64,000 nt of DNA from Terriglobia bacterium (GCA_963666975.2 CAXVYR010000004.1:704001-768000), one strand, 5' to 3'. Shown: positions 1-64,000, numbered from the stretch's first letter. Notes: generated by a model not told the origin, from the letters alone. Numbers and translations: made by a program.

Positions 1-116
1 TCGGCCAACATCGGATCGCGGGCTAACAAGCGGAGCAAGGCCCTTTCGGTCTTCTGCAGCCGCACGAGAGTCTCCCAGCAAAGCCGGAGCAGAGGCCAAA
101 ATCCTTCCTCGATCGG

Positions 117-270
117 TCACGCAACGACGAGGGATACTTTGCCATGGTTCTTGCTAGTGGGTCTGACGGTGATCTCCACATCTTGTCCCAGGGCGGTGAG
201 AAAGTCCATCAGGCGGCTCGACGGAGAAGGCTCCGGACTGGCCGCGCTTGAGGCTGGAAACGTGCGGCTG
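117..270 (-). pseudogene. C-terminal fragment of XRE/HTH antitoxin-like protein, frameshifted
   Basis: Reads QPHVSSLKRGQSGAFSVE / RLMDFLTALGQDVEITVRPT...* with a 1-nt insertion; no N-terminus. Confidence 0.6.
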
Positions 271-297
271 CCATCTGCACTTCAATCTGCCGCAGGA

Positions 298-404
298 TCG
301 TTACGATCTGTTCTGGTTTGTAATTCCTTATTGGCATGACCTGACTTCCTCCTCAAGTGGATTCTCTCTCTTTCCACTTTGTACAAAAGGGGCCGGTCAG
401 GTCA
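298..404 (-). mobile_element. IS3-family left end plus first codons of orfA (relic)
   Basis: TGACCTGACCGG end, RBS GAGGAGG, then MPIRNYKPEQIV; similar end at 17039. Confidence 0.55.
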
Positions 405-502
405 GACTGGAGGTTCGCTGAAAAAAGAGTCCAGGCGGCCAGTTTTTATTCCTCTCTTTTGGTTGGTCTCTTGGGAGGACGGAGGAACTGGTGCGGGATT
501 GT

Positions 503-706
503 CTATTGGTCCTTTTCCTTTGGTCGCCGTTGGGAAAGGAAGTGCTGGAAATACTTGGGGCCTTCCTTTTCGTAAGACTCGATACCGTAAGTGAGAAACA
601 TCTCGCACACCTGCGAAATACTTCTGGCTTCGTGCCTCGCAACTCTTTCTAGACTCTTCTTCAGTTCAGCAGGAATGCGAAATCCTAGCGGCGCGTCCTT
701 TTTCAT
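503..706 (-). CDS. Ribbon-helix-helix (CopG/Arc-like) regulator
   Basis: MKKDAPLGFRIPAELKKSLERVARHEARSISQV RHH pattern; divergent from the 809 operon. Confidence 0.75.
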   Translation of the reverse strand: MKKDAPLGFRIPAELKKSLERVARHEARSISQVCEMFLTYGIESYEKEGPKYFQHFLSQRRPKEKDQ

Positions 707-751
707 AGCCAACAATTGTAAGAGAATCTCCACAACATTCCAACAATTCTC

Positions 752-799
752 TTGACAAGAAAAATAACCAATGTATTATAATGTTATAGATTGTTATAG
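752..799 (+). promoter_or_regulatory. Sigma70-type promoter with TGTTATAG direct repeats (putative RHH operator)
   Basis: TTGACA at 752, TATTAT/TATAAT at 774-782, TGTTATAG twice in 782-799, AGGAG RBS before ATG 809. Confidence 0.55.
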
Positions 800-808
800 G
801 AGTGCAGC

Positions 809-1585
809 ATGAAACGAAAAAGTTCCTCAAAACACTTACTGTTTAGGAAGAATCTCCGGATTACGAAAAAGTTGTGGCCCAGTGCAGTCAGTAAGGATCA
901 GGCTGAAGGATTGGAAGCACTTACCGCTAGATACTTGTTTTCTGTTGCCATAGGCGATTTAATCCTCCTCGATGGCAAATGGTACGTCACCCACGCTGGC
1001 CTACTGCGCTTGGCCACCCGCAGTCGTTGTTCCGGCATCCGAGTGCAGCCAGTGCGTGAGTTCTGCGACGCCTCCACGAGCCGTTGGGTCTTCAAAGCGA
1101 CCGTTTACAAGTCCCCTCGGTCGAAAGGCTTCGTCGGTTACGGCGACGCCGATCCCTCCAATGTTTCCTCCTTGGTCCGCGGAGCCGAGATGCGCATGGC
1201 CGAAACCAGAGCCGTCAACCGGGCCCTCCGCAAGGCCTATGGGATCGGGCTGTGTTCAGTGGAGGAGATCGGGTCCTTCCCTCCCCCAAGCAAACCTACC
1301 AGTGACTCTGTAAAAGCTCTCACACAAATTGCGAAGATCGTCCCCGGCAACGGCCAACCGCGACTCCGCGATCGGCTCTGCCAGTTGATCCGCCAATACA
1401 GTCTGGATCCCACTCTGGTCAAACACTACGCAGCGGATTTCTGCGAAACCGAGAACCTGCGCGACGCCACCCGGGACCGCGTTGAAGCCTTTATTAAGAA
1501 TTTGGCTGAGCAGGCAGCCAAAGATCGAGCCGGGCTCCTATGCCAGCTTAACAGCTACGTACAGCCTCGGGAGGTGAAACCATGA
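809..1585 (+). CDS. Putative Rad52/Sak-like single-strand annealing protein
   Basis: Beta-rich core ending GYGDA...MAETRAVNRALRKAYGIG like the Rad52/Sak/ERF helix, then a Pro-rich linker and helical tail. Confidence 0.55.
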   Translation: MKRKSSSKHLLFRKNLRITKKLWPSAVSKDQAEGLEALTARYLFSVAIGDLILLDGKWYVTHAGLLRLATRSRCSGIRVQPVREFCDASTSRWVFKATVYKSPRSKGFVGYGDADPSNVSSLVRGAEMRMAETRAVNRALRKAYGIGLCSVEEIGSFPPPSKPTSDSVKALTQIAKIVPGNGQPRLRDRLCQLIRQYSLDPTLVKHYAADFCETENLRDATRDRVEAFIKNLAEQAAKDRAGLLCQLNSYVQPREVKP

Positions 1586-2004
1586 GACGTGAAATCCCAG
1601 GCCTCCACCAGAAAGCACAGTATAAGGACGAGATTCCGGAGGGCCTCTTCCTGGTCCGGGTCGAGCGGGCCTTCTACCGCTACCATCCGCAGAAGCCCTT
1701 CTTTGCAGTTCGCTTTGCTGTCATCCAGCCCGAGGAGTTTACTGGAGAGGCGTTGCCTGGCCGGCTCTACTGTACCCCCAAAGCCCTGTGGAAGCTCAGA
1801 TGGTTCCTGTGTGACTTCAGCTATGACGCAGAATTGTTTGGCCGGGATGTGATCGATGAAAAACTTCTCCTCGGCCTCCGCGGGATCATCAAGGTCTCCC
1901 ATACCACAATCAACGGCCGTTCCTTTCTCAATCTGGATGGCTTTGCCTCAGCGGATAAGTGGGAGGAGCTTTCAGCCTCTCCTGTCGGCAGCCGCGAAAG
2001 CTAG
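1582..2004 (+). CDS. Hypothetical OB-fold/SSB-like (DUF669-like) protein
   Basis: EIPEGLFLVRV...ALWKLRWFL...LLGLRGIIKVSH pattern; ATGA overlap with upstream gene. Confidence 0.45.
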   Translation: MRREIPGLHQKAQYKDEIPEGLFLVRVERAFYRYHPQKPFFAVRFAVIQPEEFTGEALPGRLYCTPKALWKLRWFLCDFSYDAELFGRDVIDEKLLLGLRGIIKVSHTTINGRSFLNLDGFASADKWEELSASPVGSRES

Positions 2005-2014
2005 GAGGAGAGCA

Positions 2015-2818
2015 ATGACCTATAGCTACACCCAGATCAGCCAATACCTGGGCTGTCCCCGCCGCTATCGTCACCGTTATCTAGACGGCTGGAGGGAGAA
2101 GGATGCCCGGGCCGCAATGGTTTTCGGACGGGTGTTTGAGAAAGCCCTAGCCGCGTTTTTCCGCAGAGAGGATAGCGCCGCTGTCCTGTTCAAAGAGTGG
2201 GGAGCCTATCGTGAGGCCTCTTTGGTATACACCACCGGCGATTCCTGGGACCGAATGGTCCGGCAGGGTGTGCAGCTGCTCGAACGATTGGCTCAAGACA
2301 ACCGCATCCGCATCCCCCAACCGCGCCACAACATGCAGGTGAAGCTGCTGCGTCCACTCTCGAACGGGAACGACTTTGTGGCCTATGTCGATGCCATCGG
2401 CTATCTTGACGCCACTCGCTGCCTGATTGAATGGAAAACGACGGGCAGCCGCTACCCGGAACAGCCAGAGGGCTTACTGGCTCTTGATCCTCAGCTTGTC
2501 TGCTACTCCTGGATCAGCGGTATTGCAGAGGTGGCCATGGTGGTATTTGTACGCAAACGCATGCCAGAAATCCAATACCTGCGCACTTCCATCACTGAAG
2601 AACAACGCCAGGAGTTTGGGCAATTGGTCGAAGAGTCGATTTCTCGGATCGAGGCTGGACGCTTCCTGCCTCACACGGGCATCCGCTTCCCCCAGAATGG
2701 CTGCGTGAGCTGCCCTCACCTGGGTCTCTGCCTGGGGAAGCAAGACCTTGTCGATTCCAAACTGATCCGCCGACCGGGAGCAAGTGACCTTGAATGGCTT
2801 GACCAGCTTGAATACTAA
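2015..2818 (+). CDS. PD-(D/E)XK nuclease, Cas4/AddB-like, with Fe-S cysteines
   Basis: SYTQISQYLGCPRRY, YVDAI...LIEWKT, QLVCY, C-terminal CVSCPHLGLC; RBS AGGAGGAG. Confidence 0.85.
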   Translation: MTYSYTQISQYLGCPRRYRHRYLDGWREKDARAAMVFGRVFEKALAAFFRREDSAAVLFKEWGAYREASLVYTTGDSWDRMVRQGVQLLERLAQDNRIRIPQPRHNMQVKLLRPLSNGNDFVAYVDAIGYLDATRCLIEWKTTGSRYPEQPEGLLALDPQLVCYSWISGIAEVAMVVFVRKRMPEIQYLRTSITEEQRQEFGQLVEESISRIEAGRFLPHTGIRFPQNGCVSCPHLGLCLGKQDLVDSKLIRRPGASDLEWLDQLEY

Positions 2819-3557
2819 CGAGCGTCCCATCGTGGCTCCGAAACTCAACCACCGCCGGGCTCTTTTCGTGTTAGCCAAGATCGATGAGATCCTATCCTGG
2901 GAGCAAAGGGTGGAGCATGAACGAGACATCCGCTTTGTGGATTTGGGCCGCTACCTGTGCGAAGTCCGCTCCGGCCAGTACTGGCGTCTCGACAAGCTCG
3001 TTTCCTTCGATGAGTTTTTGGAGAAACGCTTCCCAGAGTCTCGGCGCAAGGCTTACTACCTGATGGCTATCCACGAGCATTTGCCAAGGGAAGTGCGAAG
3101 GGAGCTGAAACAAGTGGGCTGGGCAAAGGCGTCTGAGCTCGTCAAGGTAGCTCGTTCAGATGGGCAGGAGTTCGATTGTGCAATCTGGTTGCACAAAGCA
3201 CACTCCATGCCGACCGAGGCTCTCAAGCGGGAGGTCGAACGGCACCTGACGGGAAAAGAGACCGAGCCTTGGGAGATCATCTACTTCAAGGTGTACAAGA
3301 GCCAGTTGCCGGTTGTCGAGCAAGCCCTAGAAACGGCAGGACTGATGCTCGGTACCGATAAATCCCGTGGCTACTGCCTGGAGATGATCTGTGCGGACTT
3401 TCTGGCTGGAGCCAACATTGAAAATGTCAGCTCCGATGCCCTGCTCTTATCCCTCTGCAAGCTTTTCGAGCTTCTTCCTAGCTCGCAGAAAGGGAGGTTT
3501 TTGGAGCAGGTTGATGCAATCCATGATCCAGTTTCATCCCAAGCGACCGCGGATTAG
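2784..3557 (+). CDS. Hypothetical helical protein (start may be TTG 2808)
   Basis: Long ORF coupled to both neighbours; SFDEFLEKRFPESRRKAYYLM resembles phage DUF3102-type segments; diverged partial copy at 5532-5615. Confidence 0.75.
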   Translation: MTLNGLTSLNTNERPIVAPKLNHRRALFVLAKIDEILSWEQRVEHERDIRFVDLGRYLCEVRSGQYWRLDKLVSFDEFLEKRFPESRRKAYYLMAIHEHLPREVRRELKQVGWAKASELVKVARSDGQEFDCAIWLHKAHSMPTEALKREVERHLTGKETEPWEIIYFKVYKSQLPVVEQALETAGLMLGTDKSRGYCLEMICADFLAGANIENVSSDALLLSLCKLFELLPSSQKGRFLEQVDAIHDPVSSQATAD

Positions 3558-3762
3558 GCTTGCCAAGGAATCCTACCGAAGCCTGCGCCTACAAGTGCTG
3601 GAGCGGGACGGATGGCGGTGCCAGTCTTGTGGTTCTCTTTCTAACCTGCAAGTTCACCACCTCCAGAGCCGGAGCCATCGGGGGGATGATTCCGGGGAAA
3701 ATCTCCTGACCCTCTGTGCGCAGTGTCATCGAAACGTTCACATCCCAGGGAGAAACCAGTAG
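3523..3762 (+). CDS. Small HNH endonuclease
   Basis: VLERDGWRCQSCG...VHH...NLLTLCAQCH. Confidence 0.85.
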   Translation: MIQFHPKRPRIRLAKESYRSLRLQVLERDGWRCQSCGSLSNLQVHHLQSRSHRGDDSGENLLTLCAQCHRNVHIPGRNQ

Positions 3763-3908
3763 CTGATATGCCCCCGAGGTAGTTCGTAAACGAGAGTTCC
3801 CGGTCAGTAGCGTTTCTTGAAGTCCCTGATCGACAATGCAGTTCCCCTTTGGTGGCGGGAGGATATAAGGGCTGCCGGAGGTGCCGACCTCCGATGCGCA
3901 CCCTCCTC

Positions 3909-4343
3909 CTATCCCTTTTTCTTTTCTGCCCTCTCGAGGATCTTCAGGAACACAGCGGGTGTGATGATTTGAACGTTTCGATACTTCTTCAAGGCCAGGA
4001 GGTCCTTGTCACCGCTCACCACATACCGAGCCTTCCCTTCAAGAGCTGCAGCCAGAAACTTGTCGTCTACGGGATCCCGACTTGCGTGTACCTCGATGGT
4101 TCCCGCCACTAGGTGGCATTCCTGAGCGAGGAGCTCAAGCAACAGGACGATCTCCTGCTCGCTCATCCAGCGGTATCTCTGGAGTTTTTCGTAGAGGAGC
4201 ACGCGTCCGATTTCTTGAAGGATGCTCGGCGAGAGGACTAACTCAAACCCACTGTGCCGCCAGGAGCGGAGGATGCGGTCTTCGTTTCCGCCGCGGATGA
4301 GGGTAGCGGAGACAACAACATTCGTATCGAGAACTGCCCTCAT
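3909..4343 (-). CDS. PIN-domain toxin
   Basis: MRAVLDTNVVVSA...RDPVDDKFLAAA...VVSGDKDLL. Confidence 0.9.
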   Translation of the reverse strand: MRAVLDTNVVVSATLIRGGNEDRILRSWRHSGFELVLSPSILQEIGRVLLYEKLQRYRWMSEQEIVLLLELLAQECHLVAGTIEVHASRDPVDDKFLAAALEGKARYVVSGDKDLLALKKYRNVQIITPAVFLKILERAEKKKG

Positions 4344-4627
4344 GGGCGAGACGGTCGTACCTGCCGCCGAGCGGCGATGACCGCCTCACGGACTATCTTT
4401 CGCACCTCCTGAGACCGGCTGCTTCTCGTCCGCGATTGCACCGCACTAATGAGCGCGAACAAATGCTCTTGGGATGCTTTCTTTCGAACTTCTCTCGTCT
4501 CGACGTAGAAGCGCAGCGCCTCCCGCAGGAGCTCCGATTTTGTTCGGTTTTCTTCTTGTGCTACCGCTTCGGCTTTCTTGAGTAAGGGTGGCGGGAGCGA
4601 AATTGTCATCAATCTACGGGTACTCAT
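4340..4627 (-). CDS. RHH antitoxin
   Basis: MTISLPPPLLKKAEAVAQEENRTKSELLREALRFY; overlaps the PIN gene start. Confidence 0.85.
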   Translation of the reverse strand: MSTRRLMTISLPPPLLKKAEAVAQEENRTKSELLREALRFYVETREVRKKASQEHLFALISAVQSRTRSSRSQEVRKIVREAVIAARRQVRPSRP

Positions 4628-4736
4628 AAGAGATGCCTCTTTCAGATTGTCATACAATGCATTACTAGCTTATCATCCAGCCACTTACCGTGTCAAGCGA
4701 CAACCGGACGGCTGCTCCCCTAGTTGGACAGAAGGT

Positions 4737-5045
4737 TTAAGCCGCAGATCGGGGCAGGACCTCGCGCTCGATCCGCTCCCGAAGCGCATCCTCGGCGAGG
4801 TCCAAGTCATATTTAGCTTGCAGATTTATCCACATTTCCGCCGAGGTGCCGAAATACCGCGCGAGCCGCATCGCCGTGTCGGCAGTGATGCTGCGGTCGC
4901 CTTTCAGAATCTGGGTGATCCGATTTGCCGGGATGCGCAGCGCCAGCGCCAGAGCATTGGCGGATTGGCCGCCTTCCTTCAGGATCTCCTGCAACGCCTC
5001 CCCGGGATGAATTGGAGGCAGCTTTCTCCGTTTGCTATGGGGCAT
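4737..5045 (-). CDS. higA: HigA family antitoxin
   Basis: PPIHPGEAL...ITADTAMRLARYFGTSAEMWINLQAKYDL. Confidence 0.9.
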   Translation of the reverse strand: MPHSKRRKLPPIHPGEALQEILKEGGQSANALALALRIPANRITQILKGDRSITADTAMRLARYFGTSAEMWINLQAKYDLDLAEDALRERIEREVLPRSAA

Positions 5046-5331
5046 ATTCCTTCTCCAAGTGGTAGTCCACGATCTCGACATCGCAGGCATCTCCGGCGCG
5101 CCAGACGAAGCAGATGCGGTACCGGTCATTGATCCGGATGCTGTACTGTCCCTTGCGGTCTCCTTTCAAGGCTTCCAGGCGCAGGCCGGGCAACCTTAAA
5201 TCTCCAAGCGATCGGGCCGCATGGAGAAATCCCAGGCGTACCCTCGCTGTGTGATCGATGGACTGAAACTTCTTGCTGAACTCTCGATTCCATAGCTGCT
5301 GGGTTTCTTTATCCTTGATCGTCCGGATCAT
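5035..5331 (-). CDS. higB: HigB (RelE/ParE family) toxin
   Basis: MIRTIKDKET...LEALKGDRKGQYSIRINDRYRICFVW...EIVDYH, upstream of higA. Confidence 0.9.
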   Translation of the reverse strand: MIRTIKDKETQQLWNREFSKKFQSIDHTARVRLGFLHAARSLGDLRLPGLRLEALKGDRKGQYSIRINDRYRICFVWRAGDACDVEIVDYHLEKEYAP

Positions 5332-5383
5332 ACCTAGGGCATAGTACGCCACGCATAAAGAACCTGTCAAGCTAAGATACCCG

Positions 5384-5615
5384 GTGCTGATTACCGGCGG
5401 CTATCGCTCGGCCGAGTTGAACCGCAAAGTCGGCGGCGCGTCCGTTAGCTACCACTGCGCCACGCCGACCCGTTGTGCCGCCGACATCCAGGTGCCAGGC
5501 TTGGCGCTCGCAGAGCTCTTCCGGTGGCTGTGCTGGGCAAAGGCGGCTGAGCTAGTCAAGGTCGCTCGTTCGGATGGGCAGGAGTTCGATTGTGCAATCT
5601 GGTTGCACAAAGCAC
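5384..5615 (+). pseudogene. Chimera of a peptidase M15 fragment and an 84-bp copy of 3118-3201
   Basis: ITGGYRSAELNRKVGGASVSYH...AADI (M15 motif) joined in frame to WAKAAELVKVARSDGQEFDCAIWLHKA. Confidence 0.65.
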
Positions 5616-5785
5616 GATGCGAAGTGGCTGCCGAGGACCGGGAACCGAAAACCGGCATGCAGCTACCGGGGCGCCTCCAGGCGGGCACTTAGAATTGAAA
5701 GTAGGGGAAGAACTTGATAGCGATGGTGTTACAATCACTTGTACGTATGAGATTTGAACCCAAATCGAAAAGAGGGGTAGATAGG

Positions 5786-6022
5786 ATGGGCACAACTATC
5801 AAGGCTCGTTTTTCTGCCGGCGTCTTGAAACCTTTGGAAAAGCTGGAGCTCGGGGAAGGTGAGGAGGTCACTGTTACCATTGTAACTTTGCCCCCCTCAA
5901 CTCCTGCAGACTGGTTGAAGCGAACTGCCGGTGGTTGGGAAAGGCTAGTCGATGCAGAAAAGTTTAAGCGGGAAGTTTATGAGAGCCGTCTGTTAACGAC
6001 CCGCCCAGAACCCCGGCTATGA
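5786..6022 (+). CDS. AF2212/DUF104-like antitoxin
   Basis: MGTTIKARFSAGVLKPLEKLELGEGEEVTVTI. Confidence 0.8.
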   Translation: MGTTIKARFSAGVLKPLEKLELGEGEEVTVTIVTLPPSTPADWLKRTAGGWERLVDAEKFKREVYESRLLTTRPEPRL

Positions 6023-6054
6023 CATTGGCTTCCTTCCTCATTGACACCGACTGA
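6019..6054 (+). pseudogene. 11-codon stub of a VapC/PIN toxin
   Basis: ATGA overlap with the antitoxin; MTLASFLIDTD* resembles a PIN N-terminal strand. Confidence 0.55.
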
Positions 6055-6265
6055 CCAGGAGGCTTACCGGCAACTACGGCAGCAAGTATTTGAAAGAGAT
6101 GGATGGCGCTGCCAAAGCTGTGGGCGCTTGAGAGATCTGCATGTGCATCATATACAGCCCCGCAGCGCACAGGGAAATGATCTCGAAGGGAATTTGATTA
6201 CCCTGTGCACGACTTGTCACTATAACCTTCATCTACAGAAGAAAAGCCTTCCAACAATAGGTTAG
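6041..6265 (+). CDS. HNH endonuclease, paralog of 3523-3762, probably 5'-truncated
   Basis: YRQLRQQVFERDGWRCQSCG...VHH...NLITLCTTCH. Confidence 0.7.
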   Translation: MTPTDQEAYRQLRQQVFERDGWRCQSCGRLRDLHVHHIQPRSAQGNDLEGNLITLCTTCHYNLHLQKKSLPTIG

Positions 6266-6407
6266 ACCTGGGGTATGTGAGTCGAAGCTTCGTGTTCCCC
6301 CAAGCATGGGTGAATTCAACGCGGCCGCTATCATACGATTCACATTCAGAACAGCAAGACGGATTCCAGTCTTTTGGGCATGGCAGTTGGCAGACGTGCC
6401 CTGAAAT

Positions 6408-7658
6408 CTACCGTTTAATACTCTTTACCACCCATTCAAGCAAAGCACTATATTCCTTGGCAGTTCTCTTGCGAGAAAGCTTGTTTACCGCATATTGACG
6501 ACCATTCCGACCAAGCGTTTGTCGCAGTTCATGATTGTTATAGAGCTGTTTAATTGCGCTTACCAGTACAGTTGTGTTTTCAGGTTCAACGTAGATTCCT
6601 GCGCGCGCCTCTTCCAGAAGCTCGCGGGCCTGCCCGTCTACACCCAGAATCACGGGACGACCGCAGGAGAGAAACTCCAGCATCTTCGTTGGGATCACAG
6701 TCTGGAAGATGTCGGCTTTCCTAAGCACGACCAGGCAAACATCCGAGGCTCGGATCACGGCCGCTATTTTTTCGCGGGGCTGCTGGGAAATAAAACGCAC
6801 GTTTCCCAACTTTCTTTCGCGCGCCGCCTGAATCAAACGGTCCTTTTCAGCTCCCTCACCCACAAAGAGAAACACAATATTCGGTTCGGTTTGCTCCAGC
6901 CTGGCCGCAGCTTCCAGCACGACACCCAACCCGTGGGCCGCCCCTATGGTCCCAATAAAAGACACAACAAATTTTCCCAGAAGAACCAAATCACTCTTCC
7001 AATCCGTTCCGTCGCTCTCCGGGGCGAACAGGTCCGTTTCCACACCGTTTTGCACTACGGAAATTTTTTCCGGATTCACCTTCCACTGGGAAACCAGTTC
7101 CCTCTTGAAGGCTGGCGTGACAACTACGATATGGTCCGACGTGCGGTAAAGAAAGGCGGCCAATTTCTGCAAAGTCGAGTACAGTAGTGATTGCTTGCCT
7201 CCGATTCCGGAGGCGAAAATGGATTCCGGCCACAGGTCCCGGATTTCCAGGATGAAGGGAACGCGCTTCACCCGGCTCAGCCACCAAGCCGTCAGGCCGA
7301 CCAAAAGCTGAGGGGAGGTCCCGATCACCACGTCCGGCCGGGCTAACATGCTCCCCGTCAGACAGGAGGAGAAAAAAAACGAAGCGTAATTCAGGACTCT
7401 CTCGAGAGGCTTCCGGTTGGGCAGAGGCAGTAGCCAGGTGCGTACCACATTCACCCCGCCCAACTGCTCTCTGCTGACTAGCCGCCGGAACCGGGACCGA
7501 TACTCCGGCAGCACGACACCAGTGGGGTGGTTGGGGAAACCGGTGAGGACGGTAACCTGGTGGTTTGCCCTCACCCAGTGAAGGGATAGTTCCGACACAC
7601 GGGCGGCTGGTGCGCCCATCTCCGGCGGGAAATATTGCGATACATAGAGAATTTTCAT
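6408..7658 (-). CDS. Glycosyltransferase family 4 (WbuB-like)
   Basis: MKILYVSQYFPPEMGAPAAR, DLWPES, IPTKMLEFLSCGRPV. Confidence 0.9.
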   Translation of the reverse strand: MKILYVSQYFPPEMGAPAARVSELSLHWVRANHQVTVLTGFPNHPTGVVLPEYRSRFRRLVSREQLGGVNVVRTWLLPLPNRKPLERVLNYASFFFSSCLTGSMLARPDVVIGTSPQLLVGLTAWWLSRVKRVPFILEIRDLWPESIFASGIGGKQSLLYSTLQKLAAFLYRTSDHIVVVTPAFKRELVSQWKVNPEKISVVQNGVETDLFAPESDGTDWKSDLVLLGKFVVSFIGTIGAAHGLGVVLEAAARLEQTEPNIVFLFVGEGAEKDRLIQAARERKLGNVRFISQQPREKIAAVIRASDVCLVVLRKADIFQTVIPTKMLEFLSCGRPVILGVDGQARELLEEARAGIYVEPENTTVLVSAIKQLYNNHELRQTLGRNGRQYAVNKLSRKRTAKEYSALLEWVVKSIKR

Positions 7659-7719
7659 GCTTAGGCTAAGGACTAAAGAGGGTCAACATCCCCTTGTCCA
7701 GTGGGGGGTATCCGTTTTT

Positions 7720-9328
7720 TCAAGAATTGACTGGTGGCGAGACAACCTCTATTTTTGATACGATTCGATTTCCACTTGCCGCGCTGTCCAAACGGGAGAG
7801 TGTAACTAAGATGTGGCTTGCATCTCCCAGCTTCAAGCGGAGCTCATCCGGCTCACTTTGCTCTATCCAGGTGGAACCGTTGAACAGAACTGCCGTAATT
7901 AGACGGATCGGTAGCTGCCCACAAACATCCAACACAATGGAAGAGGTAGACTTCAACTCACCATAGGTCGGCGACACCCATCCGCGGACAGCCGTTAGTG
8001 AGGCTGAAATTGGAAAATCGGGAGGAACACTGGCCTTACCGCCGCGCACTAGATACACCCGGCCTTGTATGGAGCCGTATAGGTAAAGGGCTCCAGAGCC
8101 TTTATTCCCTTCCCAGTGACCTTCCCATGGCCATTGGGATTGAATGGTTAGCGGCAAGTTTGTCAGTAGCCAATGAAGGCTTGCTTGGTGCTCTCCTTTT
8201 CCCAATAATTCATCCACGATCAACCAACCAAAATCCTTCAGGCGCTGAACCGCCCTTCGGTGTGTGATTCCTAACCGCCGGTAGCCATCATGCTCACCTT
8301 CGAAGTAGTCCCATGCATTCAACTCGGTTGGACAAAATGACAGGACGGTTCCCTGAGCCCAATCAACCCATAGGAACCTCCCCAAACGCCACATTTGATC
8401 CATGTGATCTACAGTAACCGTATTGTGGGGCGCTGTTCCTGCTAGGCCATTGTCCCAGGGAGGTTCGCCATTGTACAAATATGTACCCGCGTCTTGCGCC
8501 ACGTTCGTCCCGCGCCACCATAGGTCAACGTGCAGCTGGTCCGCCTGAAACGGACGTCTGTTGTATCGGGCACAACGAACCAAGGCCCAAGAGTTGTCCC
8601 GGCCCAGCACATAATCCCCCCCACTCTGACCTGGTTTTTCCAATGGGGTACTCTTCGCTGATGGCAGCGCAGCTTTCCGATGACGGTCTTGATAGCCTGG
8701 ACCCAATAGCCAGGCCGATAGCTCATCCCAAGGTCCGGCAGCAAACGGAGGAGGACACCCCTGGGAACGAAATGCAACTTGCACAATGGATCGATAGTCG
8801 CCAAATGCATGGGGGGCTAGGTCCAGCACTAGACTACCGTCATTGGGGCCCTGGTTCGGGACTCTTCCACTGGTCCTTTCGGTCATTCGCAAAATATGGC
8901 GTGCTGCCCGTAGTACTATTTTTCCAAATACTGCATCCCAACCAAATCTGTACAACTCACCAAGCCGAAGTGCCCAAAGGCCCAAGTGTAAAACCATGCG
9001 TTGATAGTTGGAGGAATGTTGGATGTGCGAGCCGTCTTCAGCCAATTGATCTCGTATACCTTCAGCAAACAGACGAGCACCAAGGGTTTGCCAGCGAGTA
9101 GCCCATCGTAGCTCAGGGAAAAGAGTCCCTGCGGTCCAGAGACCGACTGCTTCCGAAATCAAATGATTACTCCGTTGAGACCGCGCATAACGGGTGGTTC
9201 TCTCAATGCGCCACGCGTGAGCACAAATCAGCGAAAACAGCCTGCCAACTCTTTCTGGGGTAGTGGACGGGGACTCCAGAAAACCATATAGCCCGAAAGA
9301 CCAAGCCAGGATACGAAGAGCTGATTCC
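7720..9328 (-). pseudogene. Heparinase II/III family protein, 5'-truncated by IS
   Basis: ESALRILAW...NHLISEA, QHSSNYQR, GPNDG, DAGTYLY, HNTVTVD; frame stays open up to the IS boundary with no native start. Confidence 0.8.
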
Positions 9329-10695
9329 GGTCTATGGCGAATTGATATGTTGAGCGATTTTACCCGCGACCGCTGCTCAAGTGAGGTGAGGGGTGCATGC
9401 GGAGAGCAGTTGGTGGCAGTGACAGGATCACATCAGGCAACCGTGGCGCGTTTACAAGCTCAAACAGCGGCTGGTTTCGTTGGAAGTGCCGTTTACCGAT
9501 GTCCGCCGGATGCCACAGGGAGCACCAGTCTTTGGAGAATCAGGCAGCCATTGGGGTGTGATAGAGGCCTCGGCAGTGGCTTTGCCATCTATAGGAATGG
9601 AGATTGGCGACTGGTCTTGGTATAGGCGCGTCTTGGTCAGGGGTTCGCCCTTCCAGTCCAGTATGCGAGCGATGCGCATTGAAATATGTCTTGAAATCGA
9701 GCAGCTTGTTTTCCAGATCCGCCGTGGTCCAGAACAACGTGCGATCCAAATACTCGCGTCGAATCGTGCCAATCATCCGTTCCACAAAGGGATGGGACAG
9801 GGGAACATAGGGGACGGTTTTGATCTCGGTCACCTCCAGTATCCGCAGATTGGCTTGCCACTGCCCAAACCGATAAAGGGGATCATGGTCGGAGCTGAGG
9901 TAGTTTGGCATCCAGCGTTGCCATCGAATGGCACGGTTGAACATCCGGCAAAGTGCGACACCATCGACGGTTCCGGCATGGACGCCGAACCCAATGATTC
10001 GGCGGGTGAATTGATCCATGACGACCAAGACCCAGTGGGTCCGCAACGTGGCCGATTCGCACCGGAACAGATCTAGACTCCAGAGGCTGTCTTTCATGTG
10101 GCCCAGGAAGGTCAGCCAGGATGGACCACCGGAGTCCTTTTCCGGCCGATAGTGGCTGGCGAGAATCCTTCGAACAACGTCTTTGTCGATGGCGATGCCG
10201 AAAGCCAAGGCAATCTGCTGAGCAATTCGCGGACAGCCCCAGGCGGGATTGAGCTGCTTCATCTGGACGACGGCTTCGATGAGTTCTTTGCTGGGCCCCT
10301 TTGGTCCGGGTTTACCTCTGCGCTTGGATGAAAAGAGAAGGCGATATTTTCGATTCCTCATAACCTGGTGGAAGTTCAGGAGAGTCGAAGGTTTCAGTAC
10401 GATTGCTGAATGGATCAGGCGGGCGGGGCGAATGAGGAGAGCACACAAACCGGCGACGAGGCGATCTGAAGTGAGTAGATTGGGTGACCGCTGCCGCGAA
10501 CGATTGAGGATCAGGAGTTGTTGCTTGACCAGAACGGACTCGGCGACCACAGAACGGATGCCGCCCGGACCCAAGAGTCGGGAGAGAGTAGCCATGACAT
10601 GGACGAAAAGGATGACGAGATCGCGCATCTCAGCATCTTAGCAAGAACGGCTAACCCCAGGAATTGTGCCGTAAACTAGCAATTCGCCAGGGACA
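9329..10695 (-). mobile_element. IS481-like element
   Basis: Imperfect IRs GGTCTATGGCGAATT / AATTCGCCAGGGACA around an rve ORF; unrelated truncated genes on each side. Confidence 0.7.
9540..10628 (-). CDS. Integrase-core (rve, DDE) transposase
   Basis: WSLDLF, MDQFTRRI, SSDHD, FVERMIGTIRREYLD, YFNAHRSH. Confidence 0.85.
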   Translation of the reverse strand: MRDLVILFVHVMATLSRLLGPGGIRSVVAESVLVKQQLLILNRSRQRSPNLLTSDRLVAGLCALLIRPARLIHSAIVLKPSTLLNFHQVMRNRKYRLLFSSKRRGKPGPKGPSKELIEAVVQMKQLNPAWGCPRIAQQIALAFGIAIDKDVVRRILASHYRPEKDSGGPSWLTFLGHMKDSLWSLDLFRCESATLRTHWVLVVMDQFTRRIIGFGVHAGTVDGVALCRMFNRAIRWQRWMPNYLSSDHDPLYRFGQWQANLRILEVTEIKTVPYVPLSHPFVERMIGTIRREYLDRTLFWTTADLENKLLDFKTYFNAHRSHTGLEGRTPDQDAPIPRPVANLHSYRWQSHCRGLYHTPMAA

Positions 10696-11063
10696 GGTGG
10701 CTGGCCTCGGCCTATAATACGACCCCGGAACAGTTCCACACCGGCTGGACTCGCCTGCGAGAGCATCTTGTGCAGTTCAATAAGAATGCAAACAGCTTTC
10801 CCAATGCCATCGCAACGATGTTCTGCTACATTACGGAGGATCGCGCTGAGGCCGACCGGATCCTGAACGAGATGCTGCGCAAGGCCATCAAGCGACCGGA
10901 AGATGAACTTCGCCAGCGGCTGCTAGTCGGCCCGGCCGAAGAATGCACTCGCAAACTCTCCGCTTACGAGAAGGCTGGAGCACAGATGGTTTTTGTTTGG
11001 CCCATTACGGACGAAACCCGTCAGTTGGAACTCTTTAAACAATCAGTCGCTTCCGGAATCTAG
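10696..11063 (+). pseudogene. C-terminal fragment of LLM-class flavin-dependent oxidoreductase
   Basis: WLASAYNTTPEQF...LLVGPAEECTRKLSAYEKAGAQMVFVWP; begins at the IS end. Confidence 0.65.
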
Positions 11064-11120
11064 GAAAATCCCACGTTCATGGTCAGTATCCGGGTAGGTC
11101 TTAATCATCCGTTGATTGCT

Positions 11121-11230
11121 CGCCGGATAAGTAAACACTAGGCGACTTATCGTTACCTATCCGGGAAAACACCATCAATCCCCCTTCAAATCTGGTGGTT
11201 GCAGCATCAGCCCACCAGCGCAGACACCCA
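11121..11230 (+). repeat. Dispersed repeat family, copy 1 (CGCCGGATARGTAAACACTWKGCGAC core)
   Basis: Aligns over ~110 bp with 17182-17295; internal IR CCGGATA...TATCCGG. Confidence 0.7.
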
Positions 11231-11510
11231 ATTTATTTGCTCCCCCGTTGCGTGTACTCTAGCCCCAGTTTTGCCACCGATGGGAACGGCGGCGATTGGT
11301 GGTATAATGCTGCCAAAGGCAAGTGGCAGCGTTTTCAGGACCATTTGACAGGCTCTGGGACCGTTTCTGAGAAGAAACTTTGCTCGGAGTGTCAATTGGA
11401 GGCGAATGAGGGTATACGCTACGATGCTGGCAGGCCAAAAAGAAATTCCGGCTCAATAGATATGGGGGAGGCTTATATTGGGAGTTAATGTATCATTTCA
11501 AATCGAACAG

Positions 11511-12959
11511 GAGGGTGTCCCATACATAGTTGAAGGTTGAACGGCGGTTCGGCCCGAATCGAATAGAATCGGGCCAAGCCTAAATCCTATAGAAGGAGAA
11601 CCGCCGAATGAAGGGAAAATATCACGTTTTGGAACTGGGTTCCAAGGGAGCCGAAGAAACCATCCAGAAGTTTTGCCAAACCAACGGACAGATGCTGTTG
11701 CCGGTGGTGGATCTGATCACGGAGGCGCGTCTGGCGGTGGATGAGGTGATTGATCGGGCCGGGCGAGGTTTGATTGAAACGATTCTGAGCATGAGCGCAG
11801 AGCAAATCGCGGGGCCAAAGAGTCCCGGGAAGGCGAGCGGAGAGGTGCGCTGGCATGGCCGGCAATTGGGGAGGGTGAAACTGGCCGATCGCCAGCTGCG
11901 GGTGGAGCGGCCCCGGCTGCGCCGGAAGGGCGGAGGGGAAGAAGCGGTGCCGGCCTACGAAGCGCTGCGGAAAAGCGAGAAGACGGGCGAGGAGATGTTC
12001 GAGGCACTGTTGAAAGGGGTTTCGACGCGGAACTACCGCGAGGTGATCCCGGAGATGGCCAACAGCGCTGGGGTGTCGAAGTCTCAGGTGAGCCGGGAAG
12101 CGGCCGAGCAAGGAGCGCGGCGGCTGGAAGAACTGTTGGCGCGGCGCTGGGAGGAGGTCGAGATTCTGGTGATTTACCTGGACGGAATGCGGTTCGGCTC
12201 CCACCACGTCATCAGCGCCGTGGGCGTGGACAGCGAGGGCCGCAAGCATGTGCTGGGGATTCAACTGGGCGCGACCGAAAACGCCGCTGCGGTGAAAGAC
12301 CTTCTCACCCGCCTGCGCCAGCAAGGTTTGCGCACGGATCAGCGCTATCTGTTTGTGATCGACGGCGCCAAAGCGCTCCGCGCGGGGATCGAGGAAGTAT
12401 TCGGCAGCAATCAGCTGGTGCAGCGTTGCCGTACTCATAAGCTGCGCAACGTGGCTGAGCGGTTACCAAAGGGCGACAAAATGCTGGCGAATCAGGTGCG
12501 GTCGCTGATGCGCGCCGCCTGGCGATTGCCCCAAGCCGAGGAAGGCATCGTGCGCATAAAAAAGCTCGCTGGGATGATCGAGTGCGATCATCCGGCAGCA
12601 GCCGCCAGCTTGCGCGAAGGGTTGGAGGAGACCTTTACGATCAATCGAGCCGACGTTCCTCCCAGCCTCCACCGCTGCCTGGCAACCACGAACCTCATCG
12701 AGAGCCCGCAGTCGGGCGTGCGGAAAAAGACTGGCAATGTTTGCCGCTGGCGCGACGGCGAGATGACGTTGCGCTGGGTGGCAGGAGCGTTTCTGCTGAC
12801 CGAGAAGAATTTCCGGAAGATCATGGGTTATCACGATCTCTGGGCTTTGGCATCGATTCTCGGCCGAAGTCCAAACGCTGCTTCCTCTCACAAGGAGGAA
12901 GTGGCGTAATATGAACTCAACCCGCCGTCCCAACCTGCAACTGAGTTTGGGACACCTTC
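11511..12959 (+). mobile_element. IS256-family element copy 1 (1449 bp)
   Basis: IRs GAGGGTGTCCCA / TGGGACACCTTC, 8-bp TSD TCGAACAG. Confidence 0.95.
11608..12909 (+). CDS. IS256-family transposase
   Basis: GVSTR, YLDG, VIDGAKAL, QRCRTHKLRN, TTNLIES. Confidence 0.95.
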   Translation: MKGKYHVLELGSKGAEETIQKFCQTNGQMLLPVVDLITEARLAVDEVIDRAGRGLIETILSMSAEQIAGPKSPGKASGEVRWHGRQLGRVKLADRQLRVERPRLRRKGGGEEAVPAYEALRKSEKTGEEMFEALLKGVSTRNYREVIPEMANSAGVSKSQVSREAAEQGARRLEELLARRWEEVEILVIYLDGMRFGSHHVISAVGVDSEGRKHVLGIQLGATENAAAVKDLLTRLRQQGLRTDQRYLFVIDGAKALRAGIEEVFGSNQLVQRCRTHKLRNVAERLPKGDKMLANQVRSLMRAAWRLPQAEEGIVRIKKLAGMIECDHPAAAASLREGLEETFTINRADVPPSLHRCLATTNLIESPQSGVRKKTGNVCRWRDGEMTLRWVAGAFLLTEKNFRKIMGYHDLWALASILGRSPNAASSHKEEVA

Positions 12960-13780
12960 TCGAACAGGGTCTGGAGTTGACTTCTCTAAAGTGGCTTCTT
13001 GACCATCATCGGACCAAAGAAGAGGAACGTCGTCGTATGGTTGCTGACTTAAATCTTAAGCCAGGCGACACGATACTGGACTTAGGGTGTGGGCCGGGTC
13101 TATGGACACCATTGTTGGCGGAGAAGGTTAAGCCTAATGGGAGGGTTATTGGGATTGATTTCAACCCAGAGTTGATAGCCTATGCTACAGATAATCTGAA
13201 AAAGGAACCTCTCAAAGACATTATTGAGTTTCAATTATCGGATCTCCACGCTATCCCCTTTGCAGATAATACTTTTGATGCAGTCTTTTTCGGCAATTGT
13301 TTCGCTTATGTCACAAATCCCTTCAATGTGCTGGAAGAGCAGAAGCGGGTAACAAAGACAGGAGGAAGAGTTGTCGCTAAAGATTGGGATGGTGCACTCC
13401 TCATTTTTCATCCTATTGACCCTCAGCTGTCTTTAAGAATCCTGGCAGCGACAACTCGGGCGCTTGAAGAAAATCCCCCGGAACTACCTTTTGATAACCT
13501 CGTCGGGAGAAAGCTAAACGGGATTTTCTTACAGGCAGGATTCAAAGACGTATCCACTGTTACCTATGCTGTACAGAAGCTCTCACCTCTTAAACCATAC
13601 GCCAAACGCTACATTACAAATAATGCCGAGTGGTACGCTAAAATTGGAGCTCCGAATTTGTCGGAAGAAGACGTGCAGCGGTGGGGGGCACATTTTGACC
13701 CGAACTCTGATGAGTATATCCTTGACCTAGAAGAGTTCTATTACTGTATGGTGGAGATGATTACGGTGGGCACGGTCTAA
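12911..13780 (+). CDS. Class I SAM-dependent methyltransferase with IS-derived N-terminus
   Basis: ILDLGCGPG, IPFADNTFDAV; native TTG start at 11478 lies on the far side of IS256. Confidence 0.8.
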   Translation: MNSTRRPNLQLSLGHLLEQGLELTSLKWLLDHHRTKEEERRRMVADLNLKPGDTILDLGCGPGLWTPLLAEKVKPNGRVIGIDFNPELIAYATDNLKKEPLKDIIEFQLSDLHAIPFADNTFDAVFFGNCFAYVTNPFNVLEEQKRVTKTGGRVVAKDWDGALLIFHPIDPQLSLRILAATTRALEENPPELPFDNLVGRKLNGIFLQAGFKDVSTVTYAVQKLSPLKPYAKRYITNNAEWYAKIGAPNLSEEDVQRWGAHFDPNSDEYILDLEEFYYCMVEMITVGTV

Positions 13781-13789
13781 CGCGGTCCA

Positions 13790-14033
13790 ACAGGCCCTGG
13801 AGGCAGAGAACGCCTTGCAGCGCGTGGAGTTTGAGGCGCAACAGGAAGTCACAAGGGCCGAAGCCGAAGCCAAGTCGCTGGAACTTCAAAAAGAGCAGGT
13901 GACGGATCAGTTGATCGAGTTGCGGAGAATCGAGGTTCTACAAACGGCGATGGAGAAGTGGAACGGAGTGATGCCTTCCGTGGTCACCAGCGGCGGACCG
14001 ATTCCTATATTGAATGTATTAGGTGGGCGGTAA
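13790..14033 (+). pseudogene. C-terminal fragment of prohibitin/SPFH protein
   Basis: RAEAEAKSLELQ...IELRRIE...EKWNGVMP. Confidence 0.65.
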
Positions 14034-14655
14034 AGTAACGGCTGCTCCATCGGCAGCCCCTCATGGAGGAGCCCCGCACCAAAGTGCCTGATGTGCTGGC
14101 GGCTAATTGCCTCCCTTGTCCCCCCAAAGGACCTCGCTTGGTAGCTGCAAACAACTCTAGACAATCCCCAGGGCTGTGGCAGAATCCCTCCAATTACACT
14201 CCACAAGGAAAAAGCCATCACCTGGGATGGCGAAAACAGGAAGCCGGAGTTGCTGATTATCAGCTTAGAGACTCCGACTTTCTTATTTCCAGAAAACCTT
14301 GACCAACCTTTTTGCCTTCGGAAATCTGCCTTTCCTTCGCCGCCCACTTCAGCTGGGCAATCTGTTCCTTGATTTCGGGGGTTCTCTGTGAGGATTTGCC
14401 GGTGGTGCCAGCCCAGCCAGAAACACTTGGTTTCTGCAGCCTTCATTTATCCCAATTTCATCTCGCGTGGTGTTATGCTAAGGCGAATAGTTGAGAAAGT
14501 CGGTTTGCTTGAAACCATTCACAACAGTCGTTTGCTTCCAGACGAGTTGACTTCATCAAATGACAATAGCCGTTACGGGACAACCCGCTCTAGGGCCGGA
14601 TTACCTGACCGCTTCACAATAGCGGTGCGGCAACTTAAGAAGAAAAGAGAGAAAA

Positions 14656-14985
14656 ATGAAGAAATTGTTTGTCGGAAACATGAGTTTTGACACAACGGAA
14701 GGTGCCCTGCGGGCGATCTTTGAACCGTATGGAGAGATCACGAGCATCAATGTCATTACAGACCGCGACACAGGCCGGGCCCGAGGCTTCGCTTTCGTGG
14801 AATTGGCCGATGACGGTGAAGCGGCCAAGGCAATTACGGCACTGAATGGAAAAGAAGTGGACGGTCGCGCCTTGAACGTGAATGAAGCGCGTCCCAAGCC
14901 GGAGCGCAGTGGACCGCGGGACGGGGGAGGAGGAGGAGGCGGCCGCGGTCGTGGTGGCTACCAATCACGTGAACCGCGCTGGTAG
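14656..14985 (+). CDS. RRM RNA-binding protein with Gly/Arg-rich tail
   Basis: KLFVGNM (RNP2), RGFAFVE (RNP1), LNVNEARPK. Confidence 0.95.
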
Positions 14986-15112
14986 CAAGCAACGAAATTC
15001 CCTCAGGGGACGATTTACTTCGCCCCCAACACCCTCTCTGCTGGCTTATATCTTTACGGCAGTCAAAACATTCTTCCTGGCCCCGGTTGGGGGCGTAGTT
15101 GAGGAGAGTCAG

Positions 15113-16807
15113 TTGGGTATCGAAGACAAATATGATCAGGTGATGGAACTGATCTCCTTGGGAAAAGAAAAGGGTTATTTGCTCTACGACGAAGTCAAGG
15201 AGCTGTTGCCGGCCGACATCAGCAACTCCGCAGAGATAGAGGACATCCTGGCCACTTTTGGGACGGCGGGCATTGAAGTCATCGAGGAGAGCCCCCAGCT
15301 GCCTTCCGAAGAGAAGATGAATGCCAAGCTGGACGACGCGGGCGAGGAAGCGGAGTTGGACCTCAGCCCGGAATCTCTTGATAAAACCAACGACCCGGTG
15401 CGTATGTATTTGCGCGAGATGGGAACCGTGCCGCTGCTGACTCGCGATGAAGAAGTAGAGATAGCAAAACGCATTGAGCGGGGACAAAACAACGTCCTGA
15501 AGGCGATATCCCGGTCCCCCATCATCGTCCAAGAGCTTCTTCTCTTGGGGAAAGACCTTCGCTCCTCCGCCAGGACAATCAAAGCATTGGTGGTCTTCAA
15601 TGACGATGAGTTAACCGAGGACCGCGTCCAGGAGAAGCTGGAGGAGGTCTGCGAAACCGTTGAAGAGATCAGCAAGCTTTCCAAAAAGGTGCAGCAGTTG
15701 AAGCTTCGCCTGGAGAACATTCCCCGGACAAAGAAACCGAAGGAATTTCGAAGGGCGCGCTTCCGGCTGGCGCGCCTCCGGATCCAAATATCCCAGATGA
15801 TCCGGGGGATCGTGTTCAAGCACACGGAACGCAAGCGCCTGATCGAAAAGGTCTACCGCACCGTGTATTCGCTTCAATCGCTGGAGCGGGAGCGGAAGCG
15901 GATTGAGACGCGGCTGAATTCGGCCACGGGTGACACGGCTAAGGAGTTGCGCAAAAGCCTGAATCAGACCAAGAGCCAGATTTCCGCCATTGAGGAGGAA
16001 TCCGGAGCCAAGTCTGCCGAGTTGCGCCGGACTCTTCAAATCCTCGCGGAAGGGGAGCGGGACGCCGAGATTGCCAAGCAGGAGATGACAGAGGCCAATT
16101 TACGGCTGGTAGTTTCCATTGCCAAAAAGTATACCAACCGGGGTTTGCAGTTCCTGGACCTCATCCAGGAAGGCAATATCGGATTGATGAAGGCGGTGGA
16201 CAAGTTCGAATACCGCCGGGGTTACAAGTTTTCCACCTACGCCACGTGGTGGATTCGCCAGGCCATTACCCGGGCGATTGCCGACCAAGCGCGCACCATC
16301 CGCATCCCGGTGCACATGATTGAAACCATCAACAAGCTGGTCCGCACCTCGCGGCAACTGGTCCAGGAGTATGGCCGGGAGCCGACCAGCGAGGAGATCG
16401 GCAAACAGATGGACATTCCTGTGGACAAGGTGCGGAAGGCCCGTAAGATTGCCCAGGAAACCATTTCGCTGGAGACGCCCATTGGGGAGGAGGAAGATGC
16501 TCACTTGGGCGACTTCATTGAGGATCAGGGAGCTGTCTCGCCGGCAGAAGCGGTCATCAACGTCAACCTGAAAGAACAGACCGCCGGGGCGCTCAAAACT
16601 TTGACTCCGCGCGAAGAGAAAGTTATCAAAATGCGCTTCGGGCTGGAGGATGGCAGCGAGCGCACCCTGGAAGAGGTGGGGCAGAGCTTCGCTGTGACAC
16701 GGGAACGCATCCGGCAGATTGAGGCCAAGGCGTTGCGCAAACTGCGCCATCCCTCTCGGAGCCGCAAGCTCAAGGCTTTCCTCGAAATCAACGCCTCCCG
16801 CGACTGA
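15113..16807 (+). CDS. rpoD: RNA polymerase sigma factor RpoD (group 1 sigma-70)
   Basis: Region 1.1 [62 protein letters not shown]; TTG start after GAGGAG. Confidence 0.92.
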
Positions 16808-16994
16808 ATCACCGTCATCGCCCCCGTGCCTTCCCGGAGAATCGGGGTTGTTTTCCAAGAACGCAACGGCCGGGCTGCCGCACTTTGCCCTGCAATCCTC
16901 GAAACCAGCGTTGCAAAATAAGAATTGCAATTAAAGCAAACGGGCCATAATAGGGCAGCAGAGACTTGGTTCCAGATGGCAGTCCATACCGTAA

Positions 16995-17087
16995 ACTCTA
17001 ACTTATCAACTGGACCGATTTAGGGGGGACAGGTCAGCTGACCTGACCGGCTCTTTTTGTACCACCTGGAGTGAGAGAGAGAATCCC
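16995..17087. mobile_element. Two abutting orphan IS3-family ends
   Basis: ...TGGACCGATTTAGGGGGGACAGGTCA-GC-TGACCTGACCGG...; match ends at 36216, 47776 and 404. Confidence 0.6.
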
Positions 17088-17139
17088 ACGGCCGATTAGC
17101 CCCCGTCCTCAGGAACACCCTCACCGGACCAACCCTCCA

Positions 17140-17612
17140 CGATTACTCCCGAGTAACGGCGAAGGATAGAGTAATCCTGCCCGCCGGATAGGTAAACACT
17201 TTGCGACTACACAGGACCTATCCGGGGAAAAGCGGCCAAAATCCATTCAAACCAAGTGCTTGCAGCAGCCTTTCCCTCGCCGAAACCTAATTGACTTATC
17301 GTCCTGTTATCGAAAACGCCTCGGGCAATCGTCTCCCCCGTTCCGCAATTCTTTGCACCGAGGCGCTCCCGATCAACGCTAACTACTAGTCAGGGGTTAT
17401 TTCCCACAACGCCGTTTATGTCCAACTTCCGAGTAGGCGACCACTCAGCCAGCATGGATCGTCGGTAAACATAAGGCGACTAGGGAGGATCAATTTCCTA
17501 GAACGCCTATTCTGGGCGATTATGAAGGTTCAGCCACTTCTCGGAGCCGACTTAACGACCAAGTAGCGGCAAGCCGGCGGACCATACATTCCGAGTTGGC
17601 GACCACTCGGAA
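17140..17612. repeat. Cluster of dispersed repeat-family sites including a dif-like 11-6-11 site
   Basis: Core at 17182, ATTTCCCACAA-CGCCGT-TTATGTCCAAC at 17399, CCGAGTWGGCGACCACTC at 17429 and 17591. Confidence 0.6.
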
Positions 17613-17834
17613 AGAATCACGCCCTTCACATTTGCGGTCTTGACCGGTCGCGCTTCCCAGATCACCGTTTGTGACCAACTTCCGTGTGAGCAGCTACAGA
17701 GGAGTAATCTAGAATTTTCTCCTCGACTGCACTCGGAGCTCGGCGGTAGGCAGAGCAAGTCCTTGTCCACAATTGATTTACCTTCCCACCTCGTGTAAAC
17801 TCTCACCAGAATTTCAAATCAGACAGGTGTAAAC

Positions 17835-20348
17835 GTGGGGGTTTCCTCGGGTACGCATCTTGGCGCTTACGAGATCCTCAGTCTATTAGGTTCGGGTGGC
17901 ATGGGTCAGGTTTGGCGAGCCAGACACTTGATGCTTGACCGCCAGGCTGCCATCAAGCTGATCCGCCCTGAGTCCTTTGGGCCTGGGGTAGGTGAGCAAG
18001 CTAATACCCTACTGCGTCGCTTCGAGCGCGAAGCAAAGGCGACCTCTGCCTTGCGGTCGCCCCACACCATCCAGGTATATGACTTTGGCACCACCGAGGA
18101 CGGCACTTTTTACTACGCCATGGAACTGCTCGAGGGGCGCGATCTCAACACCCTCGTGGAGCAGCATGGACCCCTTTCAGCCGAGCGGGTGATTTATATC
18201 CTGCGTCAGGTCTGCGAATCTCTTGCCGAGGCCCACCGCAACGAGTTCATTCATCGAGATATCAAACCAGCCAACATCTTTCTCACCGAGGTTGGCTTGA
18301 AGTACGACTTCGTCAAGGTGCTCGACTTCGGGCTCGTCCAGCACACACCGGGATCGGATTGGAAGGGTTCGCGTTTGACCGTCGAAGGTGTCGTCGCCGG
18401 TTCACCCGCCTTCATGGCTCCGGAAATAATCAGAGGCAGCTCCACGATTGACGAGAGAGTTGACATCTACTCGTTAGGGTGCGTCGCCTACTGGGTTCTC
18501 ACCGGGCAACTCGTTTTTGAAGGGGAGACACCGATGCAGATCATGGCGGCCCATCTCGAGCAGTCGCCTGCACCGCCTTCAACCCAATCCGAATTGGAAA
18601 TCCCAACCGCGCTTGACCAGATCGTCATGGCCTGCCTGGAAAAAGACCCCGCCAGGCGGCCGCAGAGCGTGGAGACGCTGTCTCGCCAACTTGCCGAGTG
18701 CTCAGGTAAGGAACCCTGGACCGAGAGGCGCGCTGAGGATTGGTGACTGGTCCATCATCCACCGAAGGCGCCGGTTGAACGGGCCAGTAGCGAGGGCACG
18801 ACGCTTGGAAGGTACATGCCCCCTAAGCCTAGTGCTGTAGTGGAAGAGGGAGCAGAACCGCGTGCACTTTCTCGCCGGCGGGTGTTGGCGGGAGCAATGG
18901 CAATCCTCCTGGCGCTGCTTGTCGGGATGAATCTGGGGAGTTGGCGGGAGTGGCTGCTTGGAGACGCTGATCGGGTCCGGATTGAATCGCTGGCGGTGCT
19001 GCCGTTAGAGAATCTCTCTGACGATCCAGAACAGGAGTATTTCGCAGACGGGATGACCGAGGCTTTGATCGCTGACTTGGCCGGCATCAGAGCATTGAAG
19101 GTGATCTCGCGGACGTCAGTAATGCGCTACAAAGAGAGGGAAAAGTCTCTGCCCGAGATCGCGCGGGAATTGGGGGTGGATGCGGTGGTCGTGGGCTCGG
19201 TAATGCGGGCAGGCGACCGGGTGCGGATCTCCGCGCAGCTCATCGACGCGGCAACCGATGAGCACCTCTGGGCAGAAAGCTACGAGCGGAACATGCGGGA
19301 CGTGCTGACGTTGCAGCGGGAGGTGGCGCGGGCCATTGCCCGCGAAGTCCGCATTCTTGTGACGTCGGTGGAAGGAGCGCGCCTCGCCAGGGCCCGTCGC
19401 GTCAACCCGGAGGCCTACGAGCTTTACCTGAGAGGCCGCTTCCACGTAAACAAGTACACGGAGGAGGGCTACAGACGGGCTTTGGAATATTTTCAACAGT
19501 CGATTGAAAAAGATCCTGACTACGGGGCTGCCCACGCAGGATCGGCCCAGTCGCACGGTCTGTTGGCTGCGTTCTATGGCCTCCAGCGTGAGTCGTGGCC
19601 AAAAGCAGAATCAGCGGTCCTGAAAGCACTGGAGCTTGATGAATCTCTTGCCGAATCTCATGTCTCGCTGGCACTGATTCGGCAGTACCGCGATTGGGAC
19701 TGGGCCGCCGCCGAAAGAGAATACAGACGCGCCATTGAGCTGAACCCCGGCTATGTGACCGCACACCACGAGTACGCGGCCTTTCTGACAGCGATGGGCA
19801 GGTCGGAGGAAGCTGTCGAAGAGATCCAGCTAGCTCGGGAACTCGATCCACTCTCCGTCGTCGTGAATCAGGATCTGGCATGGATCTACTATCGAGCGCG
19901 GGATTATAACCGAGCGATCGACCAGCTTCGCAAGACGCTGGACTTGGACCGAAATTTCGCGGATGCCCACCGCAAGCTGGGATGGGTACTTGCGGCAACG
20001 GGAAAGTTTGAAGAAGCCGTCGCTGAGATGCAGCAGGCAGCCACCCTTTCCTCAGACCCTATGATGTTGGCATCCCTGGGGCGTGTCTATGCGGTGTCAG
20101 GTAAACACAAGGAGGCGCTCACGATCCTTGGAGAACTCGAAGAGCGACCGGAGCGCAGTTATCTCTCGCCCTACATTGCACTAATCTATGTTGGTTTGGG
20201 GGAAACAGATCAGGCAATTGAATGGCTGGAGCAGGCCTACGCGGAGCACCACGGTCAACTAATCTACCTCAAAGACCCACGTTGGGATCCCATGCGCTCC
20301 GACCCTCGCTTCCAGGACTTGCTCCGCCGCATGAATCTCCCCGGATAG
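17835..20348 (+). pseudogene. Ser/Thr kinase - TM - TolB-like - TPR protein split by an in-frame TGA at 18744
   Basis: GSGGMG, HRDIKPAN, DFG, APE; ESLAVLPLENLS...YFADGMTE and TPRs follow in the same frame. Confidence 0.85.
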
Positions 20349-20492
20349 GCTACTCCTACTTCATGAGGAAAACGTCACTTCAATCACCGCATTAGAACGG
20401 CTTCCATCTAAAGGCTGAGAAGCCACGTCTCTTGCCGCCAGTTTGCCATCAAAGCAACGGTAGTTCACCGATGGCGTGAGGCTAGGGTCATC

Positions 20493-23400
20493 TTAGAAAT
20501 AGAATTTGAGTCCCAGTTGGATCACCCGTGCTGGCCTTTCGGGATCAAGCACCTGGGTAGTCTCTCCGAACTGCCCGCTGTTGACGTCGTTGTTGGGGTC
20601 GTCAAACTGCGGGGTATTCCATGCGTTGAGGAACTCGAACCGAAGCTCAAACCGCTGCTGCTCGTCAATGTGGAACTCTTTGAACAGGGAAAGGTCCGAG
20701 TTGTGATGCCACCAGGAGCTAAGACTGCTGCTACCACAGTTGCCAAAGGTGAACACGGCAGGTTGAGCGAACGCAGGGCTGCCGGGAAACAATTGCGCAA
20801 ACCGCTCGACTGTCCTTGGGCCCGACGGATCGCCGAAACAGTCTGCTCTGGAAACGTGGCCTCCACCGGTCTGACTGGCATCGCTGGCGAAGATGGCGAT
20901 GGGGACTCCGCTCGTGGAACTGACAATCCAGTTGAACTGCCAGTTGCCCAACAGCCTGCCCGCAAGCCCCTTGTTCAACAATGGCTGCCCATGCCCAAAG
21001 GGTAACTCCCACACGCCGTTTGCCACGACGCGGTGCCGTTGGTCGAAGACCAGCCGGCCGTAGTCGGCGGCAAGATCGTGAGCGTTCTGTGGCCGGTCCA
21101 GGACAGTGCCGGGGCCGCCTGACAGGTTGTCGCCTACATTCCCCAATGCCTTTCCCCAGGTATAAGCGACGTTGAACGTGTATCCCCGCGAGAACCGCTT
21201 GCGCACGTTCACCTGAAGGGAATGGTAATTGCTGTTGCCGTCGCTCGCCGTAAAATTGCTGATGTCGGCAAAGTCCGGGAGGGGACGCACCGCCGGGCCG
21301 ACTCCAGGGGTCAGGATGATTCCCTGGTTGATGTTCCGCTGCTTGCGCAATTTGTGGTTTACCTGTCCCACGTAGGAGACATCCACCGCCAGGTTTGGGA
21401 AAACCTGGATCTCGGGCCCAAAGCTCCACTGCTGAGAATAGGGAGTGCGCGCGTTCATGTCGATGCCGCGAAGTTCCGCTTCGGCTGGGATAGCTCGGTC
21501 GGGACGGCGGGAAACTCGTCTCGAAGCAAAAAATCCCTATTCGGAACCATGGGGCCGATTCCCTGCGGGAAACTGGCGTCAATCACCTGGGGCGGGTTGA
21601 GCGGCAAAGTATCCCGGCTCCCCGCACGATCTTGCGCCTGGAAATAGACGCCGAATCCGCCGCGCAAGACGAACCGCTCCCTGGGGCTCCATGCGAAACC
21701 AACGCGAGGAGCAATGTTATCGCGGTCCGGGTGAACCAGAGATCGGGCAAACACACTTCTCCCCGACGGACCCAGGGTCAGACACGGGAAGGCCGCCAGG
21801 CAGGCCGGGGGTGTAAATTCTCCTTCAAAGGCGGTGACCACCCCTCCCCGGCCCCCGTTGGCGGCAGGGTCAAAGTTCGAGATCAGCCGGTCGCGCTCGA
21901 TCTTCGGCGTGAAGTACTCGTACCGGAGCCCGTAGCTGAGGGTGAAGGCGGGAGTCACTCGCCAGATGTCCTGGCCGTAGAACATCCATCCGTCGGTATA
22001 GGTGTGTGCCACCAACGGTGTAGTCACCTCGATCCTTTCCACCAAGCCCAGCAACAAGTTGGCGACTCCGTCACCGGTCCAAAAAACGGGAATGATGTAG
22101 CGGCCGTTAGGAGCCTTGATATCAAAGAAGGTGTTCAGGGCACGCTTGAATTCAAAACCAAACTTCATTTGGTGGGCGCCGCGGAAAATAGAAAGGTTGT
22201 CGAGGGCCTGCCACACCTGGGAGCGTGCGAATTGGGGACGCCATTCGGCGGTTCCCAGCAGACTGTATCCGGACACGCGAATCGGAGGCAGCCCGAAGGC
22301 TAAGGTGCCTGGCAAGCCCGTCAGTCCGAACTGCGGACCGGCGTCTCCCTTCTCGGCCAGCGGTTCCGAAGTGGAACGGATGAGGTTGAAACCGAAACGA
22401 GCCTCGTTCAGGATGGACGGGCTGAAAGTGTGAAGCCAGGAGAGCGACGCCAGTTGCCCCCGGACTTCGCTCTCGGCGCTGAAGCCTCCGGTGGCAATCG
22501 GATCGGGAAATGGTCCGCGCTCAACGATGGTGTCGACGTCGAGGAACGAATAGCTGCCGTAGAGATTGTCTCTGTCGGTAAGTCGATGATCGATGCGAAC
22601 GTCAAAGTGGCCCGCGTCAAGAGGAATTTCGGGTGCTGAAGTAAAACCGAACGTGCCCTGGTTTGGATCCGGGTATAGTTGCACCAGTGCCATGCCGGCA
22701 GGGTCGCCGCAGGGCCGTCCGTCTGTCCGTAAGGAGGCCAGGTTGATTACGTCATTCACCTCGTCCACACAACCCGCAAGCTCCGGAATCACATCGGATG
22801 GATCCCTCAGGTCCCGGACGCCTGCAAAGATCCCATTTTTCATTGCAGACGTCGGCACCGTACCGCTGGCGGTCCTGCCTTCTTTCGCATTGGTCAACTG
22901 ATAGTCCGCAAAAAAGAAGGTACGATCGCGCAGGATCGGCCCACCCAAAGCAAAGCCCGCCTGGTTGCGTTTTTGCTCGGGGGATTCCAGTGCGGCGCGG
23001 TTGACAAAGAAATCCGTTGCGTTCCAGTTGTCGTTGCGATGAAACCACCAACCGGAGCCGTGAAATGTGTTGGTGCCGGATTTGATTTCCGCGTTGACCA
23101 CACCTCCCACGGCCCAGCCAAAGTCGGCGGTATAAGTGCGCGTCTGGATTCGGAATTCGCGTAGCGCATCTGGCGGCGGAGAAACTACCTGGGGGCTTCG
23201 CTCCTGCGCGTTTTGTGTGTAGGTGTTATTATCCACTCCGTTCAATACAAAGTAGTTCTGAAGAGAGAAGTTGCCATTTACATTGATGCGGCCTTCGCGC
23301 GGATTGTCCCGAACTCCTGGAGCCGGCAGAACACCGGGGCTGAGCAGCATCAAGTCAACATAGCGCCGACCGTCGAGCGGCAAGTCGAGAATTCTGTTGT

Positions 23401-23812
23401 TCTCAACCAAGGAAGCCACATCCGCAGATCCGGGTTGGATCAATGGTTGTGCTGCCGTTACCTCAAGCACTTCGTGCACGGGACCTGGTTGCATCACGAA
23501 ATCGACTGTTAGGCGGTCGTTCACATGCAAAACAAGACCAGTGCGAATGGAGGTCTGAAATCCGGATGCTTCAGCACGAATCTGGTATGGGCCGGCTCGC
23601 AAATTGGGTGCAACATACACCCCAACCTCGTTCGTCATTACCTCAGTCGCAACCCGCAACTCCCCATGAGTTATCGTTATCTTAGCTCCCGGAATAACGG
23701 CTTCGGTTGAATCCGACACAATGCCCGCAATCACTCCGGCGTTGGTCTGGGCATTCGATACGGGTGCCACAATCAAGCCCAAACATACCGCTATTGCCCA
23801 CCAATACAACAT
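20493..23812 (-). pseudogene. Oar-like TonB-dependent receptor, frameshift near 21488
   Basis: Signal peptide, LPLDGRRY, KSGTN, APRVGFAW in ORF1; C-terminal RVIQLGLKFYF in a second frame. Confidence 0.85.
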
Positions 23813-24361
23813 TGATTTCCCTCAAGAGGCCTCAACTGGTATTTTCCAGCTACGATTTGCCAGGATGGACTGATGCAACCTGATCAATTCGCTCACACAT
23901 CGTGGATGAGGATTTCCGATTTGGGTTTCCTCACACCGCCAGTGTAGTTGTGAAGCCTGTCTGCCGCAACTGCCCAGCCCGATATTTTGTGCCAGTGACA
24001 GTGAGAGTCTGCATCACAACCTGGGACTGTGAAACTGGATTCCAGACAGGGCTGTGACTTCCCGATGCCGATGGCTGATAGCCAAGTGCCTGCCACTTAG
24101 CTGATGAGTCGGTTTACTGGAGAAGTGATCGCCCTCCCTGGAACTCAGTCCAGGAGGCAAGTCCCAGATTATTCCCCATACGTCGCCTACTGTTTATCGG
24201 CGAATCCGCAGGTCAATCCGAAGTTCTGCCCGAATGACGGCGTACTCGGAAACAATTCGCTGATTCCGGTGCAGTGGGATCGACGCTCTCGTCAGAATCC
24301 TGCAAAGCGGTCCCCAAGTCCGGTTCTGGGAAGAGTCGATCTCGCACAGCAACGGCGATAG

Positions 24362-24440
24362 ATCCTCTGTAACGCCGTACTGGTGAGTAATCCTGCCCGC
24401 CGGATAGGTCGCCACTAGGCGACTAGGCGGGACCTATCTC
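24362..24440 (+). repeat. Dispersed repeat family copy
   Basis: GAGTAATCCTGCCCGCCGGATAGGT identical to 17169-17193, then CGCCACTAGGCGACTAG. Confidence 0.7.
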
Positions 24441-24473
24441 CGCGAACGTTGTCCGAAGAAGTTGGGCCGGATG

Positions 24474-24604
24474 GACCACTTGTCCGGATTGCCGACTATC
24501 CCTCCATTGAGGCTGGCAGCTACACGCGGTGCTGGGCTATAGACCCCCGGCGACCACTTGTCCGGATTGCCGACTATCCCTCCGATGCTGGGCTATAGAC
24601 CCCC
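24474..24604 (+). repeat. Imperfect tandem duplication
   Basis: GACCACTTGTCCGGATTGCCGACTATCCCTCC twice and TGCTGGGCTATAGACCCCC twice. Confidence 0.85.
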
Positions 24605-24799
24605 GGGCCTGTAATCCCTTCCTTCCCCCAAAACCAGTTTCACAACCCCGGGCTGTAATGTAAACTCTTTCAGTCACGCTGGCACAAAAGATCGGTCTGG
24701 TCACCCCTGGTTGACGGGCCAGTGGCTGGGTCGCCGAGCATGGCCGCTGTACTCGATTGCCTGACAGACCGTTACCCGGAGAACGGAGCCTCCTCAGAT

Positions 24800-27700
24800 A
24801 TGACCCGACCGCGCACGACCTACGCGCTGGACCTGGACACGTCGTCCTTCGTCGTCGAGGAGTACAACTGGGCGCCCGCGTTCTCGAACTTCCTCCCCGG
24901 TATCGCCGGGGCGTGGGGGATCCCGCTGTGGGCGTATTACGTCAACCGCGGACAAGCGATGACCTCCGTGGGCGTTCGCGACAAAGACGGGCAGATCCTC
25001 GAGTTCTACTCGCTGAATAAGGCCGTGATGCGTATCGAGCGCGAGGGCTTCCGGACGTTCGTTCGGATCGACGGCGGGCCCGTGTACGAGCCCTTCCGCA
25101 GAACCGAGCGCAACGGTATCTCGCAGACGATGATCATCTCCTCGGCGGAACTGGTCCTGCGTGAGCGGAACGATCCCCTGGGCCTCGAGATCGAAGTCGT
25201 GTACTTCACGCTGCCGAACCTGCCCGTGGCGGCCATGGCGCGGCAGGTGCGCCTGCGCAACCTCGCGGCCCAACGCCGGCGCGTCGAGTGGCTCGACGGC
25301 GCCGCGCGGATCATCCCCTTCGGCGTGGGGCTCGAGCGCAGCAAGGCAATTCCGCGTCATATCGAAGCGATGATGGGCGTGTGGAACGTTCACGGCGTCC
25401 CCCTGTTCCGACTCAAGCAGAAGCCCGAGGATCTTGCGCAGGTGGGCAGCCTCTCGGGGGGGCATTTCTACCTTGCGGCCGGTACCCGGCTCGGCCAGGG
25501 GCTCGTCGTCGACCCGGATGCAGTGTTTGGCGACGAGATCAGCCGCGACCACCCCTGGCGGTTCGAACGCGAGGGTGCGCCTGGCGTCCTCGCCGCCACG
25601 GCGTACCACGACAACAAGACGCCCGCAGCGTTTGTCGTTCGAGCGGACCAGCTGGCCGCCGGCGCCGAGGTCACGCAGAGTTCCGTGTTGGGCCATGTCC
25701 CGCGTGACGCGGACCTACTACCGCTTTTGTCGGCTATGCGGAGCCAGGACTTTTTCCATCGCAAGCGCTCCGAGAATGCCCGAGAGGTTGCCGAGATCGC
25801 GGGTCGTTGCTTCACTGTCTCGTCATCGCCCACGTTCGACGCCTACGCGCAGCAGAACTTCCTTGACAACGTCGTCCGTGGCGGCATGCCCAGGGTGTTT
25901 CAGACAGCGCGCGGTCCTAGCGCCTGTTACCTGTTCGGCCGCCGGCATGGTGGCTTGGAGCGCGACTACCACCACTTCGTCGTCGAACCCACCTATCTGT
26001 CGCAGGGAAATGGGTTCTACCGGGACGTGCTCCAGAACCGGCGGAGCGACACGTTCTTCTTCCCGGAAGTCGAAGACGCCAACCTGGTCACGTTTCTCAA
26101 CCTGTCGCAGTTGGATGGTTATAACCCGCTCGGTGTCGACGAGGTGACCTACCGCGTGGCGGACCAAGCGGCCCTTGGGGGATGGCTGCGGCGCAACGTC
26201 TCCTCTGCACCGGTCCGCGCCGACCTGCGCCGCTGGATGCAGAAGTCGTTCAGCCCGGGCCAGCTCGTGATGTGGCTCGAGGCAGGCACGGGCCGTCCGG
26301 TGCGCGATCGTGAGCGGGTCACCCGGGAGGTTCTGGCGTTCTGCGCTCAGAACGAGGTCGGCAGCCTGCACGAGGGCTTCTGGTCGGACCACTGGCACTA
26401 CAACTTCGACCTGCTGGACGCGATCCTGATGGTCTTTCCCGATCGCCTCGAGGACCTGCTGGTCGGGCGCCGCGTCTACACGTTCTTCGACGATCCGGAT
26501 GTCGTTCTGCCGCGGTCGGAGAAGACGGTGGCGGTCGGGGCGAAGATTCGTTGCTACGGCACCGTGATCCGAGACGGTGAAAAGGAGCGCTATATCCGGG
26601 CCCGGAAACACGATCCCTACACAGTTCGGACGCGGTACGGTCGCGGGACGATCTACAGGACGACGCTGCTCGTTAAATTGCTGTGCCTCGTCACGAACCG
26701 GCTCGGCACGCTCGATCCGGCCGGCACCGGCATCGAGATGGAGGCCGGCAAGCCGGGGTGGAACGATGCGCTCAACGGTCTGCCGGGCCTCTTCGGGTCC
26801 GGGCTCTCGGAGCTGCTCGAGCTGCGACGGGCGCTCCGGTTCATGCGAGACGCGCTCGACCGGATCGGCCGTCCAGCGTCCGAGACGTTACCCGTTTACG
26901 AGGAGCTCGCCGGGTTCGTGCGCACCCTGCGGCGAATCATTCGGCGCCGCCTGCGGTCACGCGCCGAGGGCGCGGCCTTTCGCTACTGGGACTCGGCCAA
27001 CACTGTCAAGGAACGCTACCGAGACCAAACTCGGCTCGGTGTCTCGGGTCTCACGGTCGACTTGTCGTTCCGCGAAATCCGCGGCTTCCTTGCGGACGCC
27101 GGGACGTTGCTCGACGCCACATTCCGACGCCCCACCCGCGCACAGGTGATGTCGCCCGGCGGCGTTCCGTACACCTACTTCCTCAACGAGATCGTCAAAC
27201 ATCGGCCGCTGTCTCGCCGGAACCATCAGGGATTCCCGCTGGTCAAGGCCGTGGGCTTCCGGCAGCGTCCGGTGAGGCTGTTCCTGGAAGGGGCGGTCCA
27301 CTGGATGAAGGACCGCCCCGAGGAAGCTGCAGACATCTACCGCGCCGTGCGCCGCTCAGGGGTCTTCGACCGCAAGCTCGCAATGTACAAAACGTCTGAG
27401 GACATGACGGGAGAGACGACCGAGCTGGGGCGTTCCGTCGGTGCTTATCCGCGCGGTTGGATCGAGAACGAGTCGATCTACCTGCACATGCACTATAAAT
27501 ATCTGCTCGAGGTGCTTCGGGCCGGGTTGTATGCGGAGTTCTGGAAGGACGCTCGGACCGGGCTGATCCCCTTCCTCGATCCAGCGGTCTACGGGCGGAG
27601 TACGCTTGAGGGGGCATCGTTCGTGGTTTCGAGCGCCTATCCCGACGAGCGGTTTCACGGCCGCGCCTTCCAACCGCGCCTGTCGGGCATGACCACGGAG

Positions 27701-28096
27701 TTCATCAGCATGTGGCTTCTGGCACTGGTCGGCTCACAGCCCTTCCGCGTGGCCACGAACGGAAACCTGACGCTGACCCTCGAGCCGCGGCTACCCGATT
27801 GGCTGTTCACCGAGCGCCAGACGAAGCGTCGGTACCACGACCCGCTGGATGGCTGGGGCGAGGTGAGCGTCCCGAAGGACGGTCTGGCGTTCAAGTTGCT
27901 GGGCCGCGTCCTTGTGGTGTATCGAAACCCGCGGCGTCGACCGACGTGGGGAGCCCGCGGGGTGCAGCCGATCGCGTACCGGCTCGAGTACCGCAGCGGA
28001 CAGGTTGTCGAGCTCGGCTGCGCCACGGTCGCTGGTGCGCACGCCGAGGCTGTGCGCGAAGGTGCGGTCCGCCGCATCGACGTCACGCTTCGGTAG
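24800..28096 (+). CDS. Large glycoside phosphorylase, GH161/GH94-like (beta-glucan phosphorylase)
   Basis: FLPGIAGAWGIPLWAYYVNRGQ, ERDY, SQGNGFYRDV, MEAGKPGWNDALNGLPGLFGSG, ENESIYLHM; ~1100 aa. Confidence 0.7.
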   Translation: MTRPRTTYALDLDTSSFVVEEYNWAPAFSNFLPGIAGAWGIPLWAYYVNRGQAMTSVGVRDKDGQILEFYSLNKAVMRIEREGFRTFVRIDGGPVYEPFRRTERNGISQTMIISSAELVLRERNDPLGLEIEVVYFTLPNLPVAAMARQVRLRNLAAQRRRVEWLDGAARIIPFGVGLERSKAIPRHIEAMMGVWNVHGVPLFRLKQKPEDLAQVGSLSGGHFYLAAGTRLGQGLVVDPDAVFGDEISRDHPWRFEREGAPGVLAATAYHDNKTPAAFVVRADQLAAGAEVTQSSVLGHVPRDADLLPLLSAMRSQDFFHRKRSENAREVAEIAGRCFTVSSSPTFDAYAQQNFLDNVVRGGMPRVFQTARGPSACYLFGRRHGGLERDYHHFVVEPTYLSQGNGFYRDVLQNRRSDTFFFPEVEDANLVTFLNLSQLDGYNPLGVDEVTYRVADQAALGGWLRRNVSSAPVRADLRRWMQKSFSPGQLVMWLEAGTGRPVRDRERVTREVLAFCAQNEVGSLHEGFWSDHWHYNFDLLDAILMVFPDRLEDLLVGRRVYTFFDDPDVVLPRSEKTVAVGAKIRCYGTVIRDGEKERYIRARKHDPYTVRTRYGRGTIYRTTLLVKLLCLVTNRLGTLDPAGTGIEMEAGKPGWNDALNGLPGLFGSGLSELLELRRALRFMRDALDRIGRPASETLPVYEELAGFVRTLRRIIRRRLRSRAEGAAFRYWDSANTVKERYRDQTRLGVSGLTVDLSFREIRGFLADAGTLLDATFRRPTRAQVMSPGGVPYTYFLNEIVKHRPLSRRNHQGFPLVKAVGFRQRPVRLFLEGAVHWMKDRPEEAADIYRAVRRSGVFDRKLAMYKTSEDMTGETTELGRSVGAYPRGWIENESIYLHMHYKYLLEVLRAGLYAEFWKDARTGLIPFLDPAVYGRSTLEGASFVVSSAYPDERFHGRAFQPRLSGMTTEFISMWLLALVGSQPFRVATNGNLTLTLEPRLPDWLFTERQTKRRYHDPLDGWGEVSVPKDGLAFKLLGRVLVVYRNPRRRPTWGARGVQPIAYRLEYRSGQVVELGCATVAGAHAEAVREGAVRRIDVTLR

Positions 28097-28159
28097 GCGC
28101 TCACAATCCCGCCGCCGGCGGCCAGGTGGCAGTGGGATCGCCGTAGGTCGTCGCAAACA

Positions 28160-28222
28160 TGGCGAGGGAGAAGGATTTGACCCCCCCGACACGGTTTGCC
28201 GTCTAACGGTTTTCAAAACCGC
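28160..28222 (-). tRNA. Degenerate 3' part of tRNA-Ser(TGA), att-like relic
   Basis: GCGGT-TTTGAAA-ACCGT anticodon arm, long variable arm, mutated T-loop, ends CGCCA; no D arm or 5' stem. Confidence 0.6.
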
Positions 28223-28310
28223 GACATATCAGGCGGAGTCAAGAACCGCTGACTGTCGAGAAGCCATACACGAGATTTGACGAAGCCTTTATGAAGGCCC
28301 GCTGGCACGC

Positions 28311-28436
28311 GATATTTCCTCGGACGGACGACGCTTCCTGGCCGTCCAGCCCGTTGACCAGGAACAGCCTGCAACCAAAATCAACGTCGTCCTCAACTGG
28401 TTCGAGGAACTGAAAGAGAAAGTGCCAGTGCAGTAA
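28311..28436 (+). pseudogene. C-terminal tail of a kinase/PD40 beta-propeller protein
   Basis: DISSDGRRFL...INVVLNWFEELKEKVP*. Confidence 0.65.
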
Positions 28437-28568
28437 CCCACCCACAGACCCCCGAGAGTAGCCCCCTCCCCAGCTTCCCGAAACTGCCTCACAATCGATT
28501 CGTTCCCGCTTCCGAGGCAGCCCCCAGCAGAACAACCCTCAGTGGACCTGTCCGTGGCGATTCCCCAT

Positions 28569-28600
28569 GTGTAACGGCGAAGTGTTTACCTATTCGGCGC
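28569..28600 (-). repeat. Dispersed repeat family copy
   Basis: Reverse complement CGCCGAATAGGTAAACACTTCGCCGTTAC. Confidence 0.65.
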
Positions 28601-28776
28601 CAGTGGCCGGCCTTGCGGAATCTGGCTCTCCGAAAAGGTAGATTGTCGCCTTACCCCTACCCCCTGTATCAAAGGGTCCCAAACCGTGGCTTGCCAACCC
28701 ATTGAAAAATCAAGAGAGCCGTCTGCGGTTTTGTGCTGTATTAAACCATGTGGTTTAATGGCGAATGGAATTTCTC

Positions 28777-28812
28777 AAGAAAAAGAGCCAACGCGGAGCT
28801 GGCTCTTTATTT
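28777..28812 (-). terminator. Putative intrinsic terminator
   Basis: AAAGAGCCA...TGGCTCTTT hairpin with T tract downstream of the DUF3891 gene. Confidence 0.5.
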
Positions 28813-28876
28813 TTGGGTGTGTTTTTTTCTGCCTTTTGGCGTGATTTATTTGTTTTCAAAGAACGGTGTCGGAGTC

Positions 28877-29785
28877 CTACGCCGAGCAGTACTCAAACCG
28901 GATCGGTTGTTTGCTCTTTGAGTGCCACCAGGACTGGAAGTGCGCTGAGGGTTCGACCGGCCAGTCAAGAATTCGAGCGGACACAATAACCGGCAGAGGG
29001 TCAACATTAAACGGGTACGGTTCGCAAACAATACGTCGTTCACTTACTGGTTTCACTTTAATCGTCACTCGGTCCTCCCAGCTTCGCCGAGGAACTTCGA
29101 GCAGGTCGAACCCATCCTCGCCCAGTCCTTTCGCGTTGCCTGAACGGGCCGGGAGGAGCGGGGAGCACAGTGACAGCGACAGCCCATCCAAGAGTTGGAG
29201 CAGTCGAACATGCGGGTTTAAATGTTCCGTATCGACCCAGGCCGCGCAAGCTGGGTCTTTCCGAAGCCGTGCAGTTAACTCGTCCTGTATTTCTTTGAAT
29301 TCGCCAACAAAACTACGAGCAGTGTCGAGTTTATCCCCCATAAGGTGCGTTGACGAACCTTTCCAGAACAACGGATGAGTAAATGCCGGGTCCGGGTCGG
29401 TTTGACATCCGTGGTTATAGAGCCAATACGCATGGAAACTGATGAGCAGACTCACATACGGATGCTTTGGGCTGAAGCGAGGAATTCCGAGTCGCCACCG
29501 ATTCATGGCATCTTGCTGGTTCTTCAGCACATCAATAAGATCCAACGGAAGACCATCGACCACGGAAAGTTCGGGAGTAGCTTCCCATTCCCACCAGCCG
29601 TTGTCGTGCTGGGCAATGGCCAACACTGTCTCGGCCCGTAACCGCTCGGGATCACCCGAGTTGGCGAAGTGTCCAGGACGGGCAAACTCGTCGTTCCCCC
29701 AATTGGCAGCCAGAAGCCCTGCGACTTCAGCATGGTCTGGCTGGCTAACCAACCACATCTTTTTATCTCGCTGAGTTTTGAACAT
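28877..29785 (-). CDS. DUF3891 family protein
   Basis: VSQPDHAEVAG...WGN...AIAQHDNGWWEWE, LLISFH, DGLSLSLC, PYPF. Confidence 0.8.
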   Translation of the reverse strand: MFKTQRDKKMWLVSQPDHAEVAGLLAANWGNDEFARPGHFANSGDPERLRAETVLAIAQHDNGWWEWEATPELSVVDGLPLDLIDVLKNQQDAMNRWRLGIPRFSPKHPYVSLLISFHAYWLYNHGCQTDPDPAFTHPLFWKGSSTHLMGDKLDTARSFVGEFKEIQDELTARLRKDPACAAWVDTEHLNPHVRLLQLLDGLSLSLCSPLLPARSGNAKGLGEDGFDLLEVPRRSWEDRVTIKVKPVSERRIVCEPYPFNVDPLPVIVSARILDWPVEPSAHFQSWWHSKSKQPIRFEYCSA

Positions 29786-29814
29786 AGTGTCCTCCGTTGC
29801 TTATTCAGAGTTAA

Positions 29815-31475
29815 GCCGGAATTAGTTTTTTGGCCTTCCGGCGGTTTCGAGAATACGGTCCTTAGCCTTCAATGCAGCCCTTCCAGCGCAGTGTTTTCTC
29901 CGAGATGCTGCCCGCGGCTCTCAGCCGCCCTTTTCGGGTCCCCGAAAACCATCGGCTCGGCTTCCAGAACCAGCTTTTTCAGACAACTCTCCATTCCTGG
30001 GGGATATCGGAATCGTTTTCTTGGGTGCCGCTGCATGAGCTATCCCGACGGAAGCGGCAGCCCATCGATCCGCCCCAGCATACTGGCAAACAGCCGCCGA
30101 GTCAGATGGTTCTCTGCCAAAAGCAGCCAGTAATAGCGCGCATGCTTCACCAGCCGTCCTCCCGTTTTCACCAACCGCTGCTGCAGGCTCGTCAAGGACC
30201 AGTGCCCGATCCTCTGCGGCAATACCAGCCGCCGCCACAGGTTGCCCAGGTTATAGGCGATGATGGTGAGCCACAGCCGCACCTCGTTGGATCGAAACCG
30301 ATGGCAACTCAGCCGCGTCATCTTCACTGCCTGCTTGCCCTCTTTGATCCATTGCTCAGCCGTCCCGCGCTTGTTGTAGAACCGTACCACCGCCCGACTC
30401 GGCAGGGTCAGATTCGTCACGATGAAACCCACTCGCGGAAACAGCTCTCCCTGGTGATGTTCCACCTTGGCAACGACCCGTCTCGCTTTGCTCCAACTCG
30501 CTGCTTGATAGAGAAAGCCCTTGTACTCTACCAACGTCTTCACACTGGGTCTTCCCACCGGACGCGGCAACAGTTCGGCGATATCCCGTTGCAGGTTCTC
30601 GTTCGCGGGTATGCGGATGGCGTACTTCACGCTCCGCTCTTCCAGGGCCTCGAAGACCTCTGGCTTGGCAAAGGCCGCGTCGGCCCGAACCGCGACTTCT
30701 TTTCCCATTCGCTGCTGCCGTTCAATCTCCGGCAAGAGGAACTCTTCCCATCCCTCAGCACTGTGAACGTTGCCAGGACGGAGCTTGCCCGCCAGACAAT
30801 CGCCGCCTCCATTGAACAACAGCAGCGGGTGATAACAGGTGGACTCAAAATGCCCGTGGTAGGCGCTATCCTCCTGTTCGCCGTAGACCGGAATCTCGGT
30901 CGAATCCATGTCCAACACTGTTCGGTGCGGCGAATCGATCCCTTCTGCCTTGCCGATCAGCTCCCGGTTTACCCGTGCCAGCCCCGCGAAGGTCCCCTCC
31001 TCAGCCAGGAGTTCCGTCTCGAAGGTTTGCAACCGGGATGGCAGTGCTGCCCCTCGATCCCAATTCTTCTCGGAACCGATCAGCCGGAAGGTCGGATCTT
31101 GGGAGAGTTTCTCGGCATCGTTCACATCCTCGTATCCAGCCAGGCGACTGTACACGGACTGCCGTAGCAGGTCCGCGAGGGGCAACCGTGTGTTCTTCCC
31201 CCGAGGATCGGCTAGGTGCTGCTTGATGAGTTCACCGAATCCCAATCGTTCGTCCAACTCCCGCACCAGAATCAACCCTCCGTTGGAGGTGACCCTCGAT
31301 CCGTGGAAAGCGACCTTCAACGAGGCATTAAAAGTGAGTTGAAATGGCTGATTTTGTCTCTCACCCATTCGGTGTGAACCTCCGGAAGGGAATGTTGCTG
31401 CTCGAACCAGCATCAATATTGACGTTGGAGGTTAGCAGAAGGTTGCTTCTACGATTTCAAACTGGAAATGCGGGG
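29815..31475 (-). mobile_element. IS1380-family element
   Basis: Ends CCGGAATTAG / GGAAATGCGGGG flanked by TTAA on both sides. Confidence 0.8.
30040..31368 (-). CDS. IS1380-family transposase
   Basis: VTSNGGL, GYEDVND, LDMDST, CYHPL, VRADAAF, YNKRGTAEQWIKEGK. Confidence 0.92.
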   Translation of the reverse strand: MGERQNQPFQLTFNASLKVAFHGSRVTSNGGLILVRELDERLGFGELIKQHLADPRGKNTRLPLADLLRQSVYSRLAGYEDVNDAEKLSQDPTFRLIGSEKNWDRGAALPSRLQTFETELLAEEGTFAGLARVNRELIGKAEGIDSPHRTVLDMDSTEIPVYGEQEDSAYHGHFESTCYHPLLLFNGGGDCLAGKLRPGNVHSAEGWEEFLLPEIERQQRMGKEVAVRADAAFAKPEVFEALEERSVKYAIRIPANENLQRDIAELLPRPVGRPSVKTLVEYKGFLYQAASWSKARRVVAKVEHHQGELFPRVGFIVTNLTLPSRAVVRFYNKRGTAEQWIKEGKQAVKMTRLSCHRFRSNEVRLWLTIIAYNLGNLWRRLVLPQRIGHWSLTSLQQRLVKTGGRLVKHARYYWLLLAENHLTRRLFASMLGRIDGLPLPSG

Positions 31476-31589
31476 TTAATAATATCTCTCGGCATTTTCA
31501 TGATTGGATTGGCTTGGAAGGCATGAACGCAGTGACGAGTGATAAAGTGATAAGAGGAGACAGAAGGCAGAGGTCAGGAGTCAGAATGA

Positions 31590-31752
31590 AAAGCAGATCC
31601 CCCTCGGCAATCCCTCGGCTTCGCTCGGGACATGGCTCGGGGCAGGCTTTCGCGGAGTTTACCCTGAGCAACGCCGAAGGGCTCAGGATGACCGCCCGCA
31701 GGGCGGTCAATCCGAGCCGCGACCTCTTCGGCTTCGCTCAGGGCAGGCTGTG
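31590..31752. repeat. REP-like palindromic repeat cluster
   Basis: CTTCGCTC(A/G)GG..., CCCTGAGC-AACGCCGAAGG-GCTCAGG hairpins. Confidence 0.5.
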
Positions 31753-31801
31753 AGGGAGCGGTCAAAAATGATGAGAAAAGTGAGGAGCCAAGAGTTAGAA
31801 T

Positions 31802-33313
31802 TGTGCCCCGTCAGGGCTTGTTGGACAGGTAGAGGGTAATAGTTAAGGTGATGTTTTTGGCTCATCGTAGAGACTGAAAGGAACGAAGATGAGACAAAAA
31901 CAAGACGACAGGGGGGCGGTCGAGAAGGCCGTCCGGGAGATCAAACGCAGGACGCGGCGCAGGTTCAGCCCGGAAGACAAAATCCGCATTGTATTGCAGG
32001 GACTTCGCGGCGAGGACAGCATCGCGGAGCTGTGCCGCCGCGAGGGGCTGCACCAGAACCAGTATTACCGCTGGAGCAAGGAGTTTCTGGAGGCTGGCCG
32101 CAAGCGGCTGGCGGGCGACATAGACCGTGAGGCAACCAGTGGCGAAGTCAAGACTCTGCGGGAGCAGGCCGTACAGCTGAAAGAGGCCCTGGCCGAGGCT
32201 ATGCTGGAAAATCGCCTGCTAAAAAAAAGCGTGATCGGGGATGGGGAGGAACATACATGAGATACCCTGCCTCGGAGAAGCTGGAGATCATCTGCACGGT
32301 GGAGCAATCTGCCCTGGGGGTGCGCCGGACGCTGCAGCAGGTTGGCATTCCCAGATCGACGTTTTACAACTGGTACGACCGCTATGTGTCGGAAGGCTTT
32401 GATGGGCTGGAAGACAAAAAACCCGATCCTGGCCCTGTCTGGAACAAGGTGCCGGAGGAGATAACTCAGCAGTTGGTGACGTTAGCCCTGGCCGAGCCCG
32501 ATCTGTCGTCACGCGAGCTGGCGGTGCGTTTTACCGAGGAAAGGCGGTATTACCTTTCTGAATCGACGGTTTACCGCGTCCTGAAAAGCCATGACCTGAT
32601 TACCGCGCCAGCCTTTATTGTCCTGAAAGCGGCGGAACGGTTCGCCAACCCGACCACGGCGGTCAACCAGCTCTGGCAGACCGACTTCACCTACCTGAAA
32701 GTCATCGGTTGGGGCTGGTTCTACCTGTCCACGGTGCTGGACGACTTCTCGCGCTATATCATCGCCTGGCGGCTGTGCAAAACCATGAGCGCAAGTGACG
32801 TCTCGGCCACGTTGCGGGATGCTTTGCAAGCCACCGGCCTCGACCGCGTGGGCGCCCGGCACAGACCTCGCCTCCTGAGCGACAACGGGCCGTGCTACGT
32901 CTCTTCCGAACTGCAATCATGGCTGGCAGAAAACAGCGTGCCGCATACTCGCGGCAAGCCCTATCACCCCATGACGCAGGGCAAGATCGAACGCTGGCAC
33001 CGAACTCTGAAAGACCGCATCCTGCTCAACAACTATTACCTGCCAGAAGAGCTGGAGCGGCAGATCGATGCCTTCGTCAACCACTACAACACCAACCGAT
33101 ACCATGAAAGCCTGAACAACCTGACACCGTATGACGTTTTTACAGGCCAAGGCAGTGCCATCCTGCAAAAACGGGATCGCATCAAAGAGAAAACTATGAT
33201 CTTAAGAAAACGGTTGCACTTCAAAAGAAGGGCAGCCTAACATCAACCCAGAGGAGCCTGAACGCCACCTTATCTTTTTATGCTCTGTGTCCAACATTAT
33301 CTGACGACGTACA
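31802..33313 (+). mobile_element. IS3-family element with IS481-like TGT..ACA ends, copy 1 (1512 bp)
   Basis: TGTGCCCCGTCAG...CTGACGACGTACA; same as 61408-62919. Confidence 0.92.
31889..33240 (+). CDS. IS3-family transposase orfA (31889-32260) / orfB (32257-33240), probable -1 frameshift
   Basis: HTH orfA, A8 slippery run at 32221, [23 protein letters not shown]. Confidence 0.92.
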
Positions 33314-33354
33314 CTCCCGAGCAACACCGTAGTGTAGAACGAAATCTCTCAACT

Positions 33355-33518
33355 CCCGAGTGGTCGCCTACTCGGAAACAATAGTGCGGCCCGCCGCCTT
33401 AGTCGTCTGCGGTCCAGAAACGGCGTTATGGGAAGTTACTCCTGCCTTGTCGCCAAGTGTAGACCTATCCGGTGGGCGCGGATTACCCGCCACTACGCCG
33501 TTACACAGGAGTAATCGT
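33355..33518 (-). repeat. Dispersed repeat family copy (composite)
   Basis: Reverse complement matches 17140-17210 and 17393-17446. Confidence 0.7.
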
Positions 33519-33584
33519 AGTGAACGCATCCTTTGTTTCAGCCCCTCACGTTAGCCCGCGGGGGCCGCGCCAGCGTAGATTTCC

Positions 33585-34151
33585 TCAGCATTTGGGATCG
33601 CCTGCAGACTCAAAGAGCGCCTTCCTGATTTCGGTCGTCAGAATATCGTGACATTTGCGAGGACTGGTTTCGGCGGCCACAAGCGCCGCCACTCTTTCCG
33701 GTATGTTCAGCATCCCGTCGCGGATCGTTCGATATTTATTAAAGGCGATCCGTTCTATGTCCGACATCCGAACCAGGTCGCCATTCCGTTCCTCGTAGTC
33801 GAGGCGCGCCATGCTGGCGAGATAATATTCGCGAGTCGCCCTATGTGAAGCATAGCCGTCAACAGCAGTAGGTGCCGGCGGAGCTGCCGGCGCCAGCCCG
33901 GGTTTAGTAGATTTCTTTTTTCCATTTCTTGCAGCCGCGGCATCCGGAGGTCGCTGCTGTTGCTGTGCCGGCCGCGGTGCTGTATTCCGCATCCAGTCCT
34001 CATCGGCTTTTTTTGCATCGATCAGACCCTTTCGGTTTTTTTGGATGCGACCGGACAGGATCGCTTTTTGAACCGCCCTATGGGTTACACCTCGACGTTT
34101 GGCGTAAGCCCTTTGGCTGACCAGTTCCGCAGTTTCTTCAACACCTTTCAT
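33585..34151 (-). CDS. Lambda Nu1-like terminase small subunit
   Basis: VSQRAYAKRRGVTHRAVQKAILSGRI wHTH, ARLDYEERNGDLV, IRDGMLNIPERVAALVAAE. Confidence 0.7.
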   Translation of the reverse strand: MKGVEETAELVSQRAYAKRRGVTHRAVQKAILSGRIQKNRKGLIDAKKADEDWMRNTAPRPAQQQQRPPDAAAARNGKKKSTKPGLAPAAPPAPTAVDGYASHRATREYYLASMARLDYEERNGDLVRMSDIERIAFNKYRTIRDGMLNIPERVAALVAAETSPRKCHDILTTEIRKALFESAGDPKC

Positions 34152-34178
34152 CCCTCAACTATAAACGATTAACTGCGC

Positions 34179-34275
34179 CGGCTACCAGCGGCTACCGGCT
34201 ACCTCTTTTTGGGTGAGACGCTAGCGATATTGTGCCATCACGCCACCCGTTCTCGTTTTCGACCAGGAAGGACCC
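34179..34275 (-). other. Lambda-like cos region relic
   Basis: GGGTCCT (cosQ) - 20 nt - GGGTGGCGTGAT, then three CGGCTACC repeats before the terminase gene. Confidence 0.5.
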
Positions 34276-34676
34276 AAAAACTCAGAAAGGCATTGAGATC
34301 GTTGGGTATTATCCGCGCTGTGGCGCCCTGAGCGCTCCCCTCAATGAACTATTTGCCCACCTCGGGCAAGCCTGGCGCACTCAGGGCCAACCTCGCTCGT
34401 TGAGCCGATGGACAGGTTTTGATGGTTTTGTAGGTTCCACTCCTGTGAACATTTGAAACTTTTCTACCCTCAGCACGCGGTTGGCGTGCCGAGCCAGCAC
34501 CTCGGTTGACCACGACTACCATCCATCTCCCTGCAGAGCGCGAACGAACCACGTAGGCGCTCTACCTCGACAGCCATTCCACCTTGGTTGAGACACACCC
34601 CGGCGAGTCTGTATTGGTTTATTGGAACAGAATGGAACAGGTTTGGTTTTTGGGCGGCTGTAAGCTATTGAAAGAA

Positions 34677-34736
34677 TGGTGGCCAGGGACGGAATCGAAC
34701 CGCCGACGCCAGCCTTTTCAGGGCTGCGCTCTACCA
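34677..34736 (-). tRNA. 3' part of tRNA-Phe(GAA), att-like relic
   Basis: GGTAGAGCG-CAGCC-CTGAAAA-GGCTG...GGTTCGATTCC...GGCCACCA; 5' acceptor strand absent. Confidence 0.8.
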
Positions 34737-34876
34737 ATGCCATCCTATTGAATCAACGCATGTTAGCATTCCTAAAGAGCCGATTTTGTGCCTGAATTTT
34801 GGAAGCATAATGGAAGCAGAACTGCGGAACGCCCGGCGCTTGCCTCACAAGCTCGGACACGATCTCATCCATTAAA

Positions 34877-35075
34877 CCCGCATTCCCATTCTGAAAACGC
34901 AGCGGCAACATTCTGCTAACCTCCGACGGCAATATTGATACGGGTTTGAGCAGCGAAATTGGCTTCAGGAGGGCAACACCCAATGGGTGAGGACCAAAAA
35001 CAGCCGTTTCAACTGCCATTCAACCGGATACTGCGGATCGCTTTCCAGGGATCGCGGGTTACTTCCAATGGCGGC
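34877..35075 (+). mobile_element. IS1380 left-end relic
   Basis: Homologous to 31280-31474; MGEDQKQPFQLPFN...RVTSNGG. Confidence 0.75.
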
Positions 35076-35173
35076 CCGTGGCCGCCGTACCATGCTAGGA
35101 GAGGCCCGCACCCAGGCCAAGCATGACTTTTTAAGCTGGTAAAACTAAGCTGCGCTGATTATCATCGGCACTC

Positions 35174-36010
35174 GTGCATTCAGGGTTGGAAACGACGCAG
35201 ACTCGCTCGTACTGGGAGGTTGAGATAGCTCCACGGCGGATGGGTTACTTCCATGGCGGCAATACGGGGGGACTAATGACCGCTAGTCCAACCGTTTCTT
35301 ATATGGTGGGCGGACGAATCGATGCGTTCGTCCGCGGGCGCGATAATGCACATTGGCACCATTTCTGGGCCCCGGACGGTAGCACACCCGGTTGGCAGAG
35401 GCTAGACGGTGTGCTGTACACAGCGCCGACTGCGGTCTCCCGCAAACGCGGAGTCCTCGATGTATTTGCATTCGGCCGGACTGGTAGTCTCTGGCAGAAA
35501 TCATTCTCCTCTGGACGGTGGTCCGGGTGGAGTGACCGGGGCGGCATTCTCAAGGGGCCAACTCTTGATGACACGAGTCGCCGCAGTTCCGTTCGATTTC
35601 ATCCGGTTGCGATCTCGAGACATTCAAAGCATGTCGGAATCTTCGCCGTGGGATCGGATATGGCAGTCTGGTATATCTCGTGGGACGATGAACGTTGGGG
35701 TAATTGGCATTCGCTGGGCGGTCAAGGAACATCAGCACCCGCAACGGCATCATTGGCCGCGAACGACTGTACCGTATACGTTCGAGGAACCGATACCCAC
35801 GTGTACCATAAAACATGGAAGGCTGCTAACGGGTGGCGGGTAAGTGGACAAAACAAGACAATACCCGACTTTTGTCCAGTCCCACAGCTGTTGCAGCTCA
35901 CGGAGTGAAGTGGGTATTCGCAAGAACCAAGCAGCGCATTGCAACGGGCCTTACTTACACAGGGACAGCGGGGGGTGGGCGCGGGCAGTCATGGTCACCA
36001 TTCCAGGTTG
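35174..36010 (+). pseudogene. Trp-rich repeat beta-propeller (PLL/fucose-lectin-like), frameshift near 35835
   Basis: Repeats like IDAFVRGRDNAHWH, WSGWSDRGG, WGNWHSLGG; continues in another frame as LLSSPTAV. Confidence 0.6.
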
Positions 36011-36215
36011 GTGAATCCTCACGTGCCCCCGGGCCCGACTTGTGGGAGGATCCGGTCGTTATTTTTGATCCCCGAAAGAAGGCGGAGATTCGTCGTTTCA
36101 GGAACGACGGATTATTTGTTGTTTGCTACAGGGCGCGCCGTGATGCTGGTTTCAGGCTACCGAAACGCGAGCCGGACCATCTTCGTTTCGATTACTATCG
36201 GTTGCCTAGCTAAAG

Positions 36216-36250
36216 TGACCTGCCCCCCATAAATCGGTCCAGTTGATAAG
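36216..36250 (+). mobile_element. Orphan IS3-family terminal IR
   Basis: TGACCTGCCCCCCATAAATCGGTCCAGTTGATAAG, matches 17001-17036 reversed. Confidence 0.65.
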
Positions 36251-37375
36251 TGTACGTCGCCAGATTTATTCAGACACATGAGGATAAAAGATAAGGTGGT
36301 GTTCAGGCTCCTCTGGGTTGATGTTAGGCTGCCCTTCTTTTGAAGTGCAACTGTTTTCTTAATTTCATAGTTTTCTCTTTTATGCGATTGCGTTTTTGCA
36401 GGATGGCGGTGCCTTGCCCTGTAAAAACGTCGTACGGTGTCAGGTTGTTCAGGCTTTCATGGTATCTGCATGTGTTGTAGTGGTTGACGAAGGCATCGAT
36501 CTGCCGCTCCAGCTCTTCTGGCAGGTAATAGTTGTTGAGCAGGATACGGTCTTTCAGAGTCCGGTGCCAGCGTTCGATCTCGCCCTGCGTCATGGGGTGA
36601 TAGGGCTTGCCGCGAGAATGCGGCACGTTGTTTTCTGCCAGCCAGGACTGCAGTTCGGAAGAGATGTAGCACGGCCCGTTGTCGCTCAGGAGTCGAGGCC
36701 GGTGCCGGACGCCCACGCGGACGAAGCCGGTGGCTTGCAAGGCATCCCGCAGCGTGGCCGAGACGTCGCTTGCGCTCATGGTTTTGCACAGCCGCCAGGC
36801 GATGATATAGCGCGAGAAGTCGTCCAGCACCGTGGACAGGTAGAACCAGCCCCAACCGATGACTTTCAGGTAGGTGAAGTCGGTCTGCCAGAGCTGGTTG
36901 ACCGCCGTGGTCGGGTTGGCAAACCGTTCTGCCGCTTTCAGGACAATAAAGGCCGGCGCGGTGATCAGGTCATGGCTTTTCAGGATGCGATAAACTGTCG
37001 ATTCGGAAAGGTAATACCGCCTTCCCTCAGTAAACCGCACCGCCAGCTCGCGTGGCGACAGATCAGGTTCGGCCAGGGCTAACGTCACCAACTGCTGGGT
37101 TATCTCCTCCGGCACCTTGTTCCAGACCGGGCCAGGATCGGGTTTTTTGTCTTCCAGCCCATCAAAGCCTTCCGACACATAGCGGTCGTACCAGTTGTAA
37201 AACGTCGATCTGGGAATGCCAACCCGCTGCAGCGTCCGGCGCACCCCCAGGGCAGATTGCTCCACCGTGCAGATGATCTCCAGCTTCTCCGAGGCAGGGT
37301 AACTCATGTATGGTCCTCCCCATCCCCGATCACGCTTTTTTTAAGCAGGCGATTTTCCAGCATAGCCTCGGCCAG
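36251..37375 (-). mobile_element. Diverged isoform of the IS3-family element, orfA truncated
   Basis: orfB 36324-37307 with several substitutions; homology ends at ~37375. Confidence 0.88.
36324..37307 (-). CDS. IS3-family transposase orfB
   Basis: Near-identical to 32257-33240. Confidence 0.85.
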
Positions 37376-37384
37376 AGCCGGTTT

Positions 37385-37965
37385 CAGCAGTGGGTGCGTT
37401 CGGGGGCGCTGGCGAAGGCGTTGCGAAGCTGGCGCAACGGTTGCGAGCCGAGGGCCGCTTGAACCTGGAGGAAGCCTTTATCGACGCGACCTTCGCAGCC
37501 GCGAAAAAAGGGGCCTCGGGATTGGTCCTACCAAGCGAGGCAAGGGGACGAAGATCACGGCTATCACCGTTGGCGACAGTGTACCTGTCGCCGTCAGTGT
37601 CCAGGCTGCTTCGCCCCACGAAAGCCAACTGGTCGAAGAGGCCCTCGGTCACAGCTTCCTGGACAAACTTCCGGCCAGACTGATCGGAGACAAAGCATAC
37701 GACAGCGATAAGTTAGACGATCGAATGCAAAAACGCTACGGGATTGAGATGATTGCTCCGCACCGCAGCAACCGGGTACACCCGACGCAGGACGGACGTC
37801 CCTTACGCCGCTACCGGCGGCGCTGGACGATCGAACGCCTCTTCGCTTGGCTGCAAGTGTTTCGCCGACTGGTCACGCGCTACGAGTACCACATCGAAAA
37901 TTTCTTGGGGATGGTCCGACTCGGATGCATGAAAATCATGCTGAGGTATTTTTGAGACCAGCTGT
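37385..37965 (+). mobile_element. IS5-family (IS427-like) transposase fragment
   Basis: [21 protein letters not shown] slip site, [30 protein letters not shown]; 5' part missing. Confidence 0.8.
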
Positions 37966-38018
37966 AGTCCTGACGGGGTACAGATTTCGACATCGACGAC
38001 GGCCTTCTGCCGTTCCTG

Positions 38019-38990
38019 TTAGCCGATGTAGCCTTGCTCGCGATAGTAGCCCTCCGCGCCGGGATGAAGGGGCGCGCCGAGGCCCTGCCACATGGTGAAG
38101 GGATCGATCGGATAGGTCAGGGGGCTGTGCTCCACCGGCAGATGCCGATAGCGCCCCTCCAATTCGGCCCGCTCCTCAACCATTACGGCTGTGATCAGGT
38201 AGGCCAGATCTTCGGGCATGTCGTCGCGGACGAAGACCGCCCAATGGGACCAATCCAGGCAGGGTATGTCGGCGCCGGCACGGAGACGTCCGCTAGGGAG
38301 GATGGCGGGCCGGAAGCCATACTCCGTTTGCAATTGCTGGAGCGCCCCTTCCTCCATGGGCAGGAAACGCATCGGGACCGTTTCCACCAACTCGCGCCAT
38401 GGAGGAACCATGATGGCTTCCTGGAAAACCGCGTCCGCCTCGCCTCGAGTGACCAAAGGGACACAACGGCGGGGATGATCTTGCTCCAGCCACTTCCCGC
38501 CCCAGGTTTCAATCTCCCGTGGATCGATGCCGTGAGCTAAAAATACTTTTTCGACCGCATAGCTCATCAAGTTGTCGCTGTTGCGGCAGGTTGTGGCAAT
38601 GCGCAAGGGAGGGCGGCTCTGCTTGAGACCGGCAAAGGAGGTGATCCCGGTATCGGCCCGGACGGCGAAGACAAGACGGTCGTCTTGCGGGATATATCCC
38701 AGAGCGCGGAGATGCGGATAAGGAGTTCCCGCAAAGAAGTGCCGGCCGGCCGTCGCCCATTCCAGGGCGATGTTGTACGGTGTGGTAACCGCCAAGTCCA
38801 CTAGGCCTGTGGCCACCGCATCCACATTGGTGCGATATCCCGTTCCCGTATGGATGATGAAAGTGGAACCGGGAGCGCTGCGCCACCGTAGATTGGCGGC
38901 GATCCACCCTGCAATAATATGAAAATTCGCGTTCCCCCAATCGCCCATGAGCTTCAAATCCAGGCGACGGGTTGTTGAAACCAGAGCCAC
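38019..38990 (-). CDS. TAXI-family solute-binding-like protein
   Basis: LVFAVRADTGITSFAGLK, VFVRDDMPEDLAYLIT, APLHPGAEGYYREQG; no signal peptide visible. Confidence 0.8.
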   Translation of the reverse strand: MALVSTTRRLDLKLMGDWGNANFHIIAGWIAANLRWRSAPGSTFIIHTGTGYRTNVDAVATGLVDLAVTTPYNIALEWATAGRHFFAGTPYPHLRALGYIPQDDRLVFAVRADTGITSFAGLKQSRPPLRIATTCRNSDNLMSYAVEKVFLAHGIDPREIETWGGKWLEQDHPRRCVPLVTRGEADAVFQEAIMVPPWRELVETVPMRFLPMEEGALQQLQTEYGFRPAILPSGRLRAGADIPCLDWSHWAVFVRDDMPEDLAYLITAVMVEERAELEGRYRHLPVEHSPLTYPIDPFTMWQGLGAPLHPGAEGYYREQGYIG

Positions 38991-39021
38991 TCAGACTCCC
39001 AATCGCAGAGCGGTGAAAAGG

Positions 39022-39330
39022 CTATGACACGAGGTAGACCTGCCCCTCCCGCACGGTCAGTTGGAACACATGGGCCCGGAGGAGGGTCTGGTCGATCCCC
39101 AGGACCTGTCCGGTCCGGAGATCGTAGCGAAACCCATGCCACGGGCAGGTGACGACGCCGTCCTGGATCTTGCCAAAAGCCAGGGGGCCGCCTCTGTGAG
39201 GACACCAGTTTTCAATGGCGACGAGGGTCGCATCCGGAAGAGAAACAACCGCCACTTCCAGTCCATTGTCCAATCGCTTGTGAAGGACCCGGTTCGGTTC
39301 GATCTCTTCCAGCCGGCACAAAAGCGTCAT
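39022..39330 (-). CDS. Rieske [2Fe-2S] ferredoxin
   Basis: CPHRGGPL...CPWHGFRYDLRTG. Confidence 0.92.
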   Translation of the reverse strand: MTLLCRLEEIEPNRVLHKRLDNGLEVAVVSLPDATLVAIENWCPHRGGPLAFGKIQDGVVTCPWHGFRYDLRTGQVLGIDQTLLRAHVFQLTVREGQVYLVS

Positions 39331-39362
39331 GTGTGACTCTTCACTCCTCCCACGGCCGTTGG

Positions 39363-39938
39363 CTACCACTCCTGGCGAGCCTCCCGCTCCGGATCCGTAT
39401 CCTCATCGGCGTGAAAGCCATAAGCAAGGGAATGGACGAAGGAGCACCGCTCACAGGTGCGCAAATTTCGGTCGCGATTGAACTCCCGCACGCCCTCCAA
39501 CTGAAAAGCGAGAAATCCCCCGAAACCGAGGGTGGCCGTATCAAAGTCCGCCTGGTGGAGCTGATGTCCACACCGGGGACAGTACCACTGGCAGGCGTCG
39601 CGGCTGGGGCGTCCGCTAATTCCCCCGATCGTCATCATGTAATAGGTTGCTTCGGAATACACGGCTTGAAGCCACACCAGATCGCTATCGCTGACGTGCC
39701 AGAACCCGAACAAGTGGGTGATATGGTGCGGAGTCCCCGCTTCGATCCGATGCAGGAGAGGCGTTCCGGGAGCATCCTTGCGAATGGGAACAATTCCCGC
39801 TTCGGTCATCTCCAGCAGCCCGTAGGGCGGCTCCGCATTCCCGCGATGACCCGCCCAGACCGCATAGTCACCGACTTTTTCCCATCGGCTGGAAGTGTCG
39901 GTCATGCGGCGGACGTAATGTAACAGTGGATTCTGCAT
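39363..39938 (-). CDS. 3-hydroxyanthranilate dioxygenase-like protein B
   Basis: GTPHHITHLFGFWH, DACQWYCPRC...FNRDRNLRTCERC rubredoxin-like tail. Confidence 0.65.
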   Translation of the reverse strand: MQNPLLHYVRRMTDTSSRWEKVGDYAVWAGHRGNAEPPYGLLEMTEAGIVPIRKDAPGTPLLHRIEAGTPHHITHLFGFWHVSDSDLVWLQAVYSEATYYMMTIGGISGRPSRDACQWYCPRCGHQLHQADFDTATLGFGGFLAFQLEGVREFNRDRNLRTCERCSFVHSLAYGFHADEDTDPEREARQEW

Positions 39939-39966
39939 GGGTGGCGGAAGAAACGAGCGCCAGGCG

Positions 39967-40626
39967 CTACCAGTTCATGCGTGCCTCTCGCTCCTCGGGA
40001 GTATCCCAGGTGTGGAAAGCGCAATAGCCGGGCGGGTTTACATGGCCACATTGCGGGCAGGTTCGATTCGCCGGGTCGCTGTTGTATTCTCGTACGGCGG
40101 CCCGTTCCCAGGACCAGAACTTGTCGAAATTAATCCGGCCGGTGCAGAGCTCGCGAAGAAAGACCAGCGTGGTGCACTGGTCGCAATACCAGGCAACCCG
40201 ATCCGTTTCGTTTCCCTTGGGAACGCCCATGATCACGAAAAGATAACCCGGCTCGCTCGGCGACGGAGGCGGCAGCGGGAGAATGATCTCGTCCTTGTCA
40301 TTGATGTGCCAGTACCCGAAGAGATGTTCGGTATGATGCGGGGTGCCGTTGACGGTTACGGCGATGGTGAAAGGCTCTCGAGCCACCTGAAGCTTTCCTT
40401 TCGGCCCGATCTCGAAGTTTCGCCGCGTCTTCACCAAGTCCAACGGCCCTCGGGTCGAACCGACAGAATTCGCGGCCTCATGGGAGACTGGCCGAACGCC
40501 GAAGATATTGTCGCCCACCGGAATGAACCCGCCGGTAAATTTTTTGATCAGGCGTTCGCTCAAGAAATCCCAGTCTTCGGCGACCTTTTCGAGAGGCTCC
40601 TTCACATAGAGGTCCGCAAAATGCAT
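39967..40626 (-). CDS. 3-hydroxyanthranilate dioxygenase-like protein A
   Basis: GTPHHTEHLFGYWHINDKDE, DRVAWYCDQC...YNSDPANRTCPQCGHVNP. Confidence 0.7.
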   Translation of the reverse strand: MHFADLYVKEPLEKVAEDWDFLSERLIKKFTGGFIPVGDNIFGVRPVSHEAANSVGSTRGPLDLVKTRRNFEIGPKGKLQVAREPFTIAVTVNGTPHHTEHLFGYWHINDKDEIILPLPPPSPSEPGYLFVIMGVPKGNETDRVAWYCDQCTTLVFLRELCTGRINFDKFWSWERAAVREYNSDPANRTCPQCGHVNPPGYCAFHTWDTPEEREARMNW

Positions 40627-40714
40627 TTCCCGCCCTCCTTGTTCACAATCGGATCACAGCGCCATGCCGCCATCGCGGAGCTGCCGGGAGGCCAATGATC
40701 CAGGCACGCTACCA

Positions 40715-40905
40715 AAATTAGTTTACAAATCCAGATGTGTCAACCTCATTTTCGGCTATGCGGCCGCAAAGCAAGAACGGTTGGGGTTCTTTCTTTTGCC
40801 TCTCCCGGGGCTTGCTGCGTGGGAACCCACGCTTCCCAGGGCGTGCGCCCTGGGCTATGTTCTTTCGCGCCTCCGGCGCTGTGCCGGTGTGGAGAAATTT
40901 CACTG
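40715..40905. repeat. REP/MITE-like GC-rich palindromic element
   Basis: GCGTGGG-AA-CCCACGC, CCCAGGGCGTGCGCCCTGGG, GCGCCTCCGGCGC hairpins. Confidence 0.5.
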
Positions 40906-40973
40906 AAACCGATAACAGCTATCCGAACCGCGTCCTGTTATTGCTCATCGCCGGTTCTCCCATATAACTGCAT

Positions 40974-42794
40974 TCAGAAGCCGGGCGCCTGGAATCTGAT
41001 CTGTCCACCTACGGCTGTCATCAATGTCTTAAGGTTGTTGATTTCCGATTCAGGCACTGAGAAATAGTCCTTATCGATCACGATGAAGTCTGCCAGCTTG
41101 CCGGGTTCGAGGGACCCCAGATCGTTCGGCCGGAGCAAGAACTCCGCGGGCCAATTCGTCCATGCCTTCATTACCGTGGTCCGGTCCAATTTGTTTTGGG
41201 GACTGTAAACCTTCCCGTTAATTTCCCGGGTCACCCAGACTCCCAGCCACGGCCAAATGGTGTCGCGCCATTCGTCCGGCCAAGTTCCCCACAGAGCCTT
41301 GCCGATCATTTTTTCCTGCATCATCTCCTCATGGGATTGGCCCAGTACGAGGTGCGAATCCGTATTCAGCGTGAACCGCGCGCCAGCATCTGCAAAAGCT
41401 TTCACGGGAAGTACCCATGGAATGTATTCTGGTCCGTAGTTTTGCATTACTGTTTCCTCGTTCGTGAGCGACCGTGCCTGGAAAGCCATCCAGAACCCAT
41501 ACTGGGCAAATGTCTTTGCCAGTTCTGGTTGGAGGAATGTGCCATGATCGAATCCCCACCCCTGTTGTTTGATCTCCTCCAAGGTCATGACGCCCTCTTG
41601 GATTACCTTATCGGCAATCTCCACAGCGGCATTGAGAGCCTTGTCCGTATACAAATGCAAGTTCGCCAGCCGTATCCCTTTGCGAGCAGCCGCTAAATGA
41701 CCGTCATACCCCCGGGTTCCGGGAGTGATCTCGCAGCGTTGAGCACTTGCCCGTTGCGCTTTGCGGGCCTCTTCGGTTCGGGGAACAGCGGTGGTGCAAG
41801 CAGCGTTTGCCCAACCCTCCTGTCCGACTCCAATATTCCAAAAATATTCGCTGCCCTGGCCCACAAAGTCTCCTAGCAGCGAATAAAACTCCGCAGGATC
41901 CTTCGCGAGAGAATACCCGATACGATGCACCCAAGCCCAACGAACCGGCATCTTCCCCTGCTGATCCAGGTAATTCACGGAACGCAAAACCTGAGGGCTT
42001 TCAATGTGTGACATAACCGTGGTTACACCAAGAGGCAGGTTCTCCGCCATCTCTTCGGAAACCAAACCGGCCACTTGCTCTGTTTTCCCTTTCAGGATGA
42101 GGTCGTACGTCACGAGATACCAGATCCGAAGGTTGTCTACCTCTGTCCCCAGAACTCGTTCCATTTCCTGCTTGGCCTTTGTGTTGGTGACCGTATTGCC
42201 TACGATTCCTGTCATAACCGCTAGCGGAGTGTCAGGAGCGATCTGGTCCAACTCAGCCCGGGTAATTCCTCCTTCCCCAATGGCCTGCCGGAAAGCGGGA
42301 GAGATAGAGGCGATCACCCACTTGTCGGGCCCTGCCTGCTGAATGCGCCTATTGATTGACTCGCCCAGCCTGCTCTTCACTTCGTTCAGATCCCTTCCCT
42401 CAACGTAGAGCCATTGCAATTGCGGATCATATTTGAATCCCAGATGCATCATCCCCCAAAGGTGAGGATGGGTGTGGGCATCAATCAGGCCGGGGAGCAC
42501 GGTCCTTCCCTTTGCATCAATCATTTCAGTTTGTGGACCAGCCAACCGCCGAATGGCGTCATTGGTTCCCAGTTGCCAAATGCGGTTTCCGCGAATCGCC
42601 ATAGCTTGGCGCGAAGAAAGGTTCTCGTCCATTGTGTAGATCTTGGCGTTATAAACAATCAGACTGGGGTAGACCGCCAATTGTTCTAAGGCTTGCTGGC
42701 TCGGAGCCTGGCCAACAGCAAGCTGTGCGGGCCAAAGCCCGACTACTAATACAAACAGTAAGATCGAACTGGTCTTTGGTCTTTTCATAGTCAA
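40974..42794 (-). CDS. Secreted YtcJ-like amidohydrolase
   Basis: Signal peptide, GRTVLPGLIDAHTH, GSLEPGKLADFIVID. Confidence 0.88.
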   Translation of the reverse strand: MTMKRPKTSSILLFVLVVGLWPAQLAVGQAPSQQALEQLAVYPSLIVYNAKIYTMDENLSSRQAMAIRGNRIWQLGTNDAIRRLAGPQTEMIDAKGRTVLPGLIDAHTHPHLWGMMHLGFKYDPQLQWLYVEGRDLNEVKSRLGESINRRIQQAGPDKWVIASISPAFRQAIGEGGITRAELDQIAPDTPLAVMTGIVGNTVTNTKAKQEMERVLGTEVDNLRIWYLVTYDLILKGKTEQVAGLVSEEMAENLPLGVTTVMSHIESPQVLRSVNYLDQQGKMPVRWAWVHRIGYSLAKDPAEFYSLLGDFVGQGSEYFWNIGVGQEGWANAACTTAVPRTEEARKAQRASAQRCEITPGTRGYDGHLAAARKGIRLANLHLYTDKALNAAVEIADKVIQEGVMTLEEIKQQGWGFDHGTFLQPELAKTFAQYGFWMAFQARSLTNEETVMQNYGPEYIPWVLPVKAFADAGARFTLNTDSHLVLGQSHEEMMQEKMIGKALWGTWPDEWRDTIWPWLGVWVTREINGKVYSPQNKLDRTTVMKAWTNWPAEFLLRPNDLGSLEPGKLADFIVIDKDYFSVPESEINNLKTLMTAVGGQIRFQAPGF

Positions 42795-42798
42795 TCCA

Positions 42799-44610
42799 CT
42801 AAAAGTTTGGGGCTCTGAATGCCACCTTCCCGTCTACAACGGTCATGAGGTTATTAATCGTCACCAGCTCTCTGTCTGGAATCGTGAAGTAATCCTTGTC
42901 AATGACGGCAAGGTCTGCCAGCTTGCCGGGCTCCAACGATCCCAACTCTTTCCCGCGAAGCAGATTGTCCGCCGCCCAGTTCGTCCAGCCACGCAGGGCG
43001 GTGATCCGGTCAATCCTCTCCTCGGGAGTCCAAACTTTCCCGTGCAGTTCCCGGGTCACCCAAAAACCCACCCAGGGCCAGATCGAATCGTGGTAAGGCC
43101 AATCCTTGATCAGCGATTGATCAATCATCTTCGCGGCCATGGGATCCAGTGAGCCGACATGGGCATCACTGGAGATGATGAAACGCCCCCCGGCCTTCTT
43201 CCAACTGTTCAGAGGCATGATCCAGGGCACATAATCCTCCCCGAAATTGGGTGAAATCGTGGACAGGGCGCCGGCGAACTGGGACGCCTGAAAGCTCATC
43301 CAGAAGCGGTATTTCCCGGCCAGCGGAATTTGATCGGGACGGACGAGATGCCCGTGATCGAAACTCCACCCAGGTTCCTGGATTTGTTCCATGGTTAGAG
43401 CTCCCTCGCGGATCACTTGATCCGCCAGACGAATGGCGCCATCCAGTTCCCCGTCCCAGATGGCATGAACAATGGCCAGCCGAAGACCCGCCTTGACGGC
43501 AGCGAGGTGAGCGTCGTAACCCCAAACGCCCGGCACATAAGCACAACCCTCAATAGAGCGGCGTCTCAACTGTTGACGCATTTCTTCGCTTTGCGGGATG
43601 GCCGACGTGCATCCGCTCGGTCCCCAGCTCTCCGCTCCGACCCCAAAGTTCCAAATCCAGTTATCTCCTTGACCGGTAAAATCCCCTAGCAATCGATAAA
43701 ACTCTGCCGGGTCTTTCGCCAGGCTGAAACCACTTCGATGGACCCAAGCCCACCGGCCGGGCAACCTTCCCTCGCGGTGTAACAGGTTCAGGGCCCTAAA
43801 AACGTTCAGGGGTTCGATGTGGCTGGCGAATGTCGTGATGCCGAACGAGACATTTTCTTCCATTTCTTCTACAAGCATGTCGGCAATGGTTCCGATTTTG
43901 TCCCGAAGAATGATGTCGTATGGGACCATGTACCACACCCGCAGACCTAACAGCTCCTTCCCAAAGCTTTCCTCCATCAACTCCTTTGCCTTGGTGTTGG
44001 AGACACCCGCAAAGTAGCCTGCGGTAAGAAAGACAGGTGTCTCGGGCGCAATTCGGTCCAACTCAGCCCGCGTGATGCCCTGCCTGGCAATCGCGCTATC
44101 GGCCAACTGCCAGGGAATGCTGACGATGACCCATTTGTCGGACCCTTCCTTTTGAATTCTTGCCTCGATAGCCGGCCCCATCTTCAGCTTCACGTCCTCT
44201 AAATTCTTTTCATCCAGAAAAACCGGAGCGAGCTGGACATCGTACTTCGGACCCAGATGGGGCAATGCCCAAAGGTGGGGGTGGTTGTGGGCGTCTATCA
44301 GGCCCGGCACCACGGTCCGGCCCTTGAGATCGATCAATTCCGTCTGTGGCCCGGCTAACTGCCTGATTTCTTGATCGTCGCCCAGTTTCCAGATTCTGTT
44401 TGCACGAATCGCCATTGCCTGATGGAAGGTCATGTTCGCGTCCATCGTTGCAATCTTCCCGTTGTAGACAATCAAGGTGGGGTAGACCGCCAGTTCTTCC
44501 AAGACTGTCCGGCTCGGAGTTTGAGCCTCCACAACCTGCAAGGGCAAAAGCCAGACCGTGAATGCAAACAGCAAAATTGAGAACGATTTCAATTTTTGTA
44601 TCTTTTCCAT
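42799..44610 (-). CDS. Secreted YtcJ-like amidohydrolase (tandem paralog)
   Basis: Signal peptide, PGLIDAHNH, HAIWD, SSDAH, GSLEPGKLAD. Confidence 0.88.
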   Translation of the reverse strand: MEKIQKLKSFSILLFAFTVWLLPLQVVEAQTPSRTVLEELAVYPTLIVYNGKIATMDANMTFHQAMAIRANRIWKLGDDQEIRQLAGPQTELIDLKGRTVVPGLIDAHNHPHLWALPHLGPKYDVQLAPVFLDEKNLEDVKLKMGPAIEARIQKEGSDKWVIVSIPWQLADSAIARQGITRAELDRIAPETPVFLTAGYFAGVSNTKAKELMEESFGKELLGLRVWYMVPYDIILRDKIGTIADMLVEEMEENVSFGITTFASHIEPLNVFRALNLLHREGRLPGRWAWVHRSGFSLAKDPAEFYRLLGDFTGQGDNWIWNFGVGAESWGPSGCTSAIPQSEEMRQQLRRRSIEGCAYVPGVWGYDAHLAAVKAGLRLAIVHAIWDGELDGAIRLADQVIREGALTMEQIQEPGWSFDHGHLVRPDQIPLAGKYRFWMSFQASQFAGALSTISPNFGEDYVPWIMPLNSWKKAGGRFIISSDAHVGSLDPMAAKMIDQSLIKDWPYHDSIWPWVGFWVTRELHGKVWTPEERIDRITALRGWTNWAADNLLRGKELGSLEPGKLADLAVIDKDYFTIPDRELVTINNLMTVVDGKVAFRAPNF

Positions 44611-44763
44611 AGGACTGCCTCCCTGCGCCCGTTGTCTCGCGGGCAATTCAGATGATCTAGTGAAATTCAAAAGTCCCTTGGACCAGGTCGCTTCCATTCA
44701 AACTGCCGAAAGGATCCCGGCTCCCTGAAGTGTAGGTTTTCTTGGGTGCCGTCGGCATGCTGA

Positions 44764-45295
44764 TCAAAAATTCGATGACTGGTATACGATCTTCCCACCG
44801 ATTCCTGTCATGAGATTCCGGATGGTTACCAGTTCCCTCTCTGGAATCGTGAAGTAAGTCTTATCAATGACGTCAAAGTCTGCCAGCTTGCCCGACTCCA
44901 ACGAGCCGAAATGTGCATCCCTGGACAAAATGAAACGTGCCCCAGCCTTCTTCCAGCTGTTTACGGGGCTAATCCACGGCAAATATTCATCTCCGAAATC
45001 GCGCAGAAATTCATCGAGGGCGCTGGCAAACATGATACCTTAAAAGCTCATCCAGAAGCCATACTTCCCAGCCAGCGGAATCTGATCCGGCCGGACAAGA
45101 CGCCCTTGATCAAAGCTCCATCCGAGTTCGCACACTTGCTCGAGCGTCAGGGCCCCTTCCTGAATCACTTGATCTGCCAGGTGAATGGCTCCATCCAGCT
45201 CCCCATCATAAGATGGCATGAACTATAGCCAGCCCCATATCTCCCTTGATGGCAGCCAACTGGGCGTCATAACCCCCCCCAGCGATGCACATAAT
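44764..45295 (-). pseudogene. Internally deleted third amidohydrolase paralog
   Basis: GYDAQLAA..., GARFILSRDAH joined directly to GSLESGKLAD; frameshifts. Confidence 0.8.
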
Positions 45296-45312
45296 CCTGC
45301 CGGGCGAGGAGG

Positions 45313-45738
45313 CTACTGGGAAGAGCGCTTCAAAGACTTCAAATAAGCCACCGATGCTTCCGCATCCTCCCGGTTCAGGCGGTACGGCGGCATGGGGGGT
45401 CTAGCTTCGGTGCCATTCGGTCGCTTCCCGATTTCCAGGAATCGAATCGCGTCTTCCTCGGTCCAGCCGGGAAGTCCGGCGATAGGTGGGGAATAGCCGG
45501 CCATATTCGGATTGTTCCTCGCGCCGGGGAAGGGAGCGCCTTCCAGCGATCGCGTGGGGTCCGGTTTCCCATCTTTCCCTGTCGGCGTGTGGCAGTCAAC
45601 ACACATGGATACCCGTTCTACGAGGTACTTACCGCGCTCGATCAGCTCCTTGCGCGGCTCCTGCGCCGCCAGTTCGGATAGGGCAACCAGCCCTATCATC
45701 ACAACCAATCCCATCATCCCGCCAAAAATGCTCCGCAT
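45313..45738 (-). CDS. Monoheme cytochrome c
   Basis: Signal peptide, RGKYLV...CVDCHTP, RPPMP. Confidence 0.88.
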   Translation of the reverse strand: MRSIFGGMMGLVVMIGLVALSELAAQEPRKELIERGKYLVERVSMCVDCHTPTGKDGKPDPTRSLEGAPFPGARNNPNMAGYSPPIAGLPGWTEEDAIRFLEIGKRPNGTEARPPMPPYRLNREDAEASVAYLKSLKRSSQ

Positions 45739-45828
45739 CCGCCTTTCCTCCCAGGACGTTGATAGTTTTTGAGATTCCCGCTCGCTCTCCTGTTATGAAC
45801 GAACAAATCAGACGCAGCGAGAAGTATA

Positions 45829-46026
45829 CCGGAATTAGTTATTTAACCCTCCGGTGGTTGCGAGTATACGCCCATTTTGCCTTCAACTGAGCCCTTCCAG
45901 CGCAGATTTCCTTTCACTCCTTGGGTGTACACCTCTGAAGCCAATGATGATGCTCGAACCCTCATCAATATTGACGTTGGAGCCATTCAGAAGATTGCCG
46001 CTGCGATTTCAAACTGGAAATGCGCG
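45829..46026 (-). mobile_element. IS1380-derived MITE-like element
   Basis: Both ends of 29815-31475 joined with the transposase deleted. Confidence 0.7.
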
Positions 46027-46043
46027 ATTAACGGTGTTTTTCC

Positions 46044-46680
46044 TTAGCCGACTCCACCGACAGTAGCACCTTTTGCAGAGGCAGATTTTTCGGAAATCTG
46101 TTCATCTGAGTTATTGACGCCGGGCAAACGCTTCAGCATTGCAAGAAGGTCTATCCCGGTTAACGCCTCAACGAGGTGTGGAACCTGAGCGATCGTGTGA
46201 GTTATGTCTCGTGTAATCTTGCTGGTTCCAGCCCCGTTGGAATCGCCTCCTCCGTTGCCCACCACTACAATTCGTTCGGTCTTGGCTAACGGCTGTGCTA
46301 CGGCCCTCACAACCTCAGGAAGCGATTCGAGCAGATGCCGGATCAATGCCGCTTGGCCGTACTCCTTCCAGGCGTCAGCCTTTCGTTGCATCGCTTCAGC
46401 TTCGGCGAGACCGCGAGCTCGTATAGCATCGGCATCAGCCTGACCCCGCAGTTTTGTGCCTTCGGCCTCAGCGGTAGCCTCTGCTACAACGCGTGCCTTG
46501 TTGCCTTCTGCATTGGTTTCCAGATGGTAACGCTCAGCCTCTGCTGGTCTCCTGACGGTGGCTTCCAACTCCCGTTCCCGGCGCTTGATTTCCTGTTCTC
46601 CTACTTCGATTTGTTTCTGACGCTCCACAACCGAGATCTGCAGATCCTCTTCCCTAATCGGCTGTTTAACCTTAGTTGCC
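46044..46680 (-). pseudogene. Flotillin C-terminal fragment
   Basis: RRERELEATVRRPAEAE, GLAEAEAMQRKADAW; no SPFH domain. Confidence 0.8.
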
Positions 46681-46749
46681 TGGAGATGGCACGCCAATCC
46701 CGAATCAGCTTTAGAACCGGTCTCAAAAATGGCCATTTTCTGTTAACCG

Positions 46750-46812
46750 TCAGGGCACGGCTTCAGCCGTGCCGTAAAAAGCCTTGAAAAACAGGGGCTT
46801 CAGCCCCTGAGG
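46750..46812. repeat. REP-like palindromes
   Basis: GGCACGGCTTCAGCCGTGCC and AGGGGCTTCAGCCCCT. Confidence 0.65.
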
Positions 46813-47409
46813 TAACTTTCGTTTTTGCCAATTGCGTCATTCCGCGCATTTTTGAGACCAGTTCTAGCCGGGAATTCCATTTTGTGTTCCCGTGTGGCTG
46901 TCAGTATGTACCCGGAAAAACCACCACAAACTCCTAGGGCAATCAAGGTGTTCAGTGTCTCCCGAAAACAAAAAGCCGACTCACGACTGATGGCTGTTAC
47001 CGATACCACCTGCGACGAGTCGGCTCTTTTTGATTTTGTCGGGGTGTCATTTCGTGCCCCTTCCCGACTTTTGCCCCACGCTTATGCGGGGCTAGGCCGC
47101 GAACAAGGTTTCTTTACCCGCTTTACCTTCCGACCGCTGCCTAGGCCGCGAACAAGGGCTTTACCTTCCAACGGAAACTTGGGCCTTGCCTCAGGTGAAC
47201 TTGTGGTTGGACAATTGAGTGCGAAATCGAGCCTCTGAGAGGCGAACTGCGCTGTTTCTGCTACCTCCGGAGGATGCTGTCAATGACTTAATTAGGAAGG
47301 ACACTGGGTGGGATTTCCGTTATGAAAACTACCTTCACATCCTACACCCTCCACTCTCTTGTAACCAGTCCAGAGCACCATGGCCCCTTCCGGGATGGCA
47401 ACTTCGTGA

Positions 47410-47542
47410 AGGAGAACCGAAAGCGGCACTCACCCACTGGATTTCTACCTCCTGGTGGCTGCATTGACGCTGGAACCCATATCAATATTGATGTTGGAGG
47501 TTAGTAGATGGTTGCAGCTGTGTTTTCAAAAAGGAAATACGG
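47410..47542 (-). mobile_element. Diverged IS1380 left-end relic
   Basis: ATCAATATTGATGTTGGAGGTTAG matches 31411-31434. Confidence 0.55.
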
Positions 47543-47574
47543 TGTAGAAGATCTCTCCATTGAGAAACTCGTCT

Positions 47575-47776
47575 CGAAACTGCTCCGTGATTCCCAACTT
47601 CCTACAGAACTCTCCGGTTGTCTGGCCCTTAGCCAGTTCCACTTCCGCCTCTCGTAGATGTCGTATGATCTGTTCGGCCGGGTATCACTTCTTCGGCATA
47701 CTTCCCCCCTTTCCAAGTCCAGTGCTAACCCTAAACTCTAATTTGCCAACTGGACCGATTTATGAGGAGCAGGTCA
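47575..47776 (-). mobile_element. IS3-family left end with dead orfA
   Basis: TGACCTGCTCCTCATAAATCGGTCCAG end; MPKK*YPAEQIIRHLREAEVELAKG. Confidence 0.7.
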
Positions 47777-47885
47777 GCATCGAGTTCGTTTCGCTATCAG
47801 AACAAGTAGACACCAGCACGCCGATTGGAAAGATGGTCTTTACGGTCATGGACGACGTGGCCGAACTGGAGCGCAGCCTCATAGT
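47777..47885 (+). pseudogene. Serine recombinase fragment
   Basis: IEFVSLSEQVDTSTPIGKMVFTVM..VAELERSLI. Confidence 0.75.
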
Positions 47886-47997
47886 ACTCCCATATCCGCT
47901 GATGTCAAACACCGGGGGGGGGCAGGAACGTGGCCGTTTCCCCAGGCACCCATCTTGCACAACCTTCTCCATGCGTTCCGAGAGGCAGCATCCTGCG

Positions 47998-50265
47998 CTA
48001 GTAGTCGAACGAGTAAGTGAGCTTGAGCTGTAGGGAGCGGTCCTTTCGGCGGTCGAGCATTGCCACCGTATGTTCCGGTTCTGTGAAAATTTCATCGCGG
48101 CGGCCTTCGTTATAAACCAGAAAGAAATCGTCGCCGGGCCGGAAAATGTAGTTTAGCCGGAAGTTGAATCCCAAAAAGGAATCGGTGTTGCTATATTGCA
48201 TTGTGGTGCTGGTGAGCCACTGATTGTTGAAGTTGTAATTGACGCGGGTGTTGACGGTGTGGTCGGTGAACTTTCCCTGCGGAAAGGTAGCCTTGTTCAG
48301 TTGATATCCGGCCTCCACAGAGAGTTTCTCGCCAAGCTTCAGGCGTGGGTTGATTTCCAAATTGTGGAGATCCCCTCCGAAGAAGCCGTACTCACGCTTC
48401 CAATTGAAGAAACCCGATAGTTTTCTGCCGGGATTAGCGGTATAGCGGATCCCGTTATACCACCAACTGTAGGTTCCTGCAGGAATCACCACACCCGGCC
48501 GGATTTCGAATGGTATCCTCAACCGTTCTAAGCGCGTATGCGGCGTCCAGAGCAAGGTGTCACCGCTCTGAAAGAAGACCCCAAACGTATAATGGTTGAC
48601 GCGCGTCTCGAGTTCATTCTTCTGATTCATCGTATAGTCTGAGAGGAAAGCGATCCGAAACTGGCGAATTAACCGGCTGTTGGGGCGCGGCAGAATCGCG
48701 ATTTGTGGCGAAAACTTCCGAATGTTCTTGCGGGGAACAAATCCCACATCATCTCGAAAATCGGGATCCACGACGACATACTGGGTGCCCAGGAAAAAGA
48801 AATCACTATCCCATTTTACCTCTCCGATGCTCACCCAGTTGTTACCTTTTACCCCGGGTGAGCTGGATTTCCCCAGTAAGCCTGTCATAGTAAAATGTCT
48901 AAAAAAGACAAAGTTGGCGTCCATGCCGTAAACCCGGTTGAAATCGCTGCTCCCCCCTTTCTCGCGGTTAATGAGGAATCCCCCTACCGTAGACCGCGAC
49001 AACACGTCCCGTTTCACGCGCATCACCCCGTAGTTACTAGCGGGAACGCCTTCCGACGACAGAGCCTCGGTCTGGACATTCAACAGGCCCAGCGTGAGCC
49101 CTTGGAGCTTCCCAGTGATGCGGCCTCCAGCAACGATGGGTACAGGTTGTCCTCCGGCAAGGCCAATCTGTCGGCTGTGAAATAGATTAATTACCTGCCG
49201 GTTACCCTCGGTCCGGGCAACACCAAACTCATAGATGCCCGCCCCTTCCAAGAAGAACTCCCGTTTTTCGGGAAAAAAAAGCGAGAAGCGGTCCAGGTTC
49301 ACCTGCTGATCATCGACTTCAGTCTGGGCAAAGTCGGTCCGCCAGGTCATGTCCGCCGTGAGGCCCGGCGTGATCCGATATTTCAAAACTTCCATCCCGA
49401 TGTCGGAAGTGTTGCGCAGCGTGCTCCGGGACCGGTCGGACGTTTGTCGAAATCCCGCCACCGAAAACGGCTTCACCCGCAACCGCAGCCCTGTTTCGAT
49501 GTTCTCCAGCCCTTCCAGATGTCCTGCCTGAGAGACGTTTTCCAGATTGAAGCCGCGCCGGAAACCGTTCCAATAAGCAAACTCATTCTTCCGCCGAATC
49601 ACCCGTTCCAGGTCGAATCCCCAGCCCTGCCCGTCTTTCTCGCTCACCCGCAGGCTCTTGAAGGGGATGGCGAACTCCGCCGTCCAGCCCGCCGGGCTCA
49701 CCTGGGAAGCTACATCCCACTTCTCGTCCCAGTTTTCGTTCACATTGTTCCCTTCGTCGGTAATCATGGCGTCATATTGGGTGCCCAGTGGATTCGTGCG
49801 GAACAGGAAAGCATTGCGGTGGTCGTGAAAGGTATCGAGCACGATGGTGATAGTGTCGTCGTTTTCCAGATTGTTGTCCCGCCGCCGCTCGGTCGCCAGT
49901 ATCCCGTCGGCGCCGGTGTCATAGCAGATGATCCCGACGTATAAGGTCGTGGCCGTGTAGAGGACCCGGAACTCCGTCCTTTCCGTGGAGGCTTCGCCTT
50001 CCTGCGGATCTTTCTGAACGAATCCCAAGGAGACTTGAGCTTGCTGCCAGGCCGGATCGTCGAGGCTCCCGTCCACCTCCACCGGCAGTTCTATCTGAAT
50101 CGCAGTGATAGTTTTTTTGCCGTGGGTCCCGTCTGCAATCCGGAGACTGCTCTGGGCGTGACTGGAGGATGCAGCAAGTGCGGAAAGCAGCGGAAGGATA
50201 AACAGAAGAAGCCATCGATGCAGGCTGGTGTTTCGCGCTGACAGAGTCTCATTCTTGTCAAACAT
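47998..50265 (-). CDS. CBM9-like / DUF5916 outer-membrane protein (start uncertain)
   Basis: VDGSLDDPAW, WTAEFAIPFKSLR, DFAQTEVD, FFPEKREFFLEG. Confidence 0.8.
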   Translation of the reverse strand: MFDKNETLSARNTSLHRWLLLFILPLLSALAASSSHAQSSLRIADGTHGKKTITAIQIELPVEVDGSLDDPAWQQAQVSLGFVQKDPQEGEASTERTEFRVLYTATTLYVGIICYDTGADGILATERRRDNNLENDDTITIVLDTFHDHRNAFLFRTNPLGTQYDAMITDEGNNVNENWDEKWDVASQVSPAGWTAEFAIPFKSLRVSEKDGQGWGFDLERVIRRKNEFAYWNGFRRGFNLENVSQAGHLEGLENIETGLRLRVKPFSVAGFRQTSDRSRSTLRNTSDIGMEVLKYRITPGLTADMTWRTDFAQTEVDDQQVNLDRFSLFFPEKREFFLEGAGIYEFGVARTEGNRQVINLFHSRQIGLAGGQPVPIVAGGRITGKLQGLTLGLLNVQTEALSSEGVPASNYGVMRVKRDVLSRSTVGGFLINREKGGSSDFNRVYGMDANFVFFRHFTMTGLLGKSSSPGVKGNNWVSIGEVKWDSDFFFLGTQYVVVDPDFRDDVGFVPRKNIRKFSPQIAILPRPNSRLIRQFRIAFLSDYTMNQKNELETRVNHYTFGVFFQSGDTLLWTPHTRLERLRIPFEIRPGVVIPAGTYSWWYNGIRYTANPGRKLSGFFNWKREYGFFGGDLHNLEINPRLKLGEKLSVEAGYQLNKATFPQGKFTDHTVNTRVNYNFNNQWLTSTTMQYSNTDSFLGFNFRLNYIFRPGDDFFLVYNEGRRDEIFTEPEHTVAMLDRRKDRSLQLKLTYSFDY

Positions 50266-50511
50266 CGCTGGCTGCAAGGTGGTTCTTTTAGTCTGATAAA
50301 TGGTTATCCCCCCCCCCTCGCCATCCCGGACGAAGTGGAGCATCCTAAGTCCGAATTGCCGTTTTCAACTCTGCCTTCCACAGATCATATACCGGCCACC
50401 CTCTTATATCCAGTTCAGATTGTCATGGACGTGGCAGCGCAGCTCGTTTTAACCGTTTTGCCAATTTGTCTGTTGTTCTCATGAAGAATGTAGTGATGCT
50501 GTGTGCCCCGT

Positions 50512-52043
50512 TGTACGTCGTCAGATAATGTTGGACACAGAGCATAAAAAGATAAGGTGGCGTTCAGGCTCCTCTGGGTTGATGTTAGGCTGCCCTTCTT
50601 TTGAAGTGCAACCGTTTTCTTAAGATCATAGTTTTCTCTTTGATGCGATCCCGTTTTTGCAGGATGGCACTGCCTTGGCCTGTAAAAACGTCATACGGTG
50701 TCAGGTTGTTCAGGCTTTCATGGTATCGGTTGGTGTTGTAGTGGTTGACGAAGGCATCGATCTGCCGCTCCAGCTCTTCTGGCAGGTAATAGTTGTTGAG
50801 CAGGATGCGGTCTTTCAGAGTTCGGTGCCAGCGTTCGATCTTGCCCTGCGTCATGGGGTGATAGGGCTTGCCGCGAGTATGCGGCACGCTGTTTTCTGCC
50901 AGCCATGATTGCAGTTCGGAAGAGACGTAGCACGGCCCGTTGTCGCTCAGGAGGCGAGGTCTGTGCCGGGCGCCCACGCGGTCGAGGCCGGTGGCTTGCA
51001 AAGCATCCCGCAACGTGGCCGAGACGTCACTTGCGCTCATGGTTTTGCACAGCCGCCAGGCGATGATATAGCGCGAGAAGTCGTCCAGCACCGTGGACAG
51101 GTAGAACCAGCCCCAACCGATGACTTTCAGGTAGGTGAAGTCGGTCTGCCAGAGCTGGTTGACCGCCGTGGTCGGGTTGGCGAACCGTTCCGCCGCTTTC
51201 AGGACAATAAAGGCTGGCGCGGTAATCAGGTCATGGCTTTTCAGGACGCGGTAAACCGTCGATTCAGAAAGGTAATACCGCCTTTCCTCGGTAAAACGCA
51301 CCGCCAGCTCGCGTGACGACAGATCGGGCTCGGCCAGGGCTAACGTCACCAACTGCTGAGTTATCTCCTCCGGCACCTTGTTCCAGACAGGGCCAGGATC
51401 GGGTTTTTTGTCTTCCAGCCCATCAAAGCCTTCCGACACATAGCGGTCGTACCAGTTGTAAAACGTCGATCTGGGAATGCCAACCTGCTGCAGCGTCCGG
51501 CGCACCCCCAGGGCAGATTGCTCCACCGTGCAGATGATCTCCAGCTTCTCCGAGGCAGGGTATCTCATGTATGTTCCTCCCCATCCCCGATCACGCTTTT
51601 TTTTAGCAGGCGATTTTCCAGCATAGCCTCGGCCAGGGCCTCTTTCAGCTGTACGGCCTGCTCCCGCAGAGTCTTGACTTCGCCACTGGTTGCCTCACAT
51701 GCGCGCCGCCTGGCTGGGCCTCTATGTCGCCCGCCAGCCGCTTGCGGCCAGCCTCCAGAAACTCCTTGCTCCAGCGGTAATACTGGTTCTGGTGCAGCCC
51801 CTCGCGGCGGCACAGCTCCGCGATGCTGTCCTCGCCGCGAAGTCCCTGCAATACAATGCGGATTTTGTCTTCCGGGCTGAACCTGCGCCGCGTCCTGCGT
51901 TTGATCTCCCGGACGGCCTTCTCGACCGCCCCCCTGTCGTCTTGTTTTTGTCTCATCTTCGTTCCTTTCAGTCTCTACGATGAGCCAAAAACATCACCTT
52001 AACTATTACCCTCTACCTGTCCAACAAGCCCTGACGGGGCACA
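50512..52043 (-). mobile_element. IS3-family element copy (1532 bp), orfA frameshifted by a net 20-bp insertion
   Basis: Matches 31802-33313 except at 51699-51720. Confidence 0.92.
50585..51568 (-). CDS. IS3-family transposase orfB
   Basis: Identical translation to 32257-33240. Confidence 0.88.
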   Translation of the reverse strand: MRYPASEKLEIICTVEQSALGVRRTLQQVGIPRSTFYNWYDRYVSEGFDGLEDKKPDPGPVWNKVPEEITQQLVTLALAEPDLSSRELAVRFTEERRYYLSESTVYRVLKSHDLITAPAFIVLKAAERFANPTTAVNQLWQTDFTYLKVIGWGWFYLSTVLDDFSRYIIAWRLCKTMSASDVSATLRDALQATGLDRVGARHRPRLLSDNGPCYVSSELQSWLAENSVPHTRGKPYHPMTQGKIERWHRTLKDRILLNNYYLPEELERQIDAFVNHYNTNRYHESLNNLTPYDVFTGQGSAILQKRDRIKEKTMILRKRLHFKRRAA

Positions 52044-52567
52044 CTTTTGATATGAAAGGTCTGCTCAAGCAAGCCATCCGAGACAATGACCCCGTGTTAG
52101 TTTTGGAAAGTATCAACCTGCTGGGGAAACAGGGTTCAGTGCCGGAAGGTGACTACACAGTCCCTTTCGGCCAAGCTACGTTGCGGAAAGAAGGCACGGA
52201 CGTCACGGTCGTAGCGCTGCTTCACTTAGTCGACGCGGCCTTGGAGGCGGCGCAGATACTGGAACAGGAGGGGGTTTCTGTTGAGGTCATTGACCCGCGT
52301 ACACTGGTTCCCTTAGATCGCAGGACCATCTTGGACTCCGTAGCCAAGACCGGACGGTTGGTGATTGCAGACGACTCGCACCGCACCTGCGGTGCCGCCG
52401 CCGAAATAGCCGCCGGGGTGGCCGACGAGGGCTTCGGTTTCCTGAAGGCTCCTATCAAGCGGGTTACCCGACTGGATGTTCCCATTCCCTACAGTGAGCC
52501 TCTGGAAAAGTATGTCCTGCCCAATAAGGACCGAATTTGCCAAGCCGTACGGGATACTCTCCGCTAA
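52044..52567 (+). pseudogene. 2-oxoacid/acetoin dehydrogenase E1 beta C-terminal fragment
   Basis: KGLLKQAIRDNDPV, EVIDPRTLVPLD, SVAKTGRLVI; cut by IS. Confidence 0.85.
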
Positions 52568-52891
52568 CACCTAAACTGACCGCAGCCCTGGGACGCTTCA
52601 AAACGAAGGCATGTAGTTTGAACGCCGGTGGAAGTCCACGCGGCAAGCGTTCGGTAGAAACGCGGCTCGGGTCGTTGAACCCAGGGGAGAGTTCCTCCAG
52701 TTCTCAAGTTGGGACTTTTAGGGGGATGAGGTGGGAAGAGGCGGGGAGGCTGAAGAGGCGGGGAGGCCCCCCCCTCTACGCCCACGCACCCTCTCCACGA
52801 ACAGCGCAAACCGTTTGTCTGGACAGCTAGTTTGGAAGAGATCTTAACCAAGGTGAATCGTTGAAAAGCTATTTTCAATTCGCAACACTAG

Positions 52892-55800
52892 CTAGAACGA
52901 AAATCGCAAAGCAAACTGAACCTGCCGGGCAGTGGTGGCGGTGTTATGAAGTCTTGCCGCAATGGGATTGGGGCGGCCGGTTGCACCCACGAAGACCGTG
53001 TTGGATGCTCCGAAACTACGATCGAAGTTGGTGTGGTTTAACAAGTTGAAAAATTCCGCTCGAAACTGAAGCCGCCGGTTCACATCCAGAGAAAATTCCT
53101 TCTGGAGGGAGACATCCATATTGAACACACTCGGCGCAATGATGGTGTTACGCCCGACATTCCCGAGGGTGCCTGGGGTAGGCAAGCTGAACGCGGAGGG
53201 ATCGAAATATCGTTCTGGGTCACCCAGAATTGGGTTATTGCTCCGGCCAGGGATCAAGTTAGGCCGATTGGCGGCAAACAGGAAGCCCGGCTTGCGAACA
53301 CTGACCACTGGTGTGTAAGGAACCCCGGTGCGAAACGACAGAATGCCTCCCAGCCGCCAGTCTCCGAAAACGTGCGCAAGCAGACCGGAATTCCACCAGC
53401 GCTGTCCGCTACCTAAAGAGGGAGCGTAAAAGTAGTTAACAACCAGGCGATGGCGGACATTGAAATCCGAAAGGCCCCGATCTAGAGTGCGTATCAATCC
53501 AAATTGCGAGGAGCCAGGCACGTCGAAAAATTGTGAGGAGGCATCATCAATAGATTTGCTGAGGGTATAGCTCGCTTGCATAGAGATACCATCGCTGAGT
53601 CTCCTGTTAGCGGAAAGCCGAAGAGAGTTATAGAAGGATTGTGCATCGCTACTGACAAGGTTTATTGCACCGAAAGCAGGGTTGACCGGGCCCGCATCGC
53701 GGGGGAAGAGGAGCGACCCGTCGGCACGGGTAATGGGAACAGGGAACAGATTGGCTTCGTACATCCGCGATAAATGGTTGCCTCTGGCCCCGACATAGGA
53801 CGCCTGGGCATGCCAGCCACCAGGGAGTTGGTGTTGGAGTGCAAAATTGTAGCGCAGTACCATCGGGGTCGTCGTGTGCCGGTAATCCAGGCCTTGAAAT
53901 TGTAGGGGTATGCCGGCGGCGGTGGCCACTGCGTCGGGGAATCCCGCTCTCGCACCCAGACGATTTCGCCCCGTGGCTGGGGATGAATCAAAATTAGTTC
54001 TCACCGCAGTGTTGAAAAAAGGAACCGTGCTTTTTCGCAAGCCCATCACATAATGCAACAATTGATCGTAATATATGCCAAAGCCACCTCTCAGCACTGT
54101 ATTTCCACTACTTCCGGGAGACCAGCTCATGCCCAGGCGTGGAGAGAGGTTGCGCAACGAAGGGTTGTTCCCCAGAAGCGGCCCAATCTGGACCTCGGAG
54201 TCCTGTGCCGGGTCCGGGAGGAAAACGCTTTTAGCAAACTTGTCATGGATGAGCGTGGCAAATTCATAGCGGAGGCCGAGGTTGAGCTGGAGACGGGAAC
54301 TCAACGCATAAGCATCCTGAACATAGAAGCCCACCAGAGTCTGGCGGTAATTCTGCCTGCTATCCGATCCCGGTAAAGTAACCTCCATATTGGTTCCCGC
54401 CGGCCCTCCCTGCAGAAAGCTCTGCAGGCTGTTGAAAGACCACTGAGCGCCCTTATCCCAACTGGAGAACACATCCCAGCGATAGCGATGAACTTCGGCT
54501 CCCCACTTGAGTGCGTGGGCTCCCATCTGAACCGATACGTCGCCCGCAAATTGAAAAGTATTCATGAGATTGGCGCTCGGTGGGATGGGGAAAGGGCCAA
54601 AAGGACTTAAACCTGGAACATTGATCTTCCCAAACTGCGGTGCATCAGGAACAAAGAACAATGAACGGGGTATCTCAACAGCCGATAGACTCTCTGCGGC
54701 TTCCACCGATCGGGTGTAACCAAAACGGAATGAGCCCAGAACGCGGGGACTAAAAATATGGCTTTCCATCAGAGTAAGATACTGTTGGCGGCTATTGTTC
54801 AGCGTCGTGAACAGAAAGGTGATGTCCGAGTTTTGGCTAGTGGCGTCGTCAAAGGTATAGCGAGCGAAGAGGCTGTCCTGCTCGGAAACCTGATGATCCA
54901 AACGAATGGTGAAGAAATTTTCGTCGGTTGGCAAAAACTGGGGCGAAGCGTTGACGCCTATTCCTCCGCCTACCCGGACTGAGTTGGGTAATGGATAAAG
55001 TGCTAGATAGGGCGACACACTTGGGTCCACTGGAACAATCTGAACAACTTCTCCAGTAGTGTTTGTAATCATACCCTGCCGTGCCAACTCGTCTGGAAAG
55101 AAGTCGATATTCGTCTCGGTCAGCCGGTCGCGCAGCCCCTCAAAGCTGCCCAAAAAAAAGGTTCTATCCTTCACCACCGGACCAGTAAGGGTGAATCCAA
55201 ATTGGTTGCGTTTGAAGGGGGTGGGCTCCGGGCCGGGGTCATAGAAATTCCGGGCATCGAGCTTGCTGTTGCGAAAGAACTCGAAAAAGGTGCCGTGGAA
55301 CTCGGGCGTCCCGGAGCGACTGATGGAGTTCAGAATACCACCGCTGCCACGGCCATACTCGGCCCCGTAGTTTGTGCTGAATACCTGAACCTGGAATACC
55401 GCATCTGAACCCAGTTGCACGCCCGCCGCACTTCGCGGCACCCGGTTCTCTGTATTCATGATGTTTGTTCCGTCCAACAAAAAAACATTTGAGGTGGACC
55501 GCCCTCCCGCGACCGTCATGCCCCCGCTGCCGCCTCCCCGCGAGGCAGAACCGGCAAAAGGATCGCTCACGCCTGCCTGGAGAGTCGCTAGTTGGCTGTA
55601 ACTCCGACCGTTGAGAGGCAGTCCGACTAGCTGGCTTTCACTGATCTGGCCTGCATTGATGGCTGAGGACTCCCTGTCTGTACCCGCGCCCTGGGCCGTT
55701 CGTTCCTGATCTCCCGAACCTCGTTCCAACACCAAATCCAAAGTCACCAACTGCTCTGCACCTAGCTCCAACCCTTCCTGCAACTGGCTTACAAAGCCAG

Positions 55801-56086
55801 CCTGGGAAGTCTGGACTTCGTAAGTACCAGGAACCAATTGTTGGATTTCAAACTGTCCCTCTGCGTCGCTGCTGACGGTACGGCTCAATCCCGTCTCCAG
55901 ATTCTTCACCCTCACCGCCGTCCCCGCGAGGGGCGCTCCTGACTGATCCTGCACCGTACCCCGCAGCGTCACCATGCTCCCCTGTGCCAACGCCCCCACA
56001 CTTACCCAGAAAAGCAGCGTGATCAGAAGCACTGCCGAAAGAGCCAAACCTTGCATTACTGATTTGGATGCTTGCATGCTCCGCAT
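52892..56086 (-). CDS. Oar-like TonB-dependent receptor
   Basis: Signal peptide, LPLNGRSY, RNQFG, SPRLGMSW, RQVQFALRFSF. Confidence 0.9.
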   Translation of the reverse strand: MRSMQASKSVMQGLALSAVLLITLLFWVSVGALAQGSMVTLRGTVQDQSGAPLAGTAVRVKNLETGLSRTVSSDAEGQFEIQQLVPGTYEVQTSQAGFVSQLQEGLELGAEQLVTLDLVLERGSGDQERTAQGAGTDRESSAINAGQISESQLVGLPLNGRSYSQLATLQAGVSDPFAGSASRGGGSGGMTVAGGRSTSNVFLLDGTNIMNTENRVPRSAAGVQLGSDAVFQVQVFSTNYGAEYGRGSGGILNSISRSGTPEFHGTFFEFFRNSKLDARNFYDPGPEPTPFKRNQFGFTLTGPVVKDRTFFLGSFEGLRDRLTETNIDFFPDELARQGMITNTTGEVVQIVPVDPSVSPYLALYPLPNSVRVGGGIGVNASPQFLPTDENFFTIRLDHQVSEQDSLFARYTFDDATSQNSDITFLFTTLNNSRQQYLTLMESHIFSPRVLGSFRFGYTRSVEAAESLSAVEIPRSLFFVPDAPQFGKINVPGLSPFGPFPIPPSANLMNTFQFAGDVSVQMGAHALKWGAEVHRYRWDVFSSWDKGAQWSFNSLQSFLQGGPAGTNMEVTLPGSDSRQNYRQTLVGFYVQDAYALSSRLQLNLGLRYEFATLIHDKFAKSVFLPDPAQDSEVQIGPLLGNNPSLRNLSPRLGMSWSPGSSGNTVLRGGFGIYYDQLLHYVMGLRKSTVPFFNTAVRTNFDSSPATGRNRLGARAGFPDAVATAAGIPLQFQGLDYRHTTTPMVLRYNFALQHQLPGGWHAQASYVGARGNHLSRMYEANLFPVPITRADGSLLFPRDAGPVNPAFGAINLVSSDAQSFYNSLRLSANRRLSDGISMQASYTLSKSIDDASSQFFDVPGSSQFGLIRTLDRGLSDFNVRHRLVVNYFYAPSLGSGQRWWNSGLLAHVFGDWRLGGILSFRTGVPYTPVVSVRKPGFLFAANRPNLIPGRSNNPILGDPERYFDPSAFSLPTPGTLGNVGRNTIIAPSVFNMDVSLQKEFSLDVNRRLQFRAEFFNLLNHTNFDRSFGASNTVFVGATGRPNPIAARLHNTATTARQVQFALRFSF

Positions 56087-56167
56087 TTCCTCGAAAAGGC
56101 TGACTGAAAGGTCACACCGGATGACCTACTGTGAAGTGAACCCGTTAGGAATTATCACAGGGATGAG

Positions 56168-56463
56168 TTAGTCTTGCCCCTCCCGCACGGTTACCTTGAG
56201 CACAAGCGCCCGGAGCAGGGTCTGGTCGATTCCCAAGGCCTTTCCGGTGCGAAGATCTAATCGAAAACCTGCCAGGGACAGGCTACAGTGCCGTCCTGGA
56301 TCTTCTCTAAGGCGAGCGGACCGCCTCTGTGCGACACCAATTTTCAATAGCAACTACGATCGGATCCAGGAGCACCACCACCGCCACCTCCAGACCATTG
56401 TCCAGCTGTTTGCAAACTACCCCCGACCTGCTCCATATCGTCGGTTCGGTACAGAGGCGTCAT
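56168..56463 (-). pseudogene. Rieske ferredoxin paralog, frameshifted
   Basis: LDNGLEVAV..AIENWC / HRGGPL..CPW / FRLDLRTG; homolog of 39022-39330. Confidence 0.8.
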
Positions 56464-56494
56464 GCGTTTTCCATCCTCTTATTCCCGGCATAGC

Positions 56495-57154
56495 TTACCA
56501 TTGCATCCGGGCGTCTCGCTCTTCCGGAGTATCCCAGGTGTGAAATGCGCAAAAGCCGATCGGGTTCACATATCCACATTCCGGACAGGTCCGATACGCT
56601 GGGTCACCGTTGTACTCGCGGACGGTGGCGCGTTCCCAGGGCCAGAATTTCTCGAAGTTGACCTGGCCAGTACGGAGCTCACGCAGGAAAACCAGAGAGG
56701 TGCAACGCTCGCAATACCAGGCGATCCGGTCGGTCTCGTTGCTCTTGGGAACCCCCATGATCACAAACAAGTAACCTGGTTCGTCAGGCGCGGGAGGCGG
56801 CAGTGGGAGGACGATTTCGTCCTTGTCGTTAATGTGCCAGTATCCGAAGAGGTGTTCGACATGATGGGGGGTGCCGCTGACCGTGACTGCGGCTGTGAAA
56901 GGCTCCCGCACGAGTTCGATCTTCCCTTTCGGTCCGATCTCGTAGCTCCTCGCCGTTTTCACTATGTCCAACAGCCCTCGGCTCGCACCCACCGTGTTCG
57001 GAGTCTCATGAGTGATCGGCCGAACTCCGAAGATATTGTCGCCTACCGGGACGAACCCTGCACAAATTTTCCGCATCAGCTTTTCGCCTAAGAGATCCAA
57101 ATCTTCTGCAACCTTTTCGAGGGGTTCCTTCACATAAAGATCGGCAAAATGCAT
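56495..57154 (-). CDS. 3-hydroxyanthranilate dioxygenase-like protein A, second copy
   Basis: Close paralog of 39967-40626, all motifs kept. Confidence 0.7.
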   Translation of the reverse strand: MHFADLYVKEPLEKVAEDLDLLGEKLMRKICAGFVPVGDNIFGVRPITHETPNTVGASRGLLDIVKTARSYEIGPKGKIELVREPFTAAVTVSGTPHHVEHLFGYWHINDKDEIVLPLPPPAPDEPGYLFVIMGVPKSNETDRIAWYCERCTSLVFLRELRTGQVNFEKFWPWERATVREYNGDPAYRTCPECGYVNPIGFCAFHTWDTPEERDARMQW

Positions 57155-57460
57155 CGCCCGCTCTCCTTCCTTGCCCAGCAGCCTAGTCTCATTCATCGTG
57201 AGACATTCATTGCTGGAAACCATCGATATTGTTACGCTCTCAGCAGCAAATTTAACTCTTTAAATCAGGGATTCAACTTTTTTCTAATCATAGGTGTAGC
57301 AGCAAAATGTGGATAGCCTCTTGGAGCAATGTAGAAATGTCCTCTTTCATGGGAGCAAGTAATGAGATATATCTACATTCTCCGCACTATGACAGAATCT
57401 AATGCATAGACAGCTTAGCTCAAAAGTGGGCTTTCCGCAATTCGGGAAAGGCTGTTGCAA

Positions 57461-58906
57461 TTAGTACGGCCAGTTAGCAAGATCCTTACGAGTAAACGCC
57501 GCCGGGTCGTTGGCATAGTCCGCACTGTAATCTCCCGGCACGTTAATCCCGGGAATTGCTGGGATCCAGCTTTCTTGCAGTAATTCATCTGGGTCGCCGT
57601 ACTTTGCTGCTTGCCGGCGGACCCGGGGGTCGTCCAACGTCGTCAAATGGCCCTTGTCCACGAAGGTGGTCCGACTCCCGTCAGCATTGATTAACACCAT
57701 CGTCATAAAGTAATTGTGCACGTGGACATGGCCGGTTGGGGTCTCCGGGTTCTTTTGGAAGAATTCGACAACGGAAGAATCACTCGACTCTGTGGGGAAG
57801 AAGGCCACCATCTTCGCATCACCGCCGATCCCCCAGTGAATGACCCCGGAGCGGGTTCTTTCCCAGATGTTGCCCATGGCGCGGTCCAGGGCTCCCTTCG
57901 GACGTAAGGATTTCGGATTTGTCCCGATCGAAGCTTCAAACAAATAATTAAACAGTCCGGGGCCTTTCTTTCCAGGCCAGTTCACGCTCTTCCATTCCTC
58001 CCGGATGTTGCGCCATCTTTGTCCATAGGCGCCCCCTCCTTCGATACCTTCCAGCCGGTCGTTCTTGAAGGAAAGCCGAATATGGGGATAAGGCCCAGTA
58101 TGGTTCCACGTGCCTGCGACCACGCCGGTCGCGCCAGACACGTCCGGCAGATCGATCAATGGATGAGACATGAAATGTCCCGCCGTATGACGCCCTGGGG
58201 TTTCCCAGTCCTCTTTCCTGGTAGACCAGACTATATCCGTTCCCTCCGGGTCCGTGACGTGGACACTCACCGCCTTGGTCAGCGTCTCCCAGGCCGTATC
58301 GTCGATAAGCTTCAGCAAGTCCGGCGGAATACTCGCGCCGTGCACCAGGAACTGGTCCGCCATGTCCCACGGCATATAGACCCAGCGCATCTTGTCACTA
58401 GGATGGGGTGGGATGCCTCCCCCCATGCCGGAAATGGCAAGGTCGTATTTGCCTGCCACAGTCATCGCCACGATAGTAGCCTGCTCAATGCCACCCGCTT
58501 GCGCCCCCATGATGTCGTTCATGTGGGTGAAGTATTCAAACTCCGTAGCGCCGTCCCCACCGGACAAATATGGATCATTGCCCAGCAGGAGATCTACTTT
58601 GGCCCCGGCCTCCCGGATGGCTCGCTGGAGGGCCTCCAGTACCAGCGGGTCGAAATCCAAAGGCACCACCATCAGAGCCTTTTCGCCTGACGTAATGGCG
58701 TAACCAGGATAGAACATGGCTCCGATATCGCCCCGCTTTACGATGGCCCGGGCTGTCGGCATCAGATCCTCTACGGTTGGATTCTTGGTGATCTTCGGGT
58801 AGCGGGGAGCCGGATATTCCCCTGGCTTGTACTGCTGGGCTTGCGAAACCCCTACAGCAAACACAACCAAAACGAACAAAAAGCTCGGTAGAGTTCTGGC
58901 TGACAT
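57461..58906 (-). CDS. Secreted peptidase M29/NicX-like metalloprotein
   Basis: Signal peptide, VHVTDPEGTD, EASIGTNPK, ERTRSGVIHWGIG, HVHVH. Confidence 0.6.
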   Translation of the reverse strand: MSARTLPSFLFVLVVFAVGVSQAQQYKPGEYPAPRYPKITKNPTVEDLMPTARAIVKRGDIGAMFYPGYAITSGEKALMVVPLDFDPLVLEALQRAIREAGAKVDLLLGNDPYLSGGDGATEFEYFTHMNDIMGAQAGGIEQATIVAMTVAGKYDLAISGMGGGIPPHPSDKMRWVYMPWDMADQFLVHGASIPPDLLKLIDDTAWETLTKAVSVHVTDPEGTDIVWSTRKEDWETPGRHTAGHFMSHPLIDLPDVSGATGVVAGTWNHTGPYPHIRLSFKNDRLEGIEGGGAYGQRWRNIREEWKSVNWPGKKGPGLFNYLFEASIGTNPKSLRPKGALDRAMGNIWERTRSGVIHWGIGGDAKMVAFFPTESSDSSVVEFFQKNPETPTGHVHVHNYFMTMVLINADGSRTTFVDKGHLTTLDDPRVRRQAAKYGDPDELLQESWIPAIPGINVPGDYSADYANDPAAFTRKDLANWPY

Positions 58907-59066
58907 ATTCTCTTCCTCCCTTCTCTATTTCCAATCTTCCAAGCGCAGATGTTGAAAGCAGACTTAGCTTCAGTTTGAGTTCTTCTCGATACCATTCCTC
59001 CACAGGTGAAAGCCGGGAGAACTGGTTTCGATTTCTTTATGGTGTGCTTCTCCTCGACTAGTCTAG

Positions 59067-59261
59067 CAGCTTGTTGAAAAAGTGGTCTAAATCCCCTCCA
59101 TTCGGGAACAACGCAATAACGCTCCGATCTGAATCAGAGAGCCCCGGCAAACTCACCGCACGTTCCGGTAGTGAAACGGTTCTCTCCGGTGGGAAGGTCA
59201 CTTCATCAGTTCCTAGCCGCGACCGCCAGGGAGCGGTTTTCTATTGTTTTTCAACAAGCTG
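59067..59261. mobile_element. MITE-like element with 15-bp perfect TIRs
   Basis: CAGCTTGTTGAAAAA ... TTTTTCAACAAGCTG. Confidence 0.65.
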
Positions 59262-59776
59262 TTTGAGTAAATATGCCCCCCTCAACAACCAGGACTGTAG
59301 GCACTCTTCGGGCGGATACAGGCCTTAACGACTGTGGTCAAATGATCAAAAGTTCGGGGCCTGGTAGGCGATCCGGCCTCCTATAGCAGTCATCAGAGTC
59401 TTAATATTCATTATTTCGGCTTCTGGAATCGTGAAGTAATCCTTATCAAGGACCACAAAATCGGCAAGTTTGCCCGGCTCCAATGATCCAAGTCTATCCC
59501 AACGGAGCAGGTACTTTGCGCCTTCGTTGGTCCAGCCTCGCAAGGCTGTAATCCGGTCGATTCGTTCCTCCGGCACCCATACCCTTCCGTTCAGTTCCCG
59601 CGTCACCCACCAGCCCACCCACGGCCAAATGGAATCGCGATAGGGAAATCCCTGCGCTAAGTCGTTCCAAAACCGCTCCCCTTTGCCCGGAAGCGTACCG
59701 ACGTGAGTATCAGTTGAAAAAACTACTCGGGCGCCCGCGTCGATTAGACTTTTAAGTGGTCCCCTCCACTTCAAAT

Positions 59777-61225
59777 GAGGGTGTCCCATACATAGTTGAA
59801 GGTTGAACGGCGGTTCGGCCCGAATCGAATAGAATCGGGCCAAGCCTAAATCCTATAGAAGGAGAACCGCCGAATGAAGGGAAAATATCACGTTTTGGAA
59901 CTGGGTTCCAAGGGAGCCGAAGAAACCATCCAGAAGTTTTGCCAAACCAACGGACAGATGCTGTTGCCGGTGGTGGATCTGATCACGGAGGCGCGTCTGG
60001 CGGTGGATGAGGTGATTGATCGGGCCGGGCGAGGTTTGATTGAAACGATTCTGAGCATGAGCGCAGAGCAAATCGCGGGGCCAAAGAGTCCCGGGAAGGC
60101 GAGCGGAGAGGTGCGCTGGCATGGCCGGCAATTGGGGAGGGTGAAACTGGCCGATCGCCAGCTGCGGGTGGAGCGGCCCCGGCTGCGCCGGAAGGGCGGA
60201 GGGGAAGAAGCGGTGCCGGCCTACGAAGCCCTGCGGAAAAGCGAGAAGACGGGCGAGGAGATGTTCGAGGCACTGTTGAAAGGGGTTTCGACGCGGAACT
60301 ACCGCGAGGTGATCCCGGAGATGGCCAACAGCGCTGGGGTGTCGAAGTCTCAGGTGAGCCGGGAAGCGGCCGAGCAAGGAGCGCGGCGGCTGGAAGAACT
60401 GTTGGCGCGGCGCTGGGAGGAGGTCGAGATTCTGGTGATTTACCTGGACGGAATGCGGTTCGGCTCCCACCACGTCATCAGCGCCGTGGGCGTGGACATC
60501 GAGGGCCGCAAGCATGTGCTGGGGATTCAACTGGGCGCGACCGAAAACGCCGCTGCGGTGAAAGACCTTCTCACCCGCCTGCGCCAGCAAGGTTTGCGCA
60601 CGGATCAGCGCTATCTGTTTGTGATCGACGGCGCCAAAGCGCTCCGCGCGGGGATCGAGGAAGTATTCGGCAGCAATCAGCTGGTGCAGCGTTGCCGTAC
60701 TCATAAGCTGCGCAACGTGGCTGAGCGGTTACCAAAGGGCGACAAAATGCTGGCGAATCAGGTGCGGTCGCTGATGCGCGCCGCCTGGCGATTGCCCCAA
60801 GCCGAGGAAGGCATCGTGCGCATAAAAAAGCTCGCTGGGATGATCGAGTGCGATCATCCGGCAGCAGCCGCCAGCTTGCGCGAAGGGTTGGAGGAGACCT
60901 TTACGATCAATCGAGCCGACGTTCCTCCCAGCCTCCACCGCTGCCTGGCAACCACGAACCTCATCGAGAGCCCGCAGTCGGGCGTGCGGAAAAAGACTGG
61001 CAATGTTTGCCGCTGGCGCGACGGCGAGATGACGTTGCGCTGGGTGGCAGGAGCGTTTCTGCTGACCGAGAAGAATTTCCGGAAGATCATGGGTTATCAC
61101 GATCTCTGGGCTTTGGCATCGATTCTCGGCCGAAGTCCAAACGCTGCTTCCTCTCACAAGGAGAAAGTGGCGTAATATGAACTCAACCCGCCGTCCCAAC
61201 CTGCAACTGAGTTTGGGACACCTTC
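59777..61225 (+). mobile_element. IS256-family element copy 2 (1449 bp)
   Basis: Same IRs, 8-bp TSD CTTCAAAT. Confidence 0.95.
59874..61175 (+). CDS. IS256-family transposase
   Basis: Differs from 11608-12909 at two residues. Confidence 0.95.
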   Translation: MKGKYHVLELGSKGAEETIQKFCQTNGQMLLPVVDLITEARLAVDEVIDRAGRGLIETILSMSAEQIAGPKSPGKASGEVRWHGRQLGRVKLADRQLRVERPRLRRKGGGEEAVPAYEALRKSEKTGEEMFEALLKGVSTRNYREVIPEMANSAGVSKSQVSREAAEQGARRLEELLARRWEEVEILVIYLDGMRFGSHHVISAVGVDIEGRKHVLGIQLGATENAAAVKDLLTRLRQQGLRTDQRYLFVIDGAKALRAGIEEVFGSNQLVQRCRTHKLRNVAERLPKGDKMLANQVRSLMRAAWRLPQAEEGIVRIKKLAGMIECDHPAAAASLREGLEETFTINRADVPPSLHRCLATTNLIESPQSGVRKKTGNVCRWRDGEMTLRWVAGAFLLTEKNFRKIMGYHDLWALASILGRSPNAASSHKEKVA

Positions 61226-61407
61226 CTTCAAATAGTCTGGGCCCCACAGATTCTCAACGTCCTCCCATCCCGCAAGCCCCGCTGATCGTGAGTAATGGCA
61301 CGGTTGAAAATTCAACCAAAATCCGTATTTCACTAAGTTGGGAATTTGATCTGGCCGAATCCACATATTGTGAGCAAAGCTCCATCCGGGAGAGGGTGTC
61401 CCATACA

Positions 61408-62919
61408 TGTACGTCGTCAGATAATGTTGGACACAGAGCATAAAAAGATAAGGTGGCGTTCAGGCTCCTCTGGGTTGATGTTAGGCTGCCCTTCTTTTGA
61501 AGTGCAACCGTTTTCTTAAGATCATAGTTTTCTCTTTGATGCGATCCCGTTTTTGCAGGATGGCACTGCCTTGGCCTGTAAAAACGTCATACGGTGTCAG
61601 GTTGTTCAGGCTTTCATGGTATCGGTTGGTGTTGTAGTGGTTGACGAAGGCATCGATCTGCCGCTCCAGCTCTTCTGGCAGGTAATAGTTGTTGAGCAGG
61701 ATGCGGTCTTTCAGAGTTCGGTGCCAGCGTTCGATCTTGCCCTGCGTCATGGGGTGATAGGGCTTGCCGCGAGTATGCGGCACGCTGTTTTCTGCCAGCC
61801 ATGATTGCAGTTCGGAAGAGACGTAGCACGGCCCGTTGTCGCTCAGGAGGCGAGGTCTGTGCCGGGCGCCCACGCGGTCGAGGCCGGTGGCTTGCAAAGC
61901 ATCCCGCAACGTGGCCGAGACGTCACTTGCGCTCATGGTTTTGCACAGCCGCCAGGCGATGATATAGCGCGAGAAGTCGTCCAGCACCGTGGACAGGTAG
62001 AACCAGCCCCAACCGATGACTTTCAGGTAGGTGAAGTCGGTCTGCCAGAGCTGGTTGACCGCCGTGGTCGGGTTGGCGAACCGTTCCGCCGCTTTCAGGA
62101 CAATAAAGGCTGGCGCGGTAATCAGGTCATGGCTTTTCAGGACGCGGTAAACCGTCGATTCAGAAAGGTAATACCGCCTTTCCTCGGTAAAACGCACCGC
62201 CAGCTCGCGTGACGACAGATCGGGCTCGGCCAGGGCTAACGTCACCAACTGCTGAGTTATCTCCTCCGGCACCTTGTTCCAGACAGGGCCAGGATCGGGT
62301 TTTTTGTCTTCCAGCCCATCAAAGCCTTCCGACACATAGCGGTCGTACCAGTTGTAAAACGTCGATCTGGGAATGCCAACCTGCTGCAGCGTCCGGCGCA
62401 CCCCCAGGGCAGATTGCTCCACCGTGCAGATGATCTCCAGCTTCTCCGAGGCAGGGTATCTCATGTATGTTCCTCCCCATCCCCGATCACGCTTTTTTTT
62501 AGCAGGCGATTTTCCAGCATAGCCTCGGCCAGGGCCTCTTTCAGCTGTACGGCCTGCTCCCGCAGAGTCTTGACTTCGCCACTGGTTGCCTCACGGTCTA
62601 TGTCGCCCGCCAGCCGCTTGCGGCCAGCCTCCAGAAACTCCTTGCTCCAGCGGTAATACTGGTTCTGGTGCAGCCCCTCGCGGCGGCACAGCTCCGCGAT
62701 GCTGTCCTCGCCGCGAAGTCCCTGCAATACAATGCGGATTTTGTCTTCCGGGCTGAACCTGCGCCGCGTCCTGCGTTTGATCTCCCGGACGGCCTTCTCG
62801 ACCGCCCCCCTGTCGTCTTGTTTTTGTCTCATCTTCGTTCCTTTCAGTCTCTACGATGAGCCAAAAACATCACCTTAACTATTACCCTCTACCTGTCCAA
62901 CAAGCCCTGACGGGGCACA
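61408..62919 (-). mobile_element. IS3-family element copy (1512 bp) with 10-bp target duplication
   Basis: GTCCCATACA on both sides. Confidence 0.93.
61481..62832 (-). CDS. IS3-family transposase orfA (62461-62832) / orfB (61481-62464)
   Basis: Identical translation to 31889-33240. Confidence 0.92.
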
Positions 62920-63010
62920 GTCCCATACATAGTTGAAGGTTGAACGGCGGTTCGGCCCGAATCGAATAGAATCGGGCCAAGCCTAAATCCTATAGAAGGA
63001 GAACCGCCGA

Positions 63011-64000
63011 ATGAAGGGAAAATATCACGTTTTGGAACTGGGTTCCAAGGGAGCCGAAGAAACCATCCAGAAGTTTTGCCAAACCAACGGACAGATGCTG
63101 TTGCCGGTGGTGGATCTGATCACGGAGGCGCGTCTGGCGGTGGATGAGGTGATTGATCGGGCCGGGCGAGGTTTGATTGAAACGATTCTGAGCATGAGCG
63201 CAGAGCAAATCGCGGGGCCAAAGAGTCCCGGGAAGGCGAGCGGAGAGGTGCGCTGGCATGGCCGGCAATTGGGGAGGGTGAAACTGGCCGATCGCCAGCT
63301 GCGGGTGGAGCGGCCCCGGCTGCGCCGGAAGGGCGGAGGGGAAGAAGCGGTGCCGGCCTACGAAGCACTGCGGAAAAGCGAGAAGACGGGCGAGGAGATG
63401 TTCGAGGCACTGTTGAAAGGGGTTTCGACGCGGAACTACCGCGAGGTGATCCCGGAGATGGCCAACAGCGCTGGGGTGTCGAAGTCTCAGGTGAGCCGGG
63501 AAGCGGCCGAGCAAGGAGCGCGGCGGCTGGAAGAACTGTTGGCGCGGCGCTGGGAGGAGGTCGAGATTCTGGTGATTTACCTGGACGGAATGCGGTTCGG
63601 CTCCCACCACGTCATCAGCGCCGTGGGCGTGGACAGCGAGGGCCGCAAGCATGTGCTGGGGATTCAACTGGGCGCGACCGAAAACGCCGCTGCGGTGAAA
63701 GACCTTCTCACCCGCCTGCGCCAGCAAGGTTTGCGCACGGATCAGCGCTATCTGTTTGTGATCGACGGCGCCAAAGCGCTCCGCGCGGGGATCGAGGAAG
63801 TATTCGGCAGCAATCAGCTGGTGCAGCGTTGCCGTACTCATAAGCTGCGCAACGTGGCTGAGCGGTTACCAAAGGGCGACAAAATGCTGGCGAATCAGGT
63901 GCGGTCGCTGATGCGCGCCGCCTGGCGATTGCCCCAAGCCGAGGAAGGCATCGTGCGCATAAAAAAGCTCGCTGGGATGATCGAGTGCGATCATCCGGCA
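63011..64000 (+). CDS. IS256-family transposase (partial, window end)
   Basis: ATGAAGGGAAAATATCAC start as in copies 1 and 2. Confidence 0.9.
   Translation, partial: MKGKYHVLELGSKGAEETIQKFCQTNGQMLLPVVDLITEARLAVDEVIDRAGRGLIETILSMSAEQIAGPKSPGKASGEVRWHGRQLGRVKLADRQLRVERPRLRRKGGGEEAVPAYEALRKSEKTGEEMFEALLKGVSTRNYREVIPEMANSAGVSKSQVSREAAEQGARRLEELLARRWEEVEILVIYLDGMRFGSHHVISAVGVDSEGRKHVLGIQLGATENAAAVKDLLTRLRQQGLRTDQRYLFVIDGAKALRAGIEEVFGSNQLVQRCRTHKLRNVAERLPKGDKMLANQVRSLMRAAWRLPQAEEGIVRIKKLAGMIECDHPA

Follow-up and report, generated by a model that had tools for sequence, protein, structure and literature searches.

A new family of non-coding, non-autonomous interspersed repeats of the REP/BIME/MITE kind, acting as a hot spot for insertion and recombination, is the explanation that we favour, at about an even chance, for the recurring motifs in a 64,000-nucleotide stretch (the window) of a Terriglobia bacterium genome, an acidobacterial genome dense in insertion sequences. 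The family is better read as REP- or MITE-like selfish DNA that attracts insertions than as a dif-like system for cassette shuffling. A first-pass annotation of the window had listed five full sites, at 11121, 17182, 24398, 28571(-) and 33447(-), and a degenerate one at 17455, together with several satellite motifs, and all of these are present as described. The 28-bp core and its satellites are real sequences but are not separate, being pieces of one longer modular element in which homology between copies extends over 100-350 nt. The motif CCGAGTWGGCGACCACTC occurs four times in the whole genome, three of them inside the window. With up to nine mismatches allowed, the 30-nt core consensus has 32 matches genome-wide, far above chance when set against five shuffled versions of the pattern (3, 7, 5, 0 and 1 matches). 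The same annotation had proposed scanning this and related genomes with a model; a profile built from the copies gave 32 hits at 26 loci in the 4.23-Mb genome that holds the window (G000, with contigs C2, C3 and C4), and found copies in three of 30 relatives (numbered from G001).

Copies are built on a dyad with the order box–loop–box, TGCCCGCC, box–loop–box: two halves of ~40 nt face each other in inverted orientation across the 8-nt spacer TGCCCGCC. A half opens with a GGATAGGT-like box of 8 nt and closes with the complementary box, the 22 nt of loop between them being conserved; what had been called the core is the right half. Optional modules (M3, M4, a tail and a hairpin H) give rise to forms of ~70 to 350 nt. 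The arms that flank the spacer in inverted orientation read ..(T)TTACCTATCC and GGATAGGTAAA(C)..; the spacer itself is asymmetric, and eight of the 14 copies in our alignment (A1) have the same spacer sequence. In that alignment the loops GAGTAACGGCG and GGTAAACACTNNGCGAC are far better conserved than the boxes. Palindromic units arranged as inverted doublets about a short spacer were seen in the alignment, in single-copy folds and in inverted matches; several copies fold into long hairpins, with z values of -2.3 to -3.9 in 6 of the 10 folded. Breaks recur at the spacer (consensus 82-94) and past the core hairpin (127-142), left-only copies ending at consensus 82-85 and right-only copies starting at 83-94. 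Among 13 full copies, every combination of box types at S1, S2 and S4 occurs by our own reading; this reassortment of the stem boxes shows that the copies have exchanged parts among themselves.

Table 1. Repeat copies, fragments and neighbouring genes in the window
Feature	Position	Strand	Composition or basis
Copy A	11085..11251	+	Degenerate left half, spacer TGCTCGCC, core 11125-11154, M3 extension; profile hit 11117-11251, consensus 83-216
rpoD, second copy	15063..16813	+	93.7% identical to C3:1301038-1302788
Copy B, full long form, ~350 nt	17105..17458	+	Profile, consensus 7-362, E 7.5e-110
Copy B2, diverged second core and tail	17459..17520	+	Core with 9/30 mismatches; directly 3' of B; degenerate copy first placed at 17455
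Second H hairpin, CCGAGT-TGGCGACC-ACTCGG	17578..17610	+	Inverted-match and motif search
Family fragment, core end and third tail type (AGTAATCTAG..CTCGAC)	17680..17817	+	DNA match to G000 contigs
Ser/Thr kinase block	17770..18833	+	93% identical to C3:901070-902133
Diverged H-core-tail unit, divergent from copy C	24146..24261	-	83% to C4:686349-686465
Copy C	24334..24453	+	Left half, spacer, core 24402-24431 (variant GGTCGCCAC); profile, consensus 15-142
GH161-like beta-glucan phosphorylase gene, between copies C and D	24722..28096	+	E 3.4e-185 to PDB 9h8v_A
Copy D, left half only	28525..28597	+	Profile, consensus 9-84; minus-strand core 28571-28599 is the same half read backwards
Copy E, short form	33348..33560	-	Left half, spacer, core 33441-33470, tail, H 33358-33375; profile, consensus 2-220
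Terminase small-subunit gene	33585..34151	-	phrog_57, E 9.7e-32

Within the window (Table 1), copy B is the most complete. Its left half (GATTACTCC..GAGTAACGGCG..GAGTAATCC) is followed by the spacer TGCCCGCC, a core at 17186-17215 closed by ACCTATCCGG, M3/M4, the tail (..CACAACGCCGTTTATG) and hairpin H at 17429-17446, and over 250-280 nt it shares 87-92% identity with C3:1176147-1176428 and C3:356792-357043. Three diverged units had been overlooked, at 17459-17520, ~17680-17760 and 24146-24261(-); sequence 17694-17817 matches C4:686259-686386 (80%) and C3:319016-319117. Copy C lies 270 nt upstream of the phosphorylase gene, in a segment of 733 nt (23971-24703) with inverted repeats at its borders. 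The sequence taken for a minus-strand core at 28571 is indeed there, but it is the left half of a dyad that the profile places on the plus strand (copy D); a different shared module follows directly (28598-28756), and 28496-28756 is 83% identical to C2:3071-3334. Copy E starts 45 nt past the stop of the terminase small-subunit gene; 35 nt separate its other end from an IS3-like element (31802-33313), and 33488-34275 is 89% identical to C3:1176398-1177186. Copy A stands 3' of a truncated gene ending at ~11062, a C-terminal fragment that looks like a putative luciferase-like monooxygenase by our own reading of the sequence, and 5' of an IS256-like element starting at 11511.

As the first-pass annotation had stated, the copies are intergenic and all five lie between gene blocks of differing history; on a crude ORF map, none of 28 clusters falls inside an ORF of at least 200 aa, and four overlap a 126-155-aa ORF or an ORF edge. 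Its calls of rpoD, kinase, TonB-type receptor, phosphorylase, DUF3891, IS and terminase small subunit are correct, whereas ARAGORN over the window found neither a tRNA nor the relic of one that had been suggested; ORF 9540-10628 is an rve-type transposase. The rpoD locus syntenic with relative G002 is C3:1301038-1302788 and not the window copy, and 17907-23970 is collinear with one G002 contig at 95%. Copies are concentrated in IS-rich accessory regions: for 21 of 26 loci the nearest other locus is at most 15 kb away (random mean 4.3, maximum 13 in 1000 trials), and 11 of 26 lie within 2 kb of a member of any of four IS families (random mean 3.6, maximum 10). Comparison of the copies with one another indicates that they are old, since they are 70-95% alike overall, with a best inter-locus identity of 92-95%, compared with 99-100% for IS copies. 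No profile hit falls within any IS of the window, and many block junctions there are plain IS ends from which the repeat is absent; the repeat is therefore unnecessary for building the mosaic.

Among the 30 relatives, the copies found by profile search are in G002, G006 and G009, with a weak single hit in G014 (5 of 31 genomes bear the repeat when G000 and G014 are counted) and none in the same-genus G001. Flanks of the G009 and G002 copies show no orthology to the repeat loci of G000, which indicates turnover. A 22-nt core pattern occurs exactly in seven MAGs from several acidobacterial lineages with differing flanks, which hints that the core may be constrained by a conserved binding partner. 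In G009, which belongs to a sister genus, a site-specific IS110-family element targets the repeat core exactly and is inserted at a single core position: seven distinct left junctions read ..GGTAAACAC|GCATTATAAAAGG and four right junctions ..TTTTATAGG|ACTTYGCGAC, and three junction pairs enclose a 1.5-1.6-kb element encoding a protein with the DEDD_Tnp_IS110 (PF01548) and Transposase_20 (PF02371) domains. There are 12 IS110-type genes in G009 and none in G000. IS110-family elements are reported to target REPs (PMC1525189, PMC11187229, PMC11208160). G009 offers a natural and easily testable case of such an element (bridge or seek RNA) specialised on a host repeat.

Clustering and broken copies could also be accounted for, although we think this unlikely, if the dyad centre were a site-specific recombination site of the lox or pdif type, at which a trans-acting tyrosine recombinase, bound to the inverted boxes, would exchange strands in TGCCCGCC and so move or invert gene blocks. 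This is a corrected form of the earlier idea that the core is a dif-like site. The dif and pdif sites have ~11-bp arms of imperfect dyad symmetry around a 6-8-bp centre and are bound by XerC/XerD, and pdif sites alternate in orientation along module arrays. The core itself does not have this layout: when the 11-nt arms beside the variable GT-NNNN-AC are compared in inverted orientation (CGCCGGATAGG on the left, CTAGGCGACTA reverse-complemented), only 2 of 11 positions agree by our own count, and the real dyad lies 10-20 nt further left, around TGCCCGCC. The inverted arms with their asymmetric, largely conserved spacer are what a recombination site would have; half copies terminate or begin at that spacer; loci stand in arrays with a spacing of 2-12 kb; copy C and half-copy D bracket the phosphorylase gene, for which a DNA search of G001, G002 and G003 gave no match; and of 28 tyrosine-recombinase matches ~5 have a copy within 5 kb, where by informal estimate ~2 would be expected by chance. 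However, several right-only copies retain a degenerate left flank (CCACTGGCYGA) and look decayed rather than recombined, reassortment between S1 and S2 takes place away from the spacer, and orientations do not alternate as in pdif arrays (+ + + (+/-) - in the window, + + + + + - - + in the C3:308-369k cluster).

Nor does a single Xer-like recombinase co-occur with the sites, a point that the first-pass annotation had proposed to test. The Xer-like gene at C3:313984-314934 is flanked by copies, but at E<=1e-30 it matches only G005 and G026, both repeat-free, and gave no match in G002 (83% complete), G006 (88% complete) or G009. Other tyrosine recombinases near copies belong to different, unrelated families, and no att-like repeat was found next to the integrase of a satellite-like cluster. 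Integron attC sites carry RYYYAAC/GTTRRRY boxes at their outer ends in an array uniformly oriented next to the integrase; here orientations are mixed and no integron integrase was found, the best score of the two recombinases beside copies that were scanned being 57 bits against a cut-off of 265. What survives of the proposed cassette-shuffling system is the position of sites between differing gene blocks, the exchange of parts among copies and, in a sister genus, the exact targeting of the core by an IS110-family element; the dif/pdif layout and the single recombinase do not. In a bolder version, which strikes us as quite improbable, the dyad would serve as core site in a recombination system not yet described and restricted to Acidobacteriota, with inverted GGATAGGTAAAC arms, the conserved TGCCCGCC spacer and flanking conserved 22-nt accessory sequences, whose recombinase in trans would capture, invert or exchange accessory blocks of 1-3 genes and thus build arrays like that of the window. 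A recombination-site reading, if true, would mean a new cassette system.

The greater conservation of loops than of boxes would also suit a protein-bound cis-regulatory element or a small RNA, for example a promoter, operator or 5' leader common to accessory hydrolase, receptor and kinase genes, an explanation to which we give a small chance. On the crude ORF map, as we read it, an ORF in the same orientation starts 85-440 nt downstream of the unit at ~9 of the 16 loci judged (three Amidohydro_3 genes, a phosphorylase and a kinase among them), and 4 of 8 distant MAG loci are arranged likewise; yet ~7 of 16 face the 3' end of a convergent gene, many copies are fragmentary and positions differ between genera. 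No Rfam family covers the copies at the gathering score or at E<=1, and RNAalifold on 14 copies found no shared fold (8 pairs, -3.37 kcal/mol, with an unfavourable covariation term of +0.21). The core pattern, with up to two mismatches, occurs in 4 of 201 sampled genomes of the phylum, near the level of a reversed-pattern control (7 hits).

Very doubtful, in our estimation, is that the copies are the ends of a larger mobile element such as a phage satellite, or its packaging or attachment sites, and stayed behind in the islands as elements of this kind integrated and decayed again and again. The genome's two terminase small-subunit genes each have a copy 45 nt after them, and the neighbours at C3:1176-1182k (a primase-like ORF, a tyrosine integrase and a 572-aa ORF whose only match, to AAA_16, is weak and falls short of the Pfam cut-off) are satellite-like; G000 and G009, of another genus, share a neighbouring DUF5916 gene at 87% identity, for which G001 and G002 gave no DNA match. 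Against this, the terminase gene is found at just 2 of 26 loci, both representing one duplicated block (the gene is duplicated at C3:1176k along with the start of the repeat), the far side of the integrase has no matching repeat, and the neighbours of copies are mostly ordinary metabolic genes.

Under the REP- or MITE-like reading, the family would have been spread in the past by a trans-acting enzyme and by local duplication, and at present its copies would mainly serve as places for mobile DNA to land and as stretches of homology at which gene blocks are joined, which would explain why copies lie at switches of gene origin. A search for a mobilising enzyme found none: the three Y1_Tnp matches in G000 are each more than 70 kb from any copy, and a profile search around one of them and around 12 Y1-transposase loci from 12 relatives gave no hit. 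No target-site duplication, parent element or pair of filled and empty sites was found for the repeat copies, the last since the G002 assembly is in fragments and the flanks lack orthology, and we therefore only infer transposition of the repeat. For a REP family, 26 loci are few, and classical REPs are not so strongly clustered. The dyad's inverted arms of 11-13 bp and conserved 8-bp spacer also give it the layout of a tyrosine-recombinase core site. If the REP- or MITE-like reading is true, this is an undescribed repeat family of unusual architecture, lacking a RAYT, in a phylum whose genome dynamics are little studied. The repeats mark regions of rapid gene turnover, and it is because of them that short-read assemblies of the lineage break there.

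Compared with known systems, the family shares with dif/pdif modules the short conserved sites that border gene modules of a mosaic region, and differs in a core devoid of dyad symmetry, homology far beyond 28 bp and the lack of alternation or of a co-distributed Xer-like partner. Like attC sites and the IS1111-attC group, it consists of ~100-nt imperfect palindromes between accessory genes that are targets of IS110/IS1111-type elements, without the integrase, outer boxes and uniform orientation of integrons. BOX elements of Streptococcus pneumoniae and Correia elements of Neisseria are modular MITE-like repeats, and REPINs are REP doublets mobilised by RAYT transposases. With BOX and Correia elements the family has in common non-coding, modular, intergenic units of 100-350 nt with varying module content and old, diverged copies, but terminal inverted repeats with a target-site duplication, or a parent transposon, could not be demonstrated. 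With REPs, BIMEs and REPINs, as PMC1525189 and PMC11187229 (for IS110 targeting) and PMC3733652 describe them, it shares intergenic palindromic units, single or as inverted doublets about a short spacer, mosaic arrays and targeting by the IS110 family. According to PMC3733652, REPs have a conserved GTAG tag at one end of the hairpin; in the present family GTAG is seen within the loops (GGCGTAGTG; the reverse complement of CACTAGGCGACTAC; GAGTAGGCGAC in hairpin H), not at the foot of a tight stem. REPs are tight hairpins of 20-35 nt, whereas here the halves are ~40 nt with conserved 22-nt loops, and the 26 strongly clustered loci carry extensions to 350 nt and flank no RAYT or TIRYT gene.

All six sites that the first-pass annotation had assigned to a dispersed ~28-bp core were recovered where it had placed them, as were the satellite motifs it described in the window, and core and satellites are pieces of one modular element. 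A 30-nt core consensus, with at most nine mismatches allowed, matched 32 places in the 4.23-Mb genome that holds the window (G000, with the window at C4:704001-768000), against 3, 7, 5, 0 and 1 for five shuffled patterns, and the matches are therefore not due to chance. Using the five window loci as seeds, a genome search returned 32 clusters, and the profile scan suggested in the annotation, using 11 copies for the profile, yielded 32 matches that merge to 26 loci. The layout of the unit is S1-L1-S2, a spacer and S3-L2-S4, where S denotes a box of 8 nt (GGATAGGT, GGATTACT, GATAGATC or one of their complements), L1 contains GAGTAACGGCGTAGTG, and L2, AAACACTAGGCGACTACACAGG, approximates L1 in reverse complement. 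Eight of the 14 aligned copies share an identical spacer, TGCCCGCC, and the core sequence is GGATAGGTAAACACTNNGCGAC. The 28-bp core first described is real but is not the whole unit, as it covers S3, L2 and the last part of the spacer; likewise, the minus-strand site noted at 28571 exists, but it is L1/S2 on the opposite strand, and the profile places copy D there on the plus strand. Optional parts are the modules M3 and M4 (~215 nt combined), a tail containing TTTCCCAGAACGCCGTTTCTGGAC, and a hairpin, CCGAGT-AGGCGACC-ACTCGG.

Repeat copies and other features discussed (window coordinates)
Feature	Position	Strand	Description
Copy A	11085-11251	+	left half degenerate
Copy B	17105-17458	+	complete long form
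Copy C	24334-24453	+	ends after core hairpin
Copy D	28525-28597	+	left half fused to another shared module
Copy E	33348-33560	-	short form
Further diverged unit	17459-17520		
Further diverged unit	about 17680-17817		
Further diverged unit	24146-24261	-	
Multi-copy segment	14418-15033		87% to C4:2285735-2286344
rpoD, second copy	15063-16813		93.7% identical to C3:1.30 Mb locus
Inverted repeat pair	16995-17086		~42 nt; ACTTATCAACTGGACCGATTTAGGGGGGACAGGTCA and partner
TonB-type outer-membrane receptor	20493-23812		two ORFs (785 and 321 aa)
Segment carrying copy C	23971-24703		733 nt, bounded by ~70-nt inverted repeats
Local tandem duplication	24470-24605		
sX4 match	28099-28261		weak
Acido-Lenti-1 motif	40835-40880		Rfam RF01687, 52 bits (gathering score 37)

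Copies break recurrently at two points, one in the spacer, at consensus 82-94, and one beyond the core hairpin, at 127-142. The box types differ from one another at three or more positions and, on our reading of the alignment, every combination of them at S1, S2 and S4 is present among 13 copies; exchange between copies has therefore occurred, at more than one crossover point. Single copies often form long predicted hairpins, and RNAalifold on 14 copies retained just 8 pairs (-3.4 kcal/mol) and showed no support from covariation, a poor common fold that we attribute to the reassortment of boxes between copies. A known RNA family was ruled out, since the Rfam scan matched nothing over the repeat copies and found only Acido-Lenti-1 and a weak sX4 elsewhere in the window; the former lies beside tandem Amidohydro_3 genes and is unrelated to the repeat. 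The tRNA relic proposed at copy D was not borne out, as ARAGORN finds no tRNA in the window.

Among 30 related genomes searched with the long form (E<=0.001), matches were found in G002 of the same genus (4), G006 of the same family (4), G009 of another genus (18) and G014 of the same class (one, weak), and none in the same-genus G001. Sequence flanking the copies in G009 and G002 showed no orthology to the repeat loci of G000. In a collection of one genome per species (~185,000 species), the exact 22-letter core pattern occurred in seven records, all Acidobacteriota MAGs by title and including one from Vicinamibacterales and one from Acidobacteriaceae, with different flanks in which family modules are nevertheless partly visible. 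With up to two mismatches, the pattern occurred in 4 of 201 genomes sampled evenly across the phylum: 14 times in G000, once with one mismatch in G019, and once each with two mismatches in G077 and G207. These two-mismatch singles are noise, because the reversed-pattern control gave seven matches, and with so few carriers the family has a patchy, non-universal distribution in the phylum. By title and abstract, a literature search on Acidobacteria, MITE and intergenic returned no paper about it. Y1 genes carrying long terminal repeats have been described in acidobacteria (PMC3733652), and acidobacterial TIR repeats listed by that paper might overlap with the present family. The three Y1 transposase matches in G000 are weak and all distant from copies, Y1 presence in relatives does not track the repeat, and none of 12 Y1 loci was flanked by it.

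In G000, a crude ORF map places none of the 28 clusters within an ORF of at least 200 aa, and the genes beside copies are accessory (Amidohydro_3 paralogues, TonB-type receptors, DUF5916, kinases, hydrolases). Eleven of 26 loci have a member of one of four IS families within 2 kb (random mean 3.6, maximum 10), in a genome where the IS copies of 1 kb or longer number 57 IS256-like, 33 IS3-like and 13 IS4-like. That the copies are ends of the window's ISs was ruled out, as no profile match lies inside any of the four families or at their ends, and the link to an IS481-like end common to G009 is adjacency only, with no flank in common. G000 IS copies are mostly 99-100% alike, compared with at most 92-95% for repeat copies, which therefore predate the IS bursts. 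A separate inverted repeat pair beside copy B is far commoner than the family, with dozens of matches in G001, G002, G003 and G009; one of its arms resembles sequence just outside an IS3-like copy (36216-36251). A DUF5916 gene (C3:1143829-1146681) is 87% identical across two genera to G009 C7:20280-23017 and has no DNA match in G001 or G002 of its own genus, which suggests that it has moved between lineages having the repeat in common.

As the annotation had it, each listed site lies at a border where gene origin switches, and the mosaic is real. The window rpoD duplicates a locus syntenic with G002, the kinase block matches C3:0.90 Mb at 93% identity and the DUF3891 block matches G002 at 97-99%, and C3:1176k holds a duplicate of the terminase small-subunit gene (phrog_57) together with the beginning of copy E. 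Collinearity with a G002 contig (17907-23970, 95%) stops at the outer left edge of the segment carrying copy C. The phosphorylase gene between copies C and D is related to GH161 phosphorylases (E 3e-185), with no DNA match in G001-G003. The repeat is dispensable for the mosaic: no copy borders the source loci of the rpoD and kinase blocks, and many other block borders in the window consist simply of IS ends. The second rpoD (14882-16807) appears chimeric, native-gene similarity beginning only at 15063; the right arm of the 733-nt segment recurs in G001, G002 and G003; and the two receptor ORFs, successive parts of one Pfam model, look like the product of a frameshift or in-gene stop.

Contigs from four public sequencing runs (four studies) were compared with the window, leaving out joints that skip long stretches, which have sides below 30 nt and lie at repeats. 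One contig of run X1 spans copy C in place (18823-24552 plus 24606-24743), and those of X2, X7 and X9 end at 24414-24419, within the core. In contigs of all four, 24553-24605 is missing and five other letters stand instead. The search of public runs turned up no RNA data set.

A site-specific system acting at the repeat seems improbable to us. In its favour, the true dyad, with its arms inverted about a conserved spacer of 8 nt, has a layout like that of a recombinase core site; the core is conserved; and the loci are strongly clustered, 21 of 26 having a neighbour within 15 kb (random mean 4.3, maximum 13 in 1000 trials). The dif/pdif analogy, as drawn, nonetheless fails in its defining features. 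G000 has 28 Phage_integrase matches, the recombinases near copies are mutually unrelated, no integron integrase was found in a scan of two recombinases beside copies, and the expected single Xer-like partner did not emerge, the Xer-like gene flanked by copies having no match at E<=1e-30 in the other repeat-bearing genomes G002, G006 and G009. At C3:1176495-1181959 lies a satellite-like cluster with genes for a tyrosine integrase and a terminase small subunit, and with ORFs of 240 aa, 177 aa (primase-like) and 572 aa (weakly matching AAA_16); a long copy of the repeat follows. The repeat was rejected as the att site of this cluster, as no direct repeat was found beside the integrase (best 13 nt, E 0.19).

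The family of composite palindromic intergenic units is real, apparently undescribed, and most likely behaves like REP/BIME/MITE elements. It would have spread in the past by a putative enzyme and would now be in decay, its copies perhaps serving as insertion target and homology patch where gene turnover is fast. In G009, which has 12 IS110-type genes (G000 has none), a 1.5-1.6 kb element encoding a DEDD_Tnp_IS110 and Transposase_20 protein is inserted at a single position in L2, with GGTAAACAC on one side and ACTTYGCGAC on the other, as seen at seven distinct left junctions and four right, three pairs among them. Its 3' non-coding region holds ATAAACAC, on the same strand as the left target flank, and GTCGCAA/CGCAAAG, which is complementary to the right one; matches of at least 8 nt arose in 90 of 500 shuffles and are not significant, so that a role for these segments as guide sequences is only suggestive. 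Insertion of this element into repeat copies agrees with the reported targeting of REPs by IS110-family elements (PMC1525189, PMC11187229, PMC11208160).
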